Below are positions 1-64,000 of a stretch of 64,000 nucleotides of DNA, one piece after another (positions within the stretch are counted from its first letter, which is position 1; the number at the start of each line of letters is the position of its first letter). The stretch comes from an uncultured Chloroflexia bacterium (lineage in GTDB: Bacteria > Chloroflexota > Limnocylindria > Limnocylindrales > CSP1-4). Both the position numbers and the translations under genes were made by a program. The stretch lies in NCBI GenBank assembly GCA_963720825.1, contig CAVRGY010000009.1, positions 155,665-219,664 of the forward strand. The letters run 5' to 3'. The notes beneath the pieces are model-generated. The model made no database searches and was not told where the DNA came from. It saw only the letters and a program-made list of their open reading frames with translations.

Positions 1-542
1 ACGAGACACTGGCGGTGTACGGCCTCGACCGGCGCTCGTACCACCTGCTCGGCCGGTTGCGCGGCTATGGGCCGCCGTACCAGCGCTCGCCCGGCCAGCT
101 GGCATCGGACATGCACCTGTCCAGCGGCGCGATGACCAATCGCCTCGATCGCATGGAAGCCGCGGGCCTGATCCGTCGCCTGGCGGATCCCGGCGATCGA
201 CGGGGCACGATCATCGAGCCAACCGAGCACGGTCACTCGACTTGGGATCGCACCGTCGGCACGCAGGCGCGCCGCGAGGCGATGATCGCGTCAGTCCTTG
301 ATCCCGCTGAGCGTTCGGAGCTGTTTCGACTGCTACGTCATCTCATGCGGGCATTCCCCGACGAAGCCCACAAGCTCCCCGAGGATCACGAGGCAAAAAG
401 GCCGTCGCGAGCGATACCGGCCGGTCGCCGTCCTGACCGTGGGCTCGACGGGCGCGCCCCGTCGCGTGGCCCGCGGGACCAAGCCGCTGCGACCTGCCCT
501 CAGGCGCCGGCGCCGGTCGTCCTGACCGCGTCGCGGAGATAG
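1..542 (+). CDS. MarR-family transcriptional regulator (5' end outside window)
   Basis: ORF 15..542 stays open to the left edge. The winged-HTH block 'QLASDMHLSSGAMTNRLDRMEAAGLIRRLADPGDRRGTIIEPTEHG' is typical MarR. The Arg/Pro-rich tail after about nt 370 overlaps the convergent gene, so the true stop may be earlier. Confidence 0.7.
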   Translation, partial: ETLAVYGLDRRSYHLLGRLRGYGPPYQRSPGQLASDMHLSSGAMTNRLDRMEAAGLIRRLADPGDRRGTIIEPTEHGHSTWDRTVGTQARREAMIASVLDPAERSELFRLLRHLMRAFPDEAHKLPEDHEAKRPSRAIPAGRRPDRGLDGRAPSRGPRDQAAATCPQAPAPVVLTASRR

Positions 543-1456
543 GCGAGGACCCTGGGGTCGATCCAGCCCGCGGCGGCGGTCCGCTCCTCGAGGTTCTCCA
601 CGGCCATCCATGACAGGAGCCGCTCCTGCCATGCGTCATCCCATCCATCCGCGAACGGGCGTGGCTCGCCCACGGACGGCCGCTCCTCGTCCGCCTCGCT
701 CTCGTCGGGCCACATCGGCGCATAGACGGGGGCGACCGTCGCGCCGATGCCCCATCCGAGCCGCTCGAGCCCGTCGCGGAGCTCGCTCGCGAGCAACGCG
801 TCGACGGCGATGAGCTCGATCGGCGTGGGTCGCTCAAGGTACAGGTGCGTGAGGTCCAGGAGCCGGCCGAGCTCCGCGATCGGGTCGGGATGGTCGTCCA
901 CTCGAAGGTCGATCCAGCGGTCGTTGCCCCCGCCATATCCACCACCCTCGCGCACGATCAGGAGGGCCGCGGACTGGCGGCCGCGCCGGTCACCGCCGGC
1001 GGCATCTGCCGCGGCGAGGCATGCGACCAGCAGATCCGGGAACGGACGGCCACCGGCCTCGAACGTGTCCGCGAGCCCGTCGACGACCCCGGCTCCGGCG
1101 AGGATGTTGCCCTGGGCCGCGTAGTCCGGGCCCGTCCGTCCGCCGGCCCATGCGAAGCACGACCGGCCGGTGAACGTCGCCGCCCGCCCGTTCGCGTCCA
1201 CGACGCCCGCCTGGCGCTGCCGGCGCATGTCATCGGCGTCGACGAGCGCGGCGAGCGTCTGCTCGGCGTTCGCGCCGCCTTCGAGAAGCGCCAGCCCGTC
1301 CGGTCCGAACCGGACGTTGGCATAGGACTGGGTCGCGATTGCGCCAACGCCGGCGCGGGCCCACGGGACGACCGATCCCACCGACAGGAACTTTGACTGG
1401 ACCGCGACCGCCAGGTCACCGGTCGTTTGATCACGAGCGACGATCGAGAACGTCAC
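500..1456 (-). CDS. DUF1028 (Ntn-hydrolase-like) family protein
   Basis: ORF 500..1498. The preferred start is GTG 1456, with AGGAGG (1469..1464) 7 nt upstream. This gives the N-terminus M-TFSIVARD that is characteristic of DUF1028 proteins. The gene is intact. Confidence 0.8.
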   Translation of the reverse strand: MTFSIVARDQTTGDLAVAVQSKFLSVGSVVPWARAGVGAIATQSYANVRFGPDGLALLEGGANAEQTLAALVDADDMRRQRQAGVVDANGRAATFTGRSCFAWAGGRTGPDYAAQGNILAGAGVVDGLADTFEAGGRPFPDLLVACLAAADAAGGDRRGRQSAALLIVREGGGYGGGNDRWIDLRVDDHPDPIAELGRLLDLTHLYLERPTPIELIAVDALLASELRDGLERLGWGIGATVAPVYAPMWPDESEADEERPSVGEPRPFADGWDDAWQERLLSWMAVENLEERTAAAGWIDPRVLAYLRDAVRTTGAGA

Positions 1457-1650
1457 GACCATGCCTCCTGCTTCTCGGCCGGCGGATCGCGGGGCCAACG
1501 GCCGGCGTCCACCATCAGGCCCGCGGCGGACCCATCATCCGCCGGACCGCAGAGGCGTGCATGAGATGGCGACCGCCATTCGATCGGCAGCGCCGCAGCG
1601 AGGCCTGCCGCCGGAATCCCGGTAGGCTCGTGCCCCACCAGCAAGGAGCC

Positions 1651-1926
1651 ATGCGGTTGGAAGACTTCGAATCGCTCATGCGGCCGGGGGTCGTGACCGT
1701 CTACGGCGTCGACTCCTGCGATGACACCACCCGGGCACGTCGCCATCTTGACGCCGCGGGCACGCGGTACCGGTACGTGAACATGGACCAGGATCCGGCC
1801 GTCCGCGCGATCATCAGGCGCGCCGGGTATCTCGCCACACCGGTGGTCCTGACGCCCGCCGGAGGCGCGCTGGTCGAGCCGTCGGACGCTGCGCTCGACG
1901 AGATCGCCATCTCCGTCGGCGGCTGA
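1651..1926 (+). CDS. glutaredoxin/NrdH-like small redox-fold protein (single Cys)
   Basis: ATG 1651 is preceded by AAGGAG (1643-1648). 'VTVYGVDSCDDTTRARRHLD..G..YRYVNMD..P' fits the Grx fold, but the motif is 'CDDT' rather than CxxC. The upstream part of ORF 1339..1926 is Arg/Pro-rich and was not accepted. Confidence 0.6.
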   Translation: MRLEDFESLMRPGVVTVYGVDSCDDTTRARRHLDAAGTRYRYVNMDQDPAVRAIIRRAGYLATPVVLTPAGGALVEPSDAALDEIAISVGG

Positions 1927-2004
1927 CGCCGGGCCCATCGCCGCGCCAACTGTGCGCCTTGGAGCGCGGCCGCCAGGTGCCGGAGAGCACGCAGCGGAGC
2001 TGGT

Positions 2005-2914
2005 TCACTTGCTGCAGGTAGTAGTGGTTGCTGTTGATCACCTGGTTGTACTGGCGCTGGCGCGCTGAGCGCGGTCCGAAGTTCCAGGCGCACTTGTCGC
2101 CGTTCTCGGCGCCGGAGCTGTCATACCAGCACTGGCCCTGACGGATCGGTGATCGCCTCGTTGTGCTGGTGGCTGGTGACGTTGAGCGTTGCGTCTGCGC
2201 TGTTGCCATTCGGGCGCTGGCCGGAGTCGCAGGTGTAGATCCGGTACCCCTGGGCGGCATACGGCTGGTTGGCATAGAGCAACGAGCCCGACCCCCACGA
2301 GTGATAGGCGCAGTAGTTGGTGTAGCGCAGCTCGAACCGGCGCAGCTGCCGACGCCTGCGGGGTGAAGATGAAGAACAGGTGGTCGCGTGCCGCGGTCCA
2401 GCCGTTGGCCTGCATCACCAGGCGGATCTCCGCCTGGAGCTGGGCGTCACTAAGGCAGATCTTGGTGGCCTTGTCGTTGCAGCCGTTCGAGGGGTATGGG
2501 TTGGGGTCGGAGGTACGCCCCGAACGATGACGTGTAGGAGATGTAGCGCTGCTCGAGCCGGTCACGTCGTAGTACTGCGTGTCGCTCGCGTAGACATTGG
2601 AGGTGCCGCCGCTGTCGCCGGCAACGTCGAGGAAGTACGCACGATGGTGCTCGCGGTAGTCGCTTCCCACGTGGATGCGGCGCCCCAGAAGATGAGGTAC
2701 GTCGTGTTCACGTGCATCACGGGCCCGTTGTGATAGGTCAGGTTCTTGGTCTGGTGGGGCGCGCACCGCCGCGGGCCTGCTGCATCACGGGCACGATCCC
2801 CAGGATCCGTCCCGGTGCTTCGGCACCGTTGGATGGGGCACCGGCGGCAGCGGATGCCACGCTGGCGCTTGACAGCACGAACACGGCGATCAGGACGGAG
2901 ACGAGCCGGCGCAT
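2005..2914 (-). pseudogene. secreted conserved hypothetical protein, at least 4 frame breaks
   Basis: ATG 2914 encodes the signal peptide 'MRRLVSVLIAVFVLSSASVASAAAG', then hits TGA. Conserved blocks continue in other frames: 'NLTYHNGPVMHVNTTYLIFWG', 'YFLDVAGDSGGTSNVYASDTQYYDVTGS', 'CNDKATKICLSDAQLQAEIRLVMQANGWTAARDHLFFIFTPQ', 'YTNYCAYHSWGS..LYANQPYA', 'HQHNEAITDP', 'WYDSSGAENGDKCAWNFG'. The 3' end is uncertain. Confidence 0.6.
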
Positions 2915-3025
2915 GTGGGGATCTCCATGGCGGGGACGAACGGCGTGGCGGCAATCCTAGACGCGCGATCGTGCGAATGCAGCATCAACAGGCGTCGCGG
3001 CCGATTGGGGTGCGTGGAGGAACCA

Positions 3026-4384
3026 TCACCCCACGCCGTCGCCGGTTCCCGGCTCCCGCGCCGCAGCCAGCGCGTCCGCGTACTTCTCGAGCGCCGTCGC
3101 CGCCTTCGACAGCGGGCCCATCACCACGGGCGTGCATGCGGCGGTGCATCGCCGGGCGAACGCCGCCGCCTCGCGCAGGCGTTCCTCCATGACCACCCAT
3201 GCCGCGTCCCGATGGGGCAGGAGGTAGTCGACCTCGTAGAACAGCTCGAACACGGGCCCGGCCGTCACGCCGGGCTGGTCGAACCCGATGGGCAGCCTGG
3301 TGAGCACGTTCCCGAGCGGCCGGATCCCGGTGTACATGAGCCCGACGGCGACGTCGGCCAGGACGCCCAGCTGCTCGTCGGTCTCGTCGGTGTGGGCGAA
3401 GTAGCGCGACAGGACCTGGAGCAGGACCTCGTTGACGACGTTGAGCAGGTCCATCGCCCGCGCGGTTCCCGGGTCCGAGATCGTGGGCATCGCCGGGCCG
3501 ACCGCGGTCGGACGGACGCGGGCCGCGACGACGGGACGGGCGGGCTCGAAGCCGGGGTCTTCCGCGCGCAGCTGGGTCAGCTCCTCGAGGATCCCCAGCA
3601 GGCGTCCGAAGTGCGCGTCACGCCATTCGCCGCGCGCCCCCTCGCCCTGCTCCACGATCGTGTCGATCGCCCGGCGCGCGGACGCGAGATCCACGACCGC
3701 GACCAGCTCCGGCCACCGGAAGTGCTCCTCGGTGGCCTGCGCGTTGGGCTGGCCGACGAACAGCCGCGACGCCCCGAGCCGCTCGGTGAGGTGCTCGAGC
3801 CCGGTCTCGACCGACCGGTACAGCTGTCCGATCGTCTCGAAGTCCTGGAGCTGCGGCGCGATCTCGTCCGTCTCGTCGCGCGGGAGCGGGGTGGCCTGTT
3901 CCAGCGCGACGAAGCCCTCCGCGTCGTCGAACGCCATGCCCATCGGGCGCTCGAGATAGGCGAAATGACGCAGAGCCGGCTCACCGAACGGGTGCAGGCC
4001 GACCTGGACGCCAGCCGGGTAGAGGTGCTGGGGAACGGGGAAGTTGGGCCTCGCCAGGCGGGGTGCACCGCCGACCGCCGTGAGCAGGTTCTGGACGAGG
4101 GCGAGGTGGAGCATCTCCTGCTCGGCGATCCCGCTCAGGGTGCGTCGCCAGCGCTGGGTCGCGGCCGCCTGGGCCGGGGACAGGCCGTCGGCCTCGCCCT
4201 GCCTGAGGGAGAAGGCGGCGTACAGGTACTGGAGCATGATCAGGTGCTCCAGCTCGGCCGCCTTGCCCAGCGTGTAGATCAGCGCCTCGCGATGCTCGAG
4301 CCGGATCTGGCTTCCGGCCGGGACACCGCCACGGACCTCGATCACATGGGCGAGGGGGCCCCGCGGGCCCCCGTCGTCAGACAC
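3026..4384 (-). CDS. ferritin-like domain protein (di-iron four-helix-bundle type), function unknown
   Basis: Intact 452-aa ORF with a GTG start at 4384. 'LGKAAELEHLIMLQYLYAAFSL' and 'IAEQEMLHLALVQNLLTAVGG' are the paired E..H helices typical of ferritin-like domain proteins. Confidence 0.7.
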   Translation of the reverse strand: MSDDGGPRGPLAHVIEVRGGVPAGSQIRLEHREALIYTLGKAAELEHLIMLQYLYAAFSLRQGEADGLSPAQAAATQRWRRTLSGIAEQEMLHLALVQNLLTAVGGAPRLARPNFPVPQHLYPAGVQVGLHPFGEPALRHFAYLERPMGMAFDDAEGFVALEQATPLPRDETDEIAPQLQDFETIGQLYRSVETGLEHLTERLGASRLFVGQPNAQATEEHFRWPELVAVVDLASARRAIDTIVEQGEGARGEWRDAHFGRLLGILEELTQLRAEDPGFEPARPVVAARVRPTAVGPAMPTISDPGTARAMDLLNVVNEVLLQVLSRYFAHTDETDEQLGVLADVAVGLMYTGIRPLGNVLTRLPIGFDQPGVTAGPVFELFYEVDYLLPHRDAAWVVMEERLREAAAFARRCTAACTPVVMGPLSKAATALEKYADALAAAREPGTGDGVG

Positions 4385-4601
4385 CCGTCTGGCGGAGTGC
4401 AGCGATCAGCTTCTGCGCCTGCTCACGATCCTTCGCGTTCGGATGCTGGTGGTCCGCCATGATCCCGCAGTACACGTCGTGGATCGCCTGGGTCATCGTG
4501 TCCTCGTCGGCGAGCGCGACGCCCCGCTGCTGGAGCTCGCTCATCGCCGCGTCCGGGCCGTCGCGGTGCATCGCATGGTCGAGGGCTTCGCGCATCGTCA
4601 T
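4377..4601 (-). CDS. small hypothetical protein (74 aa), translationally coupled to the ferritin-like gene
   Basis: Its stop TGA (4379..4377) lies inside the downstream GTG start region (8-nt overlap 'GTGTCTGA'). Composition is non-shadow (His/Asp/Gln-rich). I recognise no family. Confidence 0.45.
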   Translation of the reverse strand: MTMREALDHAMHRDGPDAAMSELQQRGVALADEDTMTQAIHDVYCGIMADHQHPNAKDREQAQKLIAALRQTGV

Positions 4602-4647
4602 CTGGGGACACCTCCTGCGCGGAATCTAGCCGCCGGCGGCCGGTCCG

Positions 4648-5532
4648 TCACCTGTCGCCTGTCGCGATCAGGTCGTCGAACACCATCCCGATCGAATCCG
4701 CCTGCAGCGACAGGTGGCCGTGCGCCCCGAGCAGCTCGGCATGCACGCCTGGGATCCGCCCGGCCAGCCACCGGCCATGGGCATACGGCACCATCCGATC
4801 CTGCTCGCCCTGCCAGACCGTGACCGGGACCCGGATCGATGCGAGGTCGAAACCCCACGGCCGGGTGAACGCCAGGTCGTCGTCGTGCCAGCCCCAGGTG
4901 CCGTTTCGCAGGCTCGCGCGAATGTCGGCCGCGATCGAGTCGGCCATCTCGCCCGTGAGCGCCTCCCGGTCGACATCGGGGACGAGATCGCCGAACGCCT
5001 GGGCGATCTGGGCCCCCGTCGCGTTGGCGAATGCGGGTGCCGCGGCCTCGAGGAACGCGGCCAGCTCGGCCGGTCCCGCGACGGCCGCGCCGAACTCCTC
5101 GACGTTCTCCGCCCCCATCCCGGCCAGGAAGTCGAGCCCGTCGGCCTCGTAGGGAGCGACGCTCCCGATCGTCGCCGCCGCGTCCACCCGGTCGGGCAAC
5201 AGGGCCGCGGTCGCCAGCGCGTGCGGACCGCCGCCGGAGATCCCCAGGGTCAGCACGCGTGCCGCGCCGAGCGCGTCGAGGACCGCCGTCACGTCGGCGG
5301 CGACATCGGCGATCGTCCGCCCCGCGTTGCGGGTGGATTCGCCGTAGCCCGGGCGCACGACGCACACGTGCCGCAGATTGCGCTCCGCGGCGGCCGCAAC
5401 CCAGGAAGGTGAGGGGAGCCCCGCTCCGGGCGTCCCGTGGTGGAACAGCAGAATCCGACCGTCTTCGGGTCCCGCGATCCGGACCTCGAGCTGCCGGCCG
5501 TCGGGCGTCGGTACCAGGCGTTGCTCGGTCAT
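4648..5532 (-). CDS. alpha/beta-fold hydrolase
   Basis: Start at ATG 5532 ('MTEQRLVPTPDGRQLEV'). It has the oxyanion 'LLFHHGTPG', the nucleophile elbow 'LGISGGG' and a C-terminal 'GAHGHL'. The upstream part of ORF 4648..5859 is Arg/Pro shadow. Confidence 0.8.
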   Translation of the reverse strand: MTEQRLVPTPDGRQLEVRIAGPEDGRILLFHHGTPGAGLPSPSWVAAAAERNLRHVCVVRPGYGESTRNAGRTIADVAADVTAVLDALGAARVLTLGISGGGPHALATAALLPDRVDAAATIGSVAPYEADGLDFLAGMGAENVEEFGAAVAGPAELAAFLEAAAPAFANATGAQIAQAFGDLVPDVDREALTGEMADSIAADIRASLRNGTWGWHDDDLAFTRPWGFDLASIRVPVTVWQGEQDRMVPYAHGRWLAGRIPGVHAELLGAHGHLSLQADSIGMVFDDLIATGDR

Positions 5533-5605
5533 CGCGGAAGCATGCGCCATCCGTGGCGTCGGTGCCCCCGGGAGCGGGTCCGACCCTGCGCGGCGATCGC
5601 CCGGA

Positions 5606-6472
5606 TCAGCCCAGGCGGTACTGGTCCACGTCGGCCACCGGCTCGTAGCCGATGGCCTGGTAGACGTGGTTCGACGTCGGGTTCGCGAGGTCGGTGAACA
5701 GGAAGCAGAAGCGCCGGCCCTGGTCCAGCAACGCCTGGCTCGCGGCAGCCACCAGGGCCCCGGCGTAGCCCTGCCGCCGCGCTTCGGGCGGGGTGTAGAC
5801 GGGCCCGATCCGGATGCCGGTCGGGGTCGGCGAACCGGAGCCGGCCAGCGAGACGGCACGGCCGTCGACCTCCCACAGCCATGCCGTGCGGTCGGCCTCG
5901 CCCAGCCAGCGATCGACCATCCGATCCACGTCGCGTCGGGGCTCGTCGTCCGGGAGGGCCTCGCGGTCGAAGGCGGTGATCCAGGAGACGAGCAGTGCCC
6001 GGTCCGCCTCCCCGGCGCGACGCATGGCGCCGGGGGTGGGCCGGGGCGGGATCACGCGCGAAAGGCGGTAGATCCGCTCCTCGACGAGCAGGGTCGCGGG
6101 CTGCCCGGTGACCGCGGACCACCGCTCGACGAACGGGCGAACGACCGCCTTCGGGCCAAGCACGCCAGGCAGGTCCGGGGTCACGGTCCGGACGTCGTCG
6201 ACCAGCGCCGTCACCGCGTCCGCGACCCGGCCGGCGGGGACGCCGGGCTCCGACAGGATGAGGTGATGGGGCGGCGTGCGAACCGCGATCAGCACGACCG
6301 CGCCCTGATCCATGACGGCGGCGAGGTACGGCGGATCCGGGTAGACCTCCGGGTGATCCCGCAGGGTGCCCAGGATCCCGAGCGGCAGGTTGTGCTCGGC
6401 CTCCCGTGCCTCGAGATAGTCGCCGACGGCCGCGAGCAGCGAGGTTGCCGAGGCATGGCGGGTCAGGTCCAT
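5606..6472 (-). CDS. GNAT-family N-acetyltransferase (two-domain, 288 aa)
   Basis: The acetyl-CoA loop 'PEARRQGYAGALVAAA' is followed by 'FLFTDLANPTSNHVYQAIGYE'. The ORF is intact. Confidence 0.75.
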   Translation of the reverse strand: MDLTRHASATSLLAAVGDYLEAREAEHNLPLGILGTLRDHPEVYPDPPYLAAVMDQGAVVLIAVRTPPHHLILSEPGVPAGRVADAVTALVDDVRTVTPDLPGVLGPKAVVRPFVERWSAVTGQPATLLVEERIYRLSRVIPPRPTPGAMRRAGEADRALLVSWITAFDREALPDDEPRRDVDRMVDRWLGEADRTAWLWEVDGRAVSLAGSGSPTPTGIRIGPVYTPPEARRQGYAGALVAAASQALLDQGRRFCFLFTDLANPTSNHVYQAIGYEPVADVDQYRLG

Positions 6473-6546
6473 ATCCAGACGATACGACAGCGGCGTCCCC
6501 AGGGCAGGTCCGGCGCACGGCTTGGAGCCGACCGTAGACTGGCGCC

Positions 6547-7749
6547 ATGCCTCGCACAGTCGAGGATCGATGCTCGGCGCGCGCGCAACCCGCCTGCTTC
6601 CTGATCGCCGACATCTCCGGGTACACCGGGTATCTCGCCGACGTCGAGCTCGACCACGCGCAGGACATCCTCGCCGACCTGATCGGTGCAGTGGTCAGCG
6701 CGCTGCGACCCGACTTCCGGCTGGCCAAGCTCGAGGGTGACGCGGCGTTCACGTACATGACGGGAGCGCGGATCGACGGCTCGATGCTCCTGGACACGAT
6801 CGAGCGCTGCTACTTCGGGTTCCGGCGTCGCCGCCGTGACGTCCGCCAGGCAACCTCGTGCCCGTGCAACGCGTGCAGCCGGATCCCGGACCTCGACCTC
6901 AAGTTCGTGGTCCACCACGGCGAGACGATCATCCAGAAGGTGGCAGGTCGCCGGGAGCTGCTCGGGTCGGACGTGATCGTCGTCCACCGGCTGCTCAAGA
7001 ACGATGTTGTCGAGGCGCTGCGGATGCCCGCCTACGCCCTGATCACGCAGGCGTGCATCGACGCCGCTGACATCGAGCCGGCGGCGCTGGGCATGCGCGC
7101 TCACGCCGAGACATACGACCGGATCGGCGCCGTGCCCGGGTGGGCGCATGACCTCGGGCGACGCTGGCAGGAGGAGGAGGATCGCGCGCGCGTGTTCGTG
7201 GCGCCCGAGGATTCCATCCTCACCGTCTCGGTCCCGACGAGCGCGCCGCCGCAGGTGGCCTGGGAGTTCCTGACGAAACCGGGGCAGCGGATGCTGTGGC
7301 AGCCGTGGGTCACCGAGGTGACGATCAAGGGCGCCACCGGCGGCCGGCGCGGCGTCGGATCGGCCAACCACTGCATGCACGGGAAGGACGCCGTGATCGA
7401 GGAGATCCTCGACTGGCGGCCGTACGACTACGTCACCGACCGGACCATTCTCGACACGCCGGCCGGCCCGTTGAAGCTTCCGCACACGATCGAGTTCGAG
7501 CCGGTCACCGATGGGACGGTGATCCACATGCGGTTCGGTCCGCCGAAGGCAAAGAAGGATCGTGCGCTCGCCGCGCATGTCGGCGCGGAATACGGCGCGG
7601 CGCTCCGCTCGAGCCTGCCGAAACTGGTCGAGCTGCTCGACGCCGAGCTCGCCGCCCGCGAGACCGATCGCGGCCCAGAGCCGGAGCTTGCAGCGCCCAG
7701 GCCGGACGGACCCCTCGCGGGGATCAAGCCGCTGGTGATCGTGGACTGA
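6547..7749 (+). CDS. DUF2652 (cyclase-fold) protein with C-terminal SRPBCC-like domain
   Basis: The N-terminal 'CFLIADISGYTGYL...LAKLEGDAAF...LKFVVHHGE' matches the DUF2652 pattern. The C-terminal half 'PPQVAWEFLTKPGQRMLWQPW' looks like a START/SRPBCC domain. Confidence 0.65.
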   Translation: MPRTVEDRCSARAQPACFLIADISGYTGYLADVELDHAQDILADLIGAVVSALRPDFRLAKLEGDAAFTYMTGARIDGSMLLDTIERCYFGFRRRRRDVRQATSCPCNACSRIPDLDLKFVVHHGETIIQKVAGRRELLGSDVIVVHRLLKNDVVEALRMPAYALITQACIDAADIEPAALGMRAHAETYDRIGAVPGWAHDLGRRWQEEEDRARVFVAPEDSILTVSVPTSAPPQVAWEFLTKPGQRMLWQPWVTEVTIKGATGGRRGVGSANHCMHGKDAVIEEILDWRPYDYVTDRTILDTPAGPLKLPHTIEFEPVTDGTVIHMRFGPPKAKKDRALAAHVGAEYGAALRSSLPKLVELLDAELAARETDRGPEPELAAPRPDGPLAGIKPLVIVD

Positions 7750-7788
7750 CCCGTGCCGCCGGCTGCCGCGGCGGCGCGGGTGCCGGGT

Positions 7789-8163
7789 TCAGCCGAAGAA
7801 GTCGGTGATCGCCTTCGTGTCGTCCGAGAACGCCCAGCGCTCGGTGACCTTGCCGTCGCGGACGTGGTAGATCTCCGCCGTGCGATAGGTCAGCGAGCGG
7901 TCGCCATTCGTGGCGTGGGCGGTTCCCAGCGCGATCGCGTGATCGTCGTTGGCGACGACATCGTGGACCTCGTAGGTGATGTTGTAGCCCTCGAAGTCGG
8001 CCATCGACCCGGCAAGGTCGGCCTTGCCGCGACGGGGCTCGGCGCGCCCGATCTCGTGCCACACGACGTCATCGGCGACCCGGCTGGCAGCGCCCTCCAT
8101 GTCACCGCTGCTCATCGCCTCGTTCATCTCGCGGACGACCTTCGCGTTCAGGTGCTCGGCCAT
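7789..8163 (-). CDS. SnoaL/NTF2-like family protein
   Basis: 124 aa. 'VADDVVWHEIG' and 'TAEIYHVRDGKVTERWAFSDD' are typical of the NTF2-like fold. GGAGGA precedes the ATG. Confidence 0.7.
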   Translation of the reverse strand: MAEHLNAKVVREMNEAMSSGDMEGAASRVADDVVWHEIGRAEPRRGKADLAGSMADFEGYNITYEVHDVVANDDHAIALGTAHATNGDRSLTYRTAEIYHVRDGKVTERWAFSDDTKAITDFFG

Positions 8164-8295
8164 GCTCGTCCTCCATCGAGCCGGCGCGCGGACGACGAAT
8201 GCGCGCGATTGGACGCCGCCGGCTCGTGTGCTGACTGAAATGTACTCACCCTGGCTACCCCGGGCACTGACGGGGCCCGTCGGTGGTCCGCCCCG

Positions 8296-8725
8296 TCAGC
8301 CGTACTGGCTGAGCTCCACCAGATGGCCGTCCGGGTCGCGCGTGAAGCACCGGGTCTCGAGCCCGTTGACCACGGGCGGGGTCAGGAAGGCTGGCCCCGC
8401 GCGCCAGGAGCACCTCGTACACGGCCCGGCAGTCCGCGACGCGGATCGTCATCGCGTGGCTGACGGTGGACGGGTCCGGCGGAGGCGCGAACGTCACGTC
8501 CGGCTTGTCGGGCGTTGGCCCACCGCCGGTCACCAGCAGCAGCCAGCTGCCGCCGAGCTGGAGCACGGCCGACGTGGCACCGTACTCGCGGTACAGCGAG
8601 GCACCGAGCACCGACACCCACCACGTGCGGGCGCGCTCGACGTCGCTGACAACCAGGATGTGGGTCATCTCGACGCCGGCTTCCGGGAATCCGGGCGTCA
8701 CGGGTGGTTCGGTCGGGTTCATCAT
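8296..8725 (-). CDS. VOC/glyoxalase-family protein, one frame break near 8390
   Basis: The N-terminal frame reads 'MTHILVVSDVERARTWW...IRVADCRAVYEVLLARGA'. The conserved C-terminus 'FLTPPVVNGLETRCFTRDPDGHLVELSQYG*' is in another frame and ends at TGA 8298..8296. Confidence 0.7.
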
Positions 8726-8767
8726 GTCCTCCCTGGCGGCGGGCGCTGTGTCGTCCGGCGGCCCGGC

Positions 8768-9727
8768 TCACTCCAGCAGGTAGCCGGGGACCTGGTTGAG
8801 GAGCGGCTCCCCTGCGGCGAACCGGCGCACCTGGTCGCCCGCAAGCTCGAAGGTGCGGACCGTCGCCTGCGGCGAGTCGCCCGCGATGTGCGGGCTGACC
8901 AGCACGTTGGGCAGCGCCCACAACGGGTGGCCCTCGGGCAGCGGCTCCGGGTCGGTGACGTCGAGGGCGGCGCGCAGCCGGCCCATCTCCAGCTCCCGCA
9001 CCAGCGCGTTGGTGTCCAGCGTGCGACCCCGGCCGCCGTTGACGACCATCGCGCCATCGGGCAGCAGCGCCAGCCGGCGGGCGTCGAGCAGGCCGTCCGT
9101 CTCGTTCGTCAGCGGCAGCATGTTGACCAGGATCCCGGCACCGGGGAGGACGGAGTCGAGATCCGCCATGCCGTGGACTCCTTCGCGCGCGGTCCTCGCG
9201 ACACCCACGATCTCGACACCGAACGGGCGCAGGCGTTCGGCGATTGCGGACCCGATCGAACCCATGCCCAGGATGACCACCCTGGTCCCGGCCAGCTCGT
9301 CCGGCTCGTACGAGGTCCACTCGCCGCGCGCCTGCGCGTCCCGCGCCCGGACGAGCCCGCGCTGCATGGCCAGGATCGCGCCCACCGCCCACTCGGCCAG
9401 CGGCACGTCGTAGACGCCGCGCGCGTTGCACACCGTGACCTGCGGGGGCACCTGGCCACGGAGCCAGTTGACGCCTGCGCTCAGCGTCTGGATCACGCGC
9501 AGCCGTCCCGGCGGCCCGTCGAGCAGGGCGAGCAGCGTCTCGCGGATCCGATGGTAGGGAATGACGAGATCCACGCCCGCGAGATCCGGGATGGCCTCCG
9601 GCTCCTGCGGGACGAGGACCACCTCCACGTTGTCCGGCAGCGTGCCCATGTGTGCTCGCTCCGGGACATCGGGAAGGCAGACGGTGACGGTCGCGCGATG
9701 GCTGGCGGATTGGTCAGGCATCCCCAC
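8768..9727 (-). CDS. D-isomer-specific 2-hydroxyacid dehydrogenase family protein
   Basis: It has the NAD-binding motif 'VVILGMGSIGSAIAERL' and the catalytic region 'VVNGGRG...DVTDPEPLP..HPLW...VLVSPHIAG'. The start could instead be an internal Met. Confidence 0.8.
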   Translation of the reverse strand: MGMPDQSASHRATVTVCLPDVPERAHMGTLPDNVEVVLVPQEPEAIPDLAGVDLVIPYHRIRETLLALLDGPPGRLRVIQTLSAGVNWLRGQVPPQVTVCNARGVYDVPLAEWAVGAILAMQRGLVRARDAQARGEWTSYEPDELAGTRVVILGMGSIGSAIAERLRPFGVEIVGVARTAREGVHGMADLDSVLPGAGILVNMLPLTNETDGLLDARRLALLPDGAMVVNGGRGRTLDTNALVRELEMGRLRAALDVTDPEPLPEGHPLWALPNVLVSPHIAGDSPQATVRTFELAGDQVRRFAAGEPLLNQVPGYLLE

Positions 9728-9836
9728 ATGGTGCGCGATCGAGCCGGCGACGTCTCAGCATGGACGACGTGAGGCAGGGCATGTCGCGCGCGATGGCACT
9801 CGAGCGGGGAACGACCCGGGGTTAGGATCACATCCC

Positions 9837-11198
9837 ATGGGCCCAACCCTCCCGGCACGACCACCGTTCACGATCCGGGCTCGCGTGCTCACGCCGCTGC
9901 CTGCCGGTGGGACCCGCTACGAGCCCGACGGCCGCCTCGCCGTTGATGCGCGGGGGCTCATCACGGACGTAGGTCCGTGGGGCGACCAGCCGGCCGCGCT
10001 CGCGGGTGACGGCGACGGCCGTGACACGACCCCGACCCTCGACCTCCGGCCCCTCGTCCTCCTGCCGGGCATGGTCGACCTCCACGTGCACCTGCCGCAG
10101 CTGCCGGCCGCGGGCGTGGGCGCCGGCCTGCACCTGCTCGACTGGCTTGAGCGCTACATCTTCCCGCTCGAGCGCGCCTTCGACGAGCGGACCGCGGAGC
10201 GCCTCGCCCCGGCAGCGTTCGGGGCCTTCGCCGCGGCGGGCACCACCACCGCCGTGATCTACGGCGCCGTCTACGAGCCCTCGCTCGACGCCACGTTCCG
10301 CGCCGCCGAGACGCACGGCATCCGGGCTGTGATCGGCAAGGTGATGATGGACCGGGGCAGCTACGACGACCGGCTGCCGCCCGAGCGCGTGCTCGAGACC
10401 AGCCTCCGCCAGTCGGCCGACCTGTGCAGCCGCTGGCACGGTCGCGACGGCGGCCGGCTGCGCTACGCGTTCACCCCGCGGTTCGCCGTGTCCTGCACGC
10501 CGGACATGCTGCGCGAGTCGGCGGCGCTGGCCCGCTCGACCGGCGCCTACTGGCAGACCCACCTGTCCGAGGACCGGCACGAGCTGCGCGAGGTGGCGCG
10601 GCTGCACCCGGACGCGATCGACTACCTCGACGTGTACGACCGGGCGGGCGCCCTGGGCGACCGGACGATCATGGCCCACGCCATTCACCTGTCGGACCGT
10701 GAGGTCGCACGACTCGCCGAGACCGACACCGCGATCGCCCACTGCCCGGCATCGAACCTGTTCCTTGCCTCGGGTGCCATGCGCCTGGACCGGTACCGGG
10801 CCGCAGGGCTCCGGGTGGGCCTCGGGTCCGACGTGTCGGGCGGTCCTGAGCTCTCGCTGTTCGCCAACATGCGTGCGGGGGCGTACACGCAGAGCGGGCT
10901 GGGCGTGCTCGACGAGGGGCGGGGGCAGGCGCCCCTCGGACCGCTGGACTGGCTGCGGGTCGGAACGCTTGACGGCGCGCGTGCGCTTGGCCTCGACGGG
11001 GAGATCGGCTCGCTCGAGCCGGGCAAGGAGGCCGACCTGATCGCCGTCGACCCGCGCCTCGTAGCCCCGATCGAGGGCATCGACTCGGACGAGCCGGACG
11101 AGATCATGTCGCGCCTGGCCTTCCGGCCGCATCCGGCGATGGTCCGTGCCGCCTGGGTCCGCGGCCGGCTGCTCGACGGTCCGCCGGGGCCGGCGTGA
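9837..11198 (+). CDS. guaD: guanine deaminase (amidohydrolase superfamily)
   Basis: Starts at ATG 9837. It carries 'PGMVDLHVHLPQ', 'WQTHLSEDRHE', 'MAHAIHL', 'HCPASNLFLASG' and 'GLGSDVSGG'. It lies at the head of the purine cluster. Confidence 0.8.
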   Translation: MGPTLPARPPFTIRARVLTPLPAGGTRYEPDGRLAVDARGLITDVGPWGDQPAALAGDGDGRDTTPTLDLRPLVLLPGMVDLHVHLPQLPAAGVGAGLHLLDWLERYIFPLERAFDERTAERLAPAAFGAFAAAGTTTAVIYGAVYEPSLDATFRAAETHGIRAVIGKVMMDRGSYDDRLPPERVLETSLRQSADLCSRWHGRDGGRLRYAFTPRFAVSCTPDMLRESAALARSTGAYWQTHLSEDRHELREVARLHPDAIDYLDVYDRAGALGDRTIMAHAIHLSDREVARLAETDTAIAHCPASNLFLASGAMRLDRYRAAGLRVGLGSDVSGGPELSLFANMRAGAYTQSGLGVLDEGRGQAPLGPLDWLRVGTLDGARALGLDGEIGSLEPGKEADLIAVDPRLVAPIEGIDSDEPDEIMSRLAFRPHPAMVRAAWVRGRLLDGPPGPA

Positions 11199-11226
11199 CG
11201 GACCGGCACGCCGCCCCGCAACCACG

Positions 11227-12826
11227 ATGACGCGCGACGTCGACCTGCTGCTCGAGGGCGGCACCGTCGTCGACGGCACGGGTGCGCCCGGATACCCGGC
11301 CAGCGTGGCCGTCGCCGGTGACCGGATCGTGCTCCCGGCGCCGGGGGAGACGCTCCGCGCCGCCCGCACCTGTGACGCCACGGGGCTCGTGATCGCGCCC
11401 GGGTTCATCGACCTCCACAGCCACGGCGGGCTGGTGATGCTCGCCGAGCCGCGCCACGAGCCGAAGGTCCGACAGGGCGTCACGACCGAGGTGATCGGGG
11501 TGGACGGCAACTCGTACGCCCCGTTCCCGGATCCCGGCGACCTGCGTGACTTCGTGGTCCTCAACGGCGGGCTCGACGGCCGGCCCGAGCTCGACTACGA
11601 CTGGGCGACCGTCGCCGAGCACCTTGCCCGGTACGACCGCCGGGTCGCCGTGAACATCGCCTGCGTCGTCGGCAACTCGCCGCTCCGGATCGCGGCGCTG
11701 GGCTGGGACGACGTCGAGGCCGGCGCGACCGCGATCGCCGACCAGCGGTCGCGGCTGCGCGAGGCGATGGAGGATGGCGCCTTCGGGCTGTCGACGGGGC
11801 TCGACTACCCGCCGGGCTCGTACGCGACGACGGCCGAGCTCGCGGCGATCGCGACCGAGGCCGCCCGGCTCGGCGGCATCTACCACACGCACGTCCGCTA
11901 TCCGCTGGGCGACGGCTTCCTGGACCCGTTCCGCGAGGCGATCGACATCGGGCGGCGGAGCGGTGCGCCGGTCCACATCACCCACTTCTACCACCGGGCC
12001 ACGTTCCCGGGAACGCCCGACCAGATGCTCGCGCTGGTCGACGATGCGCGCGCCGAGGGCCTCGACGTCAGCTTCGACCTGTACCCATCGGAATGGGCGA
12101 GCACGCGACTGCTGATCATGCTGCCGGAGTGGGTCCATGCCGGCGGCATCGGGCCGCTGCGCGAACGGCTCGCCGACCGCGGGATGCGTGCCCGGATCCG
12201 CGACGAGCTCCGCGCACGGGGCCGGCTGTTCGCGGGCGACCGTACCTGGGACGAGCTGCGGATCGGCGCGCTCACCCGCCCCGAGCACCTGGAGTGGGAG
12301 GGGCGGATGCTGGGCGACCTCATGCGCGCGACCGGGCGCGACGCCGTGGACGCGATCTGCGACCTGCTGCTCGCGGAGGACCTGCGCGTCAACCAGGTGA
12401 CGCCCGGGACCGCACCGCGACGGGATCCGGCGGTTCCTCCAGCATCCCGGGGCGATGATCGGGACCGACGGGGTGCTGATCGGCGACAAGCCCGCGCCCC
12501 GGACGTACGGCTCCTACCCGCGGATCCTGGGCGAGCTCGTCCGGGAGGAGCGCTGGCTGGGTCTCGAGGCGGCCGTCCACCGGATGACGGGCGCGCCGGC
12601 GGCGCGGCTCGGGCTCGCGGATCGGGGTCGGATCGCCGACGGCCTCGCCGCCGACCTCGTCGCGTTCGATCCGGCCACGATCGCGTCCCGGGCGACCTAC
12701 GACGATCCGCGCCGCTTCCCGGTGGGGATCCCGCTGGTGCTCGTCAACGGCGTGCCGGTGATCGACGGCGGCGAGCACACGGGCGCGACGCCGGGGCGCT
12801 CGCTGCGGCGCGGACATCACGGGTGA
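11227..12826 (+). CDS. N-acyl-D-amino-acid deacylase (D-aminoacylase)-like amidohydrolase, one frame break near 12409
   Basis: 'DLLLEGGTVVDGTG...GFIDLHSHG' and 'GIYHTHVRY' are followed, after the break, by 'HRDGIRRFLQHPGAMIGTDGVLIGDKPAPRTYGSYPRILG' in the frame of ORF 12455..12826. Confidence 0.7.
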
Positions 12827-12917
12827 GGTGCCGGCGGGCGGTCATGGACGGCCCGTCGCTTGACACGCGCTGGTGCACCGTTCCACCCTTCCGGGAACCC
12901 CACGGAGGCAGTCCACG

Positions 12918-15301
12918 TTGACGATCGATCGGGCGCCTCGGCGCCCATCCGGCCCGGCTTCCGCGACGGCAGCGCCGGCCCCCGTCGTGGCGCCACCGCG
13001 TTCCGGCACAGGCATCGGGCGGGCGACGCCGGCCCGGCGTGAGGGCCCGGCCAAGCTCACCGGAACGGCCGCCTACGCCGACGACCTCGTGTTCCCGGGC
13101 GCCTGGTACGGCGCCACGATCCGGTCGACCGACGCCCATGCCCACCTCCTCGGCATCGACCTTGGCGCGGACTTCCCCTGGGACCGCGTCGTCGTGGTCA
13201 CCGCGGCCGACATCCCGGGCCGCAACATCGTGGCCAGCATCGCGGCGGACCAGCCGATCCTGGTCCCCATCGGCGGCGAGATCCGGCACCAGGCGGAGCC
13301 GGTCGCGCTGGTCGCCGCACCGGACCGCGACACGCTGCGCGAGGCGCGTCGCCGGATCGGGCTCCGGACGGAGCCCCTGCCCCCGGTGTTCGATCCGCTC
13401 GCCTCGGACGTCGTGTTCGAGCACTTCGAGCTTGGCCGGGGCGACGTGGACGCCGCGCTGGCTGCCGCCGACGTCGTGATCGAGGGCACCTACCGGGTCG
13501 GCCACCAGGAGCAGCTGTACATCGAGAACAACGCGATGATCGCGCTGCCCCGCGAGGACGGCGGGATCACCGTCCACGGCAGCCTCCAGTGCCCGTACTA
13601 CGTGCACCGCGCGCTGATCGCGGGCCTCGGCCTCGACGACGCCCACGTCCAGGTCGTGCAGGCGGAGACGGGCGGCGGGTTCGGCGGCAAGGAGGAGTAC
13701 CCGTCGATGATCGCCCTCCACGCGGCGCTGCTCGCGCGCCGGACCGGGCGACCCGTGCGCATGATCTACGACCGCCACGAGGACCTGTCCGCGACCACCA
13801 AGCGCCACCCGGCCGTGATCCATCACCGGACCGGGCTGACCCGCGACGGGCGGATCGTGGCCCAGGACATCGACCTCGTGCTCGATGGCGGCGCGTACAC
13901 GACCCTCACGCCCGTCGTGCTGTCGCGGGCGACCATCCACGCCGGCGGCCCGTACGACGTCGACAACGTCCGGATCCGGTCCCGCGCCGTGGCCACCAAC
14001 ACGCCCCCCAACGGCGCGTTCCGCGGCTTTGGCGCGCCGCAGGCGGAGTTCGCCGCAGAGATGCAGGTCAACCGCGCCGCGGACGCGCTGGGGATGTCGC
14101 CGCTCGAGATCCGGCGGCGCAACGCGTACCGTCCGGGCGGGATCACGGCGACCCACCAGGTGCTGGCCGATGACGTCGCCGCGCTCGAGGTCCTGGATCG
14201 CGCCGCCGAGGCCTCGGAGCTCGAGCGGACGCGCGCGCGGACGGCGGCCGAGCGCGCCGAGCAGACTCGCCCGATGCCCGGACGGCGCGCGGGATCGGGC
14301 TCGCCCTGGCCTGGCACGGCGCGGGCTTCACCGGCTCGGGCGAGGAGAAGATGGGCTCGATCGCGAGCATCGAGCTGACCGCGGACGGCCGGATCCGGGT
14401 CCTGACCGCGTCGACCGAGATGGGGCAGGGGACCAAGACGATCTTCCCGCAGCTGGTCGCGGGCGAGCTCGGGATCGACATCGACGCCGTCGAGCTGGCG
14501 CCCCAGGACACCTCGATCGTGCCCGACTCCGGACCCACCGTCGCTTCCCGGACGGCGATGGTCGTGGGCGGCCTGCTGGTCAACGCCGCGCGGCGTCTCA
14601 AGGCGGAGGTCGAGGATCGAACCGGCCGCGACTTCGGCCTGTCATATCCGGACGACGCCCGGGGCCACGGTGCAACCCGCATCGACGAGCAGTTCGCGCC
14701 GTACCCGGGCCGCCACTTCGACGACGCGACCTACACCGGCGACGCCTACCCGTCGTACGGCTGGGCCGCCGCCGTGGCCGAGGTCGAGGTGGACCTCGAC
14801 ACCTGCGAGGTCTCGGTCCTGTCCGTCGTGGCGGCGGACGACGTCGGGCGCGTGATCCACCGCGTCCTGTGCGAGGGCCAGGTCGAGGGCGGCACCCTCC
14901 AGGCCGTGGGCTACGCGACGATCGAGGAGATCAAGCTGCTCGACGGCCGGTACCTCAACGACCGGCTCCAGACGTACCTGATCCCGACGGCGCTCGATGC
15001 ACCCCGGATCGAGACGATCCTGGTCGAGGCCCCATTCGAGGATGCGCCGCACGGCGCCAAGGGGGTCGGCGAGCTGCCGATGGACGTCGGCGCACCGGCG
15101 GTCGTGGCCGCGATCCACGATGCGACGGGTGCCTGGATCCATGACCTGCCCGCCACGCCGGAACGGATCCTGGCCGCGCTGGCCGGCATCGAGCCGCCGG
15201 GCCCGCCGGGCGTTTCCGCCGTGTCGGCGCCCGCGCCCGGCGCAGTCACGCCCGCGGCGACCTCGTCGGCCCGCCCCGCCACCGGAGGGCCGGCCGCATG
15301 A
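12918..15301 (+). CDS. xanthine dehydrogenase-family molybdopterin-binding large subunit, one frame break near 14273
   Basis: TTG 12918 has GGAGG 9 nt upstream. Motifs include 'GPAKLTGTAAYADD', 'ETGGGFGGKE', 'NGAFRGFGAPQ' and, after the break, 'GIGLALAWHGAGF..EMGQGTKT' and 'PHGAKGVGELP'. Confidence 0.85.
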
Positions 15302-15792
15302 GCTGGCAGCTGGTCGTCAACGGCGACCCGGTATCGGTCGACGCGCCGGGCATGCGGCGGCTGCTCGACGTGCTCCGCGAGGACCTCGGGCTCACCGGCA
15401 CCAAGGAGGGCTGCGGGGAGGGCGAGTGCGGCGCCTGCACCGTGCTGATCGACGGTGAGGCGATCCTGAGCTGTCTCGTCCCGGTGTGCCAGGTCGAGGG
15501 TGCCGACGTGCGCACGGTTGAGGGCCTCGCCCCGGCGCCCGGCCAGCTGGGTGTGCTCCAGGACGCGTTCCTCGAAGCGGGTGGCGCCCAGTGCGGGATC
15601 TGCACCCCGGGCATGCTGATGGCCGCCAAGGCGTTCCTGGCCTCGGGCGCCGAACCGACCGACGGCGCGATCCGCGAGGCGATCGCGGGCAACCTGTGCC
15701 GGTGCACGGGCTATACCAAGATCATCGATTCGATCCGGCTGGCCGCCGAACGGACTGGAGCGGGCGCCTCCCCGGACGGAGGACCGGCCTGA
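15298..15792 (+). CDS. xanthine dehydrogenase-family [2Fe-2S]-binding small subunit
   Basis: Carries 'GCGEGECGACTV' and 'QCGICTPGMLM...NLCRCTGY'. Its ATG overlaps the upstream stop (ATGA). Confidence 0.9.
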   Translation: MSWQLVVNGDPVSVDAPGMRRLLDVLREDLGLTGTKEGCGEGECGACTVLIDGEAILSCLVPVCQVEGADVRTVEGLAPAPGQLGVLQDAFLEAGGAQCGICTPGMLMAAKAFLASGAEPTDGAIREAIAGNLCRCTGYTKIIDSIRLAAERTGAGASPDGGPA

Positions 15793-16673
15793 TGCCCGTC
15801 GAGCCCCCGGTCGTCTCGCCGCGCTCGCTCGCCGAGGCGTTCGCGCTGCTGGCCGAGCAGCCATACCGCCCGCTGGCCGGCGGCACGGACCTGCTCGTCC
15901 AGCTGACCGGCGAGCTCGGTCCGGCCCCGGAGCGCGTCCTCAACCTGTGGCAGCTGGACGAGCTCCGCGGGATCGAGGTGCGGGGCAACGTCCTCGAGCT
16001 CGGGGCGCTGACCACGTATACCGGGATCCGGCGCTCCGCCGCCTGCCAGGCGCACGCCCCCTCGCTCGTGGACGCCGCCGCAACGATCGGGGCGGTGCAG
16101 ATCCAGCATCGGGGCACCATCGGCGGCAACGTGATGAACGCCTCCCCGGCCGGCGACACGCTGCCGGTGCTGCTGGCCCTCGACGCGGTGCTCGTGCTGG
16201 GCAGCACGACCGGCGAGCGCGAGGTCGCCGCGGCCGACTTCTGGCCCGCGTACCGGCGGACCGCGGCGCGTCCGGACGAGCTGCTCGTGCGGGTCCGGAT
16301 CCCGGTGGTCGCGGACCGCGAGCAGCGGTTCCGGAAGGTCGGCACGCGACGCGCCCAGGCCATCTCCAAGGTCGTGGTCGCGGCGGCGTGGCGCGGCGTG
16401 GATGCCTGGCGGGACGTGCGGATCGCGCTTGGCTCGGTGGCCCCGACCCCGATCCGGGTGTCCGCGGCCGAGGCCGCGCTCGAGGGCCGTCCGCGCGACC
16501 TCGCATCGATCGAGGCGGCGGTCGCGGCGCTGGGATCGGCGATCAACCCCATCGACGACGTCAGGTCGACGGCCGCCTACCGGCGCGAGGCCGCCCGGCG
16601 GGTCGTGCGGCGGCTGCTCGCCGAGGCCGCCGGGGTCCATGGCGACGCGACGATCCACGGAGGTGCAGCGTGA
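15792..16673 (+). CDS. xanthine dehydrogenase-family FAD-binding subunit
   Basis: Carries 'PLAGGTDLLVQL', 'IQHRGTIGGNVMNASPAGD' and 'DDVRSTAAYRREAA'. Its start overlaps the upstream stop (TGATG). Confidence 0.85.
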   Translation: MPVEPPVVSPRSLAEAFALLAEQPYRPLAGGTDLLVQLTGELGPAPERVLNLWQLDELRGIEVRGNVLELGALTTYTGIRRSAACQAHAPSLVDAAATIGAVQIQHRGTIGGNVMNASPAGDTLPVLLALDAVLVLGSTTGEREVAAADFWPAYRRTAARPDELLVRVRIPVVADREQRFRKVGTRRAQAISKVVVAAAWRGVDAWRDVRIALGSVAPTPIRVSAAEAALEGRPRDLASIEAAVAALGSAINPIDDVRSTAAYRREAARRVVRRLLAEAAGVHGDATIHGGAA

Positions 16674-17540
16674 CCGAGCTCGGCCCGAACCGGTACGGCA
16701 AGCAGTCGATCCGGCTGGTGCGCGTGATCCGCGGACCCGTCGACCGCGTCCGCGACCTCACCGTGGACGTGTCGCTCGAGGGCACGTTCGAGGCGGCCTT
16801 CCTCGACGGGGACAACGCGTCGGTCGTGGCGACGGACACCATGAAGAACACGGTGTACGCGCTCGCGCCCGAGCACCTCACCGGCGCCATCGAGCCGTTC
16901 GCGATCGACCTCGCGCGCCACTTCGTCGACGTCCGATGCCGTCGCATCCGACGCCGTGTCGGCGGCCACCGTGACCATCCGCGAGCACGCCTGGGAGCCG
17001 ATCGGGGCCGGTGGTGCCCCGCCTCCCGATGCCTTCCGGCGCACGGGTGGCGCGATCCGGACCGCGGTCGCCGTCGCCTCATCGGCCGGGGCCGCCCCGA
17101 TCACGGTCGACGGCGGCATCGAGGATCTGGTCGTCATGAAGACCCGGCGCTCCGCGTTCTCGGGCTTCGCACGCGACCGCTACACGACGCTGCGCGAGGT
17201 GCGCGACCGGATCATGGCCACCCGCGTCAGCGCAACGTGGCGCCACGCGGGCACGACCGCGGACTGGGACGCGCGCCACGACGGGCTCGTGCGCACGTTG
17301 CTGGCCACCTTCGCCGACCACGACAGCGAGTCCGTCCAGCATTCGATCTGGGTGATCGCGAACGCCATGCTGGCCGCCGAGCCCGGGATCACCGAGGTCA
17401 CGATGCGGCTGCCGAACCTCCATCACTGGCTGGTCGACCTGGCGCCGTTCGGCGGCACCAACGAGGGCGAGATCTTCGTGGCCACGAGCGAGCCCTACGG
17501 CATGATCGAGGCGACCGTCCGCCGGTCGGCCGGCGCGTGA
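16670..17540 (+). CDS. urate oxidase (uricase), one frame break near 16935
   Basis: GTG 16670 overlaps the upstream TGA. 'YGKQSIRLVRV...DGDNASVVATDTMKNTVYALA' is the uricase N-terminus. The C-terminal part continues in ORF 16956..17540 ('SVQHSIW', 'LPNLHHW', 'EPYGMIEATV'). Confidence 0.8.
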
Positions 17541-19143
17541 CCGGTCGCGTGACCCGGCTCGCGCCGGGGGTCGAGGTCGACGGCCCCGATGTCGCCGGTG
17601 CCGACGAGATCCTGACCGCGGAGGCGGCCGCGTTCCTGGGTGATCTCGAGCGCCGGTTCCGCGACGAGCGCGTCTGCCCTGCTCGGGCGTCGCGCGGAGC
17701 GCCACGCGCGCATCGATGCAGGGGAGCGGCCCGGCTTCCTCGCCGCGACCGCGGACATCCGGGCGGCAACGTGGCAGGTGGCGCCGGCGCCGGCGGACCT
17801 CGACGACCGGCGGGTGGAGATCACCGGACCGGCCGAGCCCCGGATGATGATCAACGCCCTCAACTCCGGCGCGTCCGTGTTCATGGCCGACTTCGAGGAT
17901 GCGCTGAGCCCCGGCTGGGCCAACATCGTCGGCGGCCAGGTCGCGATCCGGGATGCCGTCCGGCGGACCCTCGCATTCGACACGCCCGAGAAGTCGTACC
18001 GCCTCAACGAGCGCACCGCGACGCTGCTCGTCCGGCCGCGCGGCTGGCACCTCGAGGAGCGGCACCTGCTGGTCGACGGCCGCCCGATGTCCGCGAGCCT
18101 GTTCGACGCGGGCCTGTTCCTGTTCCACGACGCCGCCGAGGCGCTCGCCCGCGGGACAGGGCCCTATCTCTACCTGCCCAAGCTCGAGTCGCACCTCGAG
18201 GCGCGGCTGTGGAACGACGTGTTCGTCCATGCCCAGGCCGCGGCGGGCGTCCCGCGGGGGTCGGTCCGGGCCACGGTGCTGATCGAGACCATCCTCGCCG
18301 CGTTCGAGATGGACGAGATCCTGTACGAGCTCCGCGACCACGCCGCGGGCCTCAACGCCGGTCGCTGGGACTACATCTTCAGCGTGATCAAGCGGTTCCG
18401 CGGACGACCCGGCGTTCGTGCTCCCGGACCGGGGCCAGGTGACGATGGCCGTCCCGTTCATGCGCGCCTACACGCGGCTGCTGGTCGCGACCTGCCACCG
18501 GCGTGGCGCGCACGCGATCGGCGGCATGTCCGCGTTCATCCCCAACCGCCGCGAGCCGGAGGTGACGGCCAACGCGCTGGCCAAGGTCCGCGAGGACAAG
18601 GAGCGCGAGGCCGGCGACGGGTTCGACGGCACCTGGGTCGCCCACCCGGACCTGGTGCCCGTGGCGCGCGAGGTGTTCGACCGGGTGCTGGGCGACCGGC
18701 CGAACCAGAAGACGGCACCGGGCGACGCGTCGGCGACGGCATCGGCGCTGCTCGACGTGACCGTGCCCGGTGGGCGGGTCACCGAGGCCGGCGTCCGGCA
18801 GAACATCAGCGTTGCCATCCGCTATCTCGCGGCCTGGCTGGGCGGCAATGGGGCGGCCGCGATCGACAACCTGATGGAGGACGCCGCGACGGCGGAGATC
18901 TCGAGGTCGCAGCTGTGGCAGTGGCGGCGCCACGCGGTGGCCCTCGACGATGGGGCGCCGTTCACGGCCGACCGATACCGCGCCATCCGCGACGCCGAGC
19001 TGGAACGGATCGGGTCCGGCGGGGCGGCGGGGGAGGGGAAGCCGAACGTGTATCCGAGGCGACCGCGCTGCTCGACCGCCTGGTCCTGGACGATGACGTT
19101 CGCGGAGTTCCTGACCCTCGACGCTTACCGCCACCTCGCCTGA
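17537..19143 (+). pseudogene. aceB: malate synthase A, about 4 frame breaks (near 17675, 18402, 19035, 19095)
   Basis: GTG 17537 overlaps the uricase stop. Conserved blocks lie in three frames: '[17 protein letters not shown]', '[32 protein letters not shown]', '[18 protein letters not shown]', '[10 protein letters not shown]', 'MAVPFMRAY', '[11 protein letters not shown]', '[16 protein letters not shown]', '[14 protein letters not shown]'. Confidence 0.8.
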
Positions 19144-19203
19144 CGCGACCGGGCGGCGCCGCGCATCGTCCTGCCGACCGGGCCGGCGCGGCTGGAAGCA
19201 CGC

Positions 19204-20603
19204 CTAGCGCATCGGCTCCAGCTCGCGCTCGACGAACCGACCGTAGCCTCGCTGCCCGACGAAGACCCCGTCGCGGACGACGAACCGGCCGCGGACGATC
19301 GTCGACCGGACGGCGCCCCGGACCTCGCGGCCCTCGTAGGGGGTGTAGTCGCTCGAGTGGTGAAGTTCGGCGGCGCGGATCGTCCGCTGCGCCGCCGGAT
19401 CGAACAGCACCAGGTCGGCGTCGCGACCCACCTCGATCGCTCCCTTCGCGCGCAGCCCGAATAGCCGGGCGGGCGTCGTCGACAGCCGGTCGACCAGGCG
19501 TTCCACGCGGGATCCGGCCGCCGGCGACGCCTTCGTCCCAGGCAAGCGTCAGCAGCGTCTCGATCCCCGGACCGCCGTTGGAGATCCGGTCGAACGATTC
19601 GCGCCACGACTGCTTCTCGATGCCGATCCGGTCCGGGACGTGGTCGGTGGCGATCAGCGACAGCGAGCCATCGGCGAGCCCGTCCCACAACGCGTCGGGG
19701 TTGCCCGGCGCCCGCAGCGGCGGCGAGATCACGAAGCGGGCGGCGACCTCCGGCGGGGCGTCGTAGCGATCCTCGGTCAGCGTCAGGTACTGGGGGCACG
19801 TCTCGGCGAACACCGGCCGCCCCTCATCGCGCCCGCGGCGGACGGCCGCCAGCGCCTCCGCGGAGGACAGGTGGACGACGTACAGCGGCGCATCGGCAGC
19901 GCGCGCGAGCGCGATCGCGCGGGTCGTCGCCTCGGCCTCGACGTATGGCGGCCGCGAGCTCGCGTGGAACCGCGGCGCGACCTCGCCGGCCGCGAGGTGG
20001 CGCGCCGTCAGCGACTCCAGGATGGTCCGGTTCTCGCAATGGACCTCGAGCATGCCGCCGTGCGCGCCGGCCGCGGCGAGCGCCCGGAACAGCGTGGCGT
20101 CGTCCACGCCGAAGTCGTAGACCATGAACGCCTTGGCGGTCGGGACGCCGGCCTCGATCACCCGCGGCAGCTCGCCGACCGGGTCCGCCTGCATGGCGGT
20201 GACCACCAGGCTGAGCGCGACATCGACCGCCGCGTCGCCGTCGGTGGCCGCCCGCCATTCGCGGAGCCCGGTCACCAGCGACCGCGCGGCCGCGGGCGAC
20301 GACCCGGTCCCCGGGTTGTTGAACGCGAGGAACGTGGTCGTGCCGCCGAACGCCGCGGCGACCGAGTCCGCGAAGAACCGGTCCGGCTCGGCGTCGGTGG
20401 CGACCCGCGTGTGCGTATGGACGTCCACCACGCCCGGCAGCACCAGCAGGCCCGCGGCCTCGACGACCTCGCGGGCCGTCCCGGCGAGCGCCGCCCAGGT
20501 CCGGCTCCACGGCCGAGATCCGCCCGCCATCGACGGCCACGTCGGCGACCCGCGATCCGCCCGCCGTCACGACCGTGCCGCCGCGGACGACCAGGTCGGT
20601 CAT
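19204..20603 (-). CDS. dihydropyrimidinase/D-hydantoinase-type cyclic amidohydrolase, two frame breaks (near 20490 and 19525)
   Basis: '[16 protein letters not shown]', 'PGVVDVHTH', 'MLEVHCEN', 'LYVVHLS', 'ETCPQYL', 'ISPPLR' and 'IATDH' are followed by the C-terminus '[17 protein letters not shown]...[11 protein letters not shown]' in ORF 19204..19545. Confidence 0.8.
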
Positions 20604-20605
20604 CG

Positions 20606-21025
20606 TCAGCCCTCGCTGATCTCGATGTCCTGGGCGCCGTCCCACAGGCAGCGACGGCCCATCTCCCGCAGCCGCTCCTCCCAGCCCTCGTCGGGCAGGA
20701 TGGAGGCGAAATGGTTCGCGGCCAGCTGGCCGACCTTGGACGAGGTCGTGCAGGCGCCATACGGGAAGAAGATCTCGCATTCGGAGACGCCGCCCGGGTA
20801 CAGCGCGAGGTGCCCGGGTGCCGGGTGCGAGGTGTGGTGCTCCCAGCCCACATCCGGTCGCAGGTCGCCGTACGGGATCCAGGTGGACTCGCCGCTCCAG
20901 CGGCAGTGGATCAGGCGCGCGTGCAGGGGGAGCATCGCGCGGATGATCTCGATCGTTCGCGGGGCCTCGGGCTCCCAGCGGGCGCTAAAGTGCAGGTCAC
21001 CGACACGGATCGACAGCTCGCTCAT
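20606..21025 (-). CDS. DUF3830 (cyclophilin-like fold) family protein
   Basis: Intact 139-aa ORF, 'MSELSIRVGDLHFSARWEPEAPRT...'. Its stop is 2 nt from the hydantoinase start. Confidence 0.6.
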   Translation of the reverse strand: MSELSIRVGDLHFSARWEPEAPRTIEIIRAMLPLHARLIHCRWSGESTWIPYGDLRPDVGWEHHTSHPAPGHLALYPGGVSECEIFFPYGACTTSSKVGQLAANHFASILPDEGWEERLREMGRRCLWDGAQDIEISEG

Positions 21026-21039
21026 CGGCGGAGGATACG

Positions 21040-21370
21040 GTGCCCGACGGCCAGTCCGACCATCTCCACGCACGTGCTCGATACCGCGAGCGGCCGTCCC
21101 GCGCCCGGGATCGCCGTCCGCTGCTGGCGGCTGGACGGCGACGCAGCCGAGGCGGTGGGCGACGGCGTGACCGACGACGACGGCCGGATCCGCGACCTGC
21201 TGGGCGGCGTGCCGCTGGTACCCGGCCTGTACCGGCTGTCGTTCGACCTGGGATCCGGGCGCTTCTTCGAGCGCGTCACGCTCGAGGTCCGGATCGACGA
21301 CGCCGCCCGGAGCCACCACGTCCCGCTGCTGCTGGCGCCGTACGGGCTGACGACCTACCGCGGCTCCTGA
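21040..21370 (+). CDS. uraH: 5-hydroxyisourate hydrolase (transthyretin-like), probable frame break near 21058
   Basis: 'ISTHVLDTASGRPAPGIAV' through the C-terminal 'YRGS*' signature is in the frame of ORF 19640..21370. That frame has no start codon. GTG 21040 (GGAGGA 4 nt upstream) is one frame off. Confidence 0.75.
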
Positions 21371-21373
21371 CGC

Positions 21374-21921
21374 GTGGGGTCCGCGGCAGCCCGGCCCGGT
21401 TCCATCGAGCATCGCCGAGCTCGACGCGCTCGACGGTCCCGCCTGCGCCGACGGCGCTGGCGCCGCTGTTCGAGGGCGCGCCACGGTTCCTGGCCCGGCT
21501 CGCGGCCGCCCGCCCGTTCGGCGATGCGGCGACGCTGTTCGCGCGGGCGCGCGCGATCGCCCACGCGATGCCGGAGCCCGAGCAGGTCGAGCTGATCGAC
21601 GCCCACCCCCCGCTGGGTGCGCCGCCCGGGTCCGTCTCGGCGCTGTCGTTCCGCGAGCAGGGCTACGACAACGAGCGCGCGGAGGCGGCCGCCGATACGG
21701 AGCGGGTTCGCGTGGCGACGGAGCTGGCACGGCTCAATGCCGCCTACGAGCGTCGGTTCGGGTTCCGCTACTGCGTGTTCGTCGCCGGCCGGCCACGCGC
21801 GGCGCTGCTGCCCGAGATGGCGGCGGCGCTGCAGGGGGACCGGGAGCCCGAGCTGCAGCGTGCCCTGGACGCGGTGATCGACATCGCCGCCGACCGCTAC
21901 CGGACGCTCGGCCCGCGCTGA
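21374..21921 (+). CDS. uraD: OHCU decarboxylase, at least 2 frame breaks in the first ~90 nt
   Basis: 'LAPLFEGAPRFLARLAAARPF', 'ELIDAHPPLG', 'FREQGYD' and 'YERRFGFRYCVFVAGR' are present. The N-terminal 'IAELDALDGPA' lies in a different frame. The start was taken as GTG 21374. Confidence 0.7.
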
Positions 21922-21937
21922 CCCGTTCGGGCACGGC

Positions 21938-22520
21938 TCAGTCCGAGCAGGTCCAGCTGATGGTTCCCGACTCGGTGCCGGACTGCGGCGCCGATGTCGG
22001 ACAGCTCCGAGAACGACCCCTGGCCCGAGCCGTCCGCGTTGAGCGTCACGGTCGAGGTCCCGGTCGTGCCGCGGACGAACGTGTCGTCGCCGATCACCAG
22101 CGAGCCCAGGCTGTCGGCATAGGTCGCCGGGCCGTGGAAGTCCGCCGTCGAGACCATGAACGCGAAGGTCAGGCTCTTGCCGCCGATCTGCGTGTCGGCA
22201 CCGGCGGGCGGACCCGGGCTCAGCCAGGACCCGACCCCGGTCGGGTTGAACGTCGCGTACTCCGTGCACGAGGCGTAGCCGGTGCCGGTGTCGTTGTCGA
22301 CGAATGAGCCCTGGACGTTGTCGTCGCCGGTGAAGTCGACCTGGACGTTGAAGATGACCTGCCCGCTACCCCCGACGTCCCCGGTGGCCTGGTCCGGCTG
22401 GCTTGCCGCCGGACTTGCCGACGGACCGGACCCGCACCCGGCCAGTGCGATCACCAGTGCCGCAGCGATGATCGAACCACGCAGGCGTCCGACGGTAAGC
22501 ACGTCTTCCCTCCGGGACAT
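21938..22520 (-). CDS. lipoprotein of unknown function, one frame break near 21985
   Basis: The lipobox is 'VIALAGC'. The mature part is Gly/Thr/Asp-rich. The likely true C-terminus 'GTESGTISWTCSD*' is in another frame and ends at TGA 21940..21938. Confidence 0.55.
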
Positions 22521-22762
22521 TCAAGGGGTGGATGCGCGTCGGCCGGAGCATAGGACTCGCGTCGCATTCCCGCAGATTCGGGCCCGATCGGGCCCCGCCG
22601 GGAGCGGCGAGGACGCTGTGCGCGGGCCAACCCGATAGACTTCGGGCACCGGAGGATTCTCGCCGCGGGCGCGGATCGCTCCTCGCGGCACGTCACACCG
22701 ATCCGGCCGCCCGGGGGCATCGATCTCGCGCACCGACAGGCACACACCAGCGGAGGGAACGC

Positions 22763-24424
22763 GTGGAGAATCCGGTCATCGTCGCGATCGACGACGATCC
22801 GCAGGTCCTGCGAGCCGTCGAGCGCGACCTGCGCAGCCGGTTCGGGTCGGCCTACCGGATCGTCGCCGCGGACAGCGGCGCGACCGCTCTGGACGTGGTC
22901 CGGCGGCTCAAGCTGCGCAGCTCCGCCGTCGCGCTGTTCCTGGCCGACCAGCGAATGCCGGGCATGACCGGGGTCGAGTTCCTGACCGCGGCGCGCGAGA
23001 TCTACCCGGACGCAAAGCGGGTGCTGCTGACCGCGTACGCGGACACCGAGGTGGCGATCACCGCGATCAACACGATCCAGCTCGACCACTACCTGCTCAA
23101 GCCCTGGGACCCGCCCGAAGACAAGCTATACCCGGTCCTCGAGGACGTGCTCGACGACTGGCAGGCGGGCTTCCTGCCGCCGTTCGAGGGCGTGCGCGTC
23201 ATCAGCCATCGCTGGTCCGCCCGCGCGCACGAGATCAAGGACTACCTTGCCCGCAACCAGATCCCATACCGCTGGCTGGACGTCGAGATCGAGCCCGAGG
23301 CGTCCGAGCTGGCGGTCAGCGCCGAGGTGGACGCCGTCCGCCAGGTGATGGTCGTGTTCGGCGACGGATCGCATCTCGTGGCGCCCACCAACGCCGAGAT
23401 CGCGGCCCACGTCGGGCTGCGGACGCACGCCGCGCTGCCCTACTACGACCTGGTGATCGTGGGCGGCGGACCATCCGGCCTCGCCGCCGCGGTCTACGGC
23501 GCCTCGGAGGGCCTCAAGACCCTGATGATCGAGCGCGAGGCTCCGGGCGGGCAGGCCGGGACCACGTCGCGGATCGACAACTACCTGGGCTTCCCGGTCG
23601 GCCTGTCGGGCGCCGATCTTGCCCGCCGGGCGGTGGCCCAGGCCACCCGGCTGGGTGCCGAGATCCTGACCCCGCAGGAGGTCGTCGGGGTCACGGTCGA
23701 GGACCCGTACAAGGTGGTCAAGCTGGTCGACGGCTCCCAGTTGAGCTGCCAGGCGCTGCTGGTCGCGACGGGCGTCGAATACCGCAAGCTCAACCTTCCC
23801 GACGCCGACCGGCTGGCGGGATCCGGCATCTACTACGGCGGCGCGACCACCGAGGCGACCTTCTACCGGGGCGAGCGCGTGGCGGTGATGGGCGGCGGCA
23901 ACTCCGCCGGCCAGGCCGCGGTCTGGCTGGCGCGGTTCGCCGAGCACGTCACGGTCCTCATCCGCGGTGACTCGTTGTCGGCGGGGATGTCCGCCTATCT
24001 CGTCGACCAGATCGCGGCCACCCCGAACATCACGGTCCGCACCGGCGTCAACGTGGCGGCCATCCACGGCGGCGAGACGCTCGAGGGGATCGACATCGTG
24101 GCCAAGGCCGGCGGATCGCAGGAGCGGCTGGACGTCGCCGCGATGTTCGTGTTCATCGGGCAGGCGCCGCGCACGGACTGGCTGGGCGACCTGGTCGAGC
24201 GCGACGACAGCGGCTTCGTGCTGACCGGCGTCGATCTCAAGCGTGTCGGCGACCACCCGAGGGGCTGGCCGCTGGCCCGGGAGCCGTACATGCTCGAGAC
24301 GAACGTGCCGGGGATCTTCTGCGCGGGCGATGTTCGCGCGGCCTCCGTCAAGCGGATCGCCTCGTCGGTCGGCGAGGGGGCGATGGCCGTGCGCTTCGTC
24401 CACCAGCATCTCGCCGACCTGTGA
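22763..24424 (+). CDS. response-regulator receiver fused to a Cys-less Grx-like linker and a thioredoxin-reductase-like flavoprotein
   Basis: GTG 22763 follows GGAGGG. The REC domain has 'IDDD', 'LFLADQRMPGMTG', 'LLTAYAD' and 'LLKPW'. The FAD domain has 'VIVGGGPSGLAAA'. The NAD(P) site is 'VAVMGGGNSAGQAA'. 'FCAGDV' is also present. Confidence 0.85.
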   Translation: MENPVIVAIDDDPQVLRAVERDLRSRFGSAYRIVAADSGATALDVVRRLKLRSSAVALFLADQRMPGMTGVEFLTAAREIYPDAKRVLLTAYADTEVAITAINTIQLDHYLLKPWDPPEDKLYPVLEDVLDDWQAGFLPPFEGVRVISHRWSARAHEIKDYLARNQIPYRWLDVEIEPEASELAVSAEVDAVRQVMVVFGDGSHLVAPTNAEIAAHVGLRTHAALPYYDLVIVGGGPSGLAAAVYGASEGLKTLMIEREAPGGQAGTTSRIDNYLGFPVGLSGADLARRAVAQATRLGAEILTPQEVVGVTVEDPYKVVKLVDGSQLSCQALLVATGVEYRKLNLPDADRLAGSGIYYGGATTEATFYRGERVAVMGGGNSAGQAAVWLARFAEHVTVLIRGDSLSAGMSAYLVDQIAATPNITVRTGVNVAAIHGGETLEGIDIVAKAGGSQERLDVAAMFVFIGQAPRTDWLGDLVERDDSGFVLTGVDLKRVGDHPRGWPLAREPYMLETNVPGIFCAGDVRAASVKRIASSVGEGAMAVRFVHQHLADL

Positions 24425-24434
24425 CCCGCCGCCC

Positions 24435-25841
24435 GTGACGATCGACGATTCGGACCGCGCGCTGCTGCGCCGGGCACCCCTGTTCGCGGAGCTGTCCGAG
24501 GACGACCTCACCGGGGTTGCCGACACCGGGGAGCCCGTCGAGCTGGCACCGGGCGAGCAGCTGGCCGGCGAGGGCGAGCCGGGCGACGCGATGTTCGTGA
24601 TCGTGTCGGGCGAGCTCCAGGTCGTGAAGCGGTCCCGCACGTCCGAGGTCCCGATCGCGGTCCTGGGGCCCGGCGAGATCGTGGGCGAGATGGCGATCTT
24701 CGAGGCGCAGCCGCGAAATGCCACGGTGCGGGCCGTCGAACAGACCCGGGTCATCCGGATCGCGCGCGACGAGATCCTCGCGATCCTGCAGACCCGGCCG
24801 TCGGTGACGCTGTCGATGCTGCGCACGATGATGGGCCGGTTGCGCAACACGGAGTCGATGCTCCGCGAGCAGGAGAAGCTGGCGGCGCTGGGCACCCTGT
24901 CCGCGGGGCTCGCCCACGAGCTGAACAATCCCGCGGCCGCCGTGCAGCGCAGCGCCGCCCTCCTGGAGGACGGCCTCGACCGCTGGGCGGATGCCACCAG
25001 CGCGCTGGGAACCGTCGTCGACGACCAGCAGGACGCGGCGCATCTGGCGGACCTCGGCGCCCAGGTGGCGCGCCACGCCGGGACCGGGGAAGCGCTCGAT
25101 CCGCTTGACGCCAGCGACCGTGCCTGGGAGCTGGAGACGTTCCTCGCCGAGCGCGGCGTCGCCGACGCCGGGGAGCTCGCACCGGCGCTGGTCACGGGTG
25201 GCTGGGAGCGATCGCACCTCGAGCGGATCGAGGCGGAGTTCCCGGGCGAGGCGCTCGGTCCGATCCTGTCCTGGGTCGCCGCCGGCAGCGCGGTCCACGC
25301 GCTCGTGGACGAGGTCGCGACCGGTGCCCGGCGGATCTCCGAGATCGTCAAGGCGGTCAAGGAGTATTCGTTCATGGACCAGGCCCCGGTCCAGCAGGTG
25401 GACGTCCGGTCCGGGCTCGACAACACGCTGGTGATCCTGCGCGCCAAGACCAAGGCGGGGATCACCGTCACCCGCGACTACCAGCCGGACCTGCCCGAGA
25501 TCGAGGCGTTCGGCAGCGAGCTCAACCAGGTCTGGACGAACATCCTGGACAACGCGATCGGCGCCATGGACGGACGCGGCGAGATCCGGATCCGGGCGTT
25601 CGTTCGCAACACCGACCTGGTCGTCGAGATCTGCGACAGCGGGCCGGGGATGCCGCCCGAGGTCCGGGAGCGGATCTTCGAGCCCTTCTACACGACCAAG
25701 CCGCCCGGCAGCGGGACCGGGCTCGGCCTCCACATCTCGCACAACGTGGTCGCCCGCCACGGCGGCCGGATCAACGTCCGGTCAAAGCCCGGCGAGACGT
25801 GCTTCGAGGTCTGCCTGCCCCTGGAGCGCCGCAAGCCGTAG
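24435..25841 (+). CDS. soluble histidine kinase with N-terminal cyclic-nucleotide-binding domain
   Basis: GTG 24435 lies 11 nt after the upstream stop. The cNMP domain has 'GEIVGEMAIF..PRNATVRA'. The H-box is 'LSAGLAHELNNP', the N-box 'NILDNAIGA', G1 'DSGPGM' and G2 'GSGTGLGL'. I saw no hydrophobic TM segment. Confidence 0.85.
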   Translation: MTIDDSDRALLRRAPLFAELSEDDLTGVADTGEPVELAPGEQLAGEGEPGDAMFVIVSGELQVVKRSRTSEVPIAVLGPGEIVGEMAIFEAQPRNATVRAVEQTRVIRIARDEILAILQTRPSVTLSMLRTMMGRLRNTESMLREQEKLAALGTLSAGLAHELNNPAAAVQRSAALLEDGLDRWADATSALGTVVDDQQDAAHLADLGAQVARHAGTGEALDPLDASDRAWELETFLAERGVADAGELAPALVTGGWERSHLERIEAEFPGEALGPILSWVAAGSAVHALVDEVATGARRISEIVKAVKEYSFMDQAPVQQVDVRSGLDNTLVILRAKTKAGITVTRDYQPDLPEIEAFGSELNQVWTNILDNAIGAMDGRGEIRIRAFVRNTDLVVEICDSGPGMPPEVRERIFEPFYTTKPPGSGTGLGLHISHNVVARHGGRINVRSKPGETCFEVCLPLERRKP

Positions 25842-25888
25842 CGTCCGGAGCGGCGGAGCCGGTCGACACGGGGACGCGGTCGGGTCTC

Positions 25889-25903
25889 GGCCCGCCGCGG
25901 GCC
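25889..25903. terminator. short GC hairpin between convergent genes
   Basis: 'GGCCCG-ccg-CGGGCC' forms a 6-bp stem between the stops at 25841 (+) and 25909 (-). There is no U-tract. Confidence 0.25.
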
Positions 25904-25908
25904 ACTTA

Positions 25909-27073
25909 CTAAGCGTCGGGCTGGCCACCCACGCGGCGGCGGACCCGCTGGACCGCGAGGTACCGCTCGCGATCGATGCCCTCGGGGACTCCGCCACCGT
26001 CCATGAACACGAAGCGGCCCTGGCGGCCCGCGATCTCGACCGATTGGCGCAGGCCGGCCTCGATCTCGTCCAGCCCCCGCTCGTACAGGAACTTGTCGAT
26101 CCCGCCGCCGACCAGGGTCAGCCGCGGATGCCGCTCCAGGATCGCGGCAAGGTCCATCCCGTCGGTGCGGTCAACGGGGTTGAGCATGTCCACCCCGGTC
26201 CCGACGATGTCGTCGAGGATGGCGTTGATGTTGCCGTGGCAGTGCATGTGGAGCACCCCGCCACCGGCGTGGACCTCCTCGGCAAGGGCCGCGTGCAAGG
26301 GCCGGAAGTACCGCCGGTAGAGCGCCGGGCTGATCAGCAGGTTCGCGGTCGCACCGAGATCGTCGCAGAACCCGATGCAGTCGACCCCGGCCTCGAGCAT
26401 GTGGCGGGCCGCTCGCATGTTCCAGTCGCCCAGGCGGGCGAGCAGTCGCTCCGCGAGCTCGGGTTCGAGGAGCAGGTTCGCGAGCCAGTCCTGGTAGTCG
26501 CAGAAGAAGTAGTGGCCCCCGGAGAAGTAGCCGTTGACCCAGCCCACCGTGTACTCGCCGGCGGCCTTGAGGTACGCCACGTCGGCCGCGAAGCCCGCCC
26601 ACCGGGCCGGGTCGTCGGGATCGGGCAGCTCGAGCCGGTCGAGGTCGTCGAGCGTCGTGACCGGACGGACGAGCTGGTGCTTGTACTGGGGCGTGATGTT
26701 GTGAAGGTCGCGCGCCCCCGTCTCGTACTCGACCACGAACGAACCGGGCGAGCGCTCCACGACCCGGCTGTTGAACTCGCCCGGCCCCGCGTGCCCGAAG
26801 CAGAAGTTCGCACCTCGCCCGACGCCCGTGGCGACCTGGTCGGTGAAGCGGTTGTAGCGGATCACCGTGTCCAGCTCCGCGGGCTCGTGTGCCGCGAAGC
26901 CGTACACGCCGTCCGGGGGGATGTAGTAGAGGTCCGGCGGGCACGAGCTCCGGCGGCACCAGGCGGCGGGCATCTGCCTCGGTGTTGAACCCGATGTTCC
27001 AGAACGGGATGTAGTCCGGTCGTTCTCCGGCGAGGGTCGCCGCCATCCGCTCACGATTGCTCAACGTTGGCAT
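25909..27073 (-). CDS. uroporphyrinogen decarboxylase (URO-D) family protein, one frame break near 26940
   Basis: The N-terminus 'MPTLSNRERMAATLAGERPDYIPFWNIGFNTE' is in ORF 26171..27073. The remainder ('DCIGFCDDLG', 'VLHMHCHGN', 'MLNPVD') is in ORF 25909..27054. Confidence 0.7.
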
Positions 27074-27113
27074 TCAGGCCTTCCCTCGGGTCCGGGGAAC
27101 GACCGGCACCTCG

Positions 27114-27148
27114 CCGGTGGGGCGCACCGCAGGTCCGGTGGGGCGCAC
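27114..27148. repeat. tandem 14-bp perfect direct repeat, 21-bp period
   Basis: 'CCGGTGGGGCGCAC' occurs at 27114-27127 and again at 27135-27148. The site is in the divergent intergenic region between the URO-D-like and CPBP genes. Confidence 0.6.
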
Positions 27149-27277
27149 GACGAGTCTAGCCGGTCGTCATGGCTGCGCGCGCTCCCGACGGCAGTTCGGA
27201 AGGCCCTCGGGGGGAATACCTCTGGCACCTCTCGACCTCCCCGGGGCGGCCTACGCTCCGGTTCTGTGGAGGTGCCC

Positions 27278-27892
27278 ATGTCCGTGGAGGAGCCGGCGGG
27301 GCCGGACGCCCCGACGCTGGTCCAGTCGGTGATCGTCGAGCTCGCGTTCGGGCTGATCGGGATCGTGCTGATCGTGGTCACCGGCCATTCGCTGGCCGAC
27401 GCCTTCGACACGCCCGTCGAGCCGCTCCTCGCCGTGGCGGCGGGGATCGTCCTCGGCACGGCCCTGGGCGGCGCGTTCGGTCTGGGTGTGACTCGGCCGG
27501 TGTTCGCGGATCGTGTCCGTCCGTTCCTCACCCGGTTCACATCGGCCCGGCCCACGGCCGCCAACTTCGCGCTCATCGGCATTGCAGCGGCGCTGGGTGA
27601 GGAGACGCTGTTTCGCGCGGCGATCCAGCCCGTCGGCGGGATCCTGATCGCGTCGGTGCTGTTCATGCTCGCCCACAGCGTGATCGCCGACTTCCGCCAT
27701 CCGTCTCCGGGAAAGGTGGCTTATGCCGCGCTGGCGCTGGGGATGGGAATCCTGCTGGGCGTGCTCTATGATCGGCTCGGGATTGCGGCGTCGATGGGCG
27801 TCCACTTCGCATTCGACACGACGGCGCTGGTCATGATCCGGCCTCTGCTGCCCGCGAGGCAGCCGCGGCCGCTGACGTCCGCGCCGGCGTAG
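27278..27892 (+). CDS. CPBP-family intramembrane glutamic endopeptidase (CAAX protease-like)
   Basis: ATG 27278 has GGAGG 5 nt upstream. It carries 'GEETLFRAA', 'FMLAHS' and 'HFAFD' in hydrophobic segments. Confidence 0.75.
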   Translation: MSVEEPAGPDAPTLVQSVIVELAFGLIGIVLIVVTGHSLADAFDTPVEPLLAVAAGIVLGTALGGAFGLGVTRPVFADRVRPFLTRFTSARPTAANFALIGIAAALGEETLFRAAIQPVGGILIASVLFMLAHSVIADFRHPSPGKVAYAALALGMGILLGVLYDRLGIAASMGVHFAFDTTALVMIRPLLPARQPRPLTSAPA

Positions 27893-27920
27893 CCCTCGAC
27901 GGCGAGACCAACCGCGAACC

Positions 27921-28424
27921 GTGGACCCGACCTTCCAGCCCGAGGCGTGGCACGACTTCTACCTGATGGTAGGCGGCGCGGGCGCCGTGCTCACCGGGCT
28001 GATCTTCGTCGCCGTATCGATGCATCTCCGGATCGTGCTGCGGGATCCGTGGCACCGGGGTCGCGCCGGGTCGTCGCTGCTTGCGCTGATGAGCACGGTC
28101 CTCATCGCGGTCGCTGTGCTGATACCCGGCCAGGACCCGGTCGCCCTGGGCATCGAGGTGATCCTCATCGCACTGGCCAGCCCCGCGTACAGCATCCGCG
28201 GGCTGGCTCATCTGCCCCCGTCGGATCGGCTGGGCAGATCGGCCGAGCTCGTGGCAGGCATGGTGGGTGCCTTGCTGGCCGTGTTCGGCGGCGTCAGCCT
28301 GATCGCGCAGGCGGGTCCCGGCCTGTGGTTGCTGCTGCCGGGGGCGGCGATCGCGCTCGGCTCGTCCGTATGGAACGCCTGGCGGCTGATGGTCGACGTC
28401 GCCACGGACGACGAGGGCGCATAG
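27921..28424 (+). CDS. hypothetical integral membrane protein (about 5 TM)
   Basis: 167-aa ORF with a GTG start and strongly hydrophobic helices. I recognise no family. Confidence 0.5.
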   Translation: MDPTFQPEAWHDFYLMVGGAGAVLTGLIFVAVSMHLRIVLRDPWHRGRAGSSLLALMSTVLIAVAVLIPGQDPVALGIEVILIALASPAYSIRGLAHLPPSDRLGRSAELVAGMVGALLAVFGGVSLIAQAGPGLWLLLPGAAIALGSSVWNAWRLMVDVATDDEGA

Positions 28425-28449
28425 CTTGCGCGGGACCCGGAGTGCGGGG

Positions 28450-28476
28450 TCGCGAGGGCCCGGAACGGGCCCGCGA
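28450..28476 (+). terminator. GC-rich hairpin downstream of the membrane-protein gene
   Basis: 'TCGCGAGGGCCC-ggaac-GGGCCCGCGA' pairs about 10 bp with bulges, 26 nt after the stop. There is no U-tract. Confidence 0.3.
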
Positions 28477-28578
28477 TCGACGTTGCGGCATACTCACCCC
28501 CACTTGGCCCCCAAACGGAGACAGCTGCCATGACACGGGATCGACGAGCGCCTGACGCGTTCGCGGGAAGCGCCGATC

Positions 28579-29121
28579 GTGGGCGGGCTGCCCGATGTCC
28601 CGGGGATCGTCGCGGCGATCCAGCTGACGCCGGGTCTCGGGACGCACCTGCGCGGCCTCGCCGACGAGCTCCTGGTCAACGACTACCCGGGCACCACGCT
28701 CACCCGGGCCGACCGGGAGATGCTCGCGACGGCCGTCTCGGCGGCCAACGACTGCTTCTTCTGCATGGACTCGCACGGCGCACACGCGAGCGCGTTGCTC
28801 GAGCTGACGGGTGCGCCGGACGGGCTGCCCCTCATCGATGTGCTGAAGGCCGGGTCATCGGCTGGGTTCGGCGACAAGATGCAGGCCCTGCTCAATATCG
28901 CGCGAACGGTGCGAGGCCAGGCCCGCGACCTGACGGCGGCCGACGTCGACGCGGCGCTCGCGGCCGGCGCCACCGACGCGGACGTCCAGCTCGCGGTGCT
29001 CATCTCGGCCGCGTTCTCGATGTACAACCGGATGGTCGACGGGCTGAGAGCGAGGACTGCGCCCACCCCCGACGCCTATCGAGGCCGCGCCGCCGAGATC
29101 GCGGTCCGGGGGTACAGCTAG
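28579..29121 (+). CDS. AhpD-like/carboxymuconolactone decarboxylase family (peroxidase-related) protein
   Basis: 'ANDCFFCMDSH' is the AhpD-like CxxC motif. ATG 28530 has a GGAGA RBS but is one frame off, so the real start may be 28530 with a frame break. Confidence 0.65.
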   Translation: MGGLPDVPGIVAAIQLTPGLGTHLRGLADELLVNDYPGTTLTRADREMLATAVSAANDCFFCMDSHGAHASALLELTGAPDGLPLIDVLKAGSSAGFGDKMQALLNIARTVRGQARDLTAADVDAALAAGATDADVQLAVLISAAFSMYNRMVDGLRARTAPTPDAYRGRAAEIAVRGYS

Positions 29122-29148
29122 CACCGCGGGTCAGGGCCGGGAGACGAA

Positions 29149-30846
29149 TTGACGAGCCGAACGCTCACCGTCAGCGGGACGAGCTATCCCCTCGTCCTGC
29201 CCACGATCCGCGATCCGCGCCTCCATGTCGCCGCGGTCATCATCACGATCCACGTCCTGGGGCAGGTCGGGCTCCACTTCCGGGTCAGCGTGCCCCAGAT
29301 CCTGGCCGCGATCCTGACCTGCGCCGTGATCGAGGTCGTGCTGACGTTCAGGCTGAGCCGCGCGTTCGTATGGCCGGCCAGCGCGATGCTCACGGGGAGC
29401 GGCGTCGCGCTCATTCTGCGCGTCGTCGGGACGCCACTGGACACGCCCTGGGCGACCAACGACCTGTGGGTGTTCGCCGTCGTGGCCGGGCTGTCGCTGC
29501 TGTCCAAGTACGTGATCCGCTATCGCGGCTCGCACGTGTTCAACCCGTCCAACCTCGGGCTGGTCGTGGCGTTCGTGGTCCTGGGCAGCGGGCGCGTGGA
29601 GCCGCTCGACTTCTGGTGGGCGCCACTCGACGCCTGGATGCTGGCCGCCTATGCGGTGATCCTGGTCGGCGGCCTGCTGATCACCCGGCGGCTGCACCTG
29701 CTCCTGATGGCCGCGGCCTTCTGGGTCGCCCTCGCGGCCGGTGTCGGGCTGCTGGCCGCCTCGGGGCACTGCATGACCGCCAACTGGGCGTTCGCGCCGG
29801 TCTGCGGCGGGGACTTCGTGCGCGTGATCCTCACTTCACCCGAGGTCCTGATCTTCCTGCTGTTCATGATCACGGACCCCAAGACCGTGCCCGCGAGCCG
29901 GGTCGGGCGCGTCCTGTTCGGCGTCCTGGTTGCCGCTGCGAGCACGCTCCTCATCGCACCCCAGACCAACGAGTTCGGGACGAAGGTCGGGCTGCTCGCA
30001 GGCCTCGTGCTCGTGTGCGCGGTTCGCCCGCTCCTCGATCGCGTGCTGCCCGAGCCGCGCTCCGCCGCCGACCGGCTGGTCCCGTTCGCGACCCGCCTGG
30101 TCCGGGGCAGCAGCGCGGGCCTGGGGCTCGCCCGCAGTGCGCTCCGCGCAGGGTTGATCGTGGCCGCGACGCTCGGTCTCGGCGTCGGGATCGTTGCTGC
30201 GGGGACGCCCGCCCGCGAACCGGCGGCGCCCGACACCGGCGAGCTGCTCAACGGCGTCCCGCATGCCATCGATCCGGCCACGCTGCCCGTGATCACGTCG
30301 ACGTCCCGGCCTGGGACGAGACGATCGCCGCACCGGTGGCGCAGGGGATCCTGGTCACGCTGGGCGAGGACCTCGAGCTCGAGAACCAGGCACTGCTGCG
30401 CTCGGACCCGGACATCCTCACGGCCGTGGATCACGGCGACCGGCTCAGGGAGATGCAGGGCCGGCTCGAGGATGCGGTGACATCCGGCCGGACGACGGTC
30501 GCGCACTACCACTTCGACTCGGTCCACGTCATCGTCATCGCGCCGTTCGGGGTCCAGACCGGCGGCAGCATCGGGTTCGAGTCGACGGGCACGCTGACCG
30601 AGGAGACCTACGATGCCGAGTGGGGCGCTGCTCGACCGGCAGACGTCGCCATTCGCGCTCACGTTCGCGGTCCGGCGGGCGCTCGGGGACCGGTGGATGA
30701 TCGTGTCGGTGCAGCCGAACGGCACGCTGACGGGCGCGATCGACGCGGCGGGCGACATCGGCGACGCGGCCGCGACGCGTGTCCGCAACGCGGTGCAGGG
30801 CACCATTCGTGGGGTGAAGGTCGTCCTCAAGACCCGGCTCGAATAG
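29149..30846 (+). CDS. polytopic membrane protein (possible NQR2/RnfD/RnfE-family N-domain) with soluble C-terminal domain, two frame breaks (near 30290 and 30622)
   Basis: 'SHVFNPSNLGLVVAFVVLG' and 'LFMITDPKT' occur in the TM region. The C-terminal 'VDVPAWDETIAAPVAQGILVTLGEDLELEN...' and 'GALLDRQTSPFALTFAVRRALGDRWMIVSV' continue in two other frames and end at TAG 30846. Confidence 0.5.
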
Positions 30847-30889
30847 CGCTCGCGGCGCCGGCCGACCGGCAAGGCGCTACGATCCGGCC

Positions 30890-31420
30890 ATGATCGATCT
30901 CGTCATCACGCTTGTGGGTCCGGACCACCCGGGCATCGTCGACTCGGTGTCGGAGGTCGTCGCCGCGCACGGCGGCAACTGGCTCGACAGCCGGATGGCG
31001 CACCTCGCGGGCAAGTTCGCCGGCGTGCTCCGCGTCGAGGTGGCCGACGAGCAGGTGGCGGCGCTCGAGGAGGCGCTGGGCGGTCTCGGGGGCCGCGGGC
31101 TGCGGGTCGTGGTCGAGCGCAGCGAACTTGTCGAGGCGCCGCGGCTGCCCGCGAGGGAGATCGAGCTGCTCGGCCTCGACCGCCCCGGCCTGGTCCACGA
31201 GATCTCGGCCGTGCTCGCGGCGCACGGGATCAACGTCGAGGAGCTGGCCACGGACCTTCCACCGGCCGCCCATTCCGGCGACCGCATGTTCCGCGCCCTG
31301 ATCCGCGTGACCGTCCCCGAGGCTGCCGACCTGGCCGCAGTCCGCCAGGGCCTGGAGCGCCTGGCCGGCGACCTGATGGTGGAGATCCACCTGGCCGATA
31401 CCCCCGACGCCGGCCGCTGA
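30890..31420 (+). CDS. tandem ACT-domain protein (glycine cleavage system regulator GcvR-like)
   Basis: There are two ACT repeats: 'ITLVGPDHPGIVDSVSEVVAAHGGNW' and 'LLGLDRPGLVHEISAVLAAHGINV'. Confidence 0.7.
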   Translation: MIDLVITLVGPDHPGIVDSVSEVVAAHGGNWLDSRMAHLAGKFAGVLRVEVADEQVAALEEALGGLGGRGLRVVVERSELVEAPRLPAREIELLGLDRPGLVHEISAVLAAHGINVEELATDLPPAAHSGDRMFRALIRVTVPEAADLAAVRQGLERLAGDLMVEIHLADTPDAGR

Positions 31421-31495
31421 CGCCCTTCCCGGGCTCGACGGGCCATCGGCGTGCGCACCGGCAGAGTCCAACGAGGCCGGAACGAAGGTGACGCC

Positions 31496-32072
31496 ATGAA
31501 GCTTCTGCTCAGTCCGCGGGGATCATGAACCCGAGCATCCACGACGCGCTGGTCGGCCTCCTGGGCAAGCCGATCGGCGAGGCCAGCGCCCGTGCGGGTT
31601 GGGCTGGAAGTCGCTCGGAGTGCTGGAGCTGACCGTGTTGCCCGGCATCGACGATGACCTCTGGATCCCCATGGTCCGGGAGACCGACGCCCTCCTGGTG
31701 GGCGGTGGCGATCCCCTGATCTGTGCCACTGGATGGACAATCGGGTCTTGCGGACCTCTTCCCGTCGCTGGCTGAGACGGTCTACGTGGGCGTGAGCGCC
31801 GGGAGCCTGGTGATGGGTCCGCGCGTCGGGGAGGATTTCGTCGACGGCGATCCGCCGACCGGTGGCGACCGAGCGCTGGGACTGGTTGGCTTCTCGATGT
31901 TCCCGCACCTCGACCACGAGGCGATGCCGGAACACTCGCTGGCCGATGCGGAACGATGGGCCGCCCGCGTGCCGGGACCGGGGTACGCGATCGACGATCA
32001 GACCGCCATACAGGTCGTCGACGACACCGTCACCGTCATTTCCGAGGGGCAATGGAAGCTGTTTGCCCCTAG
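31496..32072 (+). pseudogene. peptidase S51 (dipeptidase E-like) remnant: frame breaks plus apparent internal deletion
   Basis: 'MKLLLS' is followed by a stop after 10 codons. 'NPSIHDALVGLLGKPIGEASA', 'GLGWKSLGVLELTVLPGIDDDLWIPMVRETDALLVGGGDP' and 'SGLADLFPSLAETVYVGVSAGSLVM' lie in different frames. The block normally found between 'GEASA' and 'GLGWKS' appears to be missing. A hairpin 'CCGAGG-ctcga-CCTCGG' (32074-32090) follows. Confidence 0.6.
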
Positions 32073-32118
32073 ACCGAGGCTCGACCTCGGCGTGCGGCAA
32101 CAGACGGTTTCGCTCGGT

Positions 32119-35022
32119 CTATTCGGACAGCGCGAAGGCGACGGCCTCGTCGCTGGTCATCACGCGACCCGCGGCCCACGCGGACCCGAGGACTTCCTCG
32201 TCGGTTTCGCTTCGAAGTCGGGCGATCTGTGCGTCGTATTCCTCGCGTTCGGCCGGCGTCATCCGGGACTCGGAGGCTTCGCGGAGCGCTTCGGCTGCGC
32301 CGAACAGGCGAGCCGCCCGAGCGCCGTCACCCCTCGCGAGCGCCACTGCCGCAAACGACTCGAGCTGGTTCGCGACCGCCCCGCGGTTCCCGGTCCGCTG
32401 CCAGCCCCGGATCGACTCGCGGTACTCGGCCTCGGCCTCGTCGATCCTGCCGTCGTGCCGCAGGGCATGGCCGAGCTCGCTCTGCGCGGAGAGCGCGAAC
32501 CGTCGGTCGTCGAGCGCGTCGAAGCGCGCCCTGGATTCACGGTACCAACGCTGCGCATCGCCCAGCCGGCCGGTCATGGCAGCGACGCGGCCACGAGCCT
32601 GCGCGACGTAGGCGGCGTCGAACGGGTTGGCCGAACGACCGGCGGCCTCGTGCGACCGCTCGAGCCAGCCATCCGCTGCGACCGGGTCGAACTGGGCCTC
32701 GATCATCGCGACCGAGACCGCAATGCGGGACAGACGGCCCCAGTCCCCGAGGTCCGTGGCGATCCTGACCGCATCGTCGGCGACGGAGCGCCACTCGCCG
32801 CGCAGCCCCGCCGGCGCGCTGGGATCCCCGCGAAACAGCCAGACATGGAGGGCGTCGGCGATCGCGACCGGATCCTCCGACGCCCTGGCAGCGGCGAGCG
32901 CCTCGTCGCCCAGCGCGAGCGTCTCCATTCGGCCGCCCATCGCGGCCAGGAACGAGGCGCCCGCGAGCGCACGGGCGGTGAGGCTGGCTCGGGTGCGTTG
33001 GGCCGCTTCCTGATCGGGCGCAGGACTCCGTCGCACGCGATCGACCGCCTGCAGGATGCGGTCGCGCCCCTCGGGTCCCATCGTGCGGGCCTGCCAGTAG
33101 CGGACCATCGAGACGCAGATCTCGAGCCCCGCCTCGGGGCTGGTCTCTGACGCCCAATCGAGCGCCGATCGCACGTTCTCGAGCTCCGTGTCCAGGCGAC
33201 GCAGCCACACCGGCGACTCCGCGCCGTCGAGCCCCCGCTCGGCATCGAGCGCCAGCTGTCGGAAGAACCGCAGGTGCCGGTCCCGGAGCGCCACCGTCTC
33301 GCCGCTCGCGGCGAGCTGGTCCGCGGCGTACTGGCGGACGTCTCGAGCATCCGGTATCGGGTGGAGCCCTCGTGGTCGGCCACGACGAGCGACCGATCGA
33401 CGAGGCGGCCGAGCCCGTCGATGGCGGCGAACCGCGCGGCCGCGTCCGCGCGCTCCGCCCGGGCGGGATCCTCGCCAGCCGCGTCGTCGACGGCGACCAC
33501 GGCCGCGGCGTCGAGCGTCCAGCCACCGGAGAACACGGCCACCCGGCGCAGGAGCCGGCGATCCTCGTCCTCGAGCAGGTCCCAGCTCCAGTCGATGAGG
33601 GCCTGCAGCGTTCGCTGCCGGGGCACCGCGGTGCGGCGTCCGCCCGTCAGGAGGCGGAAGCGGTCCCCCAGGCCCTCCGCGATCTCGTTGGCCGACAGGA
33701 CGTTGACGCGGGCTGCCGCGAGCTCGAGGGCAAGGGGAATGCCGTCCAGGCGCCGGCAGATCTCGACGATGGCCCGCACGTTCGACCGATCGATCGCGAA
33801 GGCCGGGAGGGTCGCGGTCGCACGGTCGACGAACAGCCGGACCGCCTCGGATCGACCGGCCTGCTCGACCTCCGCGTCGTCGATCGCCGCGTCCGGGTCG
33901 CGCGCCTCGCCGGCGAGCGTCGGCAGCGCCAGCGACGGCACGGCGAAGACGGCCTCGCCCTCGACGCCGAGGGGCTCCCGGCTCGTGGCCAGCACGCTGC
34001 AGCGCGGGACAGGCACCGAGCAGCTGATCGGCCACCTCGGCGGCGGCCTCGATGAGGTGCTCGCAGTTGTCGAGCAGCAGGAGGAGCTCCTTCGAGCGCA
34101 GGTAGTCGACGATCCCGTTGATCGGAGGCTGTCCCGGCTGTGGCTGGATGCCCAGGGCGCGGCCGATCTCGGACGTCACGAGCTCGGGGTCACTGACCGG
34201 CGCGAGCTCGACCAGCCAGGTGCCGTCGCGGTACCGGTCGAGGCCGTCAGCCGCGGCCTGGAGCGCGAGGCGGGTCTTGCCGGTGCCGCCCACGCCGACC
34301 AGCGTCACGAGGCGGCTGGTGGTGAGCAGCCGCGCGAGGTCGACCAGCTCCCGCTCGCGACCGACGAACGACGTCGCCTGGGGCCGGAGGTTCGTCGGGT
34401 GCTCGGCGCTCGTTCGCAGGGCCGGGAACGTGCGGCGCAGGCCCGGGGCGACGAGCTGGAAGACCTGCTCGGGCCGGTCGAGGTCGCGCAGCCGGTGCTC
34501 GCCCAGGTCCACGAGCTCGCACCCCGCCGGAAGGCTGCCCGCGACGAGCGCCGCGCTCGCGCCCGAGACGAGCACCTGGTCGCCGTGGCCGATCGCGAGC
34601 AGGCGCGCCACCCGGTTGACCGTCGGTCCGAAGAAGTCGTCATCGCGGACCTCGGCGGTCCCGGAGTGGATCGCCATCCGGACGCGCAGGCGGCCCGTCT
34701 CGGGCCAGCCGTGACGGTCGAGCGCGTGCTGGCCCTCGATCGCCGCGGCCAGCGCGGCCTCGCATTGGTCGAACGCGGCGAGCATCCCGTCGCCGGTCGT
34801 CTTGACGACCGTCCCGCCCGCATCCTCGACGGCCGTCCGGAGCAGGGCGTCATGCGCGGCGAGGGCGGCGCCCATCGCGGCCCGGTGCTCCTCCCAGAGC
34901 CGCGCGCTCCCCTCGATGTCCGTGAACAGGAACGTCTCGGTCCGGGACGGACGTGTCGGCGTCACTGCTCGCCCGATCTCGCTCGCACTCCGGGATTGTG
35001 GGGCCCTGTCGTGCGCCGTCAA
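32119..35022 (-). CDS. class III adenylate/guanylate cyclase - STAND (NB-ARC-like) ATPase - TPR protein, two frame breaks (near 34005 and 33340)
   Basis: The cyclase domain has 'TFLFTDIEGSARLW', 'KTTGDGMLAAF' and 'GPTVNRVARL'. The P-loop is 'GVGGTGKTRLA', followed by 'LLLLDNCEHL'. The middle part is in ORF 32703..34016 ('LDGIPLALELAAAR'). The C-terminus is TPR-like. An alternative start is GTG 34965. Confidence 0.8.
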   Translation of the reverse strand: MTAHDRAPQSRSASEIGRAVTPTRPSRTETFLFTDIEGSARLWEEHRAAMGAALAAHDALLRTAVEDAGGTVVKTTGDGMLAAFDQCEAALAAAIEGQHALDRHGWPETGRLRVRMAIHSGTAEVRDDDFFGPTVNRVARLLAIGHGDQVLVSGASAALVAGSLPAGCELVDLGEHRLRDLDRPEQVFQLVAPGLRRTFPALRTSAEHPTNLRPQATSFVGRERELVDLARLLTTSRLVTLVGVGGTGKTRLALQAAADGLDRYRDGTWLVELAPVSDPELVTSEIGRALGIQPQPGQPPINGIVDYLRSKELLLLLDNCEHLIEAAAEVADQLLGACPALQRAGHEPGAPRRRGRGRLRRAVAGAADARRRGARPGRGDRRRGGRAGRSIRGGPAVRRPCDRDPPGLRDRSVERAGHRRDLPAPGRHSPCPRARGSPRQRPVGQRDRGGPGGPLPPPDGRTPHRGAPAANAAGPHRLELGPARGRGSPAPAPGGRVLRWLDARRRGRGRRRRRGWRGSRPGGARGRGRAVRRHRRARPPRRSVARRGRPRGLHPIPDARDVRQYAADQLAASGETVALRDRHLRFFRQLALDAERGLDGAESPVWLRRLDTELENVRSALDWASETSPEAGLEICVSMVRYWQARTMGPEGRDRILQAVDRVRRSPAPDQEAAQRTRASLTARALAGASFLAAMGGRMETLALGDEALAAARASEDPVAIADALHVWLFRGDPSAPAGLRGEWRSVADDAVRIATDLGDWGRLSRIAVSVAMIEAQFDPVAADGWLERSHEAAGRSANPFDAAYVAQARGRVAAMTGRLGDAQRWYRESRARFDALDDRRFALSAQSELGHALRHDGRIDEAEAEYRESIRGWQRTGNRGAVANQLESFAAVALARGDGARAARLFGAAEALREASESRMTPAEREEYDAQIARLRSETDEEVLGSAWAAGRVMTSDEAVAFALSE

Positions 35023-35128
35023 CTACCCGGGACGTGGTGGTTCGGCGTGGCGATCTCCGTCGCTCTCGAGCGCACGCGAGTCCCTGGGTCGTGCATGGCT
35101 GAGTTGCCAAGCTGCTAGGCTCGCAATC

Positions 35129-37078
35129 GTGGATGAGGGGCGCTACCCGGAGCTTGGCGAGGCTGGGTACGGTTGGGCCTCGACCTTCCCGACGTTTCGT
35201 TCGACACCGGCGATCCAGATCCGAGGCTCACTGCAGGACTTCCTTCGTGAAGTTTCGGCGGAGCAGATCCATGCTTGGGATCTGTCGATCCCGCCCTTGC
35301 AGCGCGAGGTCAGTGAGGTCCTGCTGCAGTACTCAATGGCTGCGGACTACACGGCCATCCTCGAGTACGAGTTGCCGCTCGAGTTCCGGCGACCAGACGT
35401 CGTGTTGCTCATGGGCGGAACCGTACTCGTGCTTGAACTCAAAGGCAGAAACGTCGCCCAACGGGCAGATATCGACCAAGCGGCGGGGTACGTGCGCGAC
35501 CTGCGCGCCTACCACCGCGAGTGTGCCGACCGGCCCGTACATGGTGCGGTCGTGCTCGGGCAGGCGAGTGGCTATGTCGGCGAGGACGTCGGCATCCACG
35601 TGCTTGGGCTCGACGCAGTTGATGACCTCGCTGAGCGGCTCGACGTACACGACCCGGCTGCGATTGTTACTCCCGGGCAGTTCCTCGCAGCCAACGCCTA
35701 CCGGCCGCTCCCCAGCTTGGTCGAGTCCGCGCGCTCCTTGTTCGAGAGTGGCGAGCTGCCACGGATCAATCGTGCAGCCGCGGCGACAGAGCCCGCGCTG
35801 AGTCGCATCTCAGAGCTCATTCACGAAGCTGCTCGTACGCAGACACGTCGGCTGATCTTGCTGACCGGTGTCCCGGGTTCTGGCAAGACACTCGTTGGCC
35901 TTCAGGTCGCGCACGCCAGGTGGCTCGATGACCTCGCGGTCGATCGCGGGAATGGCAAGCCATCAGCCCCGGCCGTGTTCCTGTCGGGCAACGGACCTCT
36001 CGTAGAAGTCCTGCAGTACGAGCTGAAAGGTGCAGGGGGCGGCGGCAAGGCGTTCGTGCGCGGCGTCAAGGAGTACGTCTCCACCTATAGCCGCAGTCGG
36101 CAACTGATCCCACCCGAGCACGTGCTGATCTTCGACGAGGCCCAGCGGGCATTCGACGCGGCGATGGTCGCGCAGAAGCATCCCGAGAATGGGGATCGTC
36201 GGTCCGAGCCTGAGCACTTCATCGAGTTCGCCGAGCGGGTGCCTGGCTGGTGTGTGGTCATCGGGCTCATCGGCACGGGCCAGGAGATCCACGTCGGCGA
36301 GGAGGGTGGGTCAATCCAATGGCGCCGAGCGGTGGAGGAAAGTGTCGCGGCCGATTGGATCGTCCACGCATCGCCCGATCTGGCGAATGAGTTCGGGGAT
36401 CTTGCGCGGGCGATGCTCGAGCCCGCACTGCGACTGGACGAGGAACTGCGCTATCACCTGGCGGAGGACAACCATGCATTCGTCGCGCAGTTGCTCGAGG
36501 GTGCACCGGCAGGATCCCTCCGGCCGCTGGCCGAGTTACTCGAGAGGCAGGGTTACCACCTGCGGCTCACACGGGATCTAGCGGAAGCATCCGACTACCT
36601 TCGTACGCGCTACGCGGGGGATCCGACAGCGCGATTTGGGCTCATTGCGTCATCGAAGGATCGGGATCTCCCACGCTTCGGAGTCAACAACGATTTCCAG
36701 TCGACCAAGCGAGTGCACTTCGGACCTTGGTACGCGGAGGGCGACGGCGACTACCTCGGGCGATCGTGCCGGACGCTTCGAGAGTGCGTGACCGAGTTCG
36801 GGGCGCAGGGCCTGGAGCTCGACGCCTCGCTGCTTGCCTGGGGGACGGACTTCGTCCGCGATCATGGGCATTGGTCGAACGCACGCGCTCGCGGCTACCA
36901 GAAAGCATGGATGCTCAAAGACCCATATCGACTCCGCCTGAACTCGTACCGGGTCCTGCTAACGCGCAGTCGGGACGCCACAGTGGTATTCGTGCCGCCC
37001 ATCCCGGTCCTCGACGAGACATATGAGTACCTGCGCGAGTGCGGGTTTCGGCTGGTGTCGGAAGGCGTGTCGCAGTGA
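35129..37078 (+). CDS. DUF2075-family P-loop NTPase (Schlafen group-3-like helicase domain) with N-terminal PD-(D/E)xK-like module
   Basis: Intact ORF with GTG 35129 as the first plausible start. The nuclease-like motif is 'EYELP..RRPDVVLLMGGTVLVLELKG'. Walker A is 'LTGVPGSGKT' and Walker B is 'VLIFDEAQR'. The C-terminus carries 'YRVLLTRSRD'. Confidence 0.75.
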   Translation: MDEGRYPELGEAGYGWASTFPTFRSTPAIQIRGSLQDFLREVSAEQIHAWDLSIPPLQREVSEVLLQYSMAADYTAILEYELPLEFRRPDVVLLMGGTVLVLELKGRNVAQRADIDQAAGYVRDLRAYHRECADRPVHGAVVLGQASGYVGEDVGIHVLGLDAVDDLAERLDVHDPAAIVTPGQFLAANAYRPLPSLVESARSLFESGELPRINRAAAATEPALSRISELIHEAARTQTRRLILLTGVPGSGKTLVGLQVAHARWLDDLAVDRGNGKPSAPAVFLSGNGPLVEVLQYELKGAGGGGKAFVRGVKEYVSTYSRSRQLIPPEHVLIFDEAQRAFDAAMVAQKHPENGDRRSEPEHFIEFAERVPGWCVVIGLIGTGQEIHVGEEGGSIQWRRAVEESVAADWIVHASPDLANEFGDLARAMLEPALRLDEELRYHLAEDNHAFVAQLLEGAPAGSLRPLAELLERQGYHLRLTRDLAEASDYLRTRYAGDPTARFGLIASSKDRDLPRFGVNNDFQSTKRVHFGPWYAEGDGDYLGRSCRTLRECVTEFGAQGLELDASLLAWGTDFVRDHGHWSNARARGYQKAWMLKDPYRLRLNSYRVLLTRSRDATVVFVPPIPVLDETYEYLRECGFRLVSEGVSQ

Positions 37079-37210
37079 CAAACCTCTATCCTCTCGCCCG
37101 GTCGCATCGCAGGGCTCCAGATCCCAATGCAGGGTCCACGGAATGCGGATGATCCCGAGAAGCGGGAGAAGGCACCGATTGGGCTTCTTCACACGTTCAT
37201 GGCGGGAAAG

Positions 37211-37286
37211 TGGAGCGGGAGACGGGATTCGAACCCGCGACATTCTGCTTGGGAAGCAGACACTCTGCCAGCTGAGTTACTCCCGC
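37211..37286 (-). tRNA. tRNA-Gly (anticodon CCC), CCA encoded
   Basis: The reverse complement is GCGGGAG-TA-ACTC-AGCTGGCA-GAGT-G-TCTGC-TTCCCAA-GCAGA-ATGTC-GCGGG-TTCGAAT-CCCGT-CTCCCGC-T-CCA. It folds into a complete 76-nt cloverleaf. Confidence 0.93.
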
Positions 37287-37519
37287 TCGGGAGCCTGCCA
37301 ATCCTAATCGAGAGTGCCTGCTGGCTCAAGCGATGCTTGCGACGGAGGCGGTTTCGGGGGGGAGGGCGATGCCGCGCCGCTCCGGTGCCACGGAGCGCGC
37401 ATCCGCCAACCCGTACCTTCGGGTAGTGACCTGATTTGCCGCCTGGATCGAGAGTGGTTCTCCAAGCCTAACGCGCGGACGCTCCCTGCCCGCATGAATG
37501 CAACTCCGAGGGGTGACAC

Positions 37520-37951
37520 GTGGCGAACGCAGCCGTGGTCTTCGAGACGAAGTCGGGACCTGGCCTCCTGGTCCGAGCCGTCTGGTTCCTGTTCGTCGGG
37601 TGGTGGCTGACCGCGATCATGTCGGCCATCGCCTGGGCTGCGATGATCACCATCATCGGGCTACCACTCGGGATCTACCTCATCAATCGCATCCCGACGT
37701 TCATCACCCTGCGGCCCCGTACGCGGCAGATCACGGCCACGATGGAGGCCGGTCTGCTCCGGATCAGCGAGCACAAGCGGAGCCAGCAACCCTGGTACAT
37801 CCGTCTCGTGTGGTTCATCTTCATCGGCTCGTGGACGTCGGCGATCGCGATGATCGTGGCCTGGGTGCTGTGCGTCTTGATCCTGACCTTGCCGCTCGGG
37901 CTACTGCTCTACAACCGGATCCCGTTCCTGGCGTCCCTGTACCGCTACTAG
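37520..37951 (+). CDS. yccF: YccF-domain inner membrane protein
   Basis: 143 aa with a duplicated 'W(F)LFVGWW...IIGLPLG' / 'WFIFIGSW...LTLPLGLL' architecture typical of YccF. The start is GTG. Confidence 0.7.
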   Translation: MANAAVVFETKSGPGLLVRAVWFLFVGWWLTAIMSAIAWAAMITIIGLPLGIYLINRIPTFITLRPRTRQITATMEAGLLRISEHKRSQQPWYIRLVWFIFIGSWTSAIAMIVAWVLCVLILTLPLGLLLYNRIPFLASLYRY

Positions 37952-37965
37952 GGTCGTCGTCGCGG

Positions 37966-37989
37966 TGCGCCGTCTCAACCCCCGGCGCA
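37966..37989. terminator. hairpin between convergent yccF and icl
   Basis: 'TGCGCCG-N10-CGGCGCA' forms a 7-bp stem 15 nt after the yccF stop. Confidence 0.25.
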
Positions 37990-38068
37990 GACGATCTCGC
38001 TCACGGCACCCAGACCGAGCACTGGATCGAGTCGGGAACCGAGATGGTGCTGCTCGAGGCGTGCGCGC

Positions 38069-40409
38069 CTACCCGCTCTTGCCGATCAGCTGCCGCAGGG
38101 CCGCCTGGTCCGGGGCGACCAGCTCGGCGATCCGCTCACGGCTCACCTCGGCGACGATGACCTCGCCCACCTCGGTGTTGACCTCGCGGAAGATGCCCAG
38201 CTCCTGCATCCGGGCCGTCTGGATCGCGTTGTCCTCGGTCGGGCTGACGTAGTGGACCGACTCCGCGCGGTAGCGGTGGATCAGGTACAGGTGCGCGAGC
38301 GTCATCAGCCGCCGGCGCCGGAGTGAGGGATCGAACGTGTTCTGGTCGCGGACGGACAGGATGCTCCGGCCGCGGCGATCGCGGATGGGAGCGAACACGA
38401 TGCCGGCCAGCTTGCGGTCACCGGCGCCCAGCAGGGCGAGCTCGAGGAGCTCCGACCCCGCCCGGTGCGGCAGCAGCCGGACCCGTGGCGCCGGCTCGAA
38501 CCCGTTGTGCTCCGCCCACAGTCGCCAGCCACTGCTCGAGCAGGCGCTTGGGGACCTCCGTCTGCTGCGTGTGCTGATGCTGGGTCGAGCCCTTGCCCAT
38601 CGCCATCGTGGTGGCCGTCCGGCCCGATGACGCGACCAGCGCGGCATCCAGGCGCGGGCCACCGACCAGCGTCTGCGGCGTGCGGTACGGCGACTCGACG
38701 AGGCGGATCTTCCGCTGGAGCCGGGCGAGCGCGAGCATCCCGTCCTGCTGGAGCGCGGTCGCGAACTCCTCCGCCGCGACACCGTCGACCTGGTGTCCGC
38801 CGTAGGTGATGAAGTTGAACACGAACCCGAGCTTGCCCAGCTCCTCGGGGAACGCCCGCATCTCGTCGTCGCTCATGCCGGTCGAGTCCCAGTTGAACGA
38901 CGGCGACAGGTTGTACGCGAGCATCTGGTCCGGGTGCACGGCATGGATCGCATCGGCGAACTGCCGGGCGTCGGCGAGATCGGCGGTCTTGGTCTCCATC
39001 CACAGGATGTCGGCGAACGGCGCGACCGCGAGCGACTTGGCGATGGCATACGGGATGCCGCCCGCGACCTGGTAGTAGCCCTCCGGGGTCGTGGCTCGCT
39101 CGCAGTCCCAGTCGACCTCCAGCCCGAGCTCGGCCGCGCGCGCCCGCGCGACCGCATGCGACGCGCCCCGCGCAAAGGCCAGCCATGCCTCGCGGGTCAT
39201 CCGCGACGACGTCTCTCCGCCCTCTGTGTCCCGTTCGTGGTCAGGATCGTCCTCGCCTTCGCGCGCCTCCAGCGCACGCTCCTCGATCAGGTCCGCGACC
39301 GCATCGGCGTACGTCGCCAGGCCGGCGTCCTCCTCCCAGGCCGCGAGGAACTGCTCGGCCGCCCGGTCGAACGTCGCGTCGAGATCGGCACCGCCCGCGA
39401 TCTCGGCGCTCGCCGCGCGCACGACGTCCGCGATCCCGGTGCGGTCCAGCCAGGCGTCGGCAGCGCGGTACTCGCGATCATCGATCGCATACAGCCGGTG
39501 CCCGTTGAGCTCCTCCACGCCGGCCTCGTGGAAGCGCCGGAGCAGGGCGAGGAAGGCGACCTTGTACGAGGGCACCGCGAGGTTCGTGACGCCCAGGATG
39601 AACGGCTGGTCGCGCTCGTCACCGCGAGACTCGAGCAGGTTGGCGGACTCGGCGTCGGTCCGGGCCACGATGATCCCGGGCACGCCCATCACGTCCAGCT
39701 GGAAGCGCGCGGCATTGAGGCGCTTGATCTGCTCGTTGCACGACACCAGCACCTTGCCGCCCTGGTGTCCGCACTTCTTGGTGCCCGGCCGCTGATCCTC
39801 GATGTGGTAGCCGGGCACGCCCGCCTCGACGAACCGCCGGATCAGGTTGCGAACGTGGGGGTCGCCGCCGTGGCCCGTGTCGGCGTCAGCGATGATGAAC
39901 GGGCGGTAGTCCGCCGCCGGGGTCGCGGCGCGCTGCTCGGGCGTCATGCGCGAGCGCAGGAAGTGCTGGTTCCGATCGGCGGTCAGCAGCGCCCGGACCA
40001 GGCCCGCCGCCTCGTCCGGGACCTGGGACAGCGGATAGCTGGCGAGATCGGGCCCCGGGTCCTCGGTTGCCGATCCCTTGGCCGAGGTCGCCCAGCCGCC
40101 GAGGTAGATCCCCTCGATCCCGAGCCGTTTCGCGACCACGGCCTGGCCGGGTGAGTAGGGGCCGAACGTCGTGATGGACCGCCGCTGCTCGAACAGCTCG
40201 CGCAACCGCGCGTGAAACGCCGTCGCCGCGTCCCGGGCGACCGTGTGGTCGGAGGCGATCGTGCCTCGCTGCTCCGCGACCTGGCGGGCGGAGTGCAGGC
40301 GCGTGATGCCGGCGAAGCGGGGGCCGGTCAGCCAGTCCCGGACCTCGGCGATGGCCGGGTCGGGGCGCTGGGCCGGGCCTCCCGCTGCCGGGGGCGGTGT
40401 TGCGAGCAT
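38069..40409 (-). CDS. aceA: isocitrate lyase, long (ICL2/AceA-type) form with C-terminal regulatory domain, one frame break near 38522
   Basis: It carries '[10 protein letters not shown]', the catalytic loop '[12 protein letters not shown]', and 'WMETKTADL'. After the break, the ICL2-specific C-domain '[53 protein letters not shown]' is in ORF 38069..38782. Confidence 0.85.
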
Positions 40410-40424
40410 GGGGCCGTGGCTCGA

Positions 40425-40616
40425 TCAGTCGATTTCGTGGTCGCGGATGCAGTCGATGGGACAGGTGCACTCGGCAGCTTCGGGCTCCGACGGAGGCGCC
40501 GGCGGCCACGTGAGCTGGGTCCCGATGGCAGCCCAGGTCACGACCCATTCGGGCGGCGGGGTGCGCTGCACGAGCAGGTCGATGGGAAAGGCGTTGGGTT
40601 CGAAAAGGTGGGTCAT
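40425..40616 (-). CDS. small hypothetical protein (63 aa) with C-terminal 'CTCPIDC' motif
   Basis: ATG 40616 has AGGAGG 6 nt upstream. The stop is 15 nt before the icl start. I recognise no family. Confidence 0.5.
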   Translation of the reverse strand: MTHLFEPNAFPIDLLVQRTPPPEWVVTWAAIGTQLTWPPAPPSEPEAAECTCPIDCIRDHEID

Positions 40617-40680
40617 GATCGGCCCTCCTGTGGGGTTGGAACCACATCCTGGGGGAGGCACTGGTATCAGTCAAATCACT

Positions 40681-40700
40681 TGATATGATCAGACATATCA
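40681..40700. promoter_or_regulatory. perfect inverted repeat, candidate LysR-type operator
   Basis: 'TGATATG-atcaga-CATATCA' lies in an AT-rich patch of the divergent intergenic region. It is 27 nt upstream of the lysR ATG and contains T-N11-A spacing. Confidence 0.5.
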
Positions 40701-40726
40701 TTTGCATTGATGATCGAGGGTCAGCC

Positions 40727-41645
40727 ATGCTCATCGCCCAGGTGGAAGGCTTCCTCGAGATCGCCCGCCAGCGGAACCTGAGTCGTGCCGCATCTGCGCT
40801 CCACGTCACCCAGCCGGCGCTGACGGCGCGCATCAGGCTGCTCGAGGAGGAGCTGGGCACGCCGCTGTTCGAGCGGTCAAGTCGTGGAATGCAGCTCACG
40901 CACGCCGGTCGGGCGTTCCTGCCACACGCGGAGCGGGCGATCCGGGCGCTCGAGGCCGGGCGGGACCTGGTGGCGGAGCACGCCCAGGGGACCGCGGGCC
41001 AGCTCACGATCGGGACGGCCCCGGCGGTCGGCGCCTATGTCCTGCCCGGCATCCTTGCGCGCTTCGTCCGGCGGTTCAGCGGGGTGCGGCTGGTCGTCCG
41101 GACCGGCCACTCGGAGGAGATCGCCGATTCTGTCGCGCGCGACGAGCTTGACATCGGCCTCATCCGCGAGCTCGTCCGGCCGGGTGTCACCGTCAGGCTG
41201 CTGTACGAGGACGAGCTCATCCTCGTGGTCCCTGCTCACCATCCGCTCGCCCGTGTCGACGCGACCGGCGTCGGGCAGCTCGCCGACTCCACGCTCATCC
41301 TGTTCGACCGCACCTCGAGCTACTACGGCCTCACCAATGCGATCTTCCGGGCTGCCGGCGTCGCGCCCCGAAGCGTGATCGAGCTGGACAACATCGAGGC
41401 CGCCAAGCACATGGTCAGGCAGGGCCTGGGGATCGCCCTCCTGCCGCATACGGCGATCGCCGGCGATCTCGCGCGTGGTGACCTGCGAGCCGTGGACCTC
41501 GTGGGCGTCGCGCCGACGCGGCGGCGGATCGTGGCTGTCCATCGGGGTGCGGCTGGTTCACGTTCGCCGGCGCTCGCAGGGCTTCCTGGACGTGCTCGAC
41601 GAGATCGACGAGATCCTGCCCACCCGGGGGGCGATCCTCGCCTGA
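40727..41645 (+). CDS. LysR-family transcriptional regulator, one frame break near 41580
   Basis: The HTH region reads 'MLIAQVEGFLEIARQRNLSRAASALHVTQPALTARIRLLEEELG'. The C-terminus 'GFLDVLDEIDEILPTRGAILA*' is in another frame after a 'caggg' run. Confidence 0.8.
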
Positions 41646-41666
41646 TCGGATCGTCACGCCATGGCT

Positions 41667-43289
41667 TCAGGGAGCCGACCCGGCACCATGCGTGTCGCGC
41701 AGCGGGATCTCGCGCAGCAGCAGCGTGGCCGCCAGCGCCAGCACGGTCGCGCCCACGCCCAGCCACAGGCTGTTCGCGATCGCGATCGTCATCGCGCTGT
41801 GGAACCCCTCGACGAACATCGGCTGCACCTGTGCCGGCAGGCTGCCCAGGAACTGGGCCATGCCGGCGGCACCGGCGGGGTTCGTCAGGCCGCCCAGGTC
41901 GAAGCCGGGCGGCGTCGTCGCCGGCACGACCGCGGCCGGCGCGCCCGCCGTGACGATCTCGCCCCGGAGCAGGTCCCAGGTGAGGTTGTTCCGGAACAGC
42001 GTGAACGCCATCGTGATGCCCACCGTCGTCCCGATCTGCCGGAACAGGGTCAGGTCGCTGGTCGCCGCGCCCAGCTCCTGGAACGGCACCGAGTTCTGGA
42101 CGACGATCGTGAACACCGCGAACGTGGGTCCGACGCCCAGGCCGGCGACGAACATCCAGCCCCACAGCGCATAGTCGGACGTGCCGGCGCGCAGCTGCGT
42201 CATCAGCGCGAGGCCGATGCCCAGCAGCACCATGCTCACCACGAGCACGTTGCGGTAGCGACCCCGGCGGGCGACGATCTGGCCGGACGCGATCGAGGCG
42301 AAGATCAGGCCGATCAGGAATGGCAGCAGCTTGTAGCCCGACTCGGTGGCGCTGGCGCCCTCGACGACCTGGTAGTAGAGCGGCAGGAAGATGATCGCGG
42401 CCCCGAACCCGAACGTGGCCAGGAAGATCGCCACCATCGACGCCGAGAAGGTGCGGCTCCGGAACAGGTGCAGCGGCACGATTGGCTCCGCTGCCCTGGA
42501 CTCGGCGAGCACGAAGGCAGCCAGTCCCACGACACCGAGGGCGAACAGCCCCCAGATCCACGGGTTGCCCCAGTTGCCGTCCTCGGCGATCGTGAGCGCG
42601 ATGAGGATCGGCACCAGGCCCACGATGATGCTGGCCACGCCGAGGTAGTCGATGGCCGGCCGCGCGCCTTCCTTGCGGATGGTCGGCAGCAGGCGGGCGA
42701 TGACGGCCAGGGCCACGATCCCGATCGGGATGTTGACGTAGAAGATCCAGTGCCAGCTGAAGGAGTCGGTGAGGAACCCGCCGAGGCCGGGGCCGAGCAG
42801 GAACGCCAGGCCGAACATGGCACCGAACAGGCCCTGGTACTTGCCGCGCTCGGCCGGCGTGAACAGGTCGCCGATGACCGCCAGCGCGATCGGGAACAAC
42901 GCGCCCGCACCCAGGCCCTGGATGCCGCGGAACAGGATCAGCTGCCACATCTCCTGGCTCAGGCCGGACAGCGCGGAGCCGACCAGGAAGATCACGATCC
43001 CGATCATCAGCAGCGGCCGGCGGCCGTACAGGTCGGACAGCTTGCCGTAGATGGGCACGCTCACGGTGCTGGTCAGCAGGTAGGCCGTCACCACCCAGGC
43101 GTAGTAGTCGGCACCCTGGAGATCGCCGACGATCCTGGGCAGGACCGGACCGACGATGGTCTGGTCGAGGGCGCCCAGGAACATCCCGAGCAGGATGGCG
43201 GCCAGGATCTCGAACTTCGTCCGTCGAGCGAGCCCCAGCGCCGGGTCGTGGGCGAGATCCGGGGTCTCCGGCCCGTCCGCAAGCGGCAT
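41667..43289 (-). CDS. MFS transporter, DHA2 (EmrB/QacA, 14-TMS) family
   Basis: Starts at ATG 43289. It carries 'LDQTIVGPVLPRI', 'GKLSDLYGRRP' and 'FRGIQGLGAGAL'. The ORF is intact. Confidence 0.85.
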   Translation of the reverse strand: MPLADGPETPDLAHDPALGLARRTKFEILAAILLGMFLGALDQTIVGPVLPRIVGDLQGADYYAWVVTAYLLTSTVSVPIYGKLSDLYGRRPLLMIGIVIFLVGSALSGLSQEMWQLILFRGIQGLGAGALFPIALAVIGDLFTPAERGKYQGLFGAMFGLAFLLGPGLGGFLTDSFSWHWIFYVNIPIGIVALAVIARLLPTIRKEGARPAIDYLGVASIIVGLVPILIALTIAEDGNWGNPWIWGLFALGVVGLAAFVLAESRAAEPIVPLHLFRSRTFSASMVAIFLATFGFGAAIIFLPLYYQVVEGASATESGYKLLPFLIGLIFASIASGQIVARRGRYRNVLVVSMVLLGIGLALMTQLRAGTSDYALWGWMFVAGLGVGPTFAVFTIVVQNSVPFQELGAATSDLTLFRQIGTTVGITMAFTLFRNNLTWDLLRGEIVTAGAPAAVVPATTPPGFDLGGLTNPAGAAGMAQFLGSLPAQVQPMFVEGFHSAMTIAIANSLWLGVGATVLALAATLLLREIPLRDTHGAGSAP

Positions 43290-43458
43290 GGATTCCAAGG
43301 GAGCGAGGTCCTTTCGTTCAGACGCGGGCACGGCCGTCGTCAGGGGACGCAGCGGCCGCGTGGGCAGGGGCGCGGCCAGCCCCGTGGTCAGGGTGAGGAT
43401 GGCCACCATCGATGGCGGTCGTCAAGCGGGGTCGGCCTGGTCCGCCGCCGTGATCGAG

Positions 43459-43490
43459 GTCCGAAGGCGCTTGAGTATACGTCCGAAGGC
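43459..43490. repeat. 10-bp direct repeat pair, 22-bp period
   Basis: 'GTCCGAAGGC' occurs at 43459-43468 and 43481-43490 with the AT-rich spacer 'gcttgagtatac'. The site lies between the MFS start and the stop of the upstream oxidoreductase. Confidence 0.4.
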
Positions 43491-43509
43491 TCGCCCGGGC
43501 TCGCCGGTG

Positions 43510-46023
43510 TTAGCTGTGCAGCCGCTCGTTGGCCGGGTCGAACAGGGGTGTCGCGCCCGCGACGGCGACGGTCACCGGGTAGCGCTCGCCCATGTACTGC
43601 ACTGCGAGCCTGGTGCCCCTGACCGCGAGCTCCACCGGCAGGTAGGCCATCAGGAGGTGCCTGCCGACCGACGGCCCGGCGCCCGCGCTGGTCACGTACG
43701 AGCGGCGACCGCGGGCGTCGGTGATCGGCCGGCCATCGGGCGTCAGGATGGGCTCGCGGCCGAGCATGTAGCGCCGGGTGCCGTCGCTCGAGGTGTGGTC
43801 GTCGACGGTGAGCGTGCACAGCAGCGAGACGGGAGGCTCGGCGCGCTGCCGGAGGTACGCATCCCGGCCCACGAACTCGGCGCGCTTCACGCTGGGACGG
43901 GCGAGGCCGGCCTCGACGAGCGTGTGGTCGAGATCGAGCTCCGCGCCATACGCGCGATAGCCCTTCTCGAGCCGCGCGCTGGAGAAGATCACGGACATCC
44001 CGGCGGCGATGGCCCCCAACGGCCGGCCGGCCTCCCACAGCGTGTCCCACAGGTGGCCGCCCAGCTCGATCGGCGCGAACAGCTCCCAGCCCAGCTCGCC
44101 GACGTACGACAGCCGGTTGGCGAGGACGGCGACGCCATCGATGTCGAGCGGCCGGCAGGTGGCGAACGGGAACGCCTCGTTGGACAGGTCGGCGCGGGTC
44201 ACCGTCGACAGGATGTCGCGCGCGCGAGGCCCCCACAGCCCGATCGTGGTCCAGGCCGACGTCACGTCGGTGAGCTGCGCGGTCCCGTCGTCCGGGAGGT
44301 GGTCGGTGAACCACTTCTTGTCGCGCATGCCCATGCCGCCACCGGTCACGACCCGGTACAGGTCGCGCCCCACGTGCATGACCGTGAGGTCCGCGACGAT
44401 CCCGCCGTTGTCATCGAGCAGCGGCGTGTAGACCGTCCGGCCGATCGGCGCCTCGATCCGGTTGACGCACAGGCCCTCCAGGAACGCGAGCGCTCCGGGT
44501 CCGCTGATGTCGAACATCGCGAACGTGGTGAGGTCGATGAGCGCGGCGCGGTCGCGCATCGCGAGATGCTCGGCGGCGGTGACCGGCGACCACCAGCGCG
44601 CGTCCCATTCGGCCGGCCGATCCGTCACCCGGTCGCCGTACCCGGCGACGAGCGGCGCATTGGAGGCGTACCACATCGGGCACTCCCAGCCGGCGACCTC
44701 GAACATCACCGCGTCCAGCGCCAGCTCGCGGTCGTACATCGGGGGCACCCGGATGCCGCGGTCCGAGGCCCACTGCTCTGACGGGTGGACGATGCCGTAG
44801 AACTTGTTGAACGCCTCGTTGACGCGAGCCGTGGCGTGGGTCCACGTCCGCTGATGCGGGTAGAAGCGGGCGATGTCGGCGGCGTGGAGGTCGATCTCGA
44901 GCGGCAGGCCGCTCATCCGGCGGGCGATGTTCTCGGTGATCGCGGGCGCCTCCTTGATCCATACCGCCGCCACCGACCACAGCCCCGCCACCTCGGGCGA
45001 CTCGCCCAGGACCGGGCTCCAGTCGGGCGTGACCGAGAGCAGGCCGTTGATCGCGTACTGCTCGCCGACCCGCTCGTCGCCCAGGATCTCGGGGATCAGC
45101 TCCAGGGCGTCCTCGTACTGCGGCTCGAAGTCCTCCTTGGTGAACGGCAGCTCGGTGGGCGACAGGACCGAGTCCTCGATCGACGGGATCTCGTCGGGGT
45201 GGAGCAGGATCGGCCGGTGGGCGTAGGAGCCGATCTCGAGCTGGCTGCCGTTCGGCCGCTCGTACATCAGGCTGTCCATGTCGCGCAGGATCGGGTAGGC
45301 CTGCTCTCCGCGAACATCGGCGAACCGCGGCACCGGGCCAACGCTGACGAACTGGTGGACGGTCGGGACGAGCGGGATATGGGCGCCGGCCATCTCCGCG
45401 ATCCGGGGACTCCAGACGCCACAGGCGACGACGATCGTATCGGTCTCGATCGTGCCGGCCGTGGTCCGCACGGCTGCGACCCGGCCGTCGACGACGTCGA
45501 TGCCGGTGACCTCGGTGCGGGCCATGATCGACAGGGCGCCCATGTCCACGGCCGCCTCGCGCATCAGCGTGCCGGCGCGGACCGAGTCCACGACCCCCGC
45601 GCTGGGCGTGTACCAGCCGCCCAGGATCACGGTCTCGTCGAGATACGGGATGATCGCCTTGACCTCGGCCGGGGTCTTCAGCTCCGACTCGATCCCCCAC
45701 GACGTGGCGAGGCCCTGGCGGCGCGCCAGCTCGGCCATCCGCTCCGGCGTCCGGGCGACCTCCATGCCGCCGCACCGGGTGAACACGCCCAGCTCGGTGA
45801 ACTGGCGGATCGACTCGACGGTGAGCGCCGATTCCTCCTTGGTGCCGTCGACGGGGAAGCAGAAGTTCGACGCATGCCCGGTGGATCCGCCCGGGTTCGG
45901 CAGCGGGCCCTTGTCCACCAGGACCATGTCTCGCCAGCCGAGTCTGGCGAGGTGCCAGGCCATGGCATTGCCGACGATCCCGGCGCCGATGATCACGGCC
46001 CTCGCGCGCGTGGTGCTGTCCAT
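43510..46023 (-). CDS. FAD-dependent oxidoreductase fused to GcvT-like folate-binding domain (dimethylglycine oxidase-like, paralogue A)
   Basis: Intact 837 aa. It carries 'AVIIGAGIVGNAMA', 'GGSTGHASNF' and a C-terminal aminomethyltransferase fold ('YVGELGWELF', 'RLEKGYRAYG'). Confidence 0.85.
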   Translation of the reverse strand: MDSTTRARAVIIGAGIVGNAMAWHLARLGWRDMVLVDKGPLPNPGGSTGHASNFCFPVDGTKEESALTVESIRQFTELGVFTRCGGMEVARTPERMAELARRQGLATSWGIESELKTPAEVKAIIPYLDETVILGGWYTPSAGVVDSVRAGTLMREAAVDMGALSIMARTEVTGIDVVDGRVAAVRTTAGTIETDTIVVACGVWSPRIAEMAGAHIPLVPTVHQFVSVGPVPRFADVRGEQAYPILRDMDSLMYERPNGSQLEIGSYAHRPILLHPDEIPSIEDSVLSPTELPFTKEDFEPQYEDALELIPEILGDERVGEQYAINGLLSVTPDWSPVLGESPEVAGLWSVAAVWIKEAPAITENIARRMSGLPLEIDLHAADIARFYPHQRTWTHATARVNEAFNKFYGIVHPSEQWASDRGIRVPPMYDRELALDAVMFEVAGWECPMWYASNAPLVAGYGDRVTDRPAEWDARWWSPVTAAEHLAMRDRAALIDLTTFAMFDISGPGALAFLEGLCVNRIEAPIGRTVYTPLLDDNGGIVADLTVMHVGRDLYRVVTGGGMGMRDKKWFTDHLPDDGTAQLTDVTSAWTTIGLWGPRARDILSTVTRADLSNEAFPFATCRPLDIDGVAVLANRLSYVGELGWELFAPIELGGHLWDTLWEAGRPLGAIAAGMSVIFSSARLEKGYRAYGAELDLDHTLVEAGLARPSVKRAEFVGRDAYLRQRAEPPVSLLCTLTVDDHTSSDGTRRYMLGREPILTPDGRPITDARGRRSYVTSAGAGPSVGRHLLMAYLPVELAVRGTRLAVQYMGERYPVTVAVAGATPLFDPANERLHS

Positions 46024-46196
46024 CCGTCGCCTGCCCTCGTCGACCCCGGGTCCGCGCCGGCCCGATGCTCGAGGCCCGGCCGGCGTCCGCCGACCTGCCC
46101 GGGGACCTACAGTATGGAGACCCTGCCGCCCGGGCCCGCCGTCCCATCCGACCCGCCCGAGAGGGGACCAACGTCATCGGTGCGAGGGTGTCTGCC

Positions 46197-47436
46197 ATGA
46201 AGGTCGCCGTCATCGGAACCGGGATCATCGGGCTGGCGACGGCGTACAGCCTCGCGAAGCGCGGCGCCGAGGTGGTGCTCGTCGGAGACCGCGCGCCGGG
46301 CAGCGGCGCGTCGAGCAACAACGCGGGCTGGGTGGTCCCGGCCGAGAGCGGACCGGTGCCGGCGTCCCGGCGTCGTGCTCCAGACGATGCGCTGGATGCT
46401 CCACGCCGACAGCCCGGTCTACGTCCGACCCGAGGCGAGCCCCGGCTTCGTCCGGTTCATGGCCGGGATGCTCCGCGCCTGCAATGCGACGGCGTACCGG
46501 CGCGCGTTCGAGGCGACCAGCCGGCTTGCCGCGGGGACGATGGACGAGCTCGACGCATGGGCCGCGGACGGCCTGGTGTTCGAGCTGCACGCGGACGGCG
46601 AGGTGCGCGCCTACCTCGACCCCGCCGAGCACCGCGCGGCGGCCGCGGACCTGGCGCCGTACGAGCAGGCCGGGTTCGAGCCGGCGTCGCTGACCGGCGA
46701 CGAGGCCCGGGCCACGGTCCCCGAGCTGTCCGATGCCGTGGTCGGGGCGATCCGCTTCCCGAACGAGCGCCATGTCCGACCGGCCACGGTCGTGAGCGCG
46801 CTCGTCGCCCGGCTCGGGGCGCTCGGCGCGGAGTGGGAGGACGGGGCGGTCACCGCGGCGTGGGCGCTGCCGTCGGGTGGTGCGGAGCTCCGCGGCGCCT
46901 TCGGCTCGGTGGTCGCGGATGCCGTGGTCATCGCCGCCGGCGCCTGGAGCGCCGGCATTGCCCGGCTGTTCGGCGTGCGGCTGCCCATCCGCCCGGGCAA
47001 GGGATACAGCGTCGACTACGTGCCGGCGCAGCTCGCGATGGGGCCCGTCGTCATGCTCTCGGAGGTCCACTGTGCCGTGACCCCGCTCGATGGCGCGACC
47101 CGGGTCGCGGGCACGATGGAGTTCGGCGGTCTGGACGAGCGGATCTCCCCGGTCCGCCTGCGCGCGATCCGTCTTGCCCCCGGCCGGTACCTCCGGTCCT
47201 GGGATCCGGATGCGCCGTCGCTCGCACCCAGCGCCGGGCTGCGACCCATGACCCCCGACGGCATCCCGGTCATCGGACGCCTGCGGCCGTACCAGCACGT
47301 GTACGTCGCGAGCGGGCACGCGATGCTCGGCCTCACCCTTGCGCCGCGGACCGGGGCCACACTCGCGTCGATGATCCTCGACGGCATCGAGCCCGATGTC
47401 CTCGCGCCGTTCAGCCCGCGACGGTTCCGCGCCTGA
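46197..47436 (+). CDS. D-amino-acid dehydrogenase-like FAD oxidoreductase, one frame break near 46365
   Basis: 'MKVAVIGTGIIGLATAYSLAKRG...SSNNAGWVVP' is followed by 'PGVVLQTMRWMLHADSPVYVRP...' in ORF 46375..47436. 'RPGKGYS' and 'GHAMLGLTLAP' are also present. Confidence 0.75.
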
Positions 47437-47477
47437 GGGGCGACGGGCGCGCCGCGAACCGGCCGGCCCGCCGACGC

Positions 47478-49907
47478 CTATCCGCGCATCCGTGATCCGT
47501 CAGGGTCGTACACCGGGGACTCGATCACCGCACCCGGGCGCCGGACGCCGAGGATCTCGATCTCCAGCGGCGTCCCGGGTGAGGCCAGCTCGACCGGGAG
47601 GTAGGCGAGGCCCAGGGTCATGCCCACGGCATGGCCGGGGGCGGCCGCCCGCAGGTAGTCGACCAGCCGCCCGTCGGAGAGCACCGGCTCGCCGCCTCGC
47701 GGGAACAGGTCCTCGGACGGCTCGAGGTCGATCCGGACCGTGACCAGGCGCCGGCGAACGCCTTCGGCCTGCTGGCGCAGCAGCGCGTCACGCCCGATGA
47801 ACTCGCCCTTGTCGAGCGCGACGAACCGCTCCAGGCCTGCTTCGAGCGGCGTGTACAGCGCCGAGATGTCCGCGCCCCACAGCCGGTAGCCCTTCTCGAG
47901 CCGCAGCGAGTCGAGCGCCCAGTACCCGATGTCGGCCAGGCCGTGCGCCTCGCCGGCCGCGAGCAGCAGGTCGTACAGGGTCCGCGAATCCTCGATCGGG
48001 TGGTGGAGCTCCCAGCCCAGCTCGCCCGTGTACGTGACGCGGAGCGCCCGTACCGGCACCGGGCCGACCTGGATGTCCCGGACAGCCATGAACGGGAAGC
48101 CCGCGTTCGAGAGGTCGTCGTCGGTCACGGCCGCGAGGACGTCGCGCGCGCGCGGCCCGGCGATCGCGAGGACGCCCCAGGCCGCCGTGACGTTCTCCAG
48201 GACCACCGACCCGTCGTCCGGCGCATGCCGGGCGATCCAGTCCAGGTCGTGGGTCTCCGTCCCGGCCGCCGTGATGAGGTAGAACCGGTCCTCGGCCAGC
48301 CGCGACACCGTGACATCGCACCAGATCCCGCCGGCCGGCGTGAGCATCTGGACCAGCGACGCGCGGCCCACCCGCGGCAGCCGGTTGGCGCCGAGACGAT
48401 CGAGCAGCGCGGCGGCGCCCGGCCCCCGGACCTCGTACTTCGCGAAGCTGGTCATGTCCAGCAGACCGGCTCGCTCCCGGACCGCCGCGCACTCGGCCAC
48501 CTGGTACGGCAGCCAGTCAGGCCGGTGGTACGTCGGCCGATTGCCGATCGGCTGACCCTCGGGCACGAAGTACAGCGGGCGCTCCCAGCCGTTGCGGGCG
48601 CCCATCACCGCACCGCGAGCCAGCAGGCGGTCGTACGGCGGGTCCGTCTTGAGCGGTCGGCCGGCGGGGAGCTCCTCGAACGGGTAGGGGATCGCGTACT
48701 CACGTTCGTAGACCTCGCGGGCGCGATCGATCACGAACGGCAGCGCGCTCGCATACGGCCCGAACCGGGCGACATCCAGCTCCCACAGGTTGTCGACCGG
48801 CTGTCCGTCGATGATCCAGGCCGCCGCGTTGTACCCGGCGCCGCCGCTCTGGACGATCCCGTAGCTGAACCCGGTGAGCGCGAAGAGGTTGCGCAGGCCG
48901 GGCACCCAGCCCATCAGCGCGTTGCCGTCCGGCGTGTAGCTGGTGGGGCCGTTGAGCAGCTGCTTCATGCCGGCCGTCTGCAGCACCGGCAGCCGATGCT
49001 GGGCGAGGTCGAGCACGTCGCCGACCTGCTCGAAGTCCGGCGCCAGCAGCTGCTGCCCGAACTCCCGCGGGATCCCGTGCGCAGCCCACGGCTTCGGGTC
49101 GTGCTCATAGGGCCCGACGATCAGGCCGCTGGCCTCCTCGCGGACGTAGAACGACGCCTCCGTGTCCCGGACGACGGGCATCTCCGCGTGCTCGGCGAGG
49201 AGCTCCGGCACGGCGTCGGTGATCAGGTACTGGTGCTCCATGGGCACGATGGGCAGCTCCACCCCGGCCAGCTGGCCGATCTCGCGGCCCCAGATCCCGC
49301 CGGCATTGACCACGATCCCGGCCCGGATCGTCCCGCGCGGCGTGACCACGTCCCATTCGCCGCCCGGCTGCGGCCGCAGCTCCGTGACCGGCGTCTCGAG
49401 CTCGATCTCGGCGCCCAGGTCGCGGGCGCCCCTGGCCATCGCCCGGGTGATGCTGCTCGGGTCGACGTACCCGTCCGTCGGGGTCCAGGCACCGGCGATC
49501 ACGCCGTCCACGTTGACCAGCGGCGCGCGCCGGGCGATCTCCGCGGGCCCGATGAGCTCGTATGGCAGCCCGACGATCTTGGCCAGGCCCGCCTCGTCGC
49601 GGTACTGGTCCATCCGGTCCTGGTCGTGGCCAGCCGGATGCTGCCGACGCCGTGGAAGTCGACGGTCTGGCCGCGTATCCGCCTCCATCCGCCGGAACAG
49701 GTCGACGCCGTACATCAGCAGCGATGTCACGTTGATGCTGGCGTTGAACTGCGTGCACAGGCCCGCGGCGTGCCACGTCGAACCCGCGGTGAGATCGTGC
49801 TTCTCGAGCAGGACGGTGTCCGTCCAGCCACGCTTCGCGAGGTGATAGAGGAGGCTGCAGCCGACGGCCCCGCCACCGATCACCACGACCCGCGCATCTG
49901 TCCTCAT
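47478..49907 (-). CDS. dimethylglycine/sarcosine dehydrogenase-like FAD oxidoreductase-GcvT fusion (paralogue B), compensated frame-break pair at about 49674 and 49621
   Basis: ATG 49907 follows GGAGGTGG. It carries 'VVVIGGGAVGCSLLYHLA', 'AGSTWHAAGL', 'YTGELGWELH' and 'RLEKGYRLWG'. The part of ORF 47478..52136 upstream of 49907 is antisense shadow. Confidence 0.85.
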   Translation of the reverse strand: MRTDARVVVIGGGAVGCSLLYHLAKRGWTDTVLLEKHDLTAGSTWHAAGLCTQFNASINVTSLLMYGVDLFRRMEADTRPDRRLPRRRQHPAGHDQDRMDQYRDEAGLAKIVGLPYELIGPAEIARRAPLVNVDGVIAGAWTPTDGYVDPSSITRAMARGARDLGAEIELETPVTELRPQPGGEWDVVTPRGTIRAGIVVNAGGIWGREIGQLAGVELPIVPMEHQYLITDAVPELLAEHAEMPVVRDTEASFYVREEASGLIVGPYEHDPKPWAAHGIPREFGQQLLAPDFEQVGDVLDLAQHRLPVLQTAGMKQLLNGPTSYTPDGNALMGWVPGLRNLFALTGFSYGIVQSGGAGYNAAAWIIDGQPVDNLWELDVARFGPYASALPFVIDRAREVYEREYAIPYPFEELPAGRPLKTDPPYDRLLARGAVMGARNGWERPLYFVPEGQPIGNRPTYHRPDWLPYQVAECAAVRERAGLLDMTSFAKYEVRGPGAAALLDRLGANRLPRVGRASLVQMLTPAGGIWCDVTVSRLAEDRFYLITAAGTETHDLDWIARHAPDDGSVVLENVTAAWGVLAIAGPRARDVLAAVTDDDLSNAGFPFMAVRDIQVGPVPVRALRVTYTGELGWELHHPIEDSRTLYDLLLAAGEAHGLADIGYWALDSLRLEKGYRLWGADISALYTPLEAGLERFVALDKGEFIGRDALLRQQAEGVRRRLVTVRIDLEPSEDLFPRGGEPVLSDGRLVDYLRAAAPGHAVGMTLGLAYLPVELASPGTPLEIEILGVRRPGAVIESPVYDPDGSRMRG

Positions 49908-49965
49908 CGACCCACCTCCATCCGTGCCGGGGTGTGCCTCGTCGTCGTTCCGAGCACCGTCCCCG

Positions 49966-49982
49966 CCATTGTAATAATATGG
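49966..49982. promoter_or_regulatory. AT-rich imperfect palindrome, candidate TetR operator or -10 region
   Basis: 'CCATTGTAATAATATGG' sits in the divergent region between paralogue B and the TetR gene. It is flanked by 'AGCACC'...'GGTGCT'. Confidence 0.3.
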
Positions 49983-50029
49983 TGCTATGAGCGTCAGCAG
50001 CGTCGACCCGGCGACCCGCCCGCGGGACC

Positions 50030-50649
50030 GTGGGCGCCGGGCGGACCGCCGAGCACCGCGAGCGCCAGCGCGAGCGGATCCTCGCCGCCGCCGAGCACCT
50101 CCTCGTGGACAGCGGCGTCGAGCGGATGCGCCTGCGCGACGTCGCGGAGGCCGCGGGCGTGTCCATCGGGACCGTCCAGCACTACTTCGACACCCGGGAC
50201 CGGCTGGTCGCCGAGCTGTTCGACTGGTCGGGCCGCCGCCGCCTGGAGGCCTGGACCTCGATGGAGCCCGGTGACGTGACCCCTGGCGCCGGATCGAGAC
50301 CCTGCTCCCCACGCGCTCGCGGAGCCGCTCCTGCGGCGGAGCCGGATCTGGGTGGAGTTCCTGGCGATGGCCCGCGACGAGGGGCTGCGGGCCGAGCTCG
50401 CCGGCTTCTACGAGGCGTGGCGGCGCGCCGTTCCGCGAGGCGATCGAGCAGGGATCGCCGGCGGGCTGTTCCGCCCGGCGATGTCCCGAGCGCCTCGTGG
50501 ACCTGCTGATCATGGGCGTGGACGGGGCGGAGGTCGCGACCGTCCTCGCGGCGCCGGGGACCTCGCGCGACCAGCTGCTGTCGTCGCTCGTGGACGCGGC
50601 GCGCACGCTCCTCGGCGTCGGACCAGATCCCGGCGAACCGCCGGCCTGA
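50030..50649 (+). pseudogene. TetR-family transcriptional regulator, at least 4 frame breaks
   Basis: The HTH region reads 'RERILAAAEHLLVDSGVERMRLRDVAEAAGVSIGTVQHYFDTRDRLVAELF'. Later blocks 'WVEFLAMARDEGLRAELAGFYEAWRRA', 'FREAIEQG' and 'ERLVDLLIMGVDGAEVA...' are spread over all three frames. Confidence 0.65.
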
Positions 50650-50684
50650 CGGCGGCGCTCCAGCACACGAGAGGTGTCGACCCG

Positions 50685-53162
50685 ATGACGACCGCCACCC
50701 CGCCCGCGCCCGACGCGGCGCCGTTCCCGACCCAGGCGCGCGTCGTCGTGATCGGCGGCGGCATCGTCGGCGCGAGCGTGCTCTACCACCTGACGGAGCG
50801 CGGCTGGACCGACGTGGTCCTGCTCGAGCGCAAGACGCTCACCTCCGGCACGACCTGGCATGCCGCGGGGCTGGTGGGCCAGCTCCGGGCGACCTACAAC
50901 ATGAGCCTGCTCGCGAGCTACGCGAAGGACCTGTTCCGCGAGCTCGAGCGGCGCACCGGCGACGGCACGGGCTTCGAGCAGCACGGGTCCCTGCTGATCG
51001 CGTCGACGCCCGGTCGCTGGGAGGAGATCCGGCGCGGCGCGTCGATGGGCCACCTCATCGGCGTCGACCTCGAGCTCGTCGACCGCGAGCGGGTCGGCGA
51101 GATGTGGCCGCTGCTCGACACCTCCGGCATCCTGGGCGCCGCCTTCATCCCGGGCGACGGGATGGCGAACCCCACCGACGTGACCCAGGCGCTGGCCAAG
51201 GCCGCGCGCATGGCCGGCGCCCGGGTGTTCGAGCAGACGAAGGTGACCGGCGTGCTCCGTCGGGACGGCCGCGTCAGCGGCGTGTCCACCGAGCGCGGCG
51301 ACATCGCCTGCGAGTACGTCGTGAACTGCACCGGCATGTGGGCGCGCGAGCTGGCCGGCCAGAGCGACGTCGTGGTCCCGCTCCATGCGGCGGAGCACTT
51401 CTACCTGGTCACCGAGCCGGTCGAGGGGCTCACCCCGGACCTGCCGGTCCTGCGCATGCCCGACGACGCGACCTACGCCCGCAACGAGGCGGGCAAGCTG
51501 ATGGTCGGGTTCTTCGAGCCCGGCGCCAAGCCGTGGGCGACGGACGGGATCCCGGAGGATGCCGAGTTCCTCACCCTGCCCGAGGACTGGGACCACCTCG
51601 AGCCGTGGATCCTGCGGGCGACGAAGCGCCTCCCCGTGTTCGGACGGGTGGGCATCCAGCTGTTCTTCAACGGACCCGAGAGCTTCACGCCCGACGACCG
51701 GTACATCCTGGGCGAGGCGCCGACGCTGGGCGGCTACTTCGTCGCCGCCGGCTTCAACTCCGTGGGCTTCGCGTCGGGCGGCGGCGCCGGGCGCGCGGTC
51801 GCCGACTGGGTCGTGGACGGCCACGCGCCGATGGACCTGTGGGAGGTGGACATCCGGCGGTTCATGCCCTTCCAGCGCAACCGCCGGTATCTCTACCAGC
51901 GGACGACCGAGACCCTGGGGCTGCTGTACGAGATGCACTGGCCGTTCCGGCAGATGGAGACCTCGCGCGGCGTCCGCCGCTCGCCGCTCCACGACCGGCT
52001 CGCGGCGCGCGGCGCGTGCTTCGGCGAGGTGTCCGGCTGGGAGCGCGCGAACTGGTACGCCCCCGAGGGCGTCGAGCCGCGCTACGAGTACTCGTACGGG
52101 CGCCAGAACTGGTTCCCGTACTCGGCCCAGGAGCATCGCGCCGTCCGCGAGGCGGTCGGCCTGTTCGACCAGACGTCGTTCGGCAAGATCCTGGTCCAGG
52201 GCCGGGACGCGGAGCGGGAGCTCAACCGGGTGTGCGCGGGCGACGTCGCCGTCGAGCCCGGGCGGCTGGTCTACACGCCGTGGCTCAACGAGCGCGGCGG
52301 GATCGAGTCGGACGTGACGATCACGCGGCTCGCGGACGACCGGTTCATGGTCGTCACGACCGGCACCTCGACGATGCGCGACCTCGACTGGCTGCGCCGG
52401 ACGATCGATCCCGAGGCGCGGGTCGCGGTCACCGACGTGACCTCCGCCGAGACGGTGATCAGCGTCATGGGCCCACGCTCACGCGAGCTGCTGGCCTCGC
52501 TGTCGGACGCGGACCTGTCCAACGCGGCGTTCCCGTTCGGGACCGCGCGCGAGATCGACCTCGGCTTCGCTTACGCGCGCGCGGCGCGGGTGACGTACGT
52601 GGGCGAGCTGGGCTGGGAGCTGTACGTGCCGATGGAGTTCGCGACCCACGTGTACGACACGATCGTGGCCGCCGGCGACGCCTTCGGCCTGCGCCATGCC
52701 GGCTACCACGCGCTGGACTCGCTGCGGATCGAGAAGGCGTACCGCCACTGGGGCCACGACATCACCGAGGAGGACACGCCGCTCGAGGGCGGTCTCGGCT
52801 TCACGGTGGGCTGGGACAAGCCCGGCGGGTTCATCGGCCGCGAGGCGCTCCTGCGCCAGCGCGAGGCGGGGTTCTCGCGGCGTCTCGCGGTCGTGATCCT
52901 CGACGATCCAGAGCCGCTGATGTACCACAACGAGCCCATCCTGCGGGACGGCCGCATCGTCGGCCGCGTCAGCTCCGGCGCCTTCGGGCACACCATCGGG
53001 CGCTCGATCGGACTGGGCTACGTGACCCGCGAGGACGGGCCGGTGACCTCGGACTGGCTGGCGGCCGGCCGGATCGAGGTCGAGGTCGCCCTCGAGCGGC
53101 AGCCCGCGACCGCGTCCCTGCGGGCGCCCTACGATCCGGGCAACGCTCGGATCCGGGCGTAG
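50685..53162 (+). CDS. dimethylglycine/sarcosine dehydrogenase-like FAD oxidoreductase-GcvT fusion (paralogue C)
   Basis: Starts at ATG 50685 and is intact at 825 aa. It carries 'VVVIGGGIVGASVLYHL', 'SGTTWHAAGL', 'YVGELGWELY' and 'RIEKAYRHWG'. Confidence 0.9.
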   Translation: MTTATPPAPDAAPFPTQARVVVIGGGIVGASVLYHLTERGWTDVVLLERKTLTSGTTWHAAGLVGQLRATYNMSLLASYAKDLFRELERRTGDGTGFEQHGSLLIASTPGRWEEIRRGASMGHLIGVDLELVDRERVGEMWPLLDTSGILGAAFIPGDGMANPTDVTQALAKAARMAGARVFEQTKVTGVLRRDGRVSGVSTERGDIACEYVVNCTGMWARELAGQSDVVVPLHAAEHFYLVTEPVEGLTPDLPVLRMPDDATYARNEAGKLMVGFFEPGAKPWATDGIPEDAEFLTLPEDWDHLEPWILRATKRLPVFGRVGIQLFFNGPESFTPDDRYILGEAPTLGGYFVAAGFNSVGFASGGGAGRAVADWVVDGHAPMDLWEVDIRRFMPFQRNRRYLYQRTTETLGLLYEMHWPFRQMETSRGVRRSPLHDRLAARGACFGEVSGWERANWYAPEGVEPRYEYSYGRQNWFPYSAQEHRAVREAVGLFDQTSFGKILVQGRDAERELNRVCAGDVAVEPGRLVYTPWLNERGGIESDVTITRLADDRFMVVTTGTSTMRDLDWLRRTIDPEARVAVTDVTSAETVISVMGPRSRELLASLSDADLSNAAFPFGTAREIDLGFAYARAARVTYVGELGWELYVPMEFATHVYDTIVAAGDAFGLRHAGYHALDSLRIEKAYRHWGHDITEEDTPLEGGLGFTVGWDKPGGFIGREALLRQREAGFSRRLAVVILDDPEPLMYHNEPILRDGRIVGRVSSGAFGHTIGRSIGLGYVTREDGPVTSDWLAAGRIEVEVALERQPATASLRAPYDPGNARIRA

Positions 53163-53182
53163 CCGGACGGATGATCGCGGGC

Positions 53183-53210
53183 GCCGGCTCGGGGCTACCC
53201 GAGCGCCGGC
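53183..53210. terminator. imperfect hairpin at the convergent gene junction
   Basis: 'GCCGGCTCGGG-gcta-CCCGAGCGCCGGC' has a 2-nt bulge. It overlaps the last codons of the permease gene. Confidence 0.25.
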
Positions 53211-54235
53211 TCCGCCTGCCCTTCCCGGCGATGGGCGACCCAGTCGCGCGCGGACCTGACGACCCCGGCAAACCCGCCCGGCTGGTAGATCATCACCAGG
53301 ATCAGCACCAGCCCGTAGAGGACGAGGTGGAGCCCGGGCAGGTTCGAGAACTGCGTGCGCAGGAGCTCGACCCCGATCGTCAGCGGGAACGCGATCACGG
53401 CCGGTCCCCAGAGCGTTCCGCGGCCACCGATGTAGGCCACGGCGAGCACCTCGACGGTGTGCGAGGTGAGCATGACGTCCGGCGTGAGGATGCCGTAGTA
53501 GTGCGCGTAGAACCCGCCCAGCCAGCCCGCGAACGCGCACGACAGGGTGAAGTTGATGACCAGGAACCGGGTGGGGTTGATGCCCGACGCCCGCGCGGCC
53601 TGAAGGTTCTGGCCGATCGCCCGGAACGCGAGGCCGAGGTTCGAGCGCGTGACCGCGGTGAGCACGATCACGGTGACGACCAGCATCCCGAGGATGACGT
53701 AGTAGTAGGGGAGGTTGTCCGAGGTATCGAGGAGCAGCGGCACGTTGAGCCCGAGCGATCCCCGGGTGATCTCGGTCATGTTCCGGGCGAGGCCCATCAG
53801 CGCCAGGCCGACGAACCAGGTCATGACCGCCGCGTAGATCCCGCGCAGGCGGAGCGTGAGCATGCCCGTGAGCAGCCCCACGAACCCCGCGGTGCCGGCC
53901 CCCGCGAAGATCCCGATCCATGGCGAGATCCCGAGGTTCGCCGCCACCAGGCCGGAGGTGTACGAGCCGACGCCGACGAACGCCGCGAACCCGAAGTTCA
54001 CGATGTTGATGTAGCCCGCGGTGAAGTCGAAGGCGACGGCCATCGCCGCCATCAGGGCGGCCCCGACGAGCCAGCGCTGGTAGTCCTGGCCGTCGAACGG
54101 CGGGATGAACGGGAGGACGACGGCGAACGCGACCACCGCGATGGCCGCCAGGCGGGACGTCCTCCGTGAGCGAGAGCTCGTTTGCTTCATGACCGCCACC
54201 GGGGTGGCACCGTCGGTGGCCACTAGAGCTCCCAC
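53195..54235 (-). CDS. branched-chain-amino-acid-type ABC transporter permease (LivM-like)
   Basis: The ORF is hydrophobic throughout and intact. It carries 'FGFAAFVGVGSY' and 'NLGLAFRAIGQN..AARASGIN'. The start is either GTG 54235 or ATG 54190. Confidence 0.8.
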   Translation of the reverse strand: MGALVATDGATPVAVMKQTSSRSRRTSRLAAIAVVAFAVVLPFIPPFDGQDYQRWLVGAALMAAMAVAFDFTAGYINIVNFGFAAFVGVGSYTSGLVAANLGISPWIGIFAGAGTAGFVGLLTGMLTLRLRGIYAAVMTWFVGLALMGLARNMTEITRGSLGLNVPLLLDTSDNLPYYYVILGMLVVTVIVLTAVTRSNLGLAFRAIGQNLQAARASGINPTRFLVINFTLSCAFAGWLGGFYAHYYGILTPDVMLTSHTVEVLAVAYIGGRGTLWGPAVIAFPLTIGVELLRTQFSNLPGLHLVLYGLVLILVMIYQPGGFAGVVRSARDWVAHRREGQAEPALG

Positions 54236-55260
54236 ACGCCTTTCACTTCACTGCCGAACAGGCCCGATGGCTTGAACAGCAGGATCAGGATGATGAACCC
54301 GGTCGGCAGCACGTCCACCCAGCCCAGGCCGACGTAGTACACGGCCAGCGTCTGGAGCAGCGCCACGATGAACGCGCCGATGATCGCGCCCTGGACGTTG
54401 CCCAGGCCCGCCAGGATCACGACGTACCAGGCGATGTACAGCGGCTGGATGCCGACGTCGGGGAACGACGGGAACATGAACAGCAGCGCCGCACCGGCGA
54501 GCGCCGCGAGCGCGAGGCTCAGGCCCATCGTCAGCACGAAGATGCTGTTGAGGCTGATCCCCGCCATCTGGGCCCCGGTCTCGTCCTGGGACACCGCGCG
54601 CATGGCCCGGCCAGTCCTCGTCCGCTGGAGGAACACCGAGAACGCGGCGATCGAGACCATCGCGACCACGAACACCATCGCCCGGTCGACGGAGATGGGC
54701 ACGTTCAGGATCTCGATCGGCTTGACGTCCCAGTAGCGGGTGATGCCCCGGAAGTCGTTGCCGAACACCAGGCGGTCGCCGTTGACCAGGACCACGGACA
54801 CGCCGGCGGTGAGCAGGAAGGTGTTCATCACCCACTGGTCGCGGCTCCGCTTGCGCAGCGGCCGGAACAGGAACACCTCGAGCAGCACGCCGCACGCGAA
54901 GCCGACCAGCGCCGCGACGATCATGCCCGGAAACGGTCCGGCCACCTTGAGCAGCACCGAGTCGGGGTTGTCGAACAGGGCGTCCTGGATCGGCGTGAAC
55001 ACGGTGTACGCGGTCAGCGACCCGATCATGAAGAACTCGCCATGGGCGAAGTTGGGGACGTTCATCACGCCGAACACGAGCGCCAGGCCACCGGCCATGA
55101 GGGCCCACATCCCGCCCGTGACGAGGGTGTCGACGAGGATCGAGGGCTGGATGAACGCGAACGCCACCAGGACCACCACGACCAGGCCGATCACGAGCCA
55201 CGTGAACGACAGGAAGCGCTTGGCCAGCGGGACGGAACGGAGGTTGGTTGCGGTCGTCAT
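54223..55260 (-). CDS. branched-chain-amino-acid-type ABC transporter permease (LivH-like)
   Basis: It carries 'NFAHGEFFMIGS', 'GRAMRAVSQDETGAQMAGI' and 'GNVQGAIIGAF'. The ORF is intact. Confidence 0.85.
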   Translation of the reverse strand: MTTATNLRSVPLAKRFLSFTWLVIGLVVVVLVAFAFIQPSILVDTLVTGGMWALMAGGLALVFGVMNVPNFAHGEFFMIGSLTAYTVFTPIQDALFDNPDSVLLKVAGPFPGMIVAALVGFACGVLLEVFLFRPLRKRSRDQWVMNTFLLTAGVSVVLVNGDRLVFGNDFRGITRYWDVKPIEILNVPISVDRAMVFVVAMVSIAAFSVFLQRTRTGRAMRAVSQDETGAQMAGISLNSIFVLTMGLSLALAALAGAALLFMFPSFPDVGIQPLYIAWYVVILAGLGNVQGAIIGAFIVALLQTLAVYYVGLGWVDVLPTGFIILILLFKPSGLFGSEVKGVWEL

Positions 55261-55267
55261 GGGTAGC

Positions 55268-55972
55268 TCAGATCCCCAGGTAGGCTTCCTGGACGTGGGT
55301 GTCCTTCAGCAGGCTGTCGCCGCTTCCCTCCAGCACGATCCGGCCCTGCTCCAGCACGTACGCGCGATCCACCAGGTGGAGCGTGGTGTTCACGTTCTGT
55401 TCGACCAGGAGGATCGTCACGCCGCGCAGGTGCAGCTGCTTGAGGGCCTCGAACGCGGCGAGCGTCGCCATCGGGGCGAGGCCGAGGGACGGCTCGTCGA
55501 CCAGCAGGAGCGAGGGTGACGGCATCAGTCCCCGGCCGATGGCCAGCATCTTGCGCTCGCCGCCGCTGAGGGTGCCGGCGAGCTGGTTCCGCCGCTCGAA
55601 CAGTCGCGGGAACAGCTCGAACACGAGCTCGGTCGTTGCCCGGATCTGCGCCTTGTCGCGGACGGAATGGGCGCCCACGAGAAGGTTCTCGTAGATCGAC
55701 ATCGACGGGAACAGGTTGAGGCTTTCCGAGACATAGCCGATGCCCGAGGTGCTCACCCTGTCGGGTGGCACCCGGTTGAGCGACTGGCCGCGGAACGTGA
55801 TCTCGCCCCGGATGGGGTTGAGGAAGCCGGCGATGGTCCGCAGCGTGGTGGTCTTGCCCGCGCCGTTCGGGCCGAGCAACGCGACGAACTCGCCTTCCTC
55901 GACATGGAGGTCAACCCCCCACAGCACCTGCAGGAGATCGTAGCCAGCTTCGACGCCGGTGAGTTGGAGCAC
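55268..55972 (-). CDS. ABC transporter ATP-binding protein (LivF-like)
   Basis: GTG 55972 follows GGAGG. Walker A is 'GPNGAGKTT', the signature is 'LSGGERKM' and Walker B is 'LLLVDEPS'. Confidence 0.85.
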   Translation of the reverse strand: MLQLTGVEAGYDLLQVLWGVDLHVEEGEFVALLGPNGAGKTTTLRTIAGFLNPIRGEITFRGQSLNRVPPDRVSTSGIGYVSESLNLFPSMSIYENLLVGAHSVRDKAQIRATTELVFELFPRLFERRNQLAGTLSGGERKMLAIGRGLMPSPSLLLVDEPSLGLAPMATLAAFEALKQLHLRGVTILLVEQNVNTTLHLVDRAYVLEQGRIVLEGSGDSLLKDTHVQEAYLGI

Positions 55973-55988
55973 CCTTCCCTCCGGGCTT

Positions 55989-56717
55989 TCAGAGAATGTA
56001 GTTGGTGCCGAGATACGCCTCGCGGACGCGCTCGTCCTGGGCGACGGTCGAGGCATCGCCGTGGGCGATCAGCTGTCCGTACTGGAGCACCGACAGGCGA
56101 CCGCACAGGTCGAGGATCAGCCGCATGACGTGCTCGACCATCACGATCGTCGTGCCATCGGCGCGGATCCGGCGCAGCAGGACCGCGATGTCGACCAGCT
56201 CGCTGGGCGTGAGACCCGCGGCGAACTCGTCGAGCAGCAGGAGCTTGGGATGGCTGGCCAGCGCACGCGCCAGGTCGAGGCGCTTGAGCTGGGATGCGTT
56301 GAGATGCGACGCGGGGGTGTCCACGGGCCGTGGAAACTCGACGTAGGTGAGCATCCCCAGCGCGCGGGTCGCCACGTCCGAATGCCGCAGATGCGGATCG
56401 CCGAACGTCGCGGCCACGATCACGTTGTCGAGCACGCTCATGCCGGGAAACGGCCGCGGGATCTGGAACGTCCGGCTGACGCCCAGCCGGCACATCTGCT
56501 CCGCGGGCAGGCCCGTGGTATCACGTCCGCCGAACCGGATCGTGCCGTCGTTGGGACGCGATGCCCCGGCAAGGCAGTTGAGCAGCGTGGACTTGCCGGC
56601 CCCGTTGGGACCGATGAGCCCGAAGATCTCACCCTCCTCGACGGAGAAGGTGACATTGTCGACGGCGGTCAGGCCGCCGAACCGCTTGGTGACCCCGGAG
56701 AGCTCAAGGAACGCCAT
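55989..56717 (-). CDS. ABC transporter ATP-binding protein (LivG-like)
   Basis: It carries 'GPNGAGKST', 'LLLLDEFAAG' and 'VMVEHVM'. The ORF is intact. Confidence 0.85.
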   Translation of the reverse strand: MAFLELSGVTKRFGGLTAVDNVTFSVEEGEIFGLIGPNGAGKSTLLNCLAGASRPNDGTIRFGGRDTTGLPAEQMCRLGVSRTFQIPRPFPGMSVLDNVIVAATFGDPHLRHSDVATRALGMLTYVEFPRPVDTPASHLNASQLKRLDLARALASHPKLLLLDEFAAGLTPSELVDIAVLLRRIRADGTTIVMVEHVMRLILDLCGRLSVLQYGQLIAHGDASTVAQDERVREAYLGTNYIL

Positions 56718-56738
56718 ACGCCTCTTCGCCTGGGTGAC

Positions 56739-56765
56739 GGGGGGCCGGAGCGAGCCCGGCCCCCC
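56739..56765 (-). promoter_or_regulatory. strong intercistronic GC hairpin after the substrate-binding-protein gene
   Basis: 'GGGGGGCCGG-agcgagc-CCGGCCCCCC' forms a perfect 10-bp all-G/C stem. It starts about 29 nt downstream of the SBP stop and lies before the livG-like start. Confidence 0.45.
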
Positions 56766-56793
56766 GAGTCTGCTGGATCAGGTCGATGGATGG

Positions 56794-58149
56794 TCAGGGC
56801 TTCTGCTGGATGACTCCCTTGGCGACCTCGGGCGGCCAGACCACTGTCGGGTTGCCGTCCATGTACTGGAGGGCAGGGAAGATGTAGTGGCCCTTGCCGA
56901 CGACCGGGTCAGGGATCGAGTCCTGCGAGTAGTCGTAGTTGGACATGATGATCCCGTCCGTGTACGTCAGCTTGCCCGTCCAGAGCTGTTCCTGGGCGGT
57001 CTTGTAGAGGGATTCGCTCGTGATCTCACAGGAGTCGGCGAGCGTCTGGTTCATGATCTTGATGAAGAAGTTGGAGAAGTCGAAGGACAGGCCGGCCGCC
57101 GACGGGCTCGGCTTGCTGCCGTACTTGGCCTCGTAGTCAGTTGCGAACTTCTGCGCCGCATCCGACGCGAATTGCGGGATCTGGTCGACGACGTAGTTCG
57201 ACGCGGTTCCGCTGAGCTTGTACCAGTCGCCGATCCAGCCGAGGCCGTCGGCCACGACCAGCGCCTTGACCCCGGCGTCATCGACGGCCTTGAGGAACGA
57301 GGCGATCGAGGCAGGGATCGTGGTGGTGCCCGCGATCAGCGGGATGTTGTCGTTCTTGTAGCGCGACACGATGGCCGAGAAATCGGTCTGCGTGGTGGGG
57401 AAGTAGTCCTCGCTCACGACGGTCCAGCCGACAGCCTTGAGCTGGTCTTCGAGGCCCGTCCCGAACGAGCGGCCCCAGTCGGTGTCCTCGCCGTAGATCG
57501 CGACCTTCTTCTCGGCGGGCGTATAGCTGCCGGCCGTGATCGCGTCCTCGATGGCCTGGACGTAGCCGATGGTGAGCTTGGCCGGATCCGGCCAGCCCTT
57601 CGAGGTCCAGTAGCCGTACTTCGCCTGGTTGCTGTTGAACTTCTCGTTCACGACACCGGTGGCGCCCATCGCGAAGAAGTGCGGGATCTTGTACTTCGCG
57701 GTGACCTCCATCTGGGCGACCGCGACCGAGCTGTGCCAGCCCAGGATCCCGGCGATGATCTTCTGGCCGGCGACGGCCTGCTCATAGGCGGCGGCGCCCT
57801 TCGCCGGATCCGACTGGTCGTCGATGTAGACGGGCTCGATGGTGTAGGGCCCGACCTTCCAGGAGATCGCGTCGAACGCCATGGACGAGGCGTTCTTCAT
57901 CTCCTCGCCGGTCAGGGCATTGGGGCCGGTGAACGGGCCCTCGATGCCGATCTTGATGGTTGCGGGCGCCGGCTCGGTGCAGTTGGCGGTACCCGAGCTG
58001 CCGGGTGCCGTCGAGGCCGGGGCGGCGGACTCCGGGGCGCTGCTCGCACCCGCGGTCGGGGACGACGATCCGCTGCCGCAGGCGCTCACCATGAGCACCG
58101 CAGCAACAGCGAGACCGGCGATCCGGAACCTGGTTCCAGTGTTGATCAC
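56794..58149 (-). CDS. ABC transporter substrate-binding lipoprotein (Leu/Ile/Val-binding protein family fold), ligand unknown
   Basis: GTG 58149 follows AGGAGGAG. The lipobox is 'LMVSAC', followed by a Ser/Ala/Pro linker. The type-I periplasmic-binding-fold pattern 'IKIGIEGPFTGPNA' is present. Confidence 0.8.
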   Translation of the reverse strand: MINTGTRFRIAGLAVAAVLMVSACGSGSSSPTAGASSAPESAAPASTAPGSSGTANCTEPAPATIKIGIEGPFTGPNALTGEEMKNASSMAFDAISWKVGPYTIEPVYIDDQSDPAKGAAAYEQAVAGQKIIAGILGWHSSVAVAQMEVTAKYKIPHFFAMGATGVVNEKFNSNQAKYGYWTSKGWPDPAKLTIGYVQAIEDAITAGSYTPAEKKVAIYGEDTDWGRSFGTGLEDQLKAVGWTVVSEDYFPTTQTDFSAIVSRYKNDNIPLIAGTTTIPASIASFLKAVDDAGVKALVVADGLGWIGDWYKLSGTASNYVVDQIPQFASDAAQKFATDYEAKYGSKPSPSAAGLSFDFSNFFIKIMNQTLADSCEITSESLYKTAQEQLWTGKLTYTDGIIMSNYDYSQDSIPDPVVGKGHYIFPALQYMDGNPTVVWPPEVAKGVIQQKP

Positions 58150-58170
58150 TGTGCTTCTCCTCCTGTCCGT

Positions 58171-58188
58171 CCAATCCAGGCGGATTGG
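58171..58188 (-). promoter_or_regulatory. hairpin in the EtfD-SBP intercistronic region
   Basis: 'CCAATCC-aggc-GGATTGG' forms a perfect 7-bp stem 14 nt upstream of the SBP RBS on the mRNA. Confidence 0.35.
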
Positions 58189-58203
58189 TACAACCCACGC
58201 AAG

Positions 58204-60286
58204 TCAGATGTCGTCTCTGCCCCCCTCCCGGTCGTCGGAGACGGCGGCGGTCGCCGCTCCCGATGAGGCTGCCGTCAGGGCGGCGGCGGGACGCTGCCGG
58301 CCTCGTTCGACGGCTTCGACCAGCAAGGTGGCGACATCCTTGACCTCGAGCCCGCCGTCCGTCGCTCGCATCCCGTCATCGAGCATGACGGTGCAGAACG
58401 GGCAGGCGACGGCGAGCGTTCCCGCCCCGGTGGCGGTGGCCTCGCGGGCGCGCTCCTCGTTGATCTGGCCGGCGCGCTCCTCGAGCCACATGTGGGCACC
58501 GCCGGCACCGCAGCAGAAGGTCCGCTCCTCTCGGCGCGCCATCTCGAGCGGGCGGCCGACGGCCGCCACCAGCTCCCGCGGCTCGGAGCGGACGTCGTTG
58601 TGGCGGGCCAGGTAGCACGAGTCGTGGTAGGTGATCGTGTCCGCGCTCGCGGCCGGCGACAGGCGCCCGTCGCGCACCAGCTCCGCCAGCAGCTGCGTGT
58701 GGTGCATGACCTCGTACCTGCCGCCGAAATCCGGGTACTCGTTGGCCAGCGTGTTGAAGCAGTGCGGGCAGGTGGTCACGATCCTGGTCACCTTCGCCTC
58801 GCCCAGGGTGTCGACGTTCTGCCTGGCCAGTGCCTGGAAGGTGTACTCGTCGCCCATCCGCCGGGCGGGATCGCCGGTGCAGCTCTCCCGCGGGCCGAGG
58901 ATCGCGAAATCGACCTGCGCCTCCTTGAGCAGCTTCGCGGTCGAGATCGCGCCGACCCGGGCACGCTCATCGAACGCCGGCGCGCAGCCGACCCAGAACA
59001 GGACGTCGGGCGGAGCGTCGCCGGGCTCGAGGACGCGGATGTCGAGGCCCTCCGCCCAGTCCACCCGCTCGGTCGCGGCGCCGCCCCACGGGTTGCCCGT
59101 GCGCTCCAGGTCCCGGAGCATCGCCGCGCCCTCCGCGGGCACGCGAGTGTCGACCATGACCAGGTTGCGCCGGAGGTCCACGATGTGGTCGATGTGCTCG
59201 ATCCCCACCGGGCACTCGCGGACGCACGCGCCGCAGGTCACGCAGTCCCACACCGTCTCATCGGCGACGGCGTTGGGGACGAGCGGGCTGCCGGCGAAGG
59301 ACCCGTTGCCCGCGGCGGCCAGCATCTGGTGGCCCTCGCGGTAGAGCTGGTCGCGGAGGCCCATGACCACGAGCTTGGGCGACAGGTTCTTGCCCGTGAA
59401 GAACGCCGGGCAGGCGTCCTGGCAGCGCCCGCACTCGGTGCAGGTCATGCCATCGACCATCTGCTTCCAGGTCATGTCCCGGATCGTCCCCATCCCGAAC
59501 CGGATCTGGTCCTCGGGAACGCTTGGGATCGTCGAACCGGAGCGGCTCCAGGCGGCCTCGCCGGCGGGTGCGCTCGAAGAAGATGTTGAACGCGACGATC
59601 AGGGTGTGGAGATGCTTGGTGTACGGGATGTACAGCAGGAACGCGAGGATCAGGATCGCGTGGACCCACACCACGCCGCGCTCGAGAACCTCGGTGGCCG
59701 CGCCGGCCGGGAGGAGGCCCGCGATGGCCGTCGAGATCGGCGACCACGCCGCCGGGTACTCGTTGTAGCCGAGCGCGACCCGCGACGCGTGCCAGATGAA
59801 CAGCGTGATCGCGATCGCCGCCTCGAACAGCAGGATGTTGTAGGCCTGCTGGAGGTAGCTGCCGACGAACCGGACGGGCCGCTGCCCCAGCCGGATCGCG
59901 AACGCGATGCTCACGCCGACCAGGGTGCCCAGCGCGAACAGGTCGGCCATCAGCGCGAACCAGCCCTGCTCGGACAGCCAGGGAATGGTCCAGTGCGGGC
60001 TCACCGCGCCCAGCCACGACATGACGATGGTGGGCAGCAGGACCAGGAAGCCCCAGAACAGCAGCAGGTGCATGACCCCGGGGATCGGGCGCAGGAACAG
60101 CTTGGACTGGGCGAGCACCCGGGGCACCTCGCGCCCGGTCCGCTGCGGCAGCTCGTCGAAGCGGGCCGAGGCGCGGCCGTGCATCACGAGCCGCGCGAGG
60201 TACAGCGCGCGCCGGGCAAACAGCCCGACGAACGTCAGCCAGACGGCAAGGAACAGGATCCCCGAGATGAGGATCCCGGTATCCAT
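58204..60286 (-). CDS. etfD: membrane-anchored Fe-S oxidoreductase (EtfD / HdrD-GlpC-like: TM domain + 2x[4Fe-4S] + 2 CCG domains), one frame break near 59515
   Basis: The N-terminal ~250 aa is polytopic (ORF 59258..60286). It is followed by 'CTECGRCQDACP', 'CVTCGACVRECP', 'TTCPHCFNTL' and 'FCCGAGGAHMW' in ORF 58204..59493. The gene lies 3 nt downstream of etfA. Confidence 0.75.
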
Positions 60287-60289
60287 GCC

Positions 60290-61252
60290 CTAGGCCCCGC
60301 GCACCCGGCGGATCTCCGCGCTGATGGCGGGGAGCACCTGGTGCAGGTCGCCGATCACGGCGTAGTCGGCGGTGGCCATGATCGGCGCCTCCGCGTCCCT
60401 GTTGATCGCGAGGATCTTCTTCGATGCCTTGCAGCCGGCCATGTGCTGGGTGGCGCCGCTGATCCCGCACGCGATGTACAGGTCGGGCGCGATCTTGGTC
60501 CCGGTCTGGCCGACCTGGTCGGTGTGCGAGCGCCAGCCCGAGATGGTCACCGCCCGGGAGCAGCCGACGGCGGCGCCCAGCAGCCCGGCCAGCTCCTCGA
60601 CGGGCCCGAACCCGGCCTCGGAGCCCACGCCCCGCCCGCCGGACACGACCACCCTGGCGTCGGCCAGCGAGATGCCGCCCACGGCGGCGGGGATCCGCTC
60701 GATCGCACGGACCACGAGATCCGCGTCGTCCAGCGTCGGGGCGAACGTCTCGACCGTTGCCGCGCCACCCGTCTGCGTCGCGGCGACGGTATGCGGCGCG
60801 ACCGTCATGATCGCGCGATCCGCGTGGATCACGGCCTCCTCGAGCAGGCTGCCGCCCCACCGCTGGCGGGTCACGGCAACCGGGCTGCCGGGGGTCGCGC
60901 GGGTGCAGTTCGCGGCAAACGGCAGGCTCGCCCGCGCCGCGACCCGGGCCAGGACGGTGTTGCCGTGCTCGGATCCGGGGCCCACGACGGCCGACGCGTC
61001 GAGGCTGGTCGCGAGATCGAACAGGACGCGCGCCACGGCATCGGGCGCGGCGGCGCCGAGCGCCGGGTGCTGCGCCACGTGGACCTGTGACGCGCCCCAC
61101 GCGCCAAGCCCGCCCGCCGCGGCCTCGTCACCGATGAGCAGCGCATGGACGGCGCCGCCGTCGGCCAGCTGACCGGCCAGCGCGAGTGCCTGGAGGGAGA
61201 CCTCGTCCGCGGCGCCGTCGGCGGTCGTGAGGTAGGCGAGCACGGTCGGCAT
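60290..61252 (-). CDS. etfA: electron transfer flavoprotein alpha subunit
   Basis: Starts at ATG 61252. It carries 'VVSGGRGVG', 'VGQTGTKIAPDLYIACGISGATQHMAG' and 'ILAINRDAEAPI'. Confidence 0.9.
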   Translation of the reverse strand: MPTVLAYLTTADGAADEVSLQALALAGQLADGGAVHALLIGDEAAAGGLGAWGASQVHVAQHPALGAAAPDAVARVLFDLATSLDASAVVGPGSEHGNTVLARVAARASLPFAANCTRATPGSPVAVTRQRWGGSLLEEAVIHADRAIMTVAPHTVAATQTGGAATVETFAPTLDDADLVVRAIERIPAAVGGISLADARVVVSGGRGVGSEAGFGPVEELAGLLGAAVGCSRAVTISGWRSHTDQVGQTGTKIAPDLYIACGISGATQHMAGCKASKKILAINRDAEAPIMATADYAVIGDLHQVLPAISAEIRRVRGA

Positions 61253-62016
61253 CACAGCACCCCCAGCGTGCCGAGCACGTCCACCACGGCCGGGGCGGCA
61301 TCGGCCCCCTGGCCGAGGATCACCGCCTGCTTCACCCGTCCCTCGGGGACCACCAGCCGGACCAGCTCGAGGCGCTGCTCGGGGCGGACCGGCGTCGAGG
61401 TGGCGACCGGCTTGCTCTTGGCGCGCAGCCGCCCCGGCACGGACGGGAAGCGCGGCACGTTGAGGCCCTCGAGGACCGCGACCACCGCGGGCAGCGGCAG
61501 CTCGTACACGTCGCGCCCGCCCGATACCTCCTGCTCGCAGCGGACGGCGGACGCGGTCGCGGACATCCCCTTGATCCCGGTCACGGTGGGCCGGCCGAGG
61601 GCTCGGCCGAGCCGGACGGCGGCCTGGTAGCCGCCGGAGTCGCCCGCCTCGTTGCCCATCAGGACCAGGTCGAACGGGCCGGATGCAGCCTCGTCGGCCC
61701 GAACGGCCTCCACGATCGCACCGACCGTCGACTCCGGGTCCCATTCGCCGCCGTCGGTGACGAGGTGGATCGCGCGCGCGACGCCCAGGGCCATCGCGTC
61801 GCGGAGCTGCTCGATCGCTTCGGCTGGCCCGAGGGTGAGCACGACCGCCTCGCCGCCGTGGGCCTCGATCAGGCGCACCGCCTGCTCCACGGCGCACTCC
61901 TCGTGCGGGCCGATCGCAAAGCCCAGGTGTTTCGTGTCGACGGCACGAGCGTCCGCGGTCAGCGTGATCCGGCCACCGACGGCCGGCACGCTCTTGATGC
62001 ACACGAGAACCTTCAT
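61252..62016 (-). CDS. etfB: electron transfer flavoprotein beta subunit
   Basis: Starts at ATG 62016. It carries 'MKVLVCIKSVP' and 'DLVLMGNEAGDSGGYQ'. Its stop overlaps the etfA start (TGATG). Confidence 0.9.
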   Translation of the reverse strand: MKVLVCIKSVPAVGGRITLTADARAVDTKHLGFAIGPHEECAVEQAVRLIEAHGGEAVVLTLGPAEAIEQLRDAMALGVARAIHLVTDGGEWDPESTVGAIVEAVRADEAASGPFDLVLMGNEAGDSGGYQAAVRLGRALGRPTVTGIKGMSATASAVRCEQEVSGGRDVYELPLPAVVAVLEGLNVPRFPSVPGRLRAKSKPVATSTPVRPEQRLELVRLVVPEGRVKQAVILGQGADAAPAVVDVLGTLGVL

Positions 62017-62018
62017 CG

Positions 62019-64000
62019 CTACGCCCGGATCCGCAGGTTCTCGGGGTCGAACAGGGGCCGCGATCCGGCCACCGCGACCGTCACCGGGTAGCGCTCGGCA
62101 AAGTACTCGACGAACAGGTGGTTGCCTTCGACGGCGTGCTCGGGCGGCAGGTACGCCAGCAGCACGTACTGGCCCGTCGAGGGGCTCGCCCCCGCGGAGG
62201 TCACGTAGGACCGCCGGCCCTTCGCGTCCGAGAGCGGCGTGCCATCCGCGGTCACGATCGGCTGCCGGCCGAGCGGGTAGCGCTTCTCGCCGCTGGCCGA
62301 CGTGTGGTCGTCCACGGTCAGCGTGCACAGGATGGCCGCCGGTTCCTCGCCCAGCTGGCGCAGGACGGCGTCGCGACCGACGAAGTCGGCGCCCTTGACC
62401 TTGACCGGCGCCATGCCCGCCTCGACCACGTTGTAGTCGCCGTCGAGCTCGGCGCCGTAGGCGCGATAGCTCTTCTCGAGCCGGCCCGTGGACACGTAGA
62501 CGCCGATCCCGCAGGCGGTGAGCCCGTGCGGCCGTCCCGCTTCCCACAGCTCGTCCCACAGGCGTTGGCCCTGCTCCATCGGCACGTACAGCTCCCAGCC
62601 CAGCTCGCCGACATACGAGATCCGCGATGCCAGCACCAGCTGGGACCCGATCTCGACGGTGCGGCAGGTGCCGAACCTGAACGCCTCGCTGGACAGGTCC
62701 GCCCGGGTGATCGACTGCACGATGTCCCGCGCGCGAGGGCCCCCACAGCCCGATCGTGGTGTACGCGGTGGACACGTCGACGATCGCGGCATCGGCGGGC
62801 ATGTGGTCACGGAACCACTTGAGGTCGCTCATGCCGTGCGCGCCACCGGTGACCACCCGGAAGGTCGACTCGTCGAGGCGCATGATCGTGAGGTCGCTCT
62901 TGAAGCCGCCCTCCTGCGACAGGACCGGCGTGTAGACCACGCGCCCGACCGGGACGTCCATCTGGCGCATCGCGACCGACTGGACGCCCGCCAGCGCGCC
63001 CGGGCCCACGATGTCGAACTTCATGAACGACGACAGGTCGAAGATGCCGGCCTGCTCGCGCATCGCGAGGTGCTCGGCGTTGATGATCGGCGACCACCAC
63101 CGGGCGTCCCACTCGTTGGGCCGGGTCACGACGCCGTACTTCTCGACCAGCGGCGCGTTGGACTCGAACCACTGGGGGCGCTCGAAGCCGGCGGCCTCGA
63201 AGAACCGCGCGCCGGCGGCCGTGTGCCAGTCGTGCATCGGGGACCGTCGGATCGGGCGGTCGGACTCGTACTGCTCGGCCGGGTGGACGATGCCGTAGGT
63301 CTTGGGGAACGCCTCGAACGCGCGGGCCTTGACGTGCTGGCGAGTCTTCTGGTGGGCGTGGAAGCGCGCCACGTCCGACGCGCCAAGGTCGATCGAGGGC
63401 TCGCCGTGGACCATCCACTCGGCGACGCACCTGCCGACCGCGGGACCCTCCTTGACCCATACGGCGGCCGCCGACCACAGGCCCTTGACCTCGGGTGTCT
63501 CGCCCAGGACGGGCATGCCGTCCGGGGTCAGCGCGATGAGCCCGTTGATCGCGTACTTCACGCCCACGGACTCGTCGCCCACGATCTCGGGCATCAGCTC
63601 CAGCGCGTCGCCCATCTGGGGGTCGAAGTCGTCCTGCGTGAACGGGAACTCCGTGGGCGACAGCGCCGCCTGCTCGATCGACGGGATGTCCTCCGGGTCG
63701 TGGAGGATCGAGCGGTGCGCGTAGGACCCGATCTCGAGCCCGATGCCGTCCTGGCGCTCGTACATCAGGACGTCCATGTCGCGCACGATCGGGAACTCGA
63801 TCGCCCTGGACGATCGCTCGAAGCGGGGGACGGGACCGACATCGATCATCTGGTGCACGACCGGCGTCAGCGGGATGTGCGAGCCGGCCATCTCGGCGAT
63901 CATCGGCGCCCACACGCCGCACGCGATCACGACGTACTCGGCCTCGACGGTGCCCCGGGTGGTCCGGACGGAGCGGACCCGGCCACCGGTGGTGTCGAAC
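62019..64000 (-). CDS. FAD oxidoreductase-GcvT fusion (dimethylglycine oxidase-like, paralogue D), 5' end outside window, one frame break near 62745
   Basis: It is close to paralogue A. Compare 'YPVTVAVAGSRPLFDPENLRIRA*' here with 'YPVTVAVAGATPLFDPANERLHS*' in A, and 'RRSYVTSAGASPS' here with 'RRSYVTSAGAGPS' in A. The stop is 2 nt before the etfB start. The ORF remains open at nt 64000. Confidence 0.85.

Follow-up and report, generated by a model that had tools for sequence, protein, structure and literature searches.

A two-component pair whose putative output is a mycoredoxin–thioredoxin reductase-derived flavoprotein lacking both dithiol centres

Two adjacent genes on the forward strand of the window, the 64-kb stretch of DNA that was analysed, encode a conserved two-component pair. 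Gene A encodes a response regulator (RR) in which a complete receiver is joined to a core that descends from a fusion of mycoredoxin with thioredoxin reductase (TrxR); both dithiol centres of this fusion have been lost, and the cofactor motifs have been retained. Gene B encodes a soluble histidine kinase with a CRP-type sensor and, judged by gene context, forms a cognate pair with gene A. The module is a member of an already catalogued family. On the sequence evidence, the kinase, under the control of a cyclic nucleotide, probably phosphorylates Asp62 of the receiver and so gates a non-thiol, NAD(P)H-dependent flavin oxidoreductase.

Gene A (22763..24424, +), delimited by its open reading frame and translation, Pfam/NCBIfam domains and an AF2 model, starts with GTG and runs unbroken over 553 amino acids. 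A Shine-Dalgarno-like GGAGGG (22752..22757, +) can be read from the sequence 5 nt upstream of the GTG. The start was placed at 22763, not at the upstream ATG at 22532, because the homologs are all about 553 amino acids long and share the same first position. The receiver (REC) domain covers residues 5-136 (22775..23170, +), including an extended α5 helix at residues 118-136 of the AF2 model, and the Response_reg match (residues 6-118) scores 53.8 bits, above the cut-off of 30.2. The first-pass annotation had described a receiver with its full set of phosphorylation residues, and all of these were located, namely D10/D11/D12, the phospho-acceptor Asp62 in LFLADQ (22946-22948, +), T90 in LLTAY and K113 in LLKPW. 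They are retained in all canonical-receiver homologs checked (at least 52% identity), and the receiver is closest to those of the NosR, HupR and RpfG type.

The receiver is followed by a mycoredoxin/NrdH-like thioredoxin-fold domain without cysteines (residues 144-217; 23192..23413, +), delimited by AF2, TIGR02200 and profile comparison. The glutaredoxin-type fold lacking a CxxC that had been suspected in this linker is borne out by the β-α-β-α-β-β-α order of the AF2 model and by a profile match to M. tuberculosis mycoredoxin-1 (2LQO; E=4e-8), in which WCGYC stands opposite W-S-x-R-x. The mycoredoxin model TIGR02200 scores 31 bits over residues 145-217, which is below its cut-off of 89.5. Like mycoredoxin-1 (Rv3198A) and NrdH, the domain has this fold, a Trp ahead of the active site and the signature (L/V)P-x-V...DG..L..PS, whereas the CxxC of these glutaredoxins is changed to S-x-R-x; in the profile alignment to 2LQO the former WCxxC reads W151-S-A-R-A155 (23213-23227, +).

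The remainder of the protein is a TrxR-like, two-Rossmann flavoprotein domain (residues 227-552; 23441..24418, +), recognised by Pyr_redox_2, TIGR01292, phmmer and Foldseek. The Pfam/NCBIfam matches span residues 228-549, with 110 bits for Pyr_redox_2 and 233 bits for TIGR01292 (cut-off 343). Both cofactor sites previously proposed for this fold were found, GGGPSG for FAD at residues 233-238, accompanied by GGQ at 262-264 and AGD at 521-523, and GGGNSAG for NAD(P)H at 377-383, within GGGNSAGQAA (377-386). TrxRs in the PDB match with E-values of 1e-47 to 1e-26 (phmmer), and the AF2 model (pLDDT 89.9, pTM 0.83) corresponds closely to L. lactis TrxR 5mh4, which is in the FR conformation (TMt 0.95, rmsd 1.9 Å; Foldseek). 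The top Foldseek match of the full-length model by E-value is AhpF; in their domain arrangement the two do not superpose globally (TMq 0.38-0.40, rmsd 18-29 Å). The domain matches of genes A and B are not chance resemblance, since their E-values range from 1e-14 to 1e-70.

In a HMMER alignment with D. radiodurans TrxR 2q7v, G360-A-T-T363-E364 stands opposite C-A-T-C-D; both active-site cysteines of the TrxR-like domain are gone and the Asp has become Glu. The former redox-active site reads G355-I-Y-Y358-G-G-A-T-T-E364-A365 in place of G-V-S-x-C-A-T-C-D-G (23825..23857, +) and lies within the nucleotides for which loss of the disulfide, at GGATTEATFY, had been claimed. The corresponding family motif is G-[VIL]-[YF]-Y-G-[AGS]-x-x-x-E-A and is common to CRP-fused, EF-hand-fused and stand-alone relatives; among 57 diverse homologs (35-88% identity), G355 and Y358 are invariant, and E364 and A365 are found in 55 and 52, respectively. 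The alignment check against TrxRs gave the same answer, no CxxC being present anywhere in the gene A protein. Two cysteines are all that it contains, Cys329, aligned with an E. coli TrxB cysteine outside CATC, and Cys520, within the FAD motif GIFCAGD; neither occupies an ancestral active-site position. Four homologs (P0139, P0163, P0211 and P0212) contain no cysteine at all, and the relative P0267 retains WCPDC and FCATCD at the two aligned redox sites.

In the same 57 homologs there is no variation in the FAD and NAD(P)H motifs and almost none at Y358, E364, M409, S410 and Y412. The HRRxxxR motif, which in TrxR binds the 2'-phosphate of NADPH, is reduced to one Arg in gene A; column counts and alignments place I400-R401-G-D-S-L-S-A-G-M409-S410-A-Y412-L413 at this site (23960..24001, +). 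The family-specific M-S-x-Y-L in this segment is nearly invariant and is absent from P0267, which keeps its cysteines. TrxB (TIGR01292) shares the fold and the dinucleotide motifs for FAD and NAD(P)H with gene A at about 30-40% identity; in comparison, gene A lacks the CATC dithiol, has Glu for Asp139 and a single Arg for HRRxxxR, and carries an insertion of about 20 residues before the ETS-PG-FAAGD motif. In AhpF, NTRC and other such fusions, too, a thioredoxin-fold domain is covalently joined to a TrxR-type flavoprotein, but there both modules keep their CxxC and exchange electrons between dithiols, whereas both modules of gene A are without them.

Gene B (24435..25841, +; open reading frame, Pfam, AF2 and Foldseek) encodes 468 amino acids from a GTG start. 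Between the TGA of gene A and this start lie 10 nt, so that the first base of gene B is the 11th beyond the stop codon, the spacing that had been reported for it; as had also been stated, neither gene has a frame break. The claim of a soluble kinase with a cNMP-type sensor is supported as well. No transmembrane segment is predicted in gene B, where the maximum KD19 of 1.55 falls within a predicted DHp helix, and a CRP/cNMP-type β-barrel was found at residues 33-120 (24531..24794, +; cNMP_binding, 80.5 bits over residues 35-120). Alignment with E. coli CRP locates the phosphate-binding cassette G84-E85-M-A...P-R94-N-A-T97-V (24684-24734, +), with E85 opposite E72 and R94 opposite R82. The AF2 model (pLDDT 78) predicts one continuous helix over residues 122-193 (24798..25013, +), which comprises the C-helix, the signalling helix and DHp helix 1. 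The H-box H161-E-L-N-N-P (His codon 24915-24917, +; HisKA match at residues 152-182) is invariant in 64 orthologs. The DHp hairpin loop holds a predicted four-helix insertion of about 80 residues (residues 194-270; 25014..25244, +), mostly at pLDDT 84-94 with one block at 71, and this insertion matches no Pfam family. The spacing from H161 to E303 across it is 129-153 residues, and 137-144 in 62 of 65 aligned sequences. DHp helix 2 (residues 271-311) and the catalytic ATP-binding domain (residues 319-464) complete the kinase (25245..25826, +; HATPase_c and AF2); the latter has N, G1 (DSGPG), F and G2 (GSGTGLGL) boxes and an HATPase_c match of 91.8 bits at residues 362-464. The best NCBIfam matches are of the AtoS, ZraS and NtrB type, and Foldseek matched the model to the kinase cores of ZraS, HK853 and CckA and to MtbCRP.

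More than 557 relatives of gene A, at species level, were found in GTDB genomes (full length, 51-97% identity), and between phyla the identity is 51-60% over 553 residues. A co-occurrence check upheld the proposed partnership of the two genes: of 80 loci drawn from about ten phyla, 70 have a full-length ortholog of gene B next to the RR gene and in the same orientation, usually 0-100 nt downstream. These loci belong to Chloroflexota, Cyanobacteria, Acidobacteriota, Gemmatimonadota, Deinococcota, Bacteroidota, Actinomycetota, Verrucomicrobiota and Armatimonadota, and to Devosia. Besides the kinase gene, the only recurrent neighbour of the RR gene, confined to some lineages, is a gene for a small zf-UBP protein; it comes third in 16 of the 80 loci, and in Streptomyces and Tsukamurella the three genes form an operon in which it is translationally coupled. 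These neighbourhoods give no clue to the electron acceptor. The same cysteine-less core also occurs fused to CRP-type domains, EF-hands or SnoaL plus REC, or alone; because of the fusions to CRP-type and EF-hand domains it is regarded, from these sequences, as a modular regulated output.

The first-pass annotation had held that such fusions are annotated in databases and that no characterised function is known for them. The former part stands, since the REC-TrxR architecture is already listed in Galperin's census (PMC5847659). The census gives the architecture only, which is that of gene A, and in the literature found it makes no mention of the CxxC loss or the dead mycoredoxin domain, nor of a CRP-type kinase or zf-UBP partner. 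The REC-TrxR copies of Streptomyces and Tsukamurella are full-length homologs of gene A; their receivers are intact, and the same kinase follows downstream. The latter part is nearly but not fully right, as ATII-TrxR, a CRP-fused protein with the same core, has been characterised biochemically (PMC6544261). The purified enzyme was reported to bind FAD, to use both NADPH (Km 5.2 uM) and NADH (Km 4.2 uM) and to reduce DTNB (PMC6544261). Badiea et al. (2019) treated it as a genuine high-Mr TrxR, did not discuss the missing CxxC, proposed Cys206-Cys223 and Cys376-Cys467 as redox centres and reported thioredoxin-dependent insulin reduction (PMC6544261). This last activity, if real and general, would contradict the view that no thiol chemistry is left. 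A C. metallidurans protein shares 87% identity with ATII-TrxR, and an ORF of strain CH34, putatively that protein (its accession is not confirmed), has the same cysteine-less motifs. The two proteins, named 'cyclic nucleotide-binding domain-containing thioredoxin-disulfide reductase' at NCBI, share with gene A the cysteine-less mycoredoxin-like and TrxR-like core, with GVYY...EA, GGGNSAGQAA and MSxYL. In ATII-TrxR the CRP-type sensor is fused directly to this core, whereas genes A and B place a kinase and a receiver in between.

In the mechanism that we favour, the kinase would be a cytoplasmic HisKA-type dimer whose CRP-type β-barrel most likely binds cAMP or cGMP. The signal would run from the sensor through the single long helix to the helix carrying His161 and set the balance of kinase and phosphatase activity, and the phosphoryl group would pass to Asp62 of the neighbouring gene A protein. 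There the extended α5 helix, with a short linker, connects the receiver to the core, which keeps all that FAD and NAD(P)H binding requires and, with both dithiol centres lost, cannot run a disulfide relay. Phosphorylation would most likely turn a direct reaction from NAD(P)H via flavin to an acceptor on or off, as is suggested by the cofactor sites that were kept and the dithiols that were lost. Candidate reactions are those of a diaphorase or oxidase, the reduction of quinones, metals or ferredoxin, and NADH/NADPH transhydrogenation. The switch would probably lie in how the NAD(P)H domain turns relative to the FAD domain, or in where the dead mycoredoxin domain sits; such mechanical coupling of receiver and core is conjecture. 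We infer the ligand, the phosphotransfer, the direction of regulation and the electron acceptor, and likewise the enzymatic nature of the output and its substrate. Direct gating of an enzyme by receiver phosphorylation is familiar from the CheB methylesterase, the PleD and WspR diguanylate cyclases, the HD-GYP protein RpfG and RsbU-type PP2C phosphatases, although the predicted output of gene A differs from all of these in being a flavin oxidoreductase. To our knowledge, this chemistry is not represented among characterised response-regulator outputs.

Other readings of the core were weighed. YumC-like ferredoxin-NAD(P)+ reductases (FNRs) of the TrxR type are known TrxR-fold enzymes without the cysteines, and a regulated ferredoxin/flavodoxin-NAD(P)+ reductase of this kind would agree with the direct exit of electrons from the flavin that dithiol loss requires and with matches to 3ab1 (E=4e-18), 5xhu (3e-17) and 3lzw (3e-16). 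Genuine TrxRs and AhpF are far closer, however (E 1e-47 to 1e-35), and the descent from a mycoredoxin-TrxR fusion, extant with both CxxC motifs in P0267, also argues against it. TrxR-type FNRs typically carry a C-terminal extension that stacks on the FAD; this is absent from the gene A protein, because residues 229-550 align to TrxB 7-313 (of 316-320) and the protein ends where TrxB ends. No ferredoxin or flavodoxin gene recurs in the 80 RR neighbourhoods either, and we regard this assignment as quite improbable. Even less credence is given to a surviving disulfide or thioredoxin reductase, acting through non-canonical cysteines or on a low-molecular-weight disulfide at the flavin. It is what the database names ('thioredoxin reductase (NADPH)' among them) imply, and the DTNB and thioredoxin-coupled insulin reduction by ATII-TrxR (PMC6544261) would fit it, as would the Cys found in 54 of 80 close orthologs at query position 368; this position is Tyr in gene A, though, and conservation is lacking for the cysteine pairs that Badiea et al. 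put forward. The TrxR model TIGR01292 scores highest, but stays below its equivalog cut-off, and the location of the two remaining cysteines, the entirely cysteine-free family members and the lack of a CxxC in the fused mycoredoxin-like domain as well as in the rest of the protein all speak against such a reductase.

It is less easy to set aside, although still unlikely, that the core is a pseudoenzyme without regulated turnover, namely a redox- or NAD(P)H-sensing scaffold, a protein-interaction switch or a phosphate sink for the kinase. In one variant, receiver phosphorylation would alter the binding of a partner such as the zf-UBP protein of other lineages, whose recurrence as a third gene fits this picture; the window, however, holds no zf-UBP gene. 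Every thiol catalytic residue is gone from both redox domains, as would be expected of a pseudoenzyme. Many divergent subclades have degenerate receivers with D62 changed to A, G or S, which is typical of binding-type modules, and the cross-phylum identity is unusually high and would suit several constrained interaction surfaces. Against this, no columns of the family are better conserved than those of the FAD and NAD(P)H motifs and those around the former active site, which speaks for continued selection on hydride transfer, and in a member with the same core NADPH and NADH are turned over several times per second when an artificial acceptor is supplied (PMC6544261). The regulated non-thiol oxidoreductase is preferred.

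The suggestion that cAMP or cGMP is the signal was upheld only in part. Conservation of the canonical cassette (GEMA...PRNAT) is limited to the query and relatives from Chloroflexota, Devosia and Trueperaceae, and for the kinases of this clade a cyclic nucleotide is defensible from the sequence. It is not the family-wide signal, because most orthologous kinases and the one-component fusions lack the cassette: in Acidobacteriota, Gemmatimonadota, Bacteroidota, Cyanobacteria and Solirubrobacterales it is exchanged for other conserved motifs, and in ATII-TrxR and the C. metallidurans protein it is without the canonical Arg. A class III nucleotidyl cyclase gene, counted for the cyclic-nucleotide reading, lies about 7 kb away within the window.

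Gene A, the response-regulator gene, occupies 22763-24424 on the forward strand as an uninterrupted reading frame of 553 amino acids, which begins with GTG behind a GGAGGG sequence and ends with TGA at 24422-24424. The receiver (aa 5-136; Response_reg 53.8 bits against a cut-off of 30.2) shows the (β/α)5 fold in the AF2 model, and the acidic pocket (D10-D12), the phospho-acceptor aspartate (D62), the threonine (T90) and the lysine (K113) are all kept, so that the first-pass annotation was right to regard it as complete. The TrxR-like flavoprotein domain (aa 227-552; Pyr_redox_2 110 bits) exhibits the two-Rossmann FAD/NAD(P)H fold with the motifs GGGPSG, GGQ, GGGNSAG and AGD, in agreement with the FAD ('GGGPSG') and NAD(P)H ('GGGNSAG') sites originally proposed; both cofactor sites are intact, and the Foldseek TMt against L. 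lactis TrxR (5mh4) is 0.95. With TIGR01292, the domain reached 233.4 bits and missed the equivalog cut-off of 343.45 bits. A short linker at aa 131-140 was modelled by AF2 with lower confidence (pLDDT about 67).

The segment at aa 144-217 had been described as a glutaredoxin-like fold in which 'WSAR' stands where CxxC would be expected, and this holds: the AF2 model has the order β-α-β-α-β-β-α, and the profile of the domain matches M. tuberculosis mycoredoxin-1 (2LQO) with E=4e-8. The sequence W-S-A-R-A lies opposite W-C-G-Y-C of 2LQO and W-C-P-D-C of the homolog P0267, and the CxxC or CxxS found at the N-terminus of helix 1 in glutaredoxins and mycoredoxins is absent. The score with the NCBIfam mycoredoxin model was 31 bits, under the cut-off of 89.5. 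A Pfam search with this segment alone returned only DAGK_cat at a chance-level E=0.011; the identification of the domain needed NCBIfam together with a PDB profile search.

The second dithiol is lost as well. HMMER alignment places G360-A-T-T-E364 of gene A opposite C-A-T-C-D of D. radiodurans TrxR (2q7v), as had been claimed for the TrxR disulfide site; the acid-base Asp of the NADPH domain is replaced by Glu in this alignment, and the loss runs through the whole family. The only cysteines of the protein are Cys329, which aligns with an E. coli TrxB cysteine outside CATC, and Cys520, which is part of the FAD motif GIFCAGD; neither is at the former CxxC site. A hidden CxxC or an alternative cysteine pair, in the active site or elsewhere, was ruled out, as the whole protein contains two cysteines and no CxxC, and it has no thiol centre. 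Every detail of the initial sequence observation (the domains, the motifs and the loss of both CxxC) was thus borne out. In genuine TrxRs, the CxxC helix faces thioredoxin in the FR conformation, and the AF2 model of gene A is in this state, at 1.9 Å from 5mh4 vs about 7 Å from FO structures.

When one genome per GTDB species was scanned, at least 557 species-level genomes proved to carry a relative. The best 80 of these at least 557 loci encode full-length proteins with 51-97% identity and come from about ten phyla, including Chloroflexota, Cyanobacteria, Acidobacteriota, Gemmatimonadota, Deinococcota, Bacteroidota (Hymenobacter), Actinomycetota, Verrucomicrobiota and Armatimonadota, with Devosia also present. 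Among 57 homologs with 35-88% identity, the FAD and NAD(P)H motifs do not vary, and the consensus at the former disulfide site is G-[VIL]-[YF]-Y-G-[AGS]-x3-E-A, with G355 and Y358 invariant and E364 kept in 55. In the same 57 sequences, the NADPH 2'-phosphate motif HRRxxxR has become [VI]-R-G-x2-L-x3-M-S-x-Y-L, in which one arginine is retained. No conserved cysteine column was found in the family alignment and four homologs have no cysteine at all, which argues strongly against thiol-disulfide chemistry as the function of the family.

The core (query aa ~140-552) was also searched against 1.84 billion representatives, and it was found to be reused modularly with other sensor domains. A CRP/cNMP-type domain replaces the receiver at the N-terminus in some proteins, SnoaL and REC accompany the core in P0137, and a stand-alone form has about 410-425 amino acids; the Cys-less motifs are kept in all three. 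The query carries every motif of the core family, namely G-[VIL]-[YF]-Y-G-[AGS]-x3-E-A, GGGNSAGQAA, R-G-x2-L-x3-M-S-x-Y-L and GDVRxGSxKR, as well as the N-terminal Cys-less mycoredoxin-like domain, and these are common to the REC-, CRP- and EF-hand-fused members, the stand-alone members and the C. metallidurans protein discussed below. The EF-hand form, P0257 (707 aa), has EF-hand pairs at the C-terminus of the Cys-less core, an arrangement that may point to regulation by Ca2+ and recalls the EF-hand-regulated NADPH oxidases. The canonical-receiver homologs nearest to the query (≥52% identity) have an intact receiver. Pseudo-receivers, in which D62 is replaced by A, G, S or other residues and the lysine and threonine are lost, occur in many divergent subclades of the REC-fused form (the representatives P0128, P0129, P0134, P0145, P0148 and others).

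One of 150 representatives, P0267 (407 aa, 43% identity to the query core), has kept both dithiols, with WCPDC in the mycoredoxin-like domain and, in the TrxR domain, FCATCD together with AAEE, and it shares an insertion in the FAD domain and the GDVRxGS motif with the Cys-less family. Judged by its sequence, P0267 looks like a surviving redox-active form of an ancestral mycoredoxin-TrxR fusion, intermediate toward the Cys-less core. With this redox-active intermediate surviving, the family is a clean case of an enzyme repurposed after loss of its catalytic residues.

The kinase gene (gene B, 24435-25841, forward strand) encodes 468 amino acids without interruption and starts with a GTG 10 nt after the stop codon of gene A; the initial placement of the kinase 11 nt downstream, with both frames unbroken, was correct. 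No transmembrane segment was predicted in gene B and a cNMP_binding barrel is present at aa 33-120 (80.5 bits, cut-off 27.5), as expected from the first-pass annotation. The barrel is followed by a single predicted helix (aa 122-193) with the H-box H161-E-L-N-N-P, a four-helix insertion of ~80 aa in the DHp loop (aa ~194-270; 25014-25244), DHp helix 2 and a CA domain of the usual kind, in which the N, G1, F and G2 boxes are present (HATPase_c 91.8 bits). HELNNP with H161 is invariant in 64 gene B orthologs, and the phospho-relay residues of both proteins are intact. Foldseek matched gene B with the HisKA kinases ZraS, HK853 and CckA and with CRP, the MtbCRP-cAMP complex (3i54) among the hits. 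Pfam HisKA scored 20.3 bits (cut-off 26.9) and covered helix 1 only, the hairpin loop being occupied by the insertion. The insertion is conserved, with a nearly constant length: the distance from H161 to E303 is 129-153 residues, and 137-144 in 62 of 65 aligned sequences. The insertion was modelled with pLDDT mostly between 84 and 94 and matched no Pfam family; it may be where the response regulator or the zf-UBP protein described below docks, or a second sensor. The kinase gene is split by frameshifts in four loci, namely L002 (11673-13080; a second assembly of the organism of the window), L006, L013 and L047, and these splits are probably sequencing or assembly indels and not pseudogenes.

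The co-occurrence of the pair was examined in the same best 80 of at least 557 loci from about ten phyla, and a full-length gene B ortholog was found on the same strand as the response-regulator gene in 70. The kinase usually lies 0-100 nt downstream; it is upstream in Hymenobacter, Longimicrobium and Bryobacter and 1-3 kb downstream in cyanobacteria. The 10 loci without a paired kinase are mostly truncated contigs or cyanobacteria. The pair was also seen in annotated records of Deinococcus aetherius, Streptomyces fungicidicus and Tsukamurella. This conserved pairing is strong contextual evidence that genes A and B are a cognate pair. In L018, a Gemmatimonadaceae MAG, paralogous CRP-type kinases (2109-3521 and 5376-6332) flank the response-regulator gene on both sides, and two sensors may feed one flavoprotein there.

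All-against-all clustering of the ORFs in the 80 loci gave no neighbour that would reveal a substrate; only the kinase, its shadow ORFs and a zf-UBP protein recur, and the bestrophin and LtrA genes beside the Nostoc and Deinococcus copies do not. The zf-UBP protein (PF02148, 53 bits) is a Cys/His-rich protein of about 87-117 aa, and as a recurrent third gene it was detected by tblastn in 16 of the 80 loci, from at least five phyla, and not in the window; examples are L015 7727-7990, L061 9156-9470, L086 6696-7049 and L087 6726-7076. In Streptomyces fungicidicus and Tsukamurella, the regulator, kinase and zf-UBP genes form a three-gene operon with 4-nt overlaps. Eukaryotic zf-UBP domains bind ubiquitin-like C-terminal di-glycine as their type of ligand; the Solirubrobacterales zf-UBP proteins themselves end in ...PPSPLGG, a ubiquitin-like di-glycine.

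In the phosphate-binding cassette of cNMP-binding domains, a glutamate contacts the ribose 2'-OH and an arginine contacts the phosphate. The cassette of the query kinase, GEMAIFEAQPRNATV (24684-24734), can be written as G84-E85-M-A...P-R94-N-A-T97 and aligns with E72 and R82 of CRP. Comparison of the orthologous kinases (L018-L082) showed at least four versions of the sensor pocket, each specific to its own lineages. Only a clade of Chloroflexota, Devosia and Trueperaceae has kept the canonical GE..PR[NST]A[TS], whose place is taken by G-x-L-P-[FY]-S-R-[ML] in Acidobacteriota, Gemmatimonadota and Bacteroidota, by FFGEIQxLTED in Cyanobacteria and by TWMGAIAxLTG in Solirubrobacterales. The cassette arginine is absent from 18 of 18 one-component fusions. 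Hence, the input of the family is a CRP-fold pocket of varying specificity and not a cyclic nucleotide as such, and these differences in sequence suggest that ligands differ between phyla.

About 7 kb away, an ORF on the reverse strand (~32119-35022) encodes a class III cyclase domain (Guanylate_cyc 32.9 bits; FTDIEGS, KTTGDG), a P-loop STAND ATPase (GVGGTGKT) and TPR repeats. Its codon-position GC is atypical and one stretch resembles frame noise, so that the ORF may contain a frameshift or be mis-joined. Judged by this ORF, the organism is probably able to synthesise cyclic nucleotides. As the query kinase has a textbook cassette and the window a class III cyclase, cAMP or cGMP would be a reasonable ligand here.

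Most likely, a ligand bound to the kinase would set the phosphorylation state of D62, and the receiver would gate the flavoenzyme through its long α5 helix and the short, less confidently modelled linker. In the absence of a dithiol electron carrier, reduced FAD would have to hand its electrons straight to the acceptor. The model also allows the conjecture that the dead mycoredoxin-like domain may work as an internal latch for the helix that once bore CxxC. The closest studied protein is the CRP-fused relative ATII-TrxR, which shares 87% identity with a protein of C. metallidurans, contains about 1.9 FAD per native enzyme, has Km values of 5.2 µM for NADPH and 4.2 µM for NADH, and reduces DTNB at 5.6 per second (Badiea et al. 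2019, PMC6544261). The CH34 ORF presumed to be that C. metallidurans protein carries the Cys-less motifs. Given the use of both NADH and NADPH by this relative and the single arginine retained from the 2'-phosphate motif, it is plausible that the core is a regulated diaphorase, oxidase or transhydrogenase.

We tentatively propose, as a possibility that falls well short of probable, that the module is a post-translational 'redox valve', in which a second messenger or phosphorylation gates a flavoenzyme that consumes NAD(P)H or interconverts its forms. Its core would have arisen from a mycoredoxin-TrxR fusion in which both dithiols were killed, the dead mycoredoxin domain perhaps acting as a pseudo-substrate or latch, and it would be served by CRP-type, EF-hand and receiver inputs in at least ten phyla and sometimes by a zf-UBP partner. 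It might be a regulated NAD(P)H oxidase that yields H2O2, a reductase of quinones or metals, or a transhydrogenase of the soluble kind. It is rather unlikely that the flavoprotein core is instead a pseudoenzyme or scaffold; such a role would fit with a zf-UBP partner that recurs and with receivers that are degenerate in other subclades, but the cofactor sites are extremely conserved and turnover has been measured for ATII-TrxR.

That gene A encodes a TrxR-type FNR of the YumC kind is improbable. These enzymes have a Cys-less TrxR fold, as does gene A, and a C-terminal extension that stacks on the isoalloxazine. The extension is missing from gene A, which stops at the position corresponding to TrxB residue 313, and a PDB sequence search gave genuine TrxRs (E 1e-47 to 1e-26) and AhpF as the closest matches vs E 4e-18 or weaker for the FNRs; on these two grounds, this identity was rejected. 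Least likely, and very doubtful, is a genuine thioredoxin or disulfide reductase, as the protein is annotated and as Badiea et al. concluded, since there are no conserved cysteines. NADPH-dependent reduction of thioredoxin has been claimed for ATII-TrxR (PMC6544261), which is hard to reconcile with this lack. The NCBI name of the CRP-fused form is 'cyclic nucleotide-binding domain-containing thioredoxin-disulfide reductase', the rest being named 'FAD-dependent oxidoreductase'. With the thiol machinery gone, 'thioredoxin reductase' is a consistent misnomer for the members, and the annotation needs to be corrected.

The locus is one more member of a catalogued, widely annotated and functionally uncharacterised family. 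The REC-TrxR architecture is already listed in the Galperin census (PMC5847659), in line with the first-pass remark that such fusions are annotated in databases. The further remark that no function has been characterised stands for the REC-fused members, on which no study was found, the only relevant literature being the census mention and the ATII-TrxR paper; it needs qualification for the family, as the paralogous ATII-TrxR has basic enzymology. The double dithiol loss, the dead state of the mycoredoxin domain, the dedicated kinase of CRP type with its DHp insertion, the lineage-specific sensor cassettes and the zf-UBP third gene appear not to be described in the literature that was searched. 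Characterised response regulators act almost all on transcription, second-messenger turnover, methylation or phosphatases, and with a receiver that gates a flavin oxidoreductase, redox metabolism would join this list as a directly controlled process. If true, the redox valve would be a new output class of two-component signalling and a bacterial parallel of the EF-hand-regulated NADPH oxidases. The question is directly testable, because the module is present in the culturable Streptomyces, Tsukamurella, Deinococcus, Hymenobacter and Nostoc.

The window has a G+C content of about 71%, at which a promoter and terminator scan of 22300-26100 found none and was uninformative. At the protein level, it is 97% identical to the uncultured Chloroflexota MAG MFD05684.bin.3.391, and its relatives include Limnocylindrales. 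Immediately upstream of the module (~12800-21400) is a cluster for purine catabolism, which includes xanthine dehydrogenase subunits, uricase, malate synthase, an allantoinase/dihydroorotase-like amidohydrolase, DUF3830, 5-hydroxyisourate hydrolase (transthyretin-like) and OHCU decarboxylase; purine-catabolism genes are not conserved neighbours of the module in the 80 loci. At 35200-38000, the G+C content falls to 0.61-0.65 vs about 0.71 elsewhere, and a Schlafen-group-3/DUF2075-type helicase ORF (34802-37078, forward strand, 187 bits) and a YccF-like small membrane protein are found with this segment, which may be a horizontally acquired island. The region 43510-64000 contains three large DAO + GCV_T genes of the sarcosine/dimethylglycine-oxidase-like type (43510-46173, within 47478-52478, and 61252-63999), an ETF domain, a CCG/4Fe-4S protein and a branched-chain-type ABC transporter, and looks like a catabolic island for methylated amines or glycine betaine.

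Follow-up and report, generated by a model that had tools for sequence, protein, structure and literature searches.

The closest described counterparts of the flavoenzymes considered here are dimethylglycine oxidase (DMGO) of Arthrobacter globiformis (1pj5/3gsi; EC 1.5.3.10), a four-domain enzyme that uses O2 and carries a covalent-FAD His48, His225/Tyr259 and the folate-site Asp552; mitochondrial dimethylglycine dehydrogenase (DMGDH; rat 4p9s/4pab, human 5l46; EC 1.5.8.4), which belongs to a system with ETF and the membrane ETF:quinone oxidoreductase (ETF-QO); and 4-methylaminobutanoate oxidase (MABO) of Arthrobacter nicotinovorans pAO1. Two further systems have counterparts in the surroundings of these genes, namely the cobalamin-dependent MtgBCD, RamA, DUF1638 and MetF2 set for glycine betaine demethylation of Desulfitobacterium hafniense (MtgB, 2qne) and of the aerobic Ruegeria pomeroyi, in which it was reported in 2025 to be needed for betaine catabolism (PMC12478193), and mycobacterial EtfD (Rv0338c; 9ojn, PMC13083937).

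The window analyzed here, a 64-kb stretch of DNA from an uncultured Limnocylindria (Chloroflexota) soil bacterium, carries between 43.5 and 64 kb four genes (paralogues A to D) encoding DAO+FAO_M+GCV_T+GCV_T_C fusions (Pfam), together with a DadA-like gene, a TetR regulator, EtfBA, an EtfD homologue and a Liv-type ABC importer. The original prediction had named all of these, and its count of four FAD-oxidoreductase/GcvT fusions in 20 kb, each keeping the tetrahydrofolate-dependent domain, is borne out by the presence of GCV_T, GCV_T_C and the folate-site Asp in every paralogue. In a neighbor-joining tree with characterised enzymes (100 bootstraps; mammalian SARDH left out), three well-supported clades were obtained, A+D, B and C, with bootstrap values of 100 for A+D, for A+D with the DMGO group, for B with rat DMGDH and a further paralogue, E, and for C with its MABO-like relatives. 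The previously proposed division into two types, with B and C placed together by their S/TWHAAGL motif, is too simple, as B falls within the DMGDH clade and C within a MABO-like one. The four do not all group with one characterised specificity, and the earlier reading of the region as an N-demethylation island is sustained: equivalents of the flavinylation His, His225/Tyr259 and Asp552 are kept in all four proteins, which are predicted to be catalytically complete covalent His-FAD and tetrahydrofolate demethylases, and ETF, the EtfD homologue and the importer lie alongside.

Paralogue A (43510..46023, minus strand) is an intact 837-aa ORF. Paralogue D (62019..64000, minus strand) is represented in the window by the C-terminal 659 of its 835 residues, the first 176 codons falling past the window end; its full length is provided by the 835-aa P0121, which is 100% identical to D as reconstructed from the window, and a D-type protein of the cultured Gaiella occulta (P0239) shares 77% identity with D. 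The flavin-site motif of A, GGSTGHASNF, is found in P0121, as had been proposed for D, and the near-identical C-termini anticipated for the two proteins read ERYPVTVAVAG(A/S)(T/R)PLFDP. Both share with DMGO its domain architecture, its catalytic residues and its GGST.HA motif type, in which two residues are inserted compared with DMGDH, and DMGO is their top PDB match (1pj5; 520 bits for A and 509 bits for D, compared to 280 and 301 bits for DMGDH). However, identity to DMGO is limited to 36–37%, the motif reads STGHASNF instead of STSHAPGL, and A and D form a separate sister clade with no characterised member. In L006 and L013, true DMGO orthologues (55% identity) occur as separate genes next to those of the D type.

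True orthologues of A (79–88% amino acid identity) were found in L001–L004 and L081 only, in each case adjoined by the DadA-like gene. The A-type clade has a bootstrap value of 100, and its loci in other genomes adjoin MTTB/RACo/pterin/B12 or GMC and OpuA genes, with no adjacent etf genes. In the window, the DadA/glycine-oxidase-like FAD oxidoreductase (46197..47436, plus strand; Pfam DAO) is divergent from A and frameshifted, whereas its counterpart in L081 is unbroken (412 aa). It scored 155 bits against the NCBIfam D-amino-acid dehydrogenase subfamily, under the cut-off of that model, and its top PDB matches were glycine oxidases (86 bits).

Paralogue D heads a co-directional string, D-etfB-etfA-etfD-SBP-ATPase-ATPase-permease-permease, on the minus strand. 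EtfB (61252–62016) and EtfA (60290–61252) were assigned from translations, Pfam (ETF and ETF_alpha) and NCBIfam; their start and stop codons overlap with neighboring genes, and etfB starts a few bases from the D stop codon. Across three phyla, etfB follows the D-type gene in 69 of 69 loci and etfA is likewise downstream in 65 of 65, an invariable linkage which argues that D-type genes encode ETF-linked dehydrogenases, in contrast to DMGO. An etfD gene follows in 26 of 63 loci; of 76 loci, 34 had any Mtg component within 10 kb of the D-type gene, and 54 had any betaine-related gene (including ALDH, GMC choline-dehydrogenase-like and OpuA genes) within this distance. The EtfD homologue (58204..60286, minus strand; frameshifted) has, similar to mycobacterial EtfD, an N-terminal membrane domain followed by a ferredoxin-like 4Fe-4S domain and two CCG domains, scores 471 bits against M. 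smegmatis EtfD (9ojn) and adjoins etfBA. It differs in length (693 aa when unbroken, in L082, versus 1042 in the solved mycobacterial chain) and in its association with amine demethylases rather than acyl-CoA dehydrogenases. The Liv-type (LivKGFHM) ABC importer (53195..58149, minus strand) lies 3' of D-etfBA-etfD and comprises a substrate-binding protein (SBP; 56794–58149, Peripla_BP_6), two ATPases (55989–56717 and 55268–~55972, ABC_tran/BCA_ABC_TP_C) and two permeases (54223–55260 and 53195–~54223, BPD_transp_2), the Pfam domains being read on the L081 and L082 genes, which are 85–93% identical to those of the window. The same transporter accompanies A, B or D in relatives; its SBP is of the amino-acid/Liv type and not of the OpuAC type, with weak PDB matches.

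Paralogue B (47478..49907, minus strand) is an open 809-aa ORF with the predicted STWHAAGL flavinylation motif, which is also that of DMGDH, and aligns with the rat enzyme from end to end (4p9s; 672 bits, 41% identity). It is bacterial, and its ETF-oxidising partner would be the HdrD-like EtfD rather than a mitochondrial ETF-QO. JGI annotation, which is KO-based, names B homologues 'dimethylglycine dehydrogenase'. B is missing at the equivalent position in L002 and L004, and in L081 and L003 its place is taken by paralogue E, which is 41–42% identical to B; as E (598 bits to DMGDH) is as near to DMGDH as B, similarity within this clade does not discriminate between dimethylglycine and sarcosine as substrate. 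The TetR-family gene (50024..50630, plus strand) lies between B, which is divergent, and C, which is co-directional; it is unbroken in L081 and L086 (212 aa; Pfam TetR_N and TetR_C_6). Paralogue C (50685..53162, plus strand) is an intact 825-aa ORF with the motif TTWHAAGL, also as predicted, and PDB scores of 446 bits for DMGDH and 389 bits for DMGO. It is 44% identical to the gene in the purU-mabO-folD cluster of Arthrobacter plasmid pNtRootC45, which is putatively MABO, judging by the gene order of pAO1, and shares with it the domain layout as well as the T(S/T)WHAAGL motif. In contrast to this relative, C has no nicotine-pathway, purU or folD genes around it, and it is nearer (58%) to uncharacterised alphaproteobacterial 'FAD-dependent oxidoreductases', among them a Paracoccus homologue; JGI/KO names C-type proteins '4-methylaminobutanoate oxidase'.

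As stated in the original prediction, no betaine-demethylating enzyme is encoded within the 64-kb window, yet this statement is misleading in view of the contig L082, which comes from a different sample and is 99.6% identical to window positions 52017–64000. Directly upstream of D, L082 carries a GntR gene, a cobalamin-dependent Mtg set, MTHFR and DinB_2; placed by way of L082, GntR would lie ~0.8 kb and the Mtg set from ~1.8 kb past the window end, so that adjacency of this set to D is a feature of L082 rather than of the window itself. The set consists of an MttB-family MtgB, MtgC, a pterin-binding MtgD, RamA/RACo, DUF1638 and a MetF2-type MTHFR, thereby providing counterparts to all components of the described system in a soil Chloroflexota instead of a marine alphaproteobacterium or an anaerobe, and in other genomes, too, it is met in the vicinity of D-type and A-type genes. 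The MttB protein is of the non-Pyl type and is nearer to the uncharacterised 4yyc (736 bits) than to proven MtgB (2qne, 9yce; 414 bits), the corrinoid protein has MtgC as its top NCBIfam match, under the cut-off, and the pterin protein passes the NCBIfam methyl-THF:corrinoid methyltransferase model. In the part of the literature drawn on here, the MttB superfamily also includes proline betaine, carnitine, gamma-butyrobetaine and choline enzymes, and the substrate of a member is not readable from its sequence. With a complete Mtg set upstream of D, glycine betaine would be the obvious compound to enter the pathway, and dimethylglycine and sarcosine its obvious intermediates, in contrast to the earlier view that the substrates are not obvious.

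We therefore favor, with a probability of about 0.62, a reading of the region as a modular island for the catabolism of glycine betaine and the N-methylglycines derived from it, in which the substrates of A to D are assigned from homology (36–44% identity to characterised enzymes) and gene neighborhood. In such a pathway, MtgB/C/D would convert glycine betaine to dimethylglycine, with the methyl group passing to tetrahydrofolate and being oxidised by MTHFR, and the DAO-GcvT enzymes would oxidatively demethylate dimethylglycine and then sarcosine, the GcvT domain trapping the iminium carbon as 5,10-methylene-THF and two electrons flowing from FAD through EtfAB and EtfD to menaquinone. D would be the core ETF-linked enzyme for dimethylglycine and/or sarcosine. 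A, a paralogue of D confined to a few Limnocylindria and paired with the glycine-oxidase/DadA-like enzyme, probably handles a neighboring step, such as the conversion of sarcosine to glycine, which would then be oxidised further. B and C, under TetR control, may be exchangeable accessory demethylases that confer redundancy or a wider substrate range, and the Liv-type transporter would bring in N-methylated amino acids.

Several points count against this pathway: among characterised enzymes, the one nearest to A and D is an oxidase and not an ETF-dependent dehydrogenase, and the one nearest to C uses 4-methylaminobutanoate and not an N-methylglycine; A-type loci lack adjacent etf genes; the Mtg genes are placed next to D through L082; and neither the MttB-family sequence nor the weak PDB matches of the SBP point to one substrate. 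It is conceivable, if rather unlikely, that the dimethylglycine and sarcosine steps are carried out by B together with another paralogue of the dehydrogenase type, which would be C here and E in relatives, leaving the A/D clade to act on some other N-methylated compound that the Liv-type transporter brings in; candidates would be an N-methyl amino acid or the demethylated form of another quaternary amine, for instance proline betaine, gamma-butyrobetaine or carnitine. The strong match of B to rat DMGDH and its annotated name, the distance of A and D from DMGO while true DMGO orthologues exist separately, the several quaternary-amine substrates known in the consulted part of the MttB literature and the type of the SBP are all consistent with this division of labor. 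However, most D-type loci have no B/C-type gene within 10 kb and yet carry a BetB-like ALDH, GMC, OpuA or the Mtg set, which makes D the constant partner of betaine genes, and B-TetR-C is dispensable in the close relatives L002 and L004. That A and D work as oxidases with O2, in the manner of the Arthrobacter enzyme, with etfBA-etfD serving B, C or unrelated dehydrogenases, is quite improbable: it agrees with the identity of their closest solved relative and with the lack of etf genes adjacent to A-type genes, but so strict an operon linkage, with etfB in place behind D-type genes that mostly have no B/C-type gene nearby, is not easily reconciled with a D that is independent of ETF.

The island might also be decaying, with D, EtfD, DadA, TetR and B as genuine pseudogenes and only A and C functional, given that at least seven frame-disrupting indels, which the original prediction did not report, fall between 46 and 63 kb. 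A and C are indeed intact and B is open, but D falls into two frames owing to one additional C at 62740 (C5 versus C4 in L082) and residues 79–96 of B are garbled by a compensated double frameshift (~49620–49673), where the other frame reads GQTVDFHGVGSIRLATT, matching DMGDH and P0292 (98% identical to B). The remaining disruptions include one extra C at ~46363 in the DadA-like gene (from reading frames and alignment to L001–L004), at least two frameshifts in TetR (tblastn with the L081 protein gave three HSPs in three frames) and, relative to L082, an extra G at 59521 in EtfD, outside any run; an intergenic extra G at 53191 (G4 versus G3) was also seen. Decay is nonetheless highly improbable. 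At all three indels checked against L082, the window has one additional base, which in two cases lengthens a G or C run, and in contigs 98–99.6% identical D, EtfD (both in L082) and the garbled B stretch are intact, the latter being clean in P0292 despite a different frameshift of its own elsewhere. DadA and TetR are intact in relatives at 72–87% amino acid identity, and substitutions relative to L082 are 38 synonymous and 6 non-synonymous, indicative of purifying selection, in line with the identity of D to P0121. Split genes occur elsewhere in the window as well (that for the large subunit of xanthine dehydrogenase, and that for malate synthase, of which the C-terminal half alone was identified in frame), and both the 'contig_NNNNN' names and the MFD MAG relatives suggest long-read assemblies. 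Given the intact genes in near-identical contigs and the 38:6 ratio, sequence comparison identifies the window frameshifts as assembly errors and not pseudogenes.

Taken together, these results support the catabolic reading, and L081, L085 and L086 contain the parts of the island again in a different order. For its uncultured host, this is an island with many parts and yet essentially an ordinary catabolic cluster, one that most likely burns glycine betaine to glycine and probably takes further N-methyl amines too.

Coding frames in the window (G+C ∼71%) were assigned from third-position G+C content together with the translations. Paralogue A (43510–46023, minus strand) is accompanied by a DadA-like flavoenzyme gene (46197–47436, plus strand), paralogue B (47478–49907, minus strand), a TetR regulator gene (∼50024–50630, plus strand) and paralogue C (50685–53162, plus strand). 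The remaining genes form a single co-directional minus-strand string running from paralogue D (62019 to beyond 64000) through etfB (61252–62016), etfA (60290–61252), the gene of an EtfD-like Fe-S membrane protein (58204–60286) and a substrate-binding protein gene (56794–58149) to two ABC ATPases and two permeases, which reach down to 53195. The gene content foreseen in the original prediction, that is, four flavoenzyme/GcvT fusion paralogues together with a DadA-like gene, a TetR regulator, ETF, an EtfD-like gene and an ABC importer, was located between 43.5 and 64 kb. DAO, FAO_M, GCV_T and GCV_T_C domains all exceed their Pfam gathering thresholds in paralogues A, B and C; in D they are spread over two pieces in two frames, the same four being present in a full-length D protein (P0121); the detection of GCV_T and GCV_T_C bears out the folate-dependent aminomethyltransferase domain proposed for all four paralogues, and the motifs quoted in the original prediction were found in the translations. 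A search for operator-like inverted repeats gave none for the A/DadA and D/GntR regions, and for the B/TetR region no convincing candidate. Directly adjoining A, a 580-aa MFS_1 transporter of the drug/TRI12-like type is encoded at 41667–43409 (minus strand). In relatives, MTTB-DinB-HTH genes (locus L081) or others take this slot, which places the island's left border at ∼43.5 kb.

Several of these genes are interrupted in the window, with frame changes at ∼62740 in D, at ∼59521 in the EtfD-like gene, at ∼46363 in the DadA-like gene and at least two in the TetR gene, and B is open but read in the wrong frame over residues 79–96, where the +1 frame gives GQTVDFHGVGSIRLATT, which aligns with DMGDH. 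Frameshifts in long-read metagenomes can look like pseudogenes, and decay of the island genes was weighed against assembly error by comparison with a near-identical contig (L082; ENA ERZ25039495 contig_40181), which is 99.6% identical to window positions 52017–64000. The two sequences differ by 44 substitutions and by three single-base insertions, all in the window (53191, 59521 and 62740), two of which extend a G/C run (G4 for G3, C5 for C4), the extra G at 59521 lying outside any run. In L082, D (835 aa) and EtfD (693 aa) are unbroken, and the D protein of the near-identical contig is 100% identical to the frame-corrected window D. For the 43.5–52 kb part, where no near-identical contig entered the comparison, B was compared with a database version (P0292) that is 98% identical and clean at the garbled stretch but carries another frameshift further on; a second database protein (P0241) is B of this window in the form in which it was called, with its garbled stretch. 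When A, C, the MFS protein and P0241 were looked up by exact sequence, no record was found.

Since D and EtfD are intact in L082, 38 of the 44 substitutions are synonymous, B is clean at this stretch in P0292, and genes are split elsewhere in the window too, we conclude from these comparisons that the indels are errors in the consensus of a long-read metagenome assembly, and pseudogene decay was rejected on the same grounds. Deliberate or random sequence noise was likewise rejected, 36/44 substitutions relative to L082 falling at third codon positions. Different samples provide at least three long contigs with near-identical versions of the locus (351 kb with P0241, 272 kb for L082 and 243 kb with P0292); the 351-kb and 243-kb contigs differ in their B frameshifts, and on L082 the genes checked, D and EtfD, are both intact, so that the three could serve to derive a consensus free of errors.

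The relationships of the paralogues were analyzed in a neighbour-joining tree (791 columns, 100 bootstraps) comprising A. globiformis DMGO and rat DMGDH (both from printed alignments), 40 homologues of related loci and an Arthrobacter nicotine-type, pAO1-like plasmid gene as proxy for MABO, the tree being without human SARDH and authentic MABO. Rather than the two distinct types originally proposed, this phylogeny resolves three clades: A+D, B and C. The A-type (bootstrap 100) and D-type (bootstrap 80) clades join with a bootstrap of 100, and the combined clade is sister to the DMGO group, again at 100. A and D accordingly stand outside the DMGO (EC 1.5.3.10) orthologue group, with 36–37% identity to DMGO as compared to 60% between each other. 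B groups with rat DMGDH (EC 1.5.8.4; 41% identity) and with paralogue E, a further family member of relatives, at a bootstrap of 100, and carries the STWHAAGL flavinylation motif. C groups with a Paracoccus homologue and the MABO-like gene (bootstrap 100) and is 41% identical to B. Scores against the solved structures of DMGO and DMGDH were 520 and 280 bits for A, 509 and 301 bits for D, 356 and 672 bits for B, and 389 and 446 bits for C, respectively. In a MAFFT alignment with both structures (1pj5 and 4p9s), the covalent 8-alpha-FAD His, the catalytic His225/Tyr259 and the folate-site Asp552 (DMGO numbering) are kept in all four paralogues, position 552 being Glu in rat DMGDH and paralogue E. 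Automated names fit the tree, B-type proteins being called 'dimethylglycine dehydrogenase', C-type proteins '4-methylaminobutanoate oxidase' and D-type proteins receiving generic names; no NCBIfam equivalog model covers any of the four, all matches being domain-level and far under the cut-offs.

The DMGO group also holds the second paralogues of two Limnocylindrales genomes (L006, 1719–4241; L013, 15980–18667), which are true orthologues of the Arthrobacter enzyme (55% identity, motif GGSTSHAPG) and adjoin the D-etfBA operon; given this coexistence the DMGO-type and D-type enzymes are probably not functionally equivalent. In Dormibacterota, the second paralogue branches apart as another clade. 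The grouping of C with the plasmid gene, which lies in a purU-mabO-folD context on pNtRootC45, comes with just 44% identity. No purU/folD or nicotine-pathway genes were found around C, and the closest annotated C homologue, in Paracoccus denitrificans, has an XRE regulator and unrelated genes as neighbours. Replicons of other bacteria commonly carry several DAO-GcvT paralogues, rhizobial plasmids, for example, giving up to four matches.

In a scan with one genome per species, the closest relatives of A were found in Chloroflexota MAGs labelled Limnocylindrales/Limnocylindria (80–89% identity), followed by homologues at 60–68% in other Limnocylindrales, Dormibacterota, Gaiellales and Solirubrobacterales. 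Comparison of the window proteins with 80 related loci by tblastn revealed A orthologues in four loci only (L001–L004), always adjoining a DadA-like gene, and D orthologues in the others (L005–L080). Among D-type loci with enough downstream sequence, etfB directly follows D in 69/69 and etfA follows etfB in 65/65, while etfD is present in 26/63. The invariable position of etfB argues against O2 as the physiological acceptor of D. In the tree, the window D groups with D-types of Dormibacterota and Solirubrobacterales, which have etfD adjacent, and not with those of other Limnocylindrales, which are without adjacent etfD; this neighbour-joining topology hints at a possible lateral transfer of the D-etfBA-etfD module.

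Clustering and Pfam scans of the flanking ORFs identified as recurrent neighbours a BetB-like aldehyde dehydrogenase, a GMC choline-dehydrogenase-like gene, an OpuA-type betaine ABC transporter, an IclR regulator and MTHFR, as well as a corrinoid set of B12-binding protein, DUF1638, pterin-binding methyltransferase and RACo activase. Any component of the cobalamin-dependent Mtg set lies within 10 kb of the D-type gene in 34/76 loci, and any betaine-related gene in 54/76. A-type loci are likewise found next to MTTB/RACo/pterin/B12 or GMC and OpuA genes, and Dormibacterota neighbours comprise a Fe-alcohol dehydrogenase, an amino-acid permease, a choline-kinase-like gene and formate-THF ligase. 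The same parts are reshuffled among relatives, and a Liv-type transporter always accompanies these enzymes: the A-DadA pair abuts the ABC transporter in L002 and L004, where B-TetR-C is absent; the slot between TetR and C is taken in L081 and L003 by paralogue E of the DMGDH clade (41% identical to B, 598 bits to DMGDH); and two further loci show the orders etfD-etfA-etfB-D / GntR / paralogue / B-SBP-ABC (L085) and etfD-SBP-ABC / C-TetR / B (L086). In a group of Dormibacterota loci (L036–L042), D-etfB-etfA-etfD is followed by a DAO-GcvT paralogue of its own clade (bootstrap 100, motif STCHAAGL), a choline/ethanolamine-kinase-like gene and formate-THF ligase, and preceded by an amino-acid permease, a Fe-alcohol dehydrogenase and an aldehyde dehydrogenase, suggesting a route from an amino-alcohol to an N-methylglycine without an obvious betaine demethylase.

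No match to the Mtg-set genes was obtained by tblastn in the window, so that the original statement that it holds no betaine-demethylating enzyme stands for the window as such. It does not extend to the locus. Upstream of D, L082 carries a divergent GntR gene and then genes for a B12-binding protein, DUF1638, a small PF13769 ORF, Pterin_bind, RACo, MTTB, MTHFR and DinB_2; a non-Pyl MttB-family methyltransferase, a corrinoid protein, a pterin-binding methyltransferase and a reductive activase are hence all present, and the absence from the window is an edge effect, illustrating that a key enzyme can be hidden past a window edge. The 513-aa MTTB-family protein scores 414 bits to MtgB (2qne, 9yce) and 736 bits to the uncharacterised 4yyc, the corrinoid protein has MtgC as its best NCBIfam model, under cut-off, and the pterin protein passes the NCBIfam model for methyl-THF:corrinoid methyltransferase. 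This is the same gene set as that of aerobic Ruegeria pomeroyi, in which MtgB, MtgC, MtgD, RamA, DUF1638 and MetF2 were found in 2025 to be needed for betaine catabolism (PMC12478193). The PF13769 (Virulence_fact) ORF, located between the DUF1638 and pterin-binding methyltransferase genes (L082 6894–7361, corresponding to ∼67.2–67.6 kb past the window), encodes 155 aa, has homologues in 15/76 D-type loci and matches no NCBIfam model at E ≤ 1e-5.

EtfD carries electrons from ETF to menaquinone. The island's Fe-S membrane protein resembles mycobacterial EtfD in homology (471 bits to the M. smegmatis structure 9ojn), in domain content (a membrane domain, Pfam Fer4_8/9/10 and two CCG domains) and in its position next to etfBA, directly after etfA. 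EtfAB and EtfD are encoded ∼8–12 kb from B in the same island, a shared location that is circumstantial evidence for electron transfer from B to ETF. In the model we propose, MtgBCD would convert betaine to dimethylglycine, and the DAO-GcvT paralogues would oxidatively demethylate dimethylglycine and sarcosine, passing the one-carbon unit to THF and the electrons via EtfAB and EtfD to menaquinone. D would be the core ETF-linked enzyme, A and the DadA/glycine-oxidase-like enzyme would act at a neighbouring step, B and C may be exchangeable accessory demethylases under TetR control, and the Liv-type system would import N-methyl amino acids. The model does not assign substrates to individual paralogues.

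Additional genes of the window were identified by a Pfam scan of ten selected upstream ORFs. A purine-catabolism-like cluster (9558–19548) comprises amidohydrolases at 9558–11198 and 11065–12921, the second with a shifted C-terminus at 12401–12826, a xanthine-dehydrogenase-type Mo enzyme, whose large subunit is split over frames (MoCoBD_1 at 12864–14378, MoCoBD_2 at 14174–15301) and accompanied by 2Fe-2S and FAD subunits, and a uricase domain (16845–17540); these splits agree with the assembly-wide indel problem. Glyoxylate-cycle genes lie near the island, at 18388–19143 and 38418–41560. The sole malate synthase ORF identified (18388–19143) is a C-terminal half (MS_TIM-barrel profile positions 128–247 plus MS_C), which suggests a frameshift, and isocitrate lyase (38418–40409) has an odd Arg/Ala-rich C-terminus and is adjoined by a LysR regulator ORF running into low-complexity sequence. 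Glyoxylate handling could putatively be linked to glycine oxidation by the DadA-like enzyme. At 25909–27060 (minus strand) lies a gene of the URO-D family (PF01208), to which methylcobamide methyltransferases of the MtaA/MtbA type also belong; no corrinoid protein gene adjoins it. Finally, a tandem ACT-domain protein (30818–31420, plus strand; ACT_6 and ACT_4) may resemble glycine-cleavage repressors of the GcvR type.

All components belong to described families, and the overall pathway logic is established. Two points are new with respect to the literature found: A and D make up a clade of their own, sister to the oxidase DMGO and strictly linked to etfBA, and soil members of Chloroflexota, Dormibacterota and Thermoleophilia combine a cobalamin-dependent betaine demethylase with demethylases coupled to ETF/EtfD. 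In a more far-reaching and tentative reading, with a probability of roughly 0.45, A/D would form an uncharacterised, obligately ETF-coupled dimethylglycine/sarcosine dehydrogenase subfamily beside DMGO and would constitute, with MtgBCD and EtfD, the main aerobic betaine respiration route of abundant and mostly uncultured soil Terrabacteria, among them Limnocylindria, Dormibacterota, Gaiellales and Solirubrobacterales.

If this reading is correct, the strict D-etfBA linkage would provide a simple genomic marker by which dehydrogenase-type and oxidase-type enzymes can be told apart in a family whose members pipelines now name no more precisely than 'FAD-dependent oxidoreductase' or 'GcvT family protein'. 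To our knowledge, the cobalamin-dependent betaine pathway has so far been demonstrated only in marine alphaproteobacteria and anaerobes, and the A/D-Mtg route would extend its known hosts and connect the turnover of betaine in soil with the supply of cobalamin. In soil, major osmolytes and sources of nitrogen and one-carbon units include glycine betaine and choline as well as the methylated products of both, and the lineages that carry the island (Limnocylindria, Dormibacterota and Thermoleophilia) are abundant and mostly uncultured. These bacteria would respire betaine methyl groups via a cobalamin-dependent first step, and the ETF/EtfD-coupled demethylases acting after it would link betaine turnover to both vitamin B12 and the menaquinone pool.

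Follow-up and report, generated by a model that had tools for sequence, protein, structure and literature searches.

A predicted nine-gene operon of a soil Chloroflexota genome joins a dimethylglycine oxidase-type flavoenzyme with a probably pathway-linked ETF/EtfD pair and an exchangeable LivJ-type transporter

Does the array of nine genes at the end of a 64,000-nt stretch of a soil Chloroflexota genome (the window) link uptake of a substrate to its oxidation and to respiration through an ETF of its own, or is that ETF a housekeeping one? We consider it likely that the array is an accessory operon serving the catabolism of a methylated glycine, comprising an importer, a flavoenzyme (the product of gene D), an ETF and a membrane EtfD that leads to menaquinone. 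The substrate would most likely be dimethylglycine, sarcosine or a related N-methyl amine being possible as well.

All nine genes of the preliminary description are present on the minus strand and were each identified by Pfam, and the unit comprises exactly nine. Recomputed from coordinates, the eight junctions from D to livM match the earlier values exactly: 2 nt, a 1-nt overlap, 3, 54, 76, 16 and 7 nt, and a 13-nt overlap, the last of which becomes a 32-nt gap if livM starts at ATG 54190. Upstream, a divergent GntR gene precedes D; downstream, livM converges on paralogue C, with stop codons at 53195 and 53162, respectively. We infer that the nine genes are co-transcribed. A search of the nine proteins against NCBIfam equivalog models returned none at or above cut-off, a point against the reading given above.

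Gene D (62019–64000, minus strand, continuing beyond the window) begins on the genome contig at the equivalent of position ~64527, with an ATG and an AGGAG ribosome-binding site, and, read through a frameshift, encodes 835 aa with the Pfam domains FAO_M, GCV_T (split over two frames) and GCV_T_C. Its full-length match to dimethylglycine oxidase (DMGO; PDB 1pj5, 509 bits), in which the flavinylated His is aligned, upheld the earlier DMGO-like assignment; by its sequence, D is a DMGO-type, folate-dependent flavoenzyme. The best characterised relative, from Arthrobacter globiformis (PDB 1pj5/1pj6), shares its four domains and the position of the flavinylated His, but has been characterised as an O2-using oxidase. 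Our main reading has against it that D finds its closest characterised relative in an oxidase.

Gene context, in turn, suggests that D is a dehydrogenase rather than an oxidase and that its electron acceptor is ETF rather than O2. If D used O2 as a genuine oxidase, as its Arthrobacter relative does, the ETF and EtfD would serve other clients, e.g. paralogues B and C, and the similarity scores lend this some credence, as D is nearer to DMGO than to mammalian DMGDH (509 vs. about 300 bits) and paralogue C nearer to DMGDH (446 bits). We nevertheless regard it as improbable: it is D, not B or C, that always accompanies etfB-etfA-etfD, in ~70 loci across phyla and with gaps or overlaps of only 1–3 nt between the four genes. 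Moreover, all 65 D-linked orthologues read GHASNF at the flavinylated His, where D reads HAS and DMGO reads HAP. The differing residue (HAS vs. HAP) lies two positions past this His and probably, though not certainly, corresponds to the Pro/Ala 'gatekeeper' discussed in PMC5082570.

The presumed acceptor is encoded by etfB (61252–62016, minus strand; 254 aa; Pfam ETF) and etfA (60290–61252, minus strand; 320 aa; Pfam ETF and ETF_alpha). EtfB finds its best PDB matches in the beta subunits of the canonical Paracoccus and human ETFs, while no NCBIfam model reached cut-off; EtfA matches ETF alpha subunits, with the bifurcating ETFs CarE (163 bits) and 5ol2 (160 bits) scoring above human ETF (131 bits). 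The latter ranking would fit a bifurcating, Fix-type ETF coupled to NAD(H) or ferredoxin instead of simple quinone feeding. Such coupling strikes us as very unlikely in view of the canonical matches of EtfB, a gene block without FixC/FixX, ferredoxin or NADH-linked partner genes, and an EtfD partner whose wire to haem b is complete.

This partner, encoded by the etfD-like gene (58204–60286, minus strand), comprises 693 aa when read through a frameshift, with two CCG domains and Fer4 (Pfam) and five membrane segments in the hydropathy profile. It aligns with M. smegmatis EtfD (PDB 9ojn) in the membrane as well as the soluble part (471 bits), and retains every haem and Fe-S ligand of that protein (as listed in PMC13083937): His78 and His241 for haem; Cys301, 304, 307 and 311 as well as Cys412, 415, 418 and 422 for the cubane clusters; and Cys503, 538, 581 and 584, plus His583, for cluster D1. 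Arg137, Arg150, Arg306, Phe85 and Phe230 are kept, too. The 'EtfD type' proposed earlier is thereby borne out residue by residue, and etfD, judged by these residues, encodes a homologue of the membrane haem b/Fe-S ETF:menaquinone oxidoreductase. Its homologues are single chains of 660–715 aa.

As assembled, however, neither D nor etfD is one single open frame. Compared with L003, a relative that is 96–98% identical and lacks both frameshifts, D changes frame by 1 nt at ~62739 (GGGGGCCCTCGCG in the window vs. GGGGGCCGCGCG), and etfD by 1 nt at ~59522, between its membrane and Fe-S parts (CCCAAGCGTT vs. CCCGACGTT). Taken as real, the two single-base frameshifts would point to decay of the operon in this strain, with the dehydrogenase and its membrane outlet reduced to pseudogenes and the transporter alone working. 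The D-linked set is indeed accessory in the genus (see below), and L003 has a different frameshift of its own in D, at the equivalent of window position 62171. Yet frame switches are dense throughout the genome (about 970, or 2.9 per 10 kb), ~7 times the density in short-read MAG control loci (0.42 per 10 kb) and equal to that of other long-read MAG loci (2.69). The second EtfD copy of the genome, on contig C7, is frame-broken as well, and one flagged break in the window, at 46369, is a 1-nt indel relative to contig C21, which belongs to the same bin and is 99% identical. In addition, dN/dS lies at 0.06–0.17 on either side of each break (for D, 0.06 in the upstream and 0.17 in the downstream part; 0.14–0.17 in the downstream parts of the two genes), GC3 downstream of the breaks is still 0.91–0.93, and the closest EtfD homologues in the database (93% identity) are intact single chains of 693–694 aa. 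Decay of the operon is therefore doubtful, and both frameshifts are most likely consensus errors of long-read assembly.

Does the operon possess an ETF of its own? The preliminary description had taken the pair to be dedicated and had proposed looking for a second etfBA/etfD copy. That search, now run, turned up another set, on contig C7 (EtfD, acyl-CoA dehydrogenase, etfB, etfA); its etfA is 36% identical to that of the operon. In the genus, just 16 of 41 genomes carry an orthologue of the D-linked etfA with 71% identity or more, whereas any etfA match is found in 40, mostly a paralogue of 35–40% identity. Because of this second set and the 16-versus-40 distribution, we regard the ETF and EtfD of the operon as accessory and pathway-linked, and the dedicated reading holds. 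As a private set of this operon, the two probably pass the electrons of D to menaquinone.

The remaining five genes, all on the minus strand, encode a LivJ-type (HAAT family) substrate-binding lipoprotein (SBP; 56794–58149; 451 aa; Pfam Peripla_BP_6), a LivG-like (55989–56717; 242 aa; Pfam ABC_tran and BCA_ABC_TP_C) and a LivF-like ABC ATPase (55268–55972; Pfam ABC_tran), and a LivH-like (54223–55260; 345 aa) and, as the last gene, a LivM-like permease (53195–54235), both with Pfam BPD_transp_2. The LivF-like protein measures 234 aa from GTG 55972, the length of the called homologues in loci L083 and L085; the LivM-like one measures 346 aa if it starts at GTG 54235 and 331 aa if at ATG 54190. 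The NCBIfam models LivG and UrtD match the LivG-like protein below their cut-offs. SBP starts with a lipobox-like N-terminus (...LMVSAC), its PDB relatives are weak (up to 45 bits) with no informative characterised one among them, and the names of its 1416 homologues are all generic ('branched-chain amino acid'). To our knowledge, LivJ-type transporters are not the usual importers of betaine or dimethylglycine; this and the uninformative relatives of SBP speak against the main reading.

Hairpins flank the SBP gene. Within the 54-nt etfD-SBP gap, CCAATCC gcct GGATTGG (58171–58188, minus strand) closely precedes GGAGGAG, the ribosome-binding site of SBP; the fold of the gap (−15.9 kcal/mol, z = −1.1) is indistinguishable from that of shuffled sequence, and no promoter-like site was found in this gap. 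After the SBP stop codon follows a strong, 12-bp G+C stem-loop without a U tract (56738–56766, minus strand), which matched no Rfam family; a comparable hairpin of different stem sequence stands 3′ of the SBP gene in L003, L017 and L020. Lying within the operon, the stem-loop probably serves as a partial terminator or stabilises the mRNA.

The transporter cassette has an evolutionary history of its own. Its dS values of 0.4–0.74, compared to 0.08–0.13 in the flanks, indicate that it was exchanged as a separate module; the entire cassette has been swapped by recombination. This separate exchange, the flanking hairpins, the database names and the presence of a transporter 3′ of etfD in just 6 of 80 related loci might all suggest an amino-acid importer that is unrelated and just happens to stand downstream, D-etfB-etfA-etfD being the functional unit. 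We judge this unlikely, since the transporter is on the same strand behind a gap with a ribosome-binding site but no promoter-like site, and its position has been retained even though the allele was swapped. Furthermore, homologues of the SBP clade (62–74% identity) adjoin DMGO-like genes in three further gene orders, with ETF and MttB genes as neighbours, too; one of these orders is D-etfB-etfA-SBP-ABC, without etfD, and in L018 a 66% homologue adjoins another paralogue. Comparison thus backs the link between uptake and oxidation made in the preliminary description, with a transporter that is a separately exchangeable module.

The D-etfB-etfA-etfD block is conserved across Chloroflexota, Actinomycetota and Dormibacterota, and the four genes are collinear in all sufficiently long loci among the 80 related ones (from Limnocylindria, Thermoleophilia/Gaiellales, Dormibacterota and others). 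With a core conserved in several phyla and a functional analogue already described (dgcAB-fixAB, see below), the label 'unusual' given earlier to a dedicated ETF/EtfD set within a transporter operon was an overstatement. Upstream of D, a putative GntR operator palindrome, TGTTGACA-N7-TGTCAACA, is kept in 11 Limnocylindria loci including this genome, with a varying spacer, and the divergent GntR/FCD regulator probably represses the operon through it. Besides D, the island contains three more DMGO/DMGDH paralogues, of which B and C are of the mitochondrial-DMGDH type; the ETF and EtfD of the operon may also serve these three.

Genes for an MttB-family methyltransferase, an MtgC-like corrinoid protein, DUF1638 and an MtgD-like pterin methyltransferase, together with a MetF-like gene, stand upstream of D, and the first four kinds occur within 10 kb here as in many of the related loci. 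They match the set described as the MtgBCD betaine demethylase of Ruegeria pomeroyi (PMC12478193) and form a neighbouring system outside the nine-gene unit. In the main text of that paper 'electron transfer' has no occurrence, and no dedicated ETF/EtfD is given for the later demethylations.

Among known electron outlets, the closest parallel to EtfD is mycobacterial: EtfBA and EtfD of M. tuberculosis (Rv3029c/Rv3028c and Rv0338c) and EtfD of M. smegmatis (PDB 9ojn; PMC13083937). Shared features are five transmembrane helices, one haem b, two cubane [4Fe-4S] clusters, two CCG domains and all ligands (among them the four Cys that hold the linear [3Fe-4S] cluster D1), as well as ETF as presumed donor and menaquinone as presumed acceptor. 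In contrast to mycobacteria, where acyl-CoA dehydrogenases are the clients, the client here would be a DMGO-type amine dehydrogenase, joined with its outlet in one operon, and the ~30 kDa disordered C-terminal tail is absent (693 vs. 1042 aa).

Functionally, the counterpart is dgcAB-fixAB (etfAB), the cluster for demethylation of dimethylglycine in Pseudomonas aeruginosa and Vibrio natriegens (PMC12093977; Wargo 2008, cited after PMC13083937), which likewise combines dimethylglycine catabolism with a pathway-specific ETF pair and an EtfD homologue (DgcB) and, in Vibrio, a transporter gene. However, DgcA is of the NADH:flavin-oxidoreductase type and D of the DAO/GCV_T (DMGO) type, DgcB lacks the cluster D1 cysteines that the operon EtfD retains, and the Vibrio transporter is a BCCT protein (PMC12093977) instead of a LivJ-type ABC system. 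Mitochondria also send electrons from a folate-dependent, covalent-FAD dimethylglycine dehydrogenase through ETF to the respiratory quinone (DMGDH/SARDH to ETF to ETF-QO; PMC5082570), but their ETF is the housekeeping one that other pathways share, ETF-QO and EtfD are not related, and D falls in the clade of DMGO, not of DMGDH. For the Arthrobacter globiformis oxidase, we know of no ETF partner that has been described.

In the proposed scheme, the corrinoid-dependent betaine demethylase of MtgBCD type encoded nearby would act first, and the operon downstream of it. A pathway substrate would enter through the lipoprotein-anchored LivJ-type ABC importer, and D, as a covalent-flavin, folate-dependent enzyme of the DMGO clade, would release a methyl group as 5,10-methylene-tetrahydrofolate while reducing its own ETF (EtfBA). 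Membrane EtfD would then reoxidise the ETF and hand the electrons to menaquinone by way of two CCG-domain clusters, two cubane [4Fe-4S] clusters and one haem b. This design is genuine and occurs widely, and has a counterpart already known in Pseudomonas and Vibrio.

ORF listing and Pfam searches bore out the nine consecutive minus-strand genes of the preliminary description. D (62019 to beyond 64000), encoding an enzyme of DAO/FAO_M/GCV_T/GCV_T_C architecture resembling dimethylglycine oxidase (DMGO), heads the unit and is followed by etfB (61252–62016; ETF beta), etfA (60290–61252; ETF alpha), and an etfD-like gene (58204–60286) for a protein with a transmembrane part, Fer4, and two CCG domains. 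The remaining genes encode a transporter, namely SBP (56794–58149; Peripla_BP_6 binding protein), livG (55989–56717; ABC ATPase with a BCA_ABC_TP_C tail), livF (55268–55972; ABC ATPase), livH (54223–55260), and livM (53195–54235), the last two for BPD_transp_2 permeases. All eight junction lengths reported previously agreed with the gene coordinates; what had gone unmentioned is that two of the genes carry frameshifts and that D begins beyond the window edge. On contig C9, where the window occupies 155665–219664, the ATG of D, preceded by AGGAG, lies at a point corresponding to window 64527. A divergent GntR/FCD regulator gene precedes D and livM converges on C, a DMGDH-like paralogue of D; the unit therefore comprises exactly nine genes. 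These share one strand, short junctions, and divergent or convergent bounding genes—the features by which operons are recognized—and are probably co-transcribed.

Scans for sigma-70 promoters (0 sites vs. 0.5 in shuffled sequence) and intrinsic terminators (1 site vs. 2.2) were uninformative for this organism, and neither a small hairpin between etfD and SBP nor the livM 3′ region folded better than shuffled sequence. Rfam matched no known RNA family in the operon, its sole match in the window being a tRNA (37214–37286), and none of the nine proteins reached the curated cut-off of any NCBIfam model, Liv/Urt equivalogs included.

As assembled, both D and etfD change frame. In D, the GCV_T domain is divided between two frames (Pfam), the switch falling at ~62739 in the window sequence GGGGGCCCTCGCG; in etfD, the membrane and Fe–S parts lie in different frames, with a 1-nt switch at ~59522, at CCCAAGCGTT. 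L003, a locus from another MAG with 96–98% nucleotide identity, has one base fewer at both sites, so that D and etfD are each single-frame there; its D gene carries its own, different 1-nt indel at the equivalent of window 62171. Relative to L003, dN/dS in D was 0.06 ahead of the break and 0.17 beyond it; in etfD it was 0.14 on either side. Database homologues of EtfD are all single chains, the nearest being intact at 693–694 aa.

A codon-model Viterbi scan for same-strand switches with the old frame open for >60 nt, calibrated on short-read vs. long-read loci, returned 970 frame switches in this 3.38-Mb genome (2.9 per 10 kb). Of these, 28 fall in the 64-kb window, the D and etfD switches among them. 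Across the 80 fetched relatives, loci from short-read MAGs had 0.42 switches per 10 kb and those from long-read-style MAGs 2.69; the present density is typical of a long-read MAG. Calling anything in this genome a ‘pseudogene’ or a case of ‘recoding’ needs read-level confirmation. Contig C7 carries the second EtfD gene of the genome, which likewise changes frame, between membrane helices four and five. At 46369, another flagged break, the window differs by a 1-nt indel from C21, a 99% identical contig of the same bin. Other flagged window positions include 49628/49674, 50283, and 50488. Programmed frameshifting in D or etfD was considered and dropped, given that L003 and every other homologue encode each protein in a single frame. 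Both frameshifts are probably long-read consensus errors, and we describe the two proteins as read through.

D, 835 aa in length, aligns end to end with Arthrobacter globiformis DMGO (PDB 1pj5; 509 bits) and scores lower, at ~300 bits, against mammalian DMGDH; the four-domain DAO–FAO_M–GCV_T–GCV_T_C architecture, with its folate-binding GcvT-like part, was found by Pfam and in the full-length alignment. GGSTGHAS of D aligns with GGSTSHAP of 1pj5, and the residue aligned to the flavinylated histidine is conserved; we take this histidine of the DMGO motif to be the site of covalent 8-alpha flavinylation. Two residues further on, DMGO has a proline (HAP), whereas D and 65 of 65 D-linked orthologues from the fetched loci have a serine (GHASNF). 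For this family, Augustin et al. proposed a Pro-versus-Ala gatekeeper of O2 reactivity in a text that gives no residue numbers (PMC5082570), and the HAS/HAP position may be that gatekeeper. The window harbors three DMGO/DMGDH paralogues besides D: A (43513–46173, minus strand), B (47484–49900, minus strand), and C (50700–53162, plus strand). Paralogue A is of the DMGO type (520 bits), with the same GHASNF motif as D; C, whose motif reads TTWHAAG, is nearer mitochondrial DMGDH (446 bits). Alongside these paralogues lies a DAO-only gene of 411 aa (46201–47436), as also in three other loci (L083, L084, and L085).

EtfB carries the ETF domain and EtfA the ETF and ETF_alpha FAD domains (PF01012, PF00766; PDB matches). 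The closest PDB matches of the beta subunit are the canonical ETFs of Paracoccus and human, and the alpha subunit scores slightly higher against bifurcating ETFs. The two subunits point to different ETF types, though no other feature of the block suggests bifurcation.

The assignment of the etfD product to the mycobacterial EtfD type held at residue level. The 693-aa protein reached 471 bits against M. smegmatis EtfD (PDB 9ojn), with membrane and soluble parts both aligned, and every ligand listed in the 2026 EtfD structure paper (PMC13083937) is conserved in this alignment. Hydropathy indicates five segments in the membrane domain. Histidines in ...GVMH... and ...KHLH... occupy the positions of His78 and His241, which bind haem b in 9ojn, and Arg137, Arg150, and Arg306 are conserved, as are Phe85 and Phe230, which lie at the menaquinone site in 9ojn. 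Pfam Fer4 families match, and two cubane [4Fe–4S] motifs (CxxCxxCxxxC) are present: CTECGRCQDAC aligns with Cys301/304/307/311 and CVTCGACVREC with Cys412/415/418/422. The CCG domains (Pfam CCG, 112 bits, two stretches) contain WVGC, SCTG, and CPHC, which align with Cys503, Cys538, Cys581, His583, and Cys584 of D1, a linear [3Fe–4S] cluster; the homologues FadF and DgcB are without these residues (PMC13083937). Unlike the mycobacterial protein, the EtfD described here has no long disordered C-terminal tail.

Is this ETF/EtfD set dedicated, as had been proposed, or a housekeeping one? It is not the sole copy. The genome holds two ETF_alpha genes, and the second set (contig C7, 375250–381266), consisting of genes for EtfD and an acyl-CoA dehydrogenase, etfB, and etfA, then nrdR, has the make-up expected of a set serving beta-oxidation. 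Of 41 genomes of the genus, 16 have an orthologue of the D-linked etfA (identity of 71% or more) and 40 have some match to etfA, mostly a 35–40% identical paralogue. The ETF/EtfD set of the operon is therefore accessory and pathway-linked. ETF_alpha copies per same-genus genome range from 0 to 8 (0 in one genome, 1–8 in the remainder), and 12 genomes of ~1.0–1.4 Mb from a sister family of the same order (G019–G030) had no ETF_alpha match.

A search with the Fe–S part of EtfD, restricted to one genome per species, yielded 578 relatives, of which the best 80 loci were compared. In these best 80 of 578, D, etfB, etfA, and etfD are collinear on one strand wherever the contig is long enough, and the block-bearing loci derive from Limnocylindria, Thermoleophilia/Gaiellales/Solirubrobacterales, Dormibacterota, and a few other groups. 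The earlier interpretation of D as a dehydrogenase with its own route to the quinone pool is supported by gene context, although calling the arrangement ‘unusual’ overstated the case.

On the divergent side upstream of D, outside the window, the GntR/FCD regulator gene is accompanied by an MtgBCD-type corrinoid methyltransferase cluster (C9:220377–229186) with genes for a B12-binding corrinoid protein, a DUF1638 protein, a pterin-binding methyltransferase, and a non-Pyl MttB-family methyltransferase (764 bits), as well as an MTHFR-like or MTHFR/DinB fusion-like ORF. This is the gene set of the MtgBCD-type betaine demethylase described for aerobic marine bacteria (PMC12478193), and in many others of the best 80 of 578 loci the block has MtgBCD-type genes no more than 10 kb away. 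An IclR regulator gene and katG come after the cluster. Eleven Limnocylindria loci, this genome counted, have a palindrome (TGTTGACA-N7-TGTCAACA) ~130–220 nt before the D start; here it reads TGTTGACAtgacgaTTGTCAACA and sits between D and the GntR gene (C9 ~220380–220410; window-equivalent ~64720–64745, outside the window). As the arms are conserved while the spacer varies across the 11 loci, the palindrome suggests itself as a putative GntR/FCD operator.

The transporter is a complete HAAT-family (LivJHMGF-type) system by Pfam, with Peripla_BP_6, two BPD_transp_2 permeases, and two ATPases, one of them bearing BCA_ABC_TP_C. The N-terminus of its binding protein resembles that of a lipoprotein, and a sequence search of the PDB retrieved only weak generic relatives (≤45 bits), which point to no ligand. 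Transporter genes directly follow etfD in only six of the best 80 of 578 loci. The same clade of binding protein recurs in methylamine islands with other gene orders—D–etfB–etfA–SBP–ABC without etfD (L083), a DMGO-like paralogue and then SBP–ABC (L084), and SBP–ABC adjoining a DMGO-like gene, etfBA, and MttB (L085)—which supports a probable functional link between transporter and methylamine oxidation genes. In L083 (ENA contig_37088), D–etfB–etfA–SBP–livGFHM spans 4564–13950, and etfD is absent from the remainder of the 19-kb locus.

Past the stop codon of SBP (56738–56766) lies a 12-bp G+C stem-loop that lacks a U tract; L003 and two further relatives' loci (L017, L020) retain a hairpin here, though their stems differ in sequence. 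Hairpins after the SBP gene of ABC operons usually accompany higher SBP expression or partial termination; the conserved one here may attenuate read-through.

Comparison with the same loci revealed a mosaic. Relative to L003 (11400–16350), the stretch encoding the mature part of SBP and livGFHM (window ~58050 to 53150) has 74–82% nucleotide identity, vs. 96–98% for its flanks (D to etfD, and paralogue C), and its dS of 0.4–0.74 is 4–7 times that of the flanks (0.08–0.13). Relative to L017 and L020 the pattern is reversed, the same cassette being 83–93% identical, vs. 75–83% from D to etfD and 85–91% in paralogue C. Between window and L003, dN/dS of the binding protein is 0.50. The mosaic in identity and dS points to replacement of the uptake module by recombination, with one likely breakpoint just past the SBP signal peptide (~58050). 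A chimeric assembly was considered as the source of the mosaic and dropped, as the cassette is identical to no sampled relative and C21 (99% identity) has the same allele from livM to livG. C21 itself (13 kb) duplicates window 43479–56272 at 99% identity, with different sequence in place of the paralogue B/TetR region; 1-nt indels distinguish the two in paralogue C (51314) and in the DAO gene (46363). C21 probably stems from a strain variant that was binned together with this genome.

Together, these observations suggest a route that we regard as reasonably probable in its entirety. The importer would take up the substrate, which D would demethylate oxidatively, passing the methyl group to tetrahydrofolate and reducing its own EtfBA; EtfD would then hand the electrons from EtfBA to menaquinone, the whole unit being under GntR control and acting downstream of MtgBCD. 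Dimethylglycine as the substrate of D, and ETF in place of O2 as its acceptor, are suggested by genomic context, i.e. the ETF/EtfD genes and the MtgBCD neighbors, whereas the parts themselves, their conserved ligands, the gene order, and the second ETF/EtfD set are shown directly by the sequence. Comparable chains are DMGDH/SARDH to ETF to ETF-QO in mitochondria (PMC5082570) and ACAD to EtfBA to EtfD in mycobacteria (PMC13083937). The analogue closest in logic is dgcAB–fixAB of Pseudomonas and Vibrio, where DgcB is an EtfD homologue (PMC13083937) and, in V. natriegens, the operon lies in a cluster with a BCCT transporter gene (PMC12093977). The present system differs from all three in its DMGO-type enzyme, an EtfD with the full mycobacterial-type cluster set, and a LivJ-type ABC importer.

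All of the parts have been described before, as has a proteobacterial analogue, so the arrangement widens the scope of a known principle rather than adding a new one. A broader and distinctly more tentative reading is that the GHASNF clade consists of ETF-dependent dehydrogenases, not oxidases, with a private EtfBA–EtfD; that, with MtgBCD, it forms the main route from the methyl groups of betaine-type osmolytes to menaquinone in abundant uncultured soil Chloroflexota, Thermoleophilia, and Dormibacterota; and that cassette swaps retune which methylated amine a strain scavenges. If the route proposed above holds, the recently solved EtfD wire would serve beyond mycobacterial beta-oxidation, as a modular respiratory entry for individual amine dehydrogenases in soil bacteria. 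Arthrobacter DMGO (HAP) and the ETF-linked clade (HAS) offer a pair of close homologues for the question of oxidase versus dehydrogenase, and lineages that use MtgBCD for the first demethylation in betaine catabolism would gain the probable steps beyond it.
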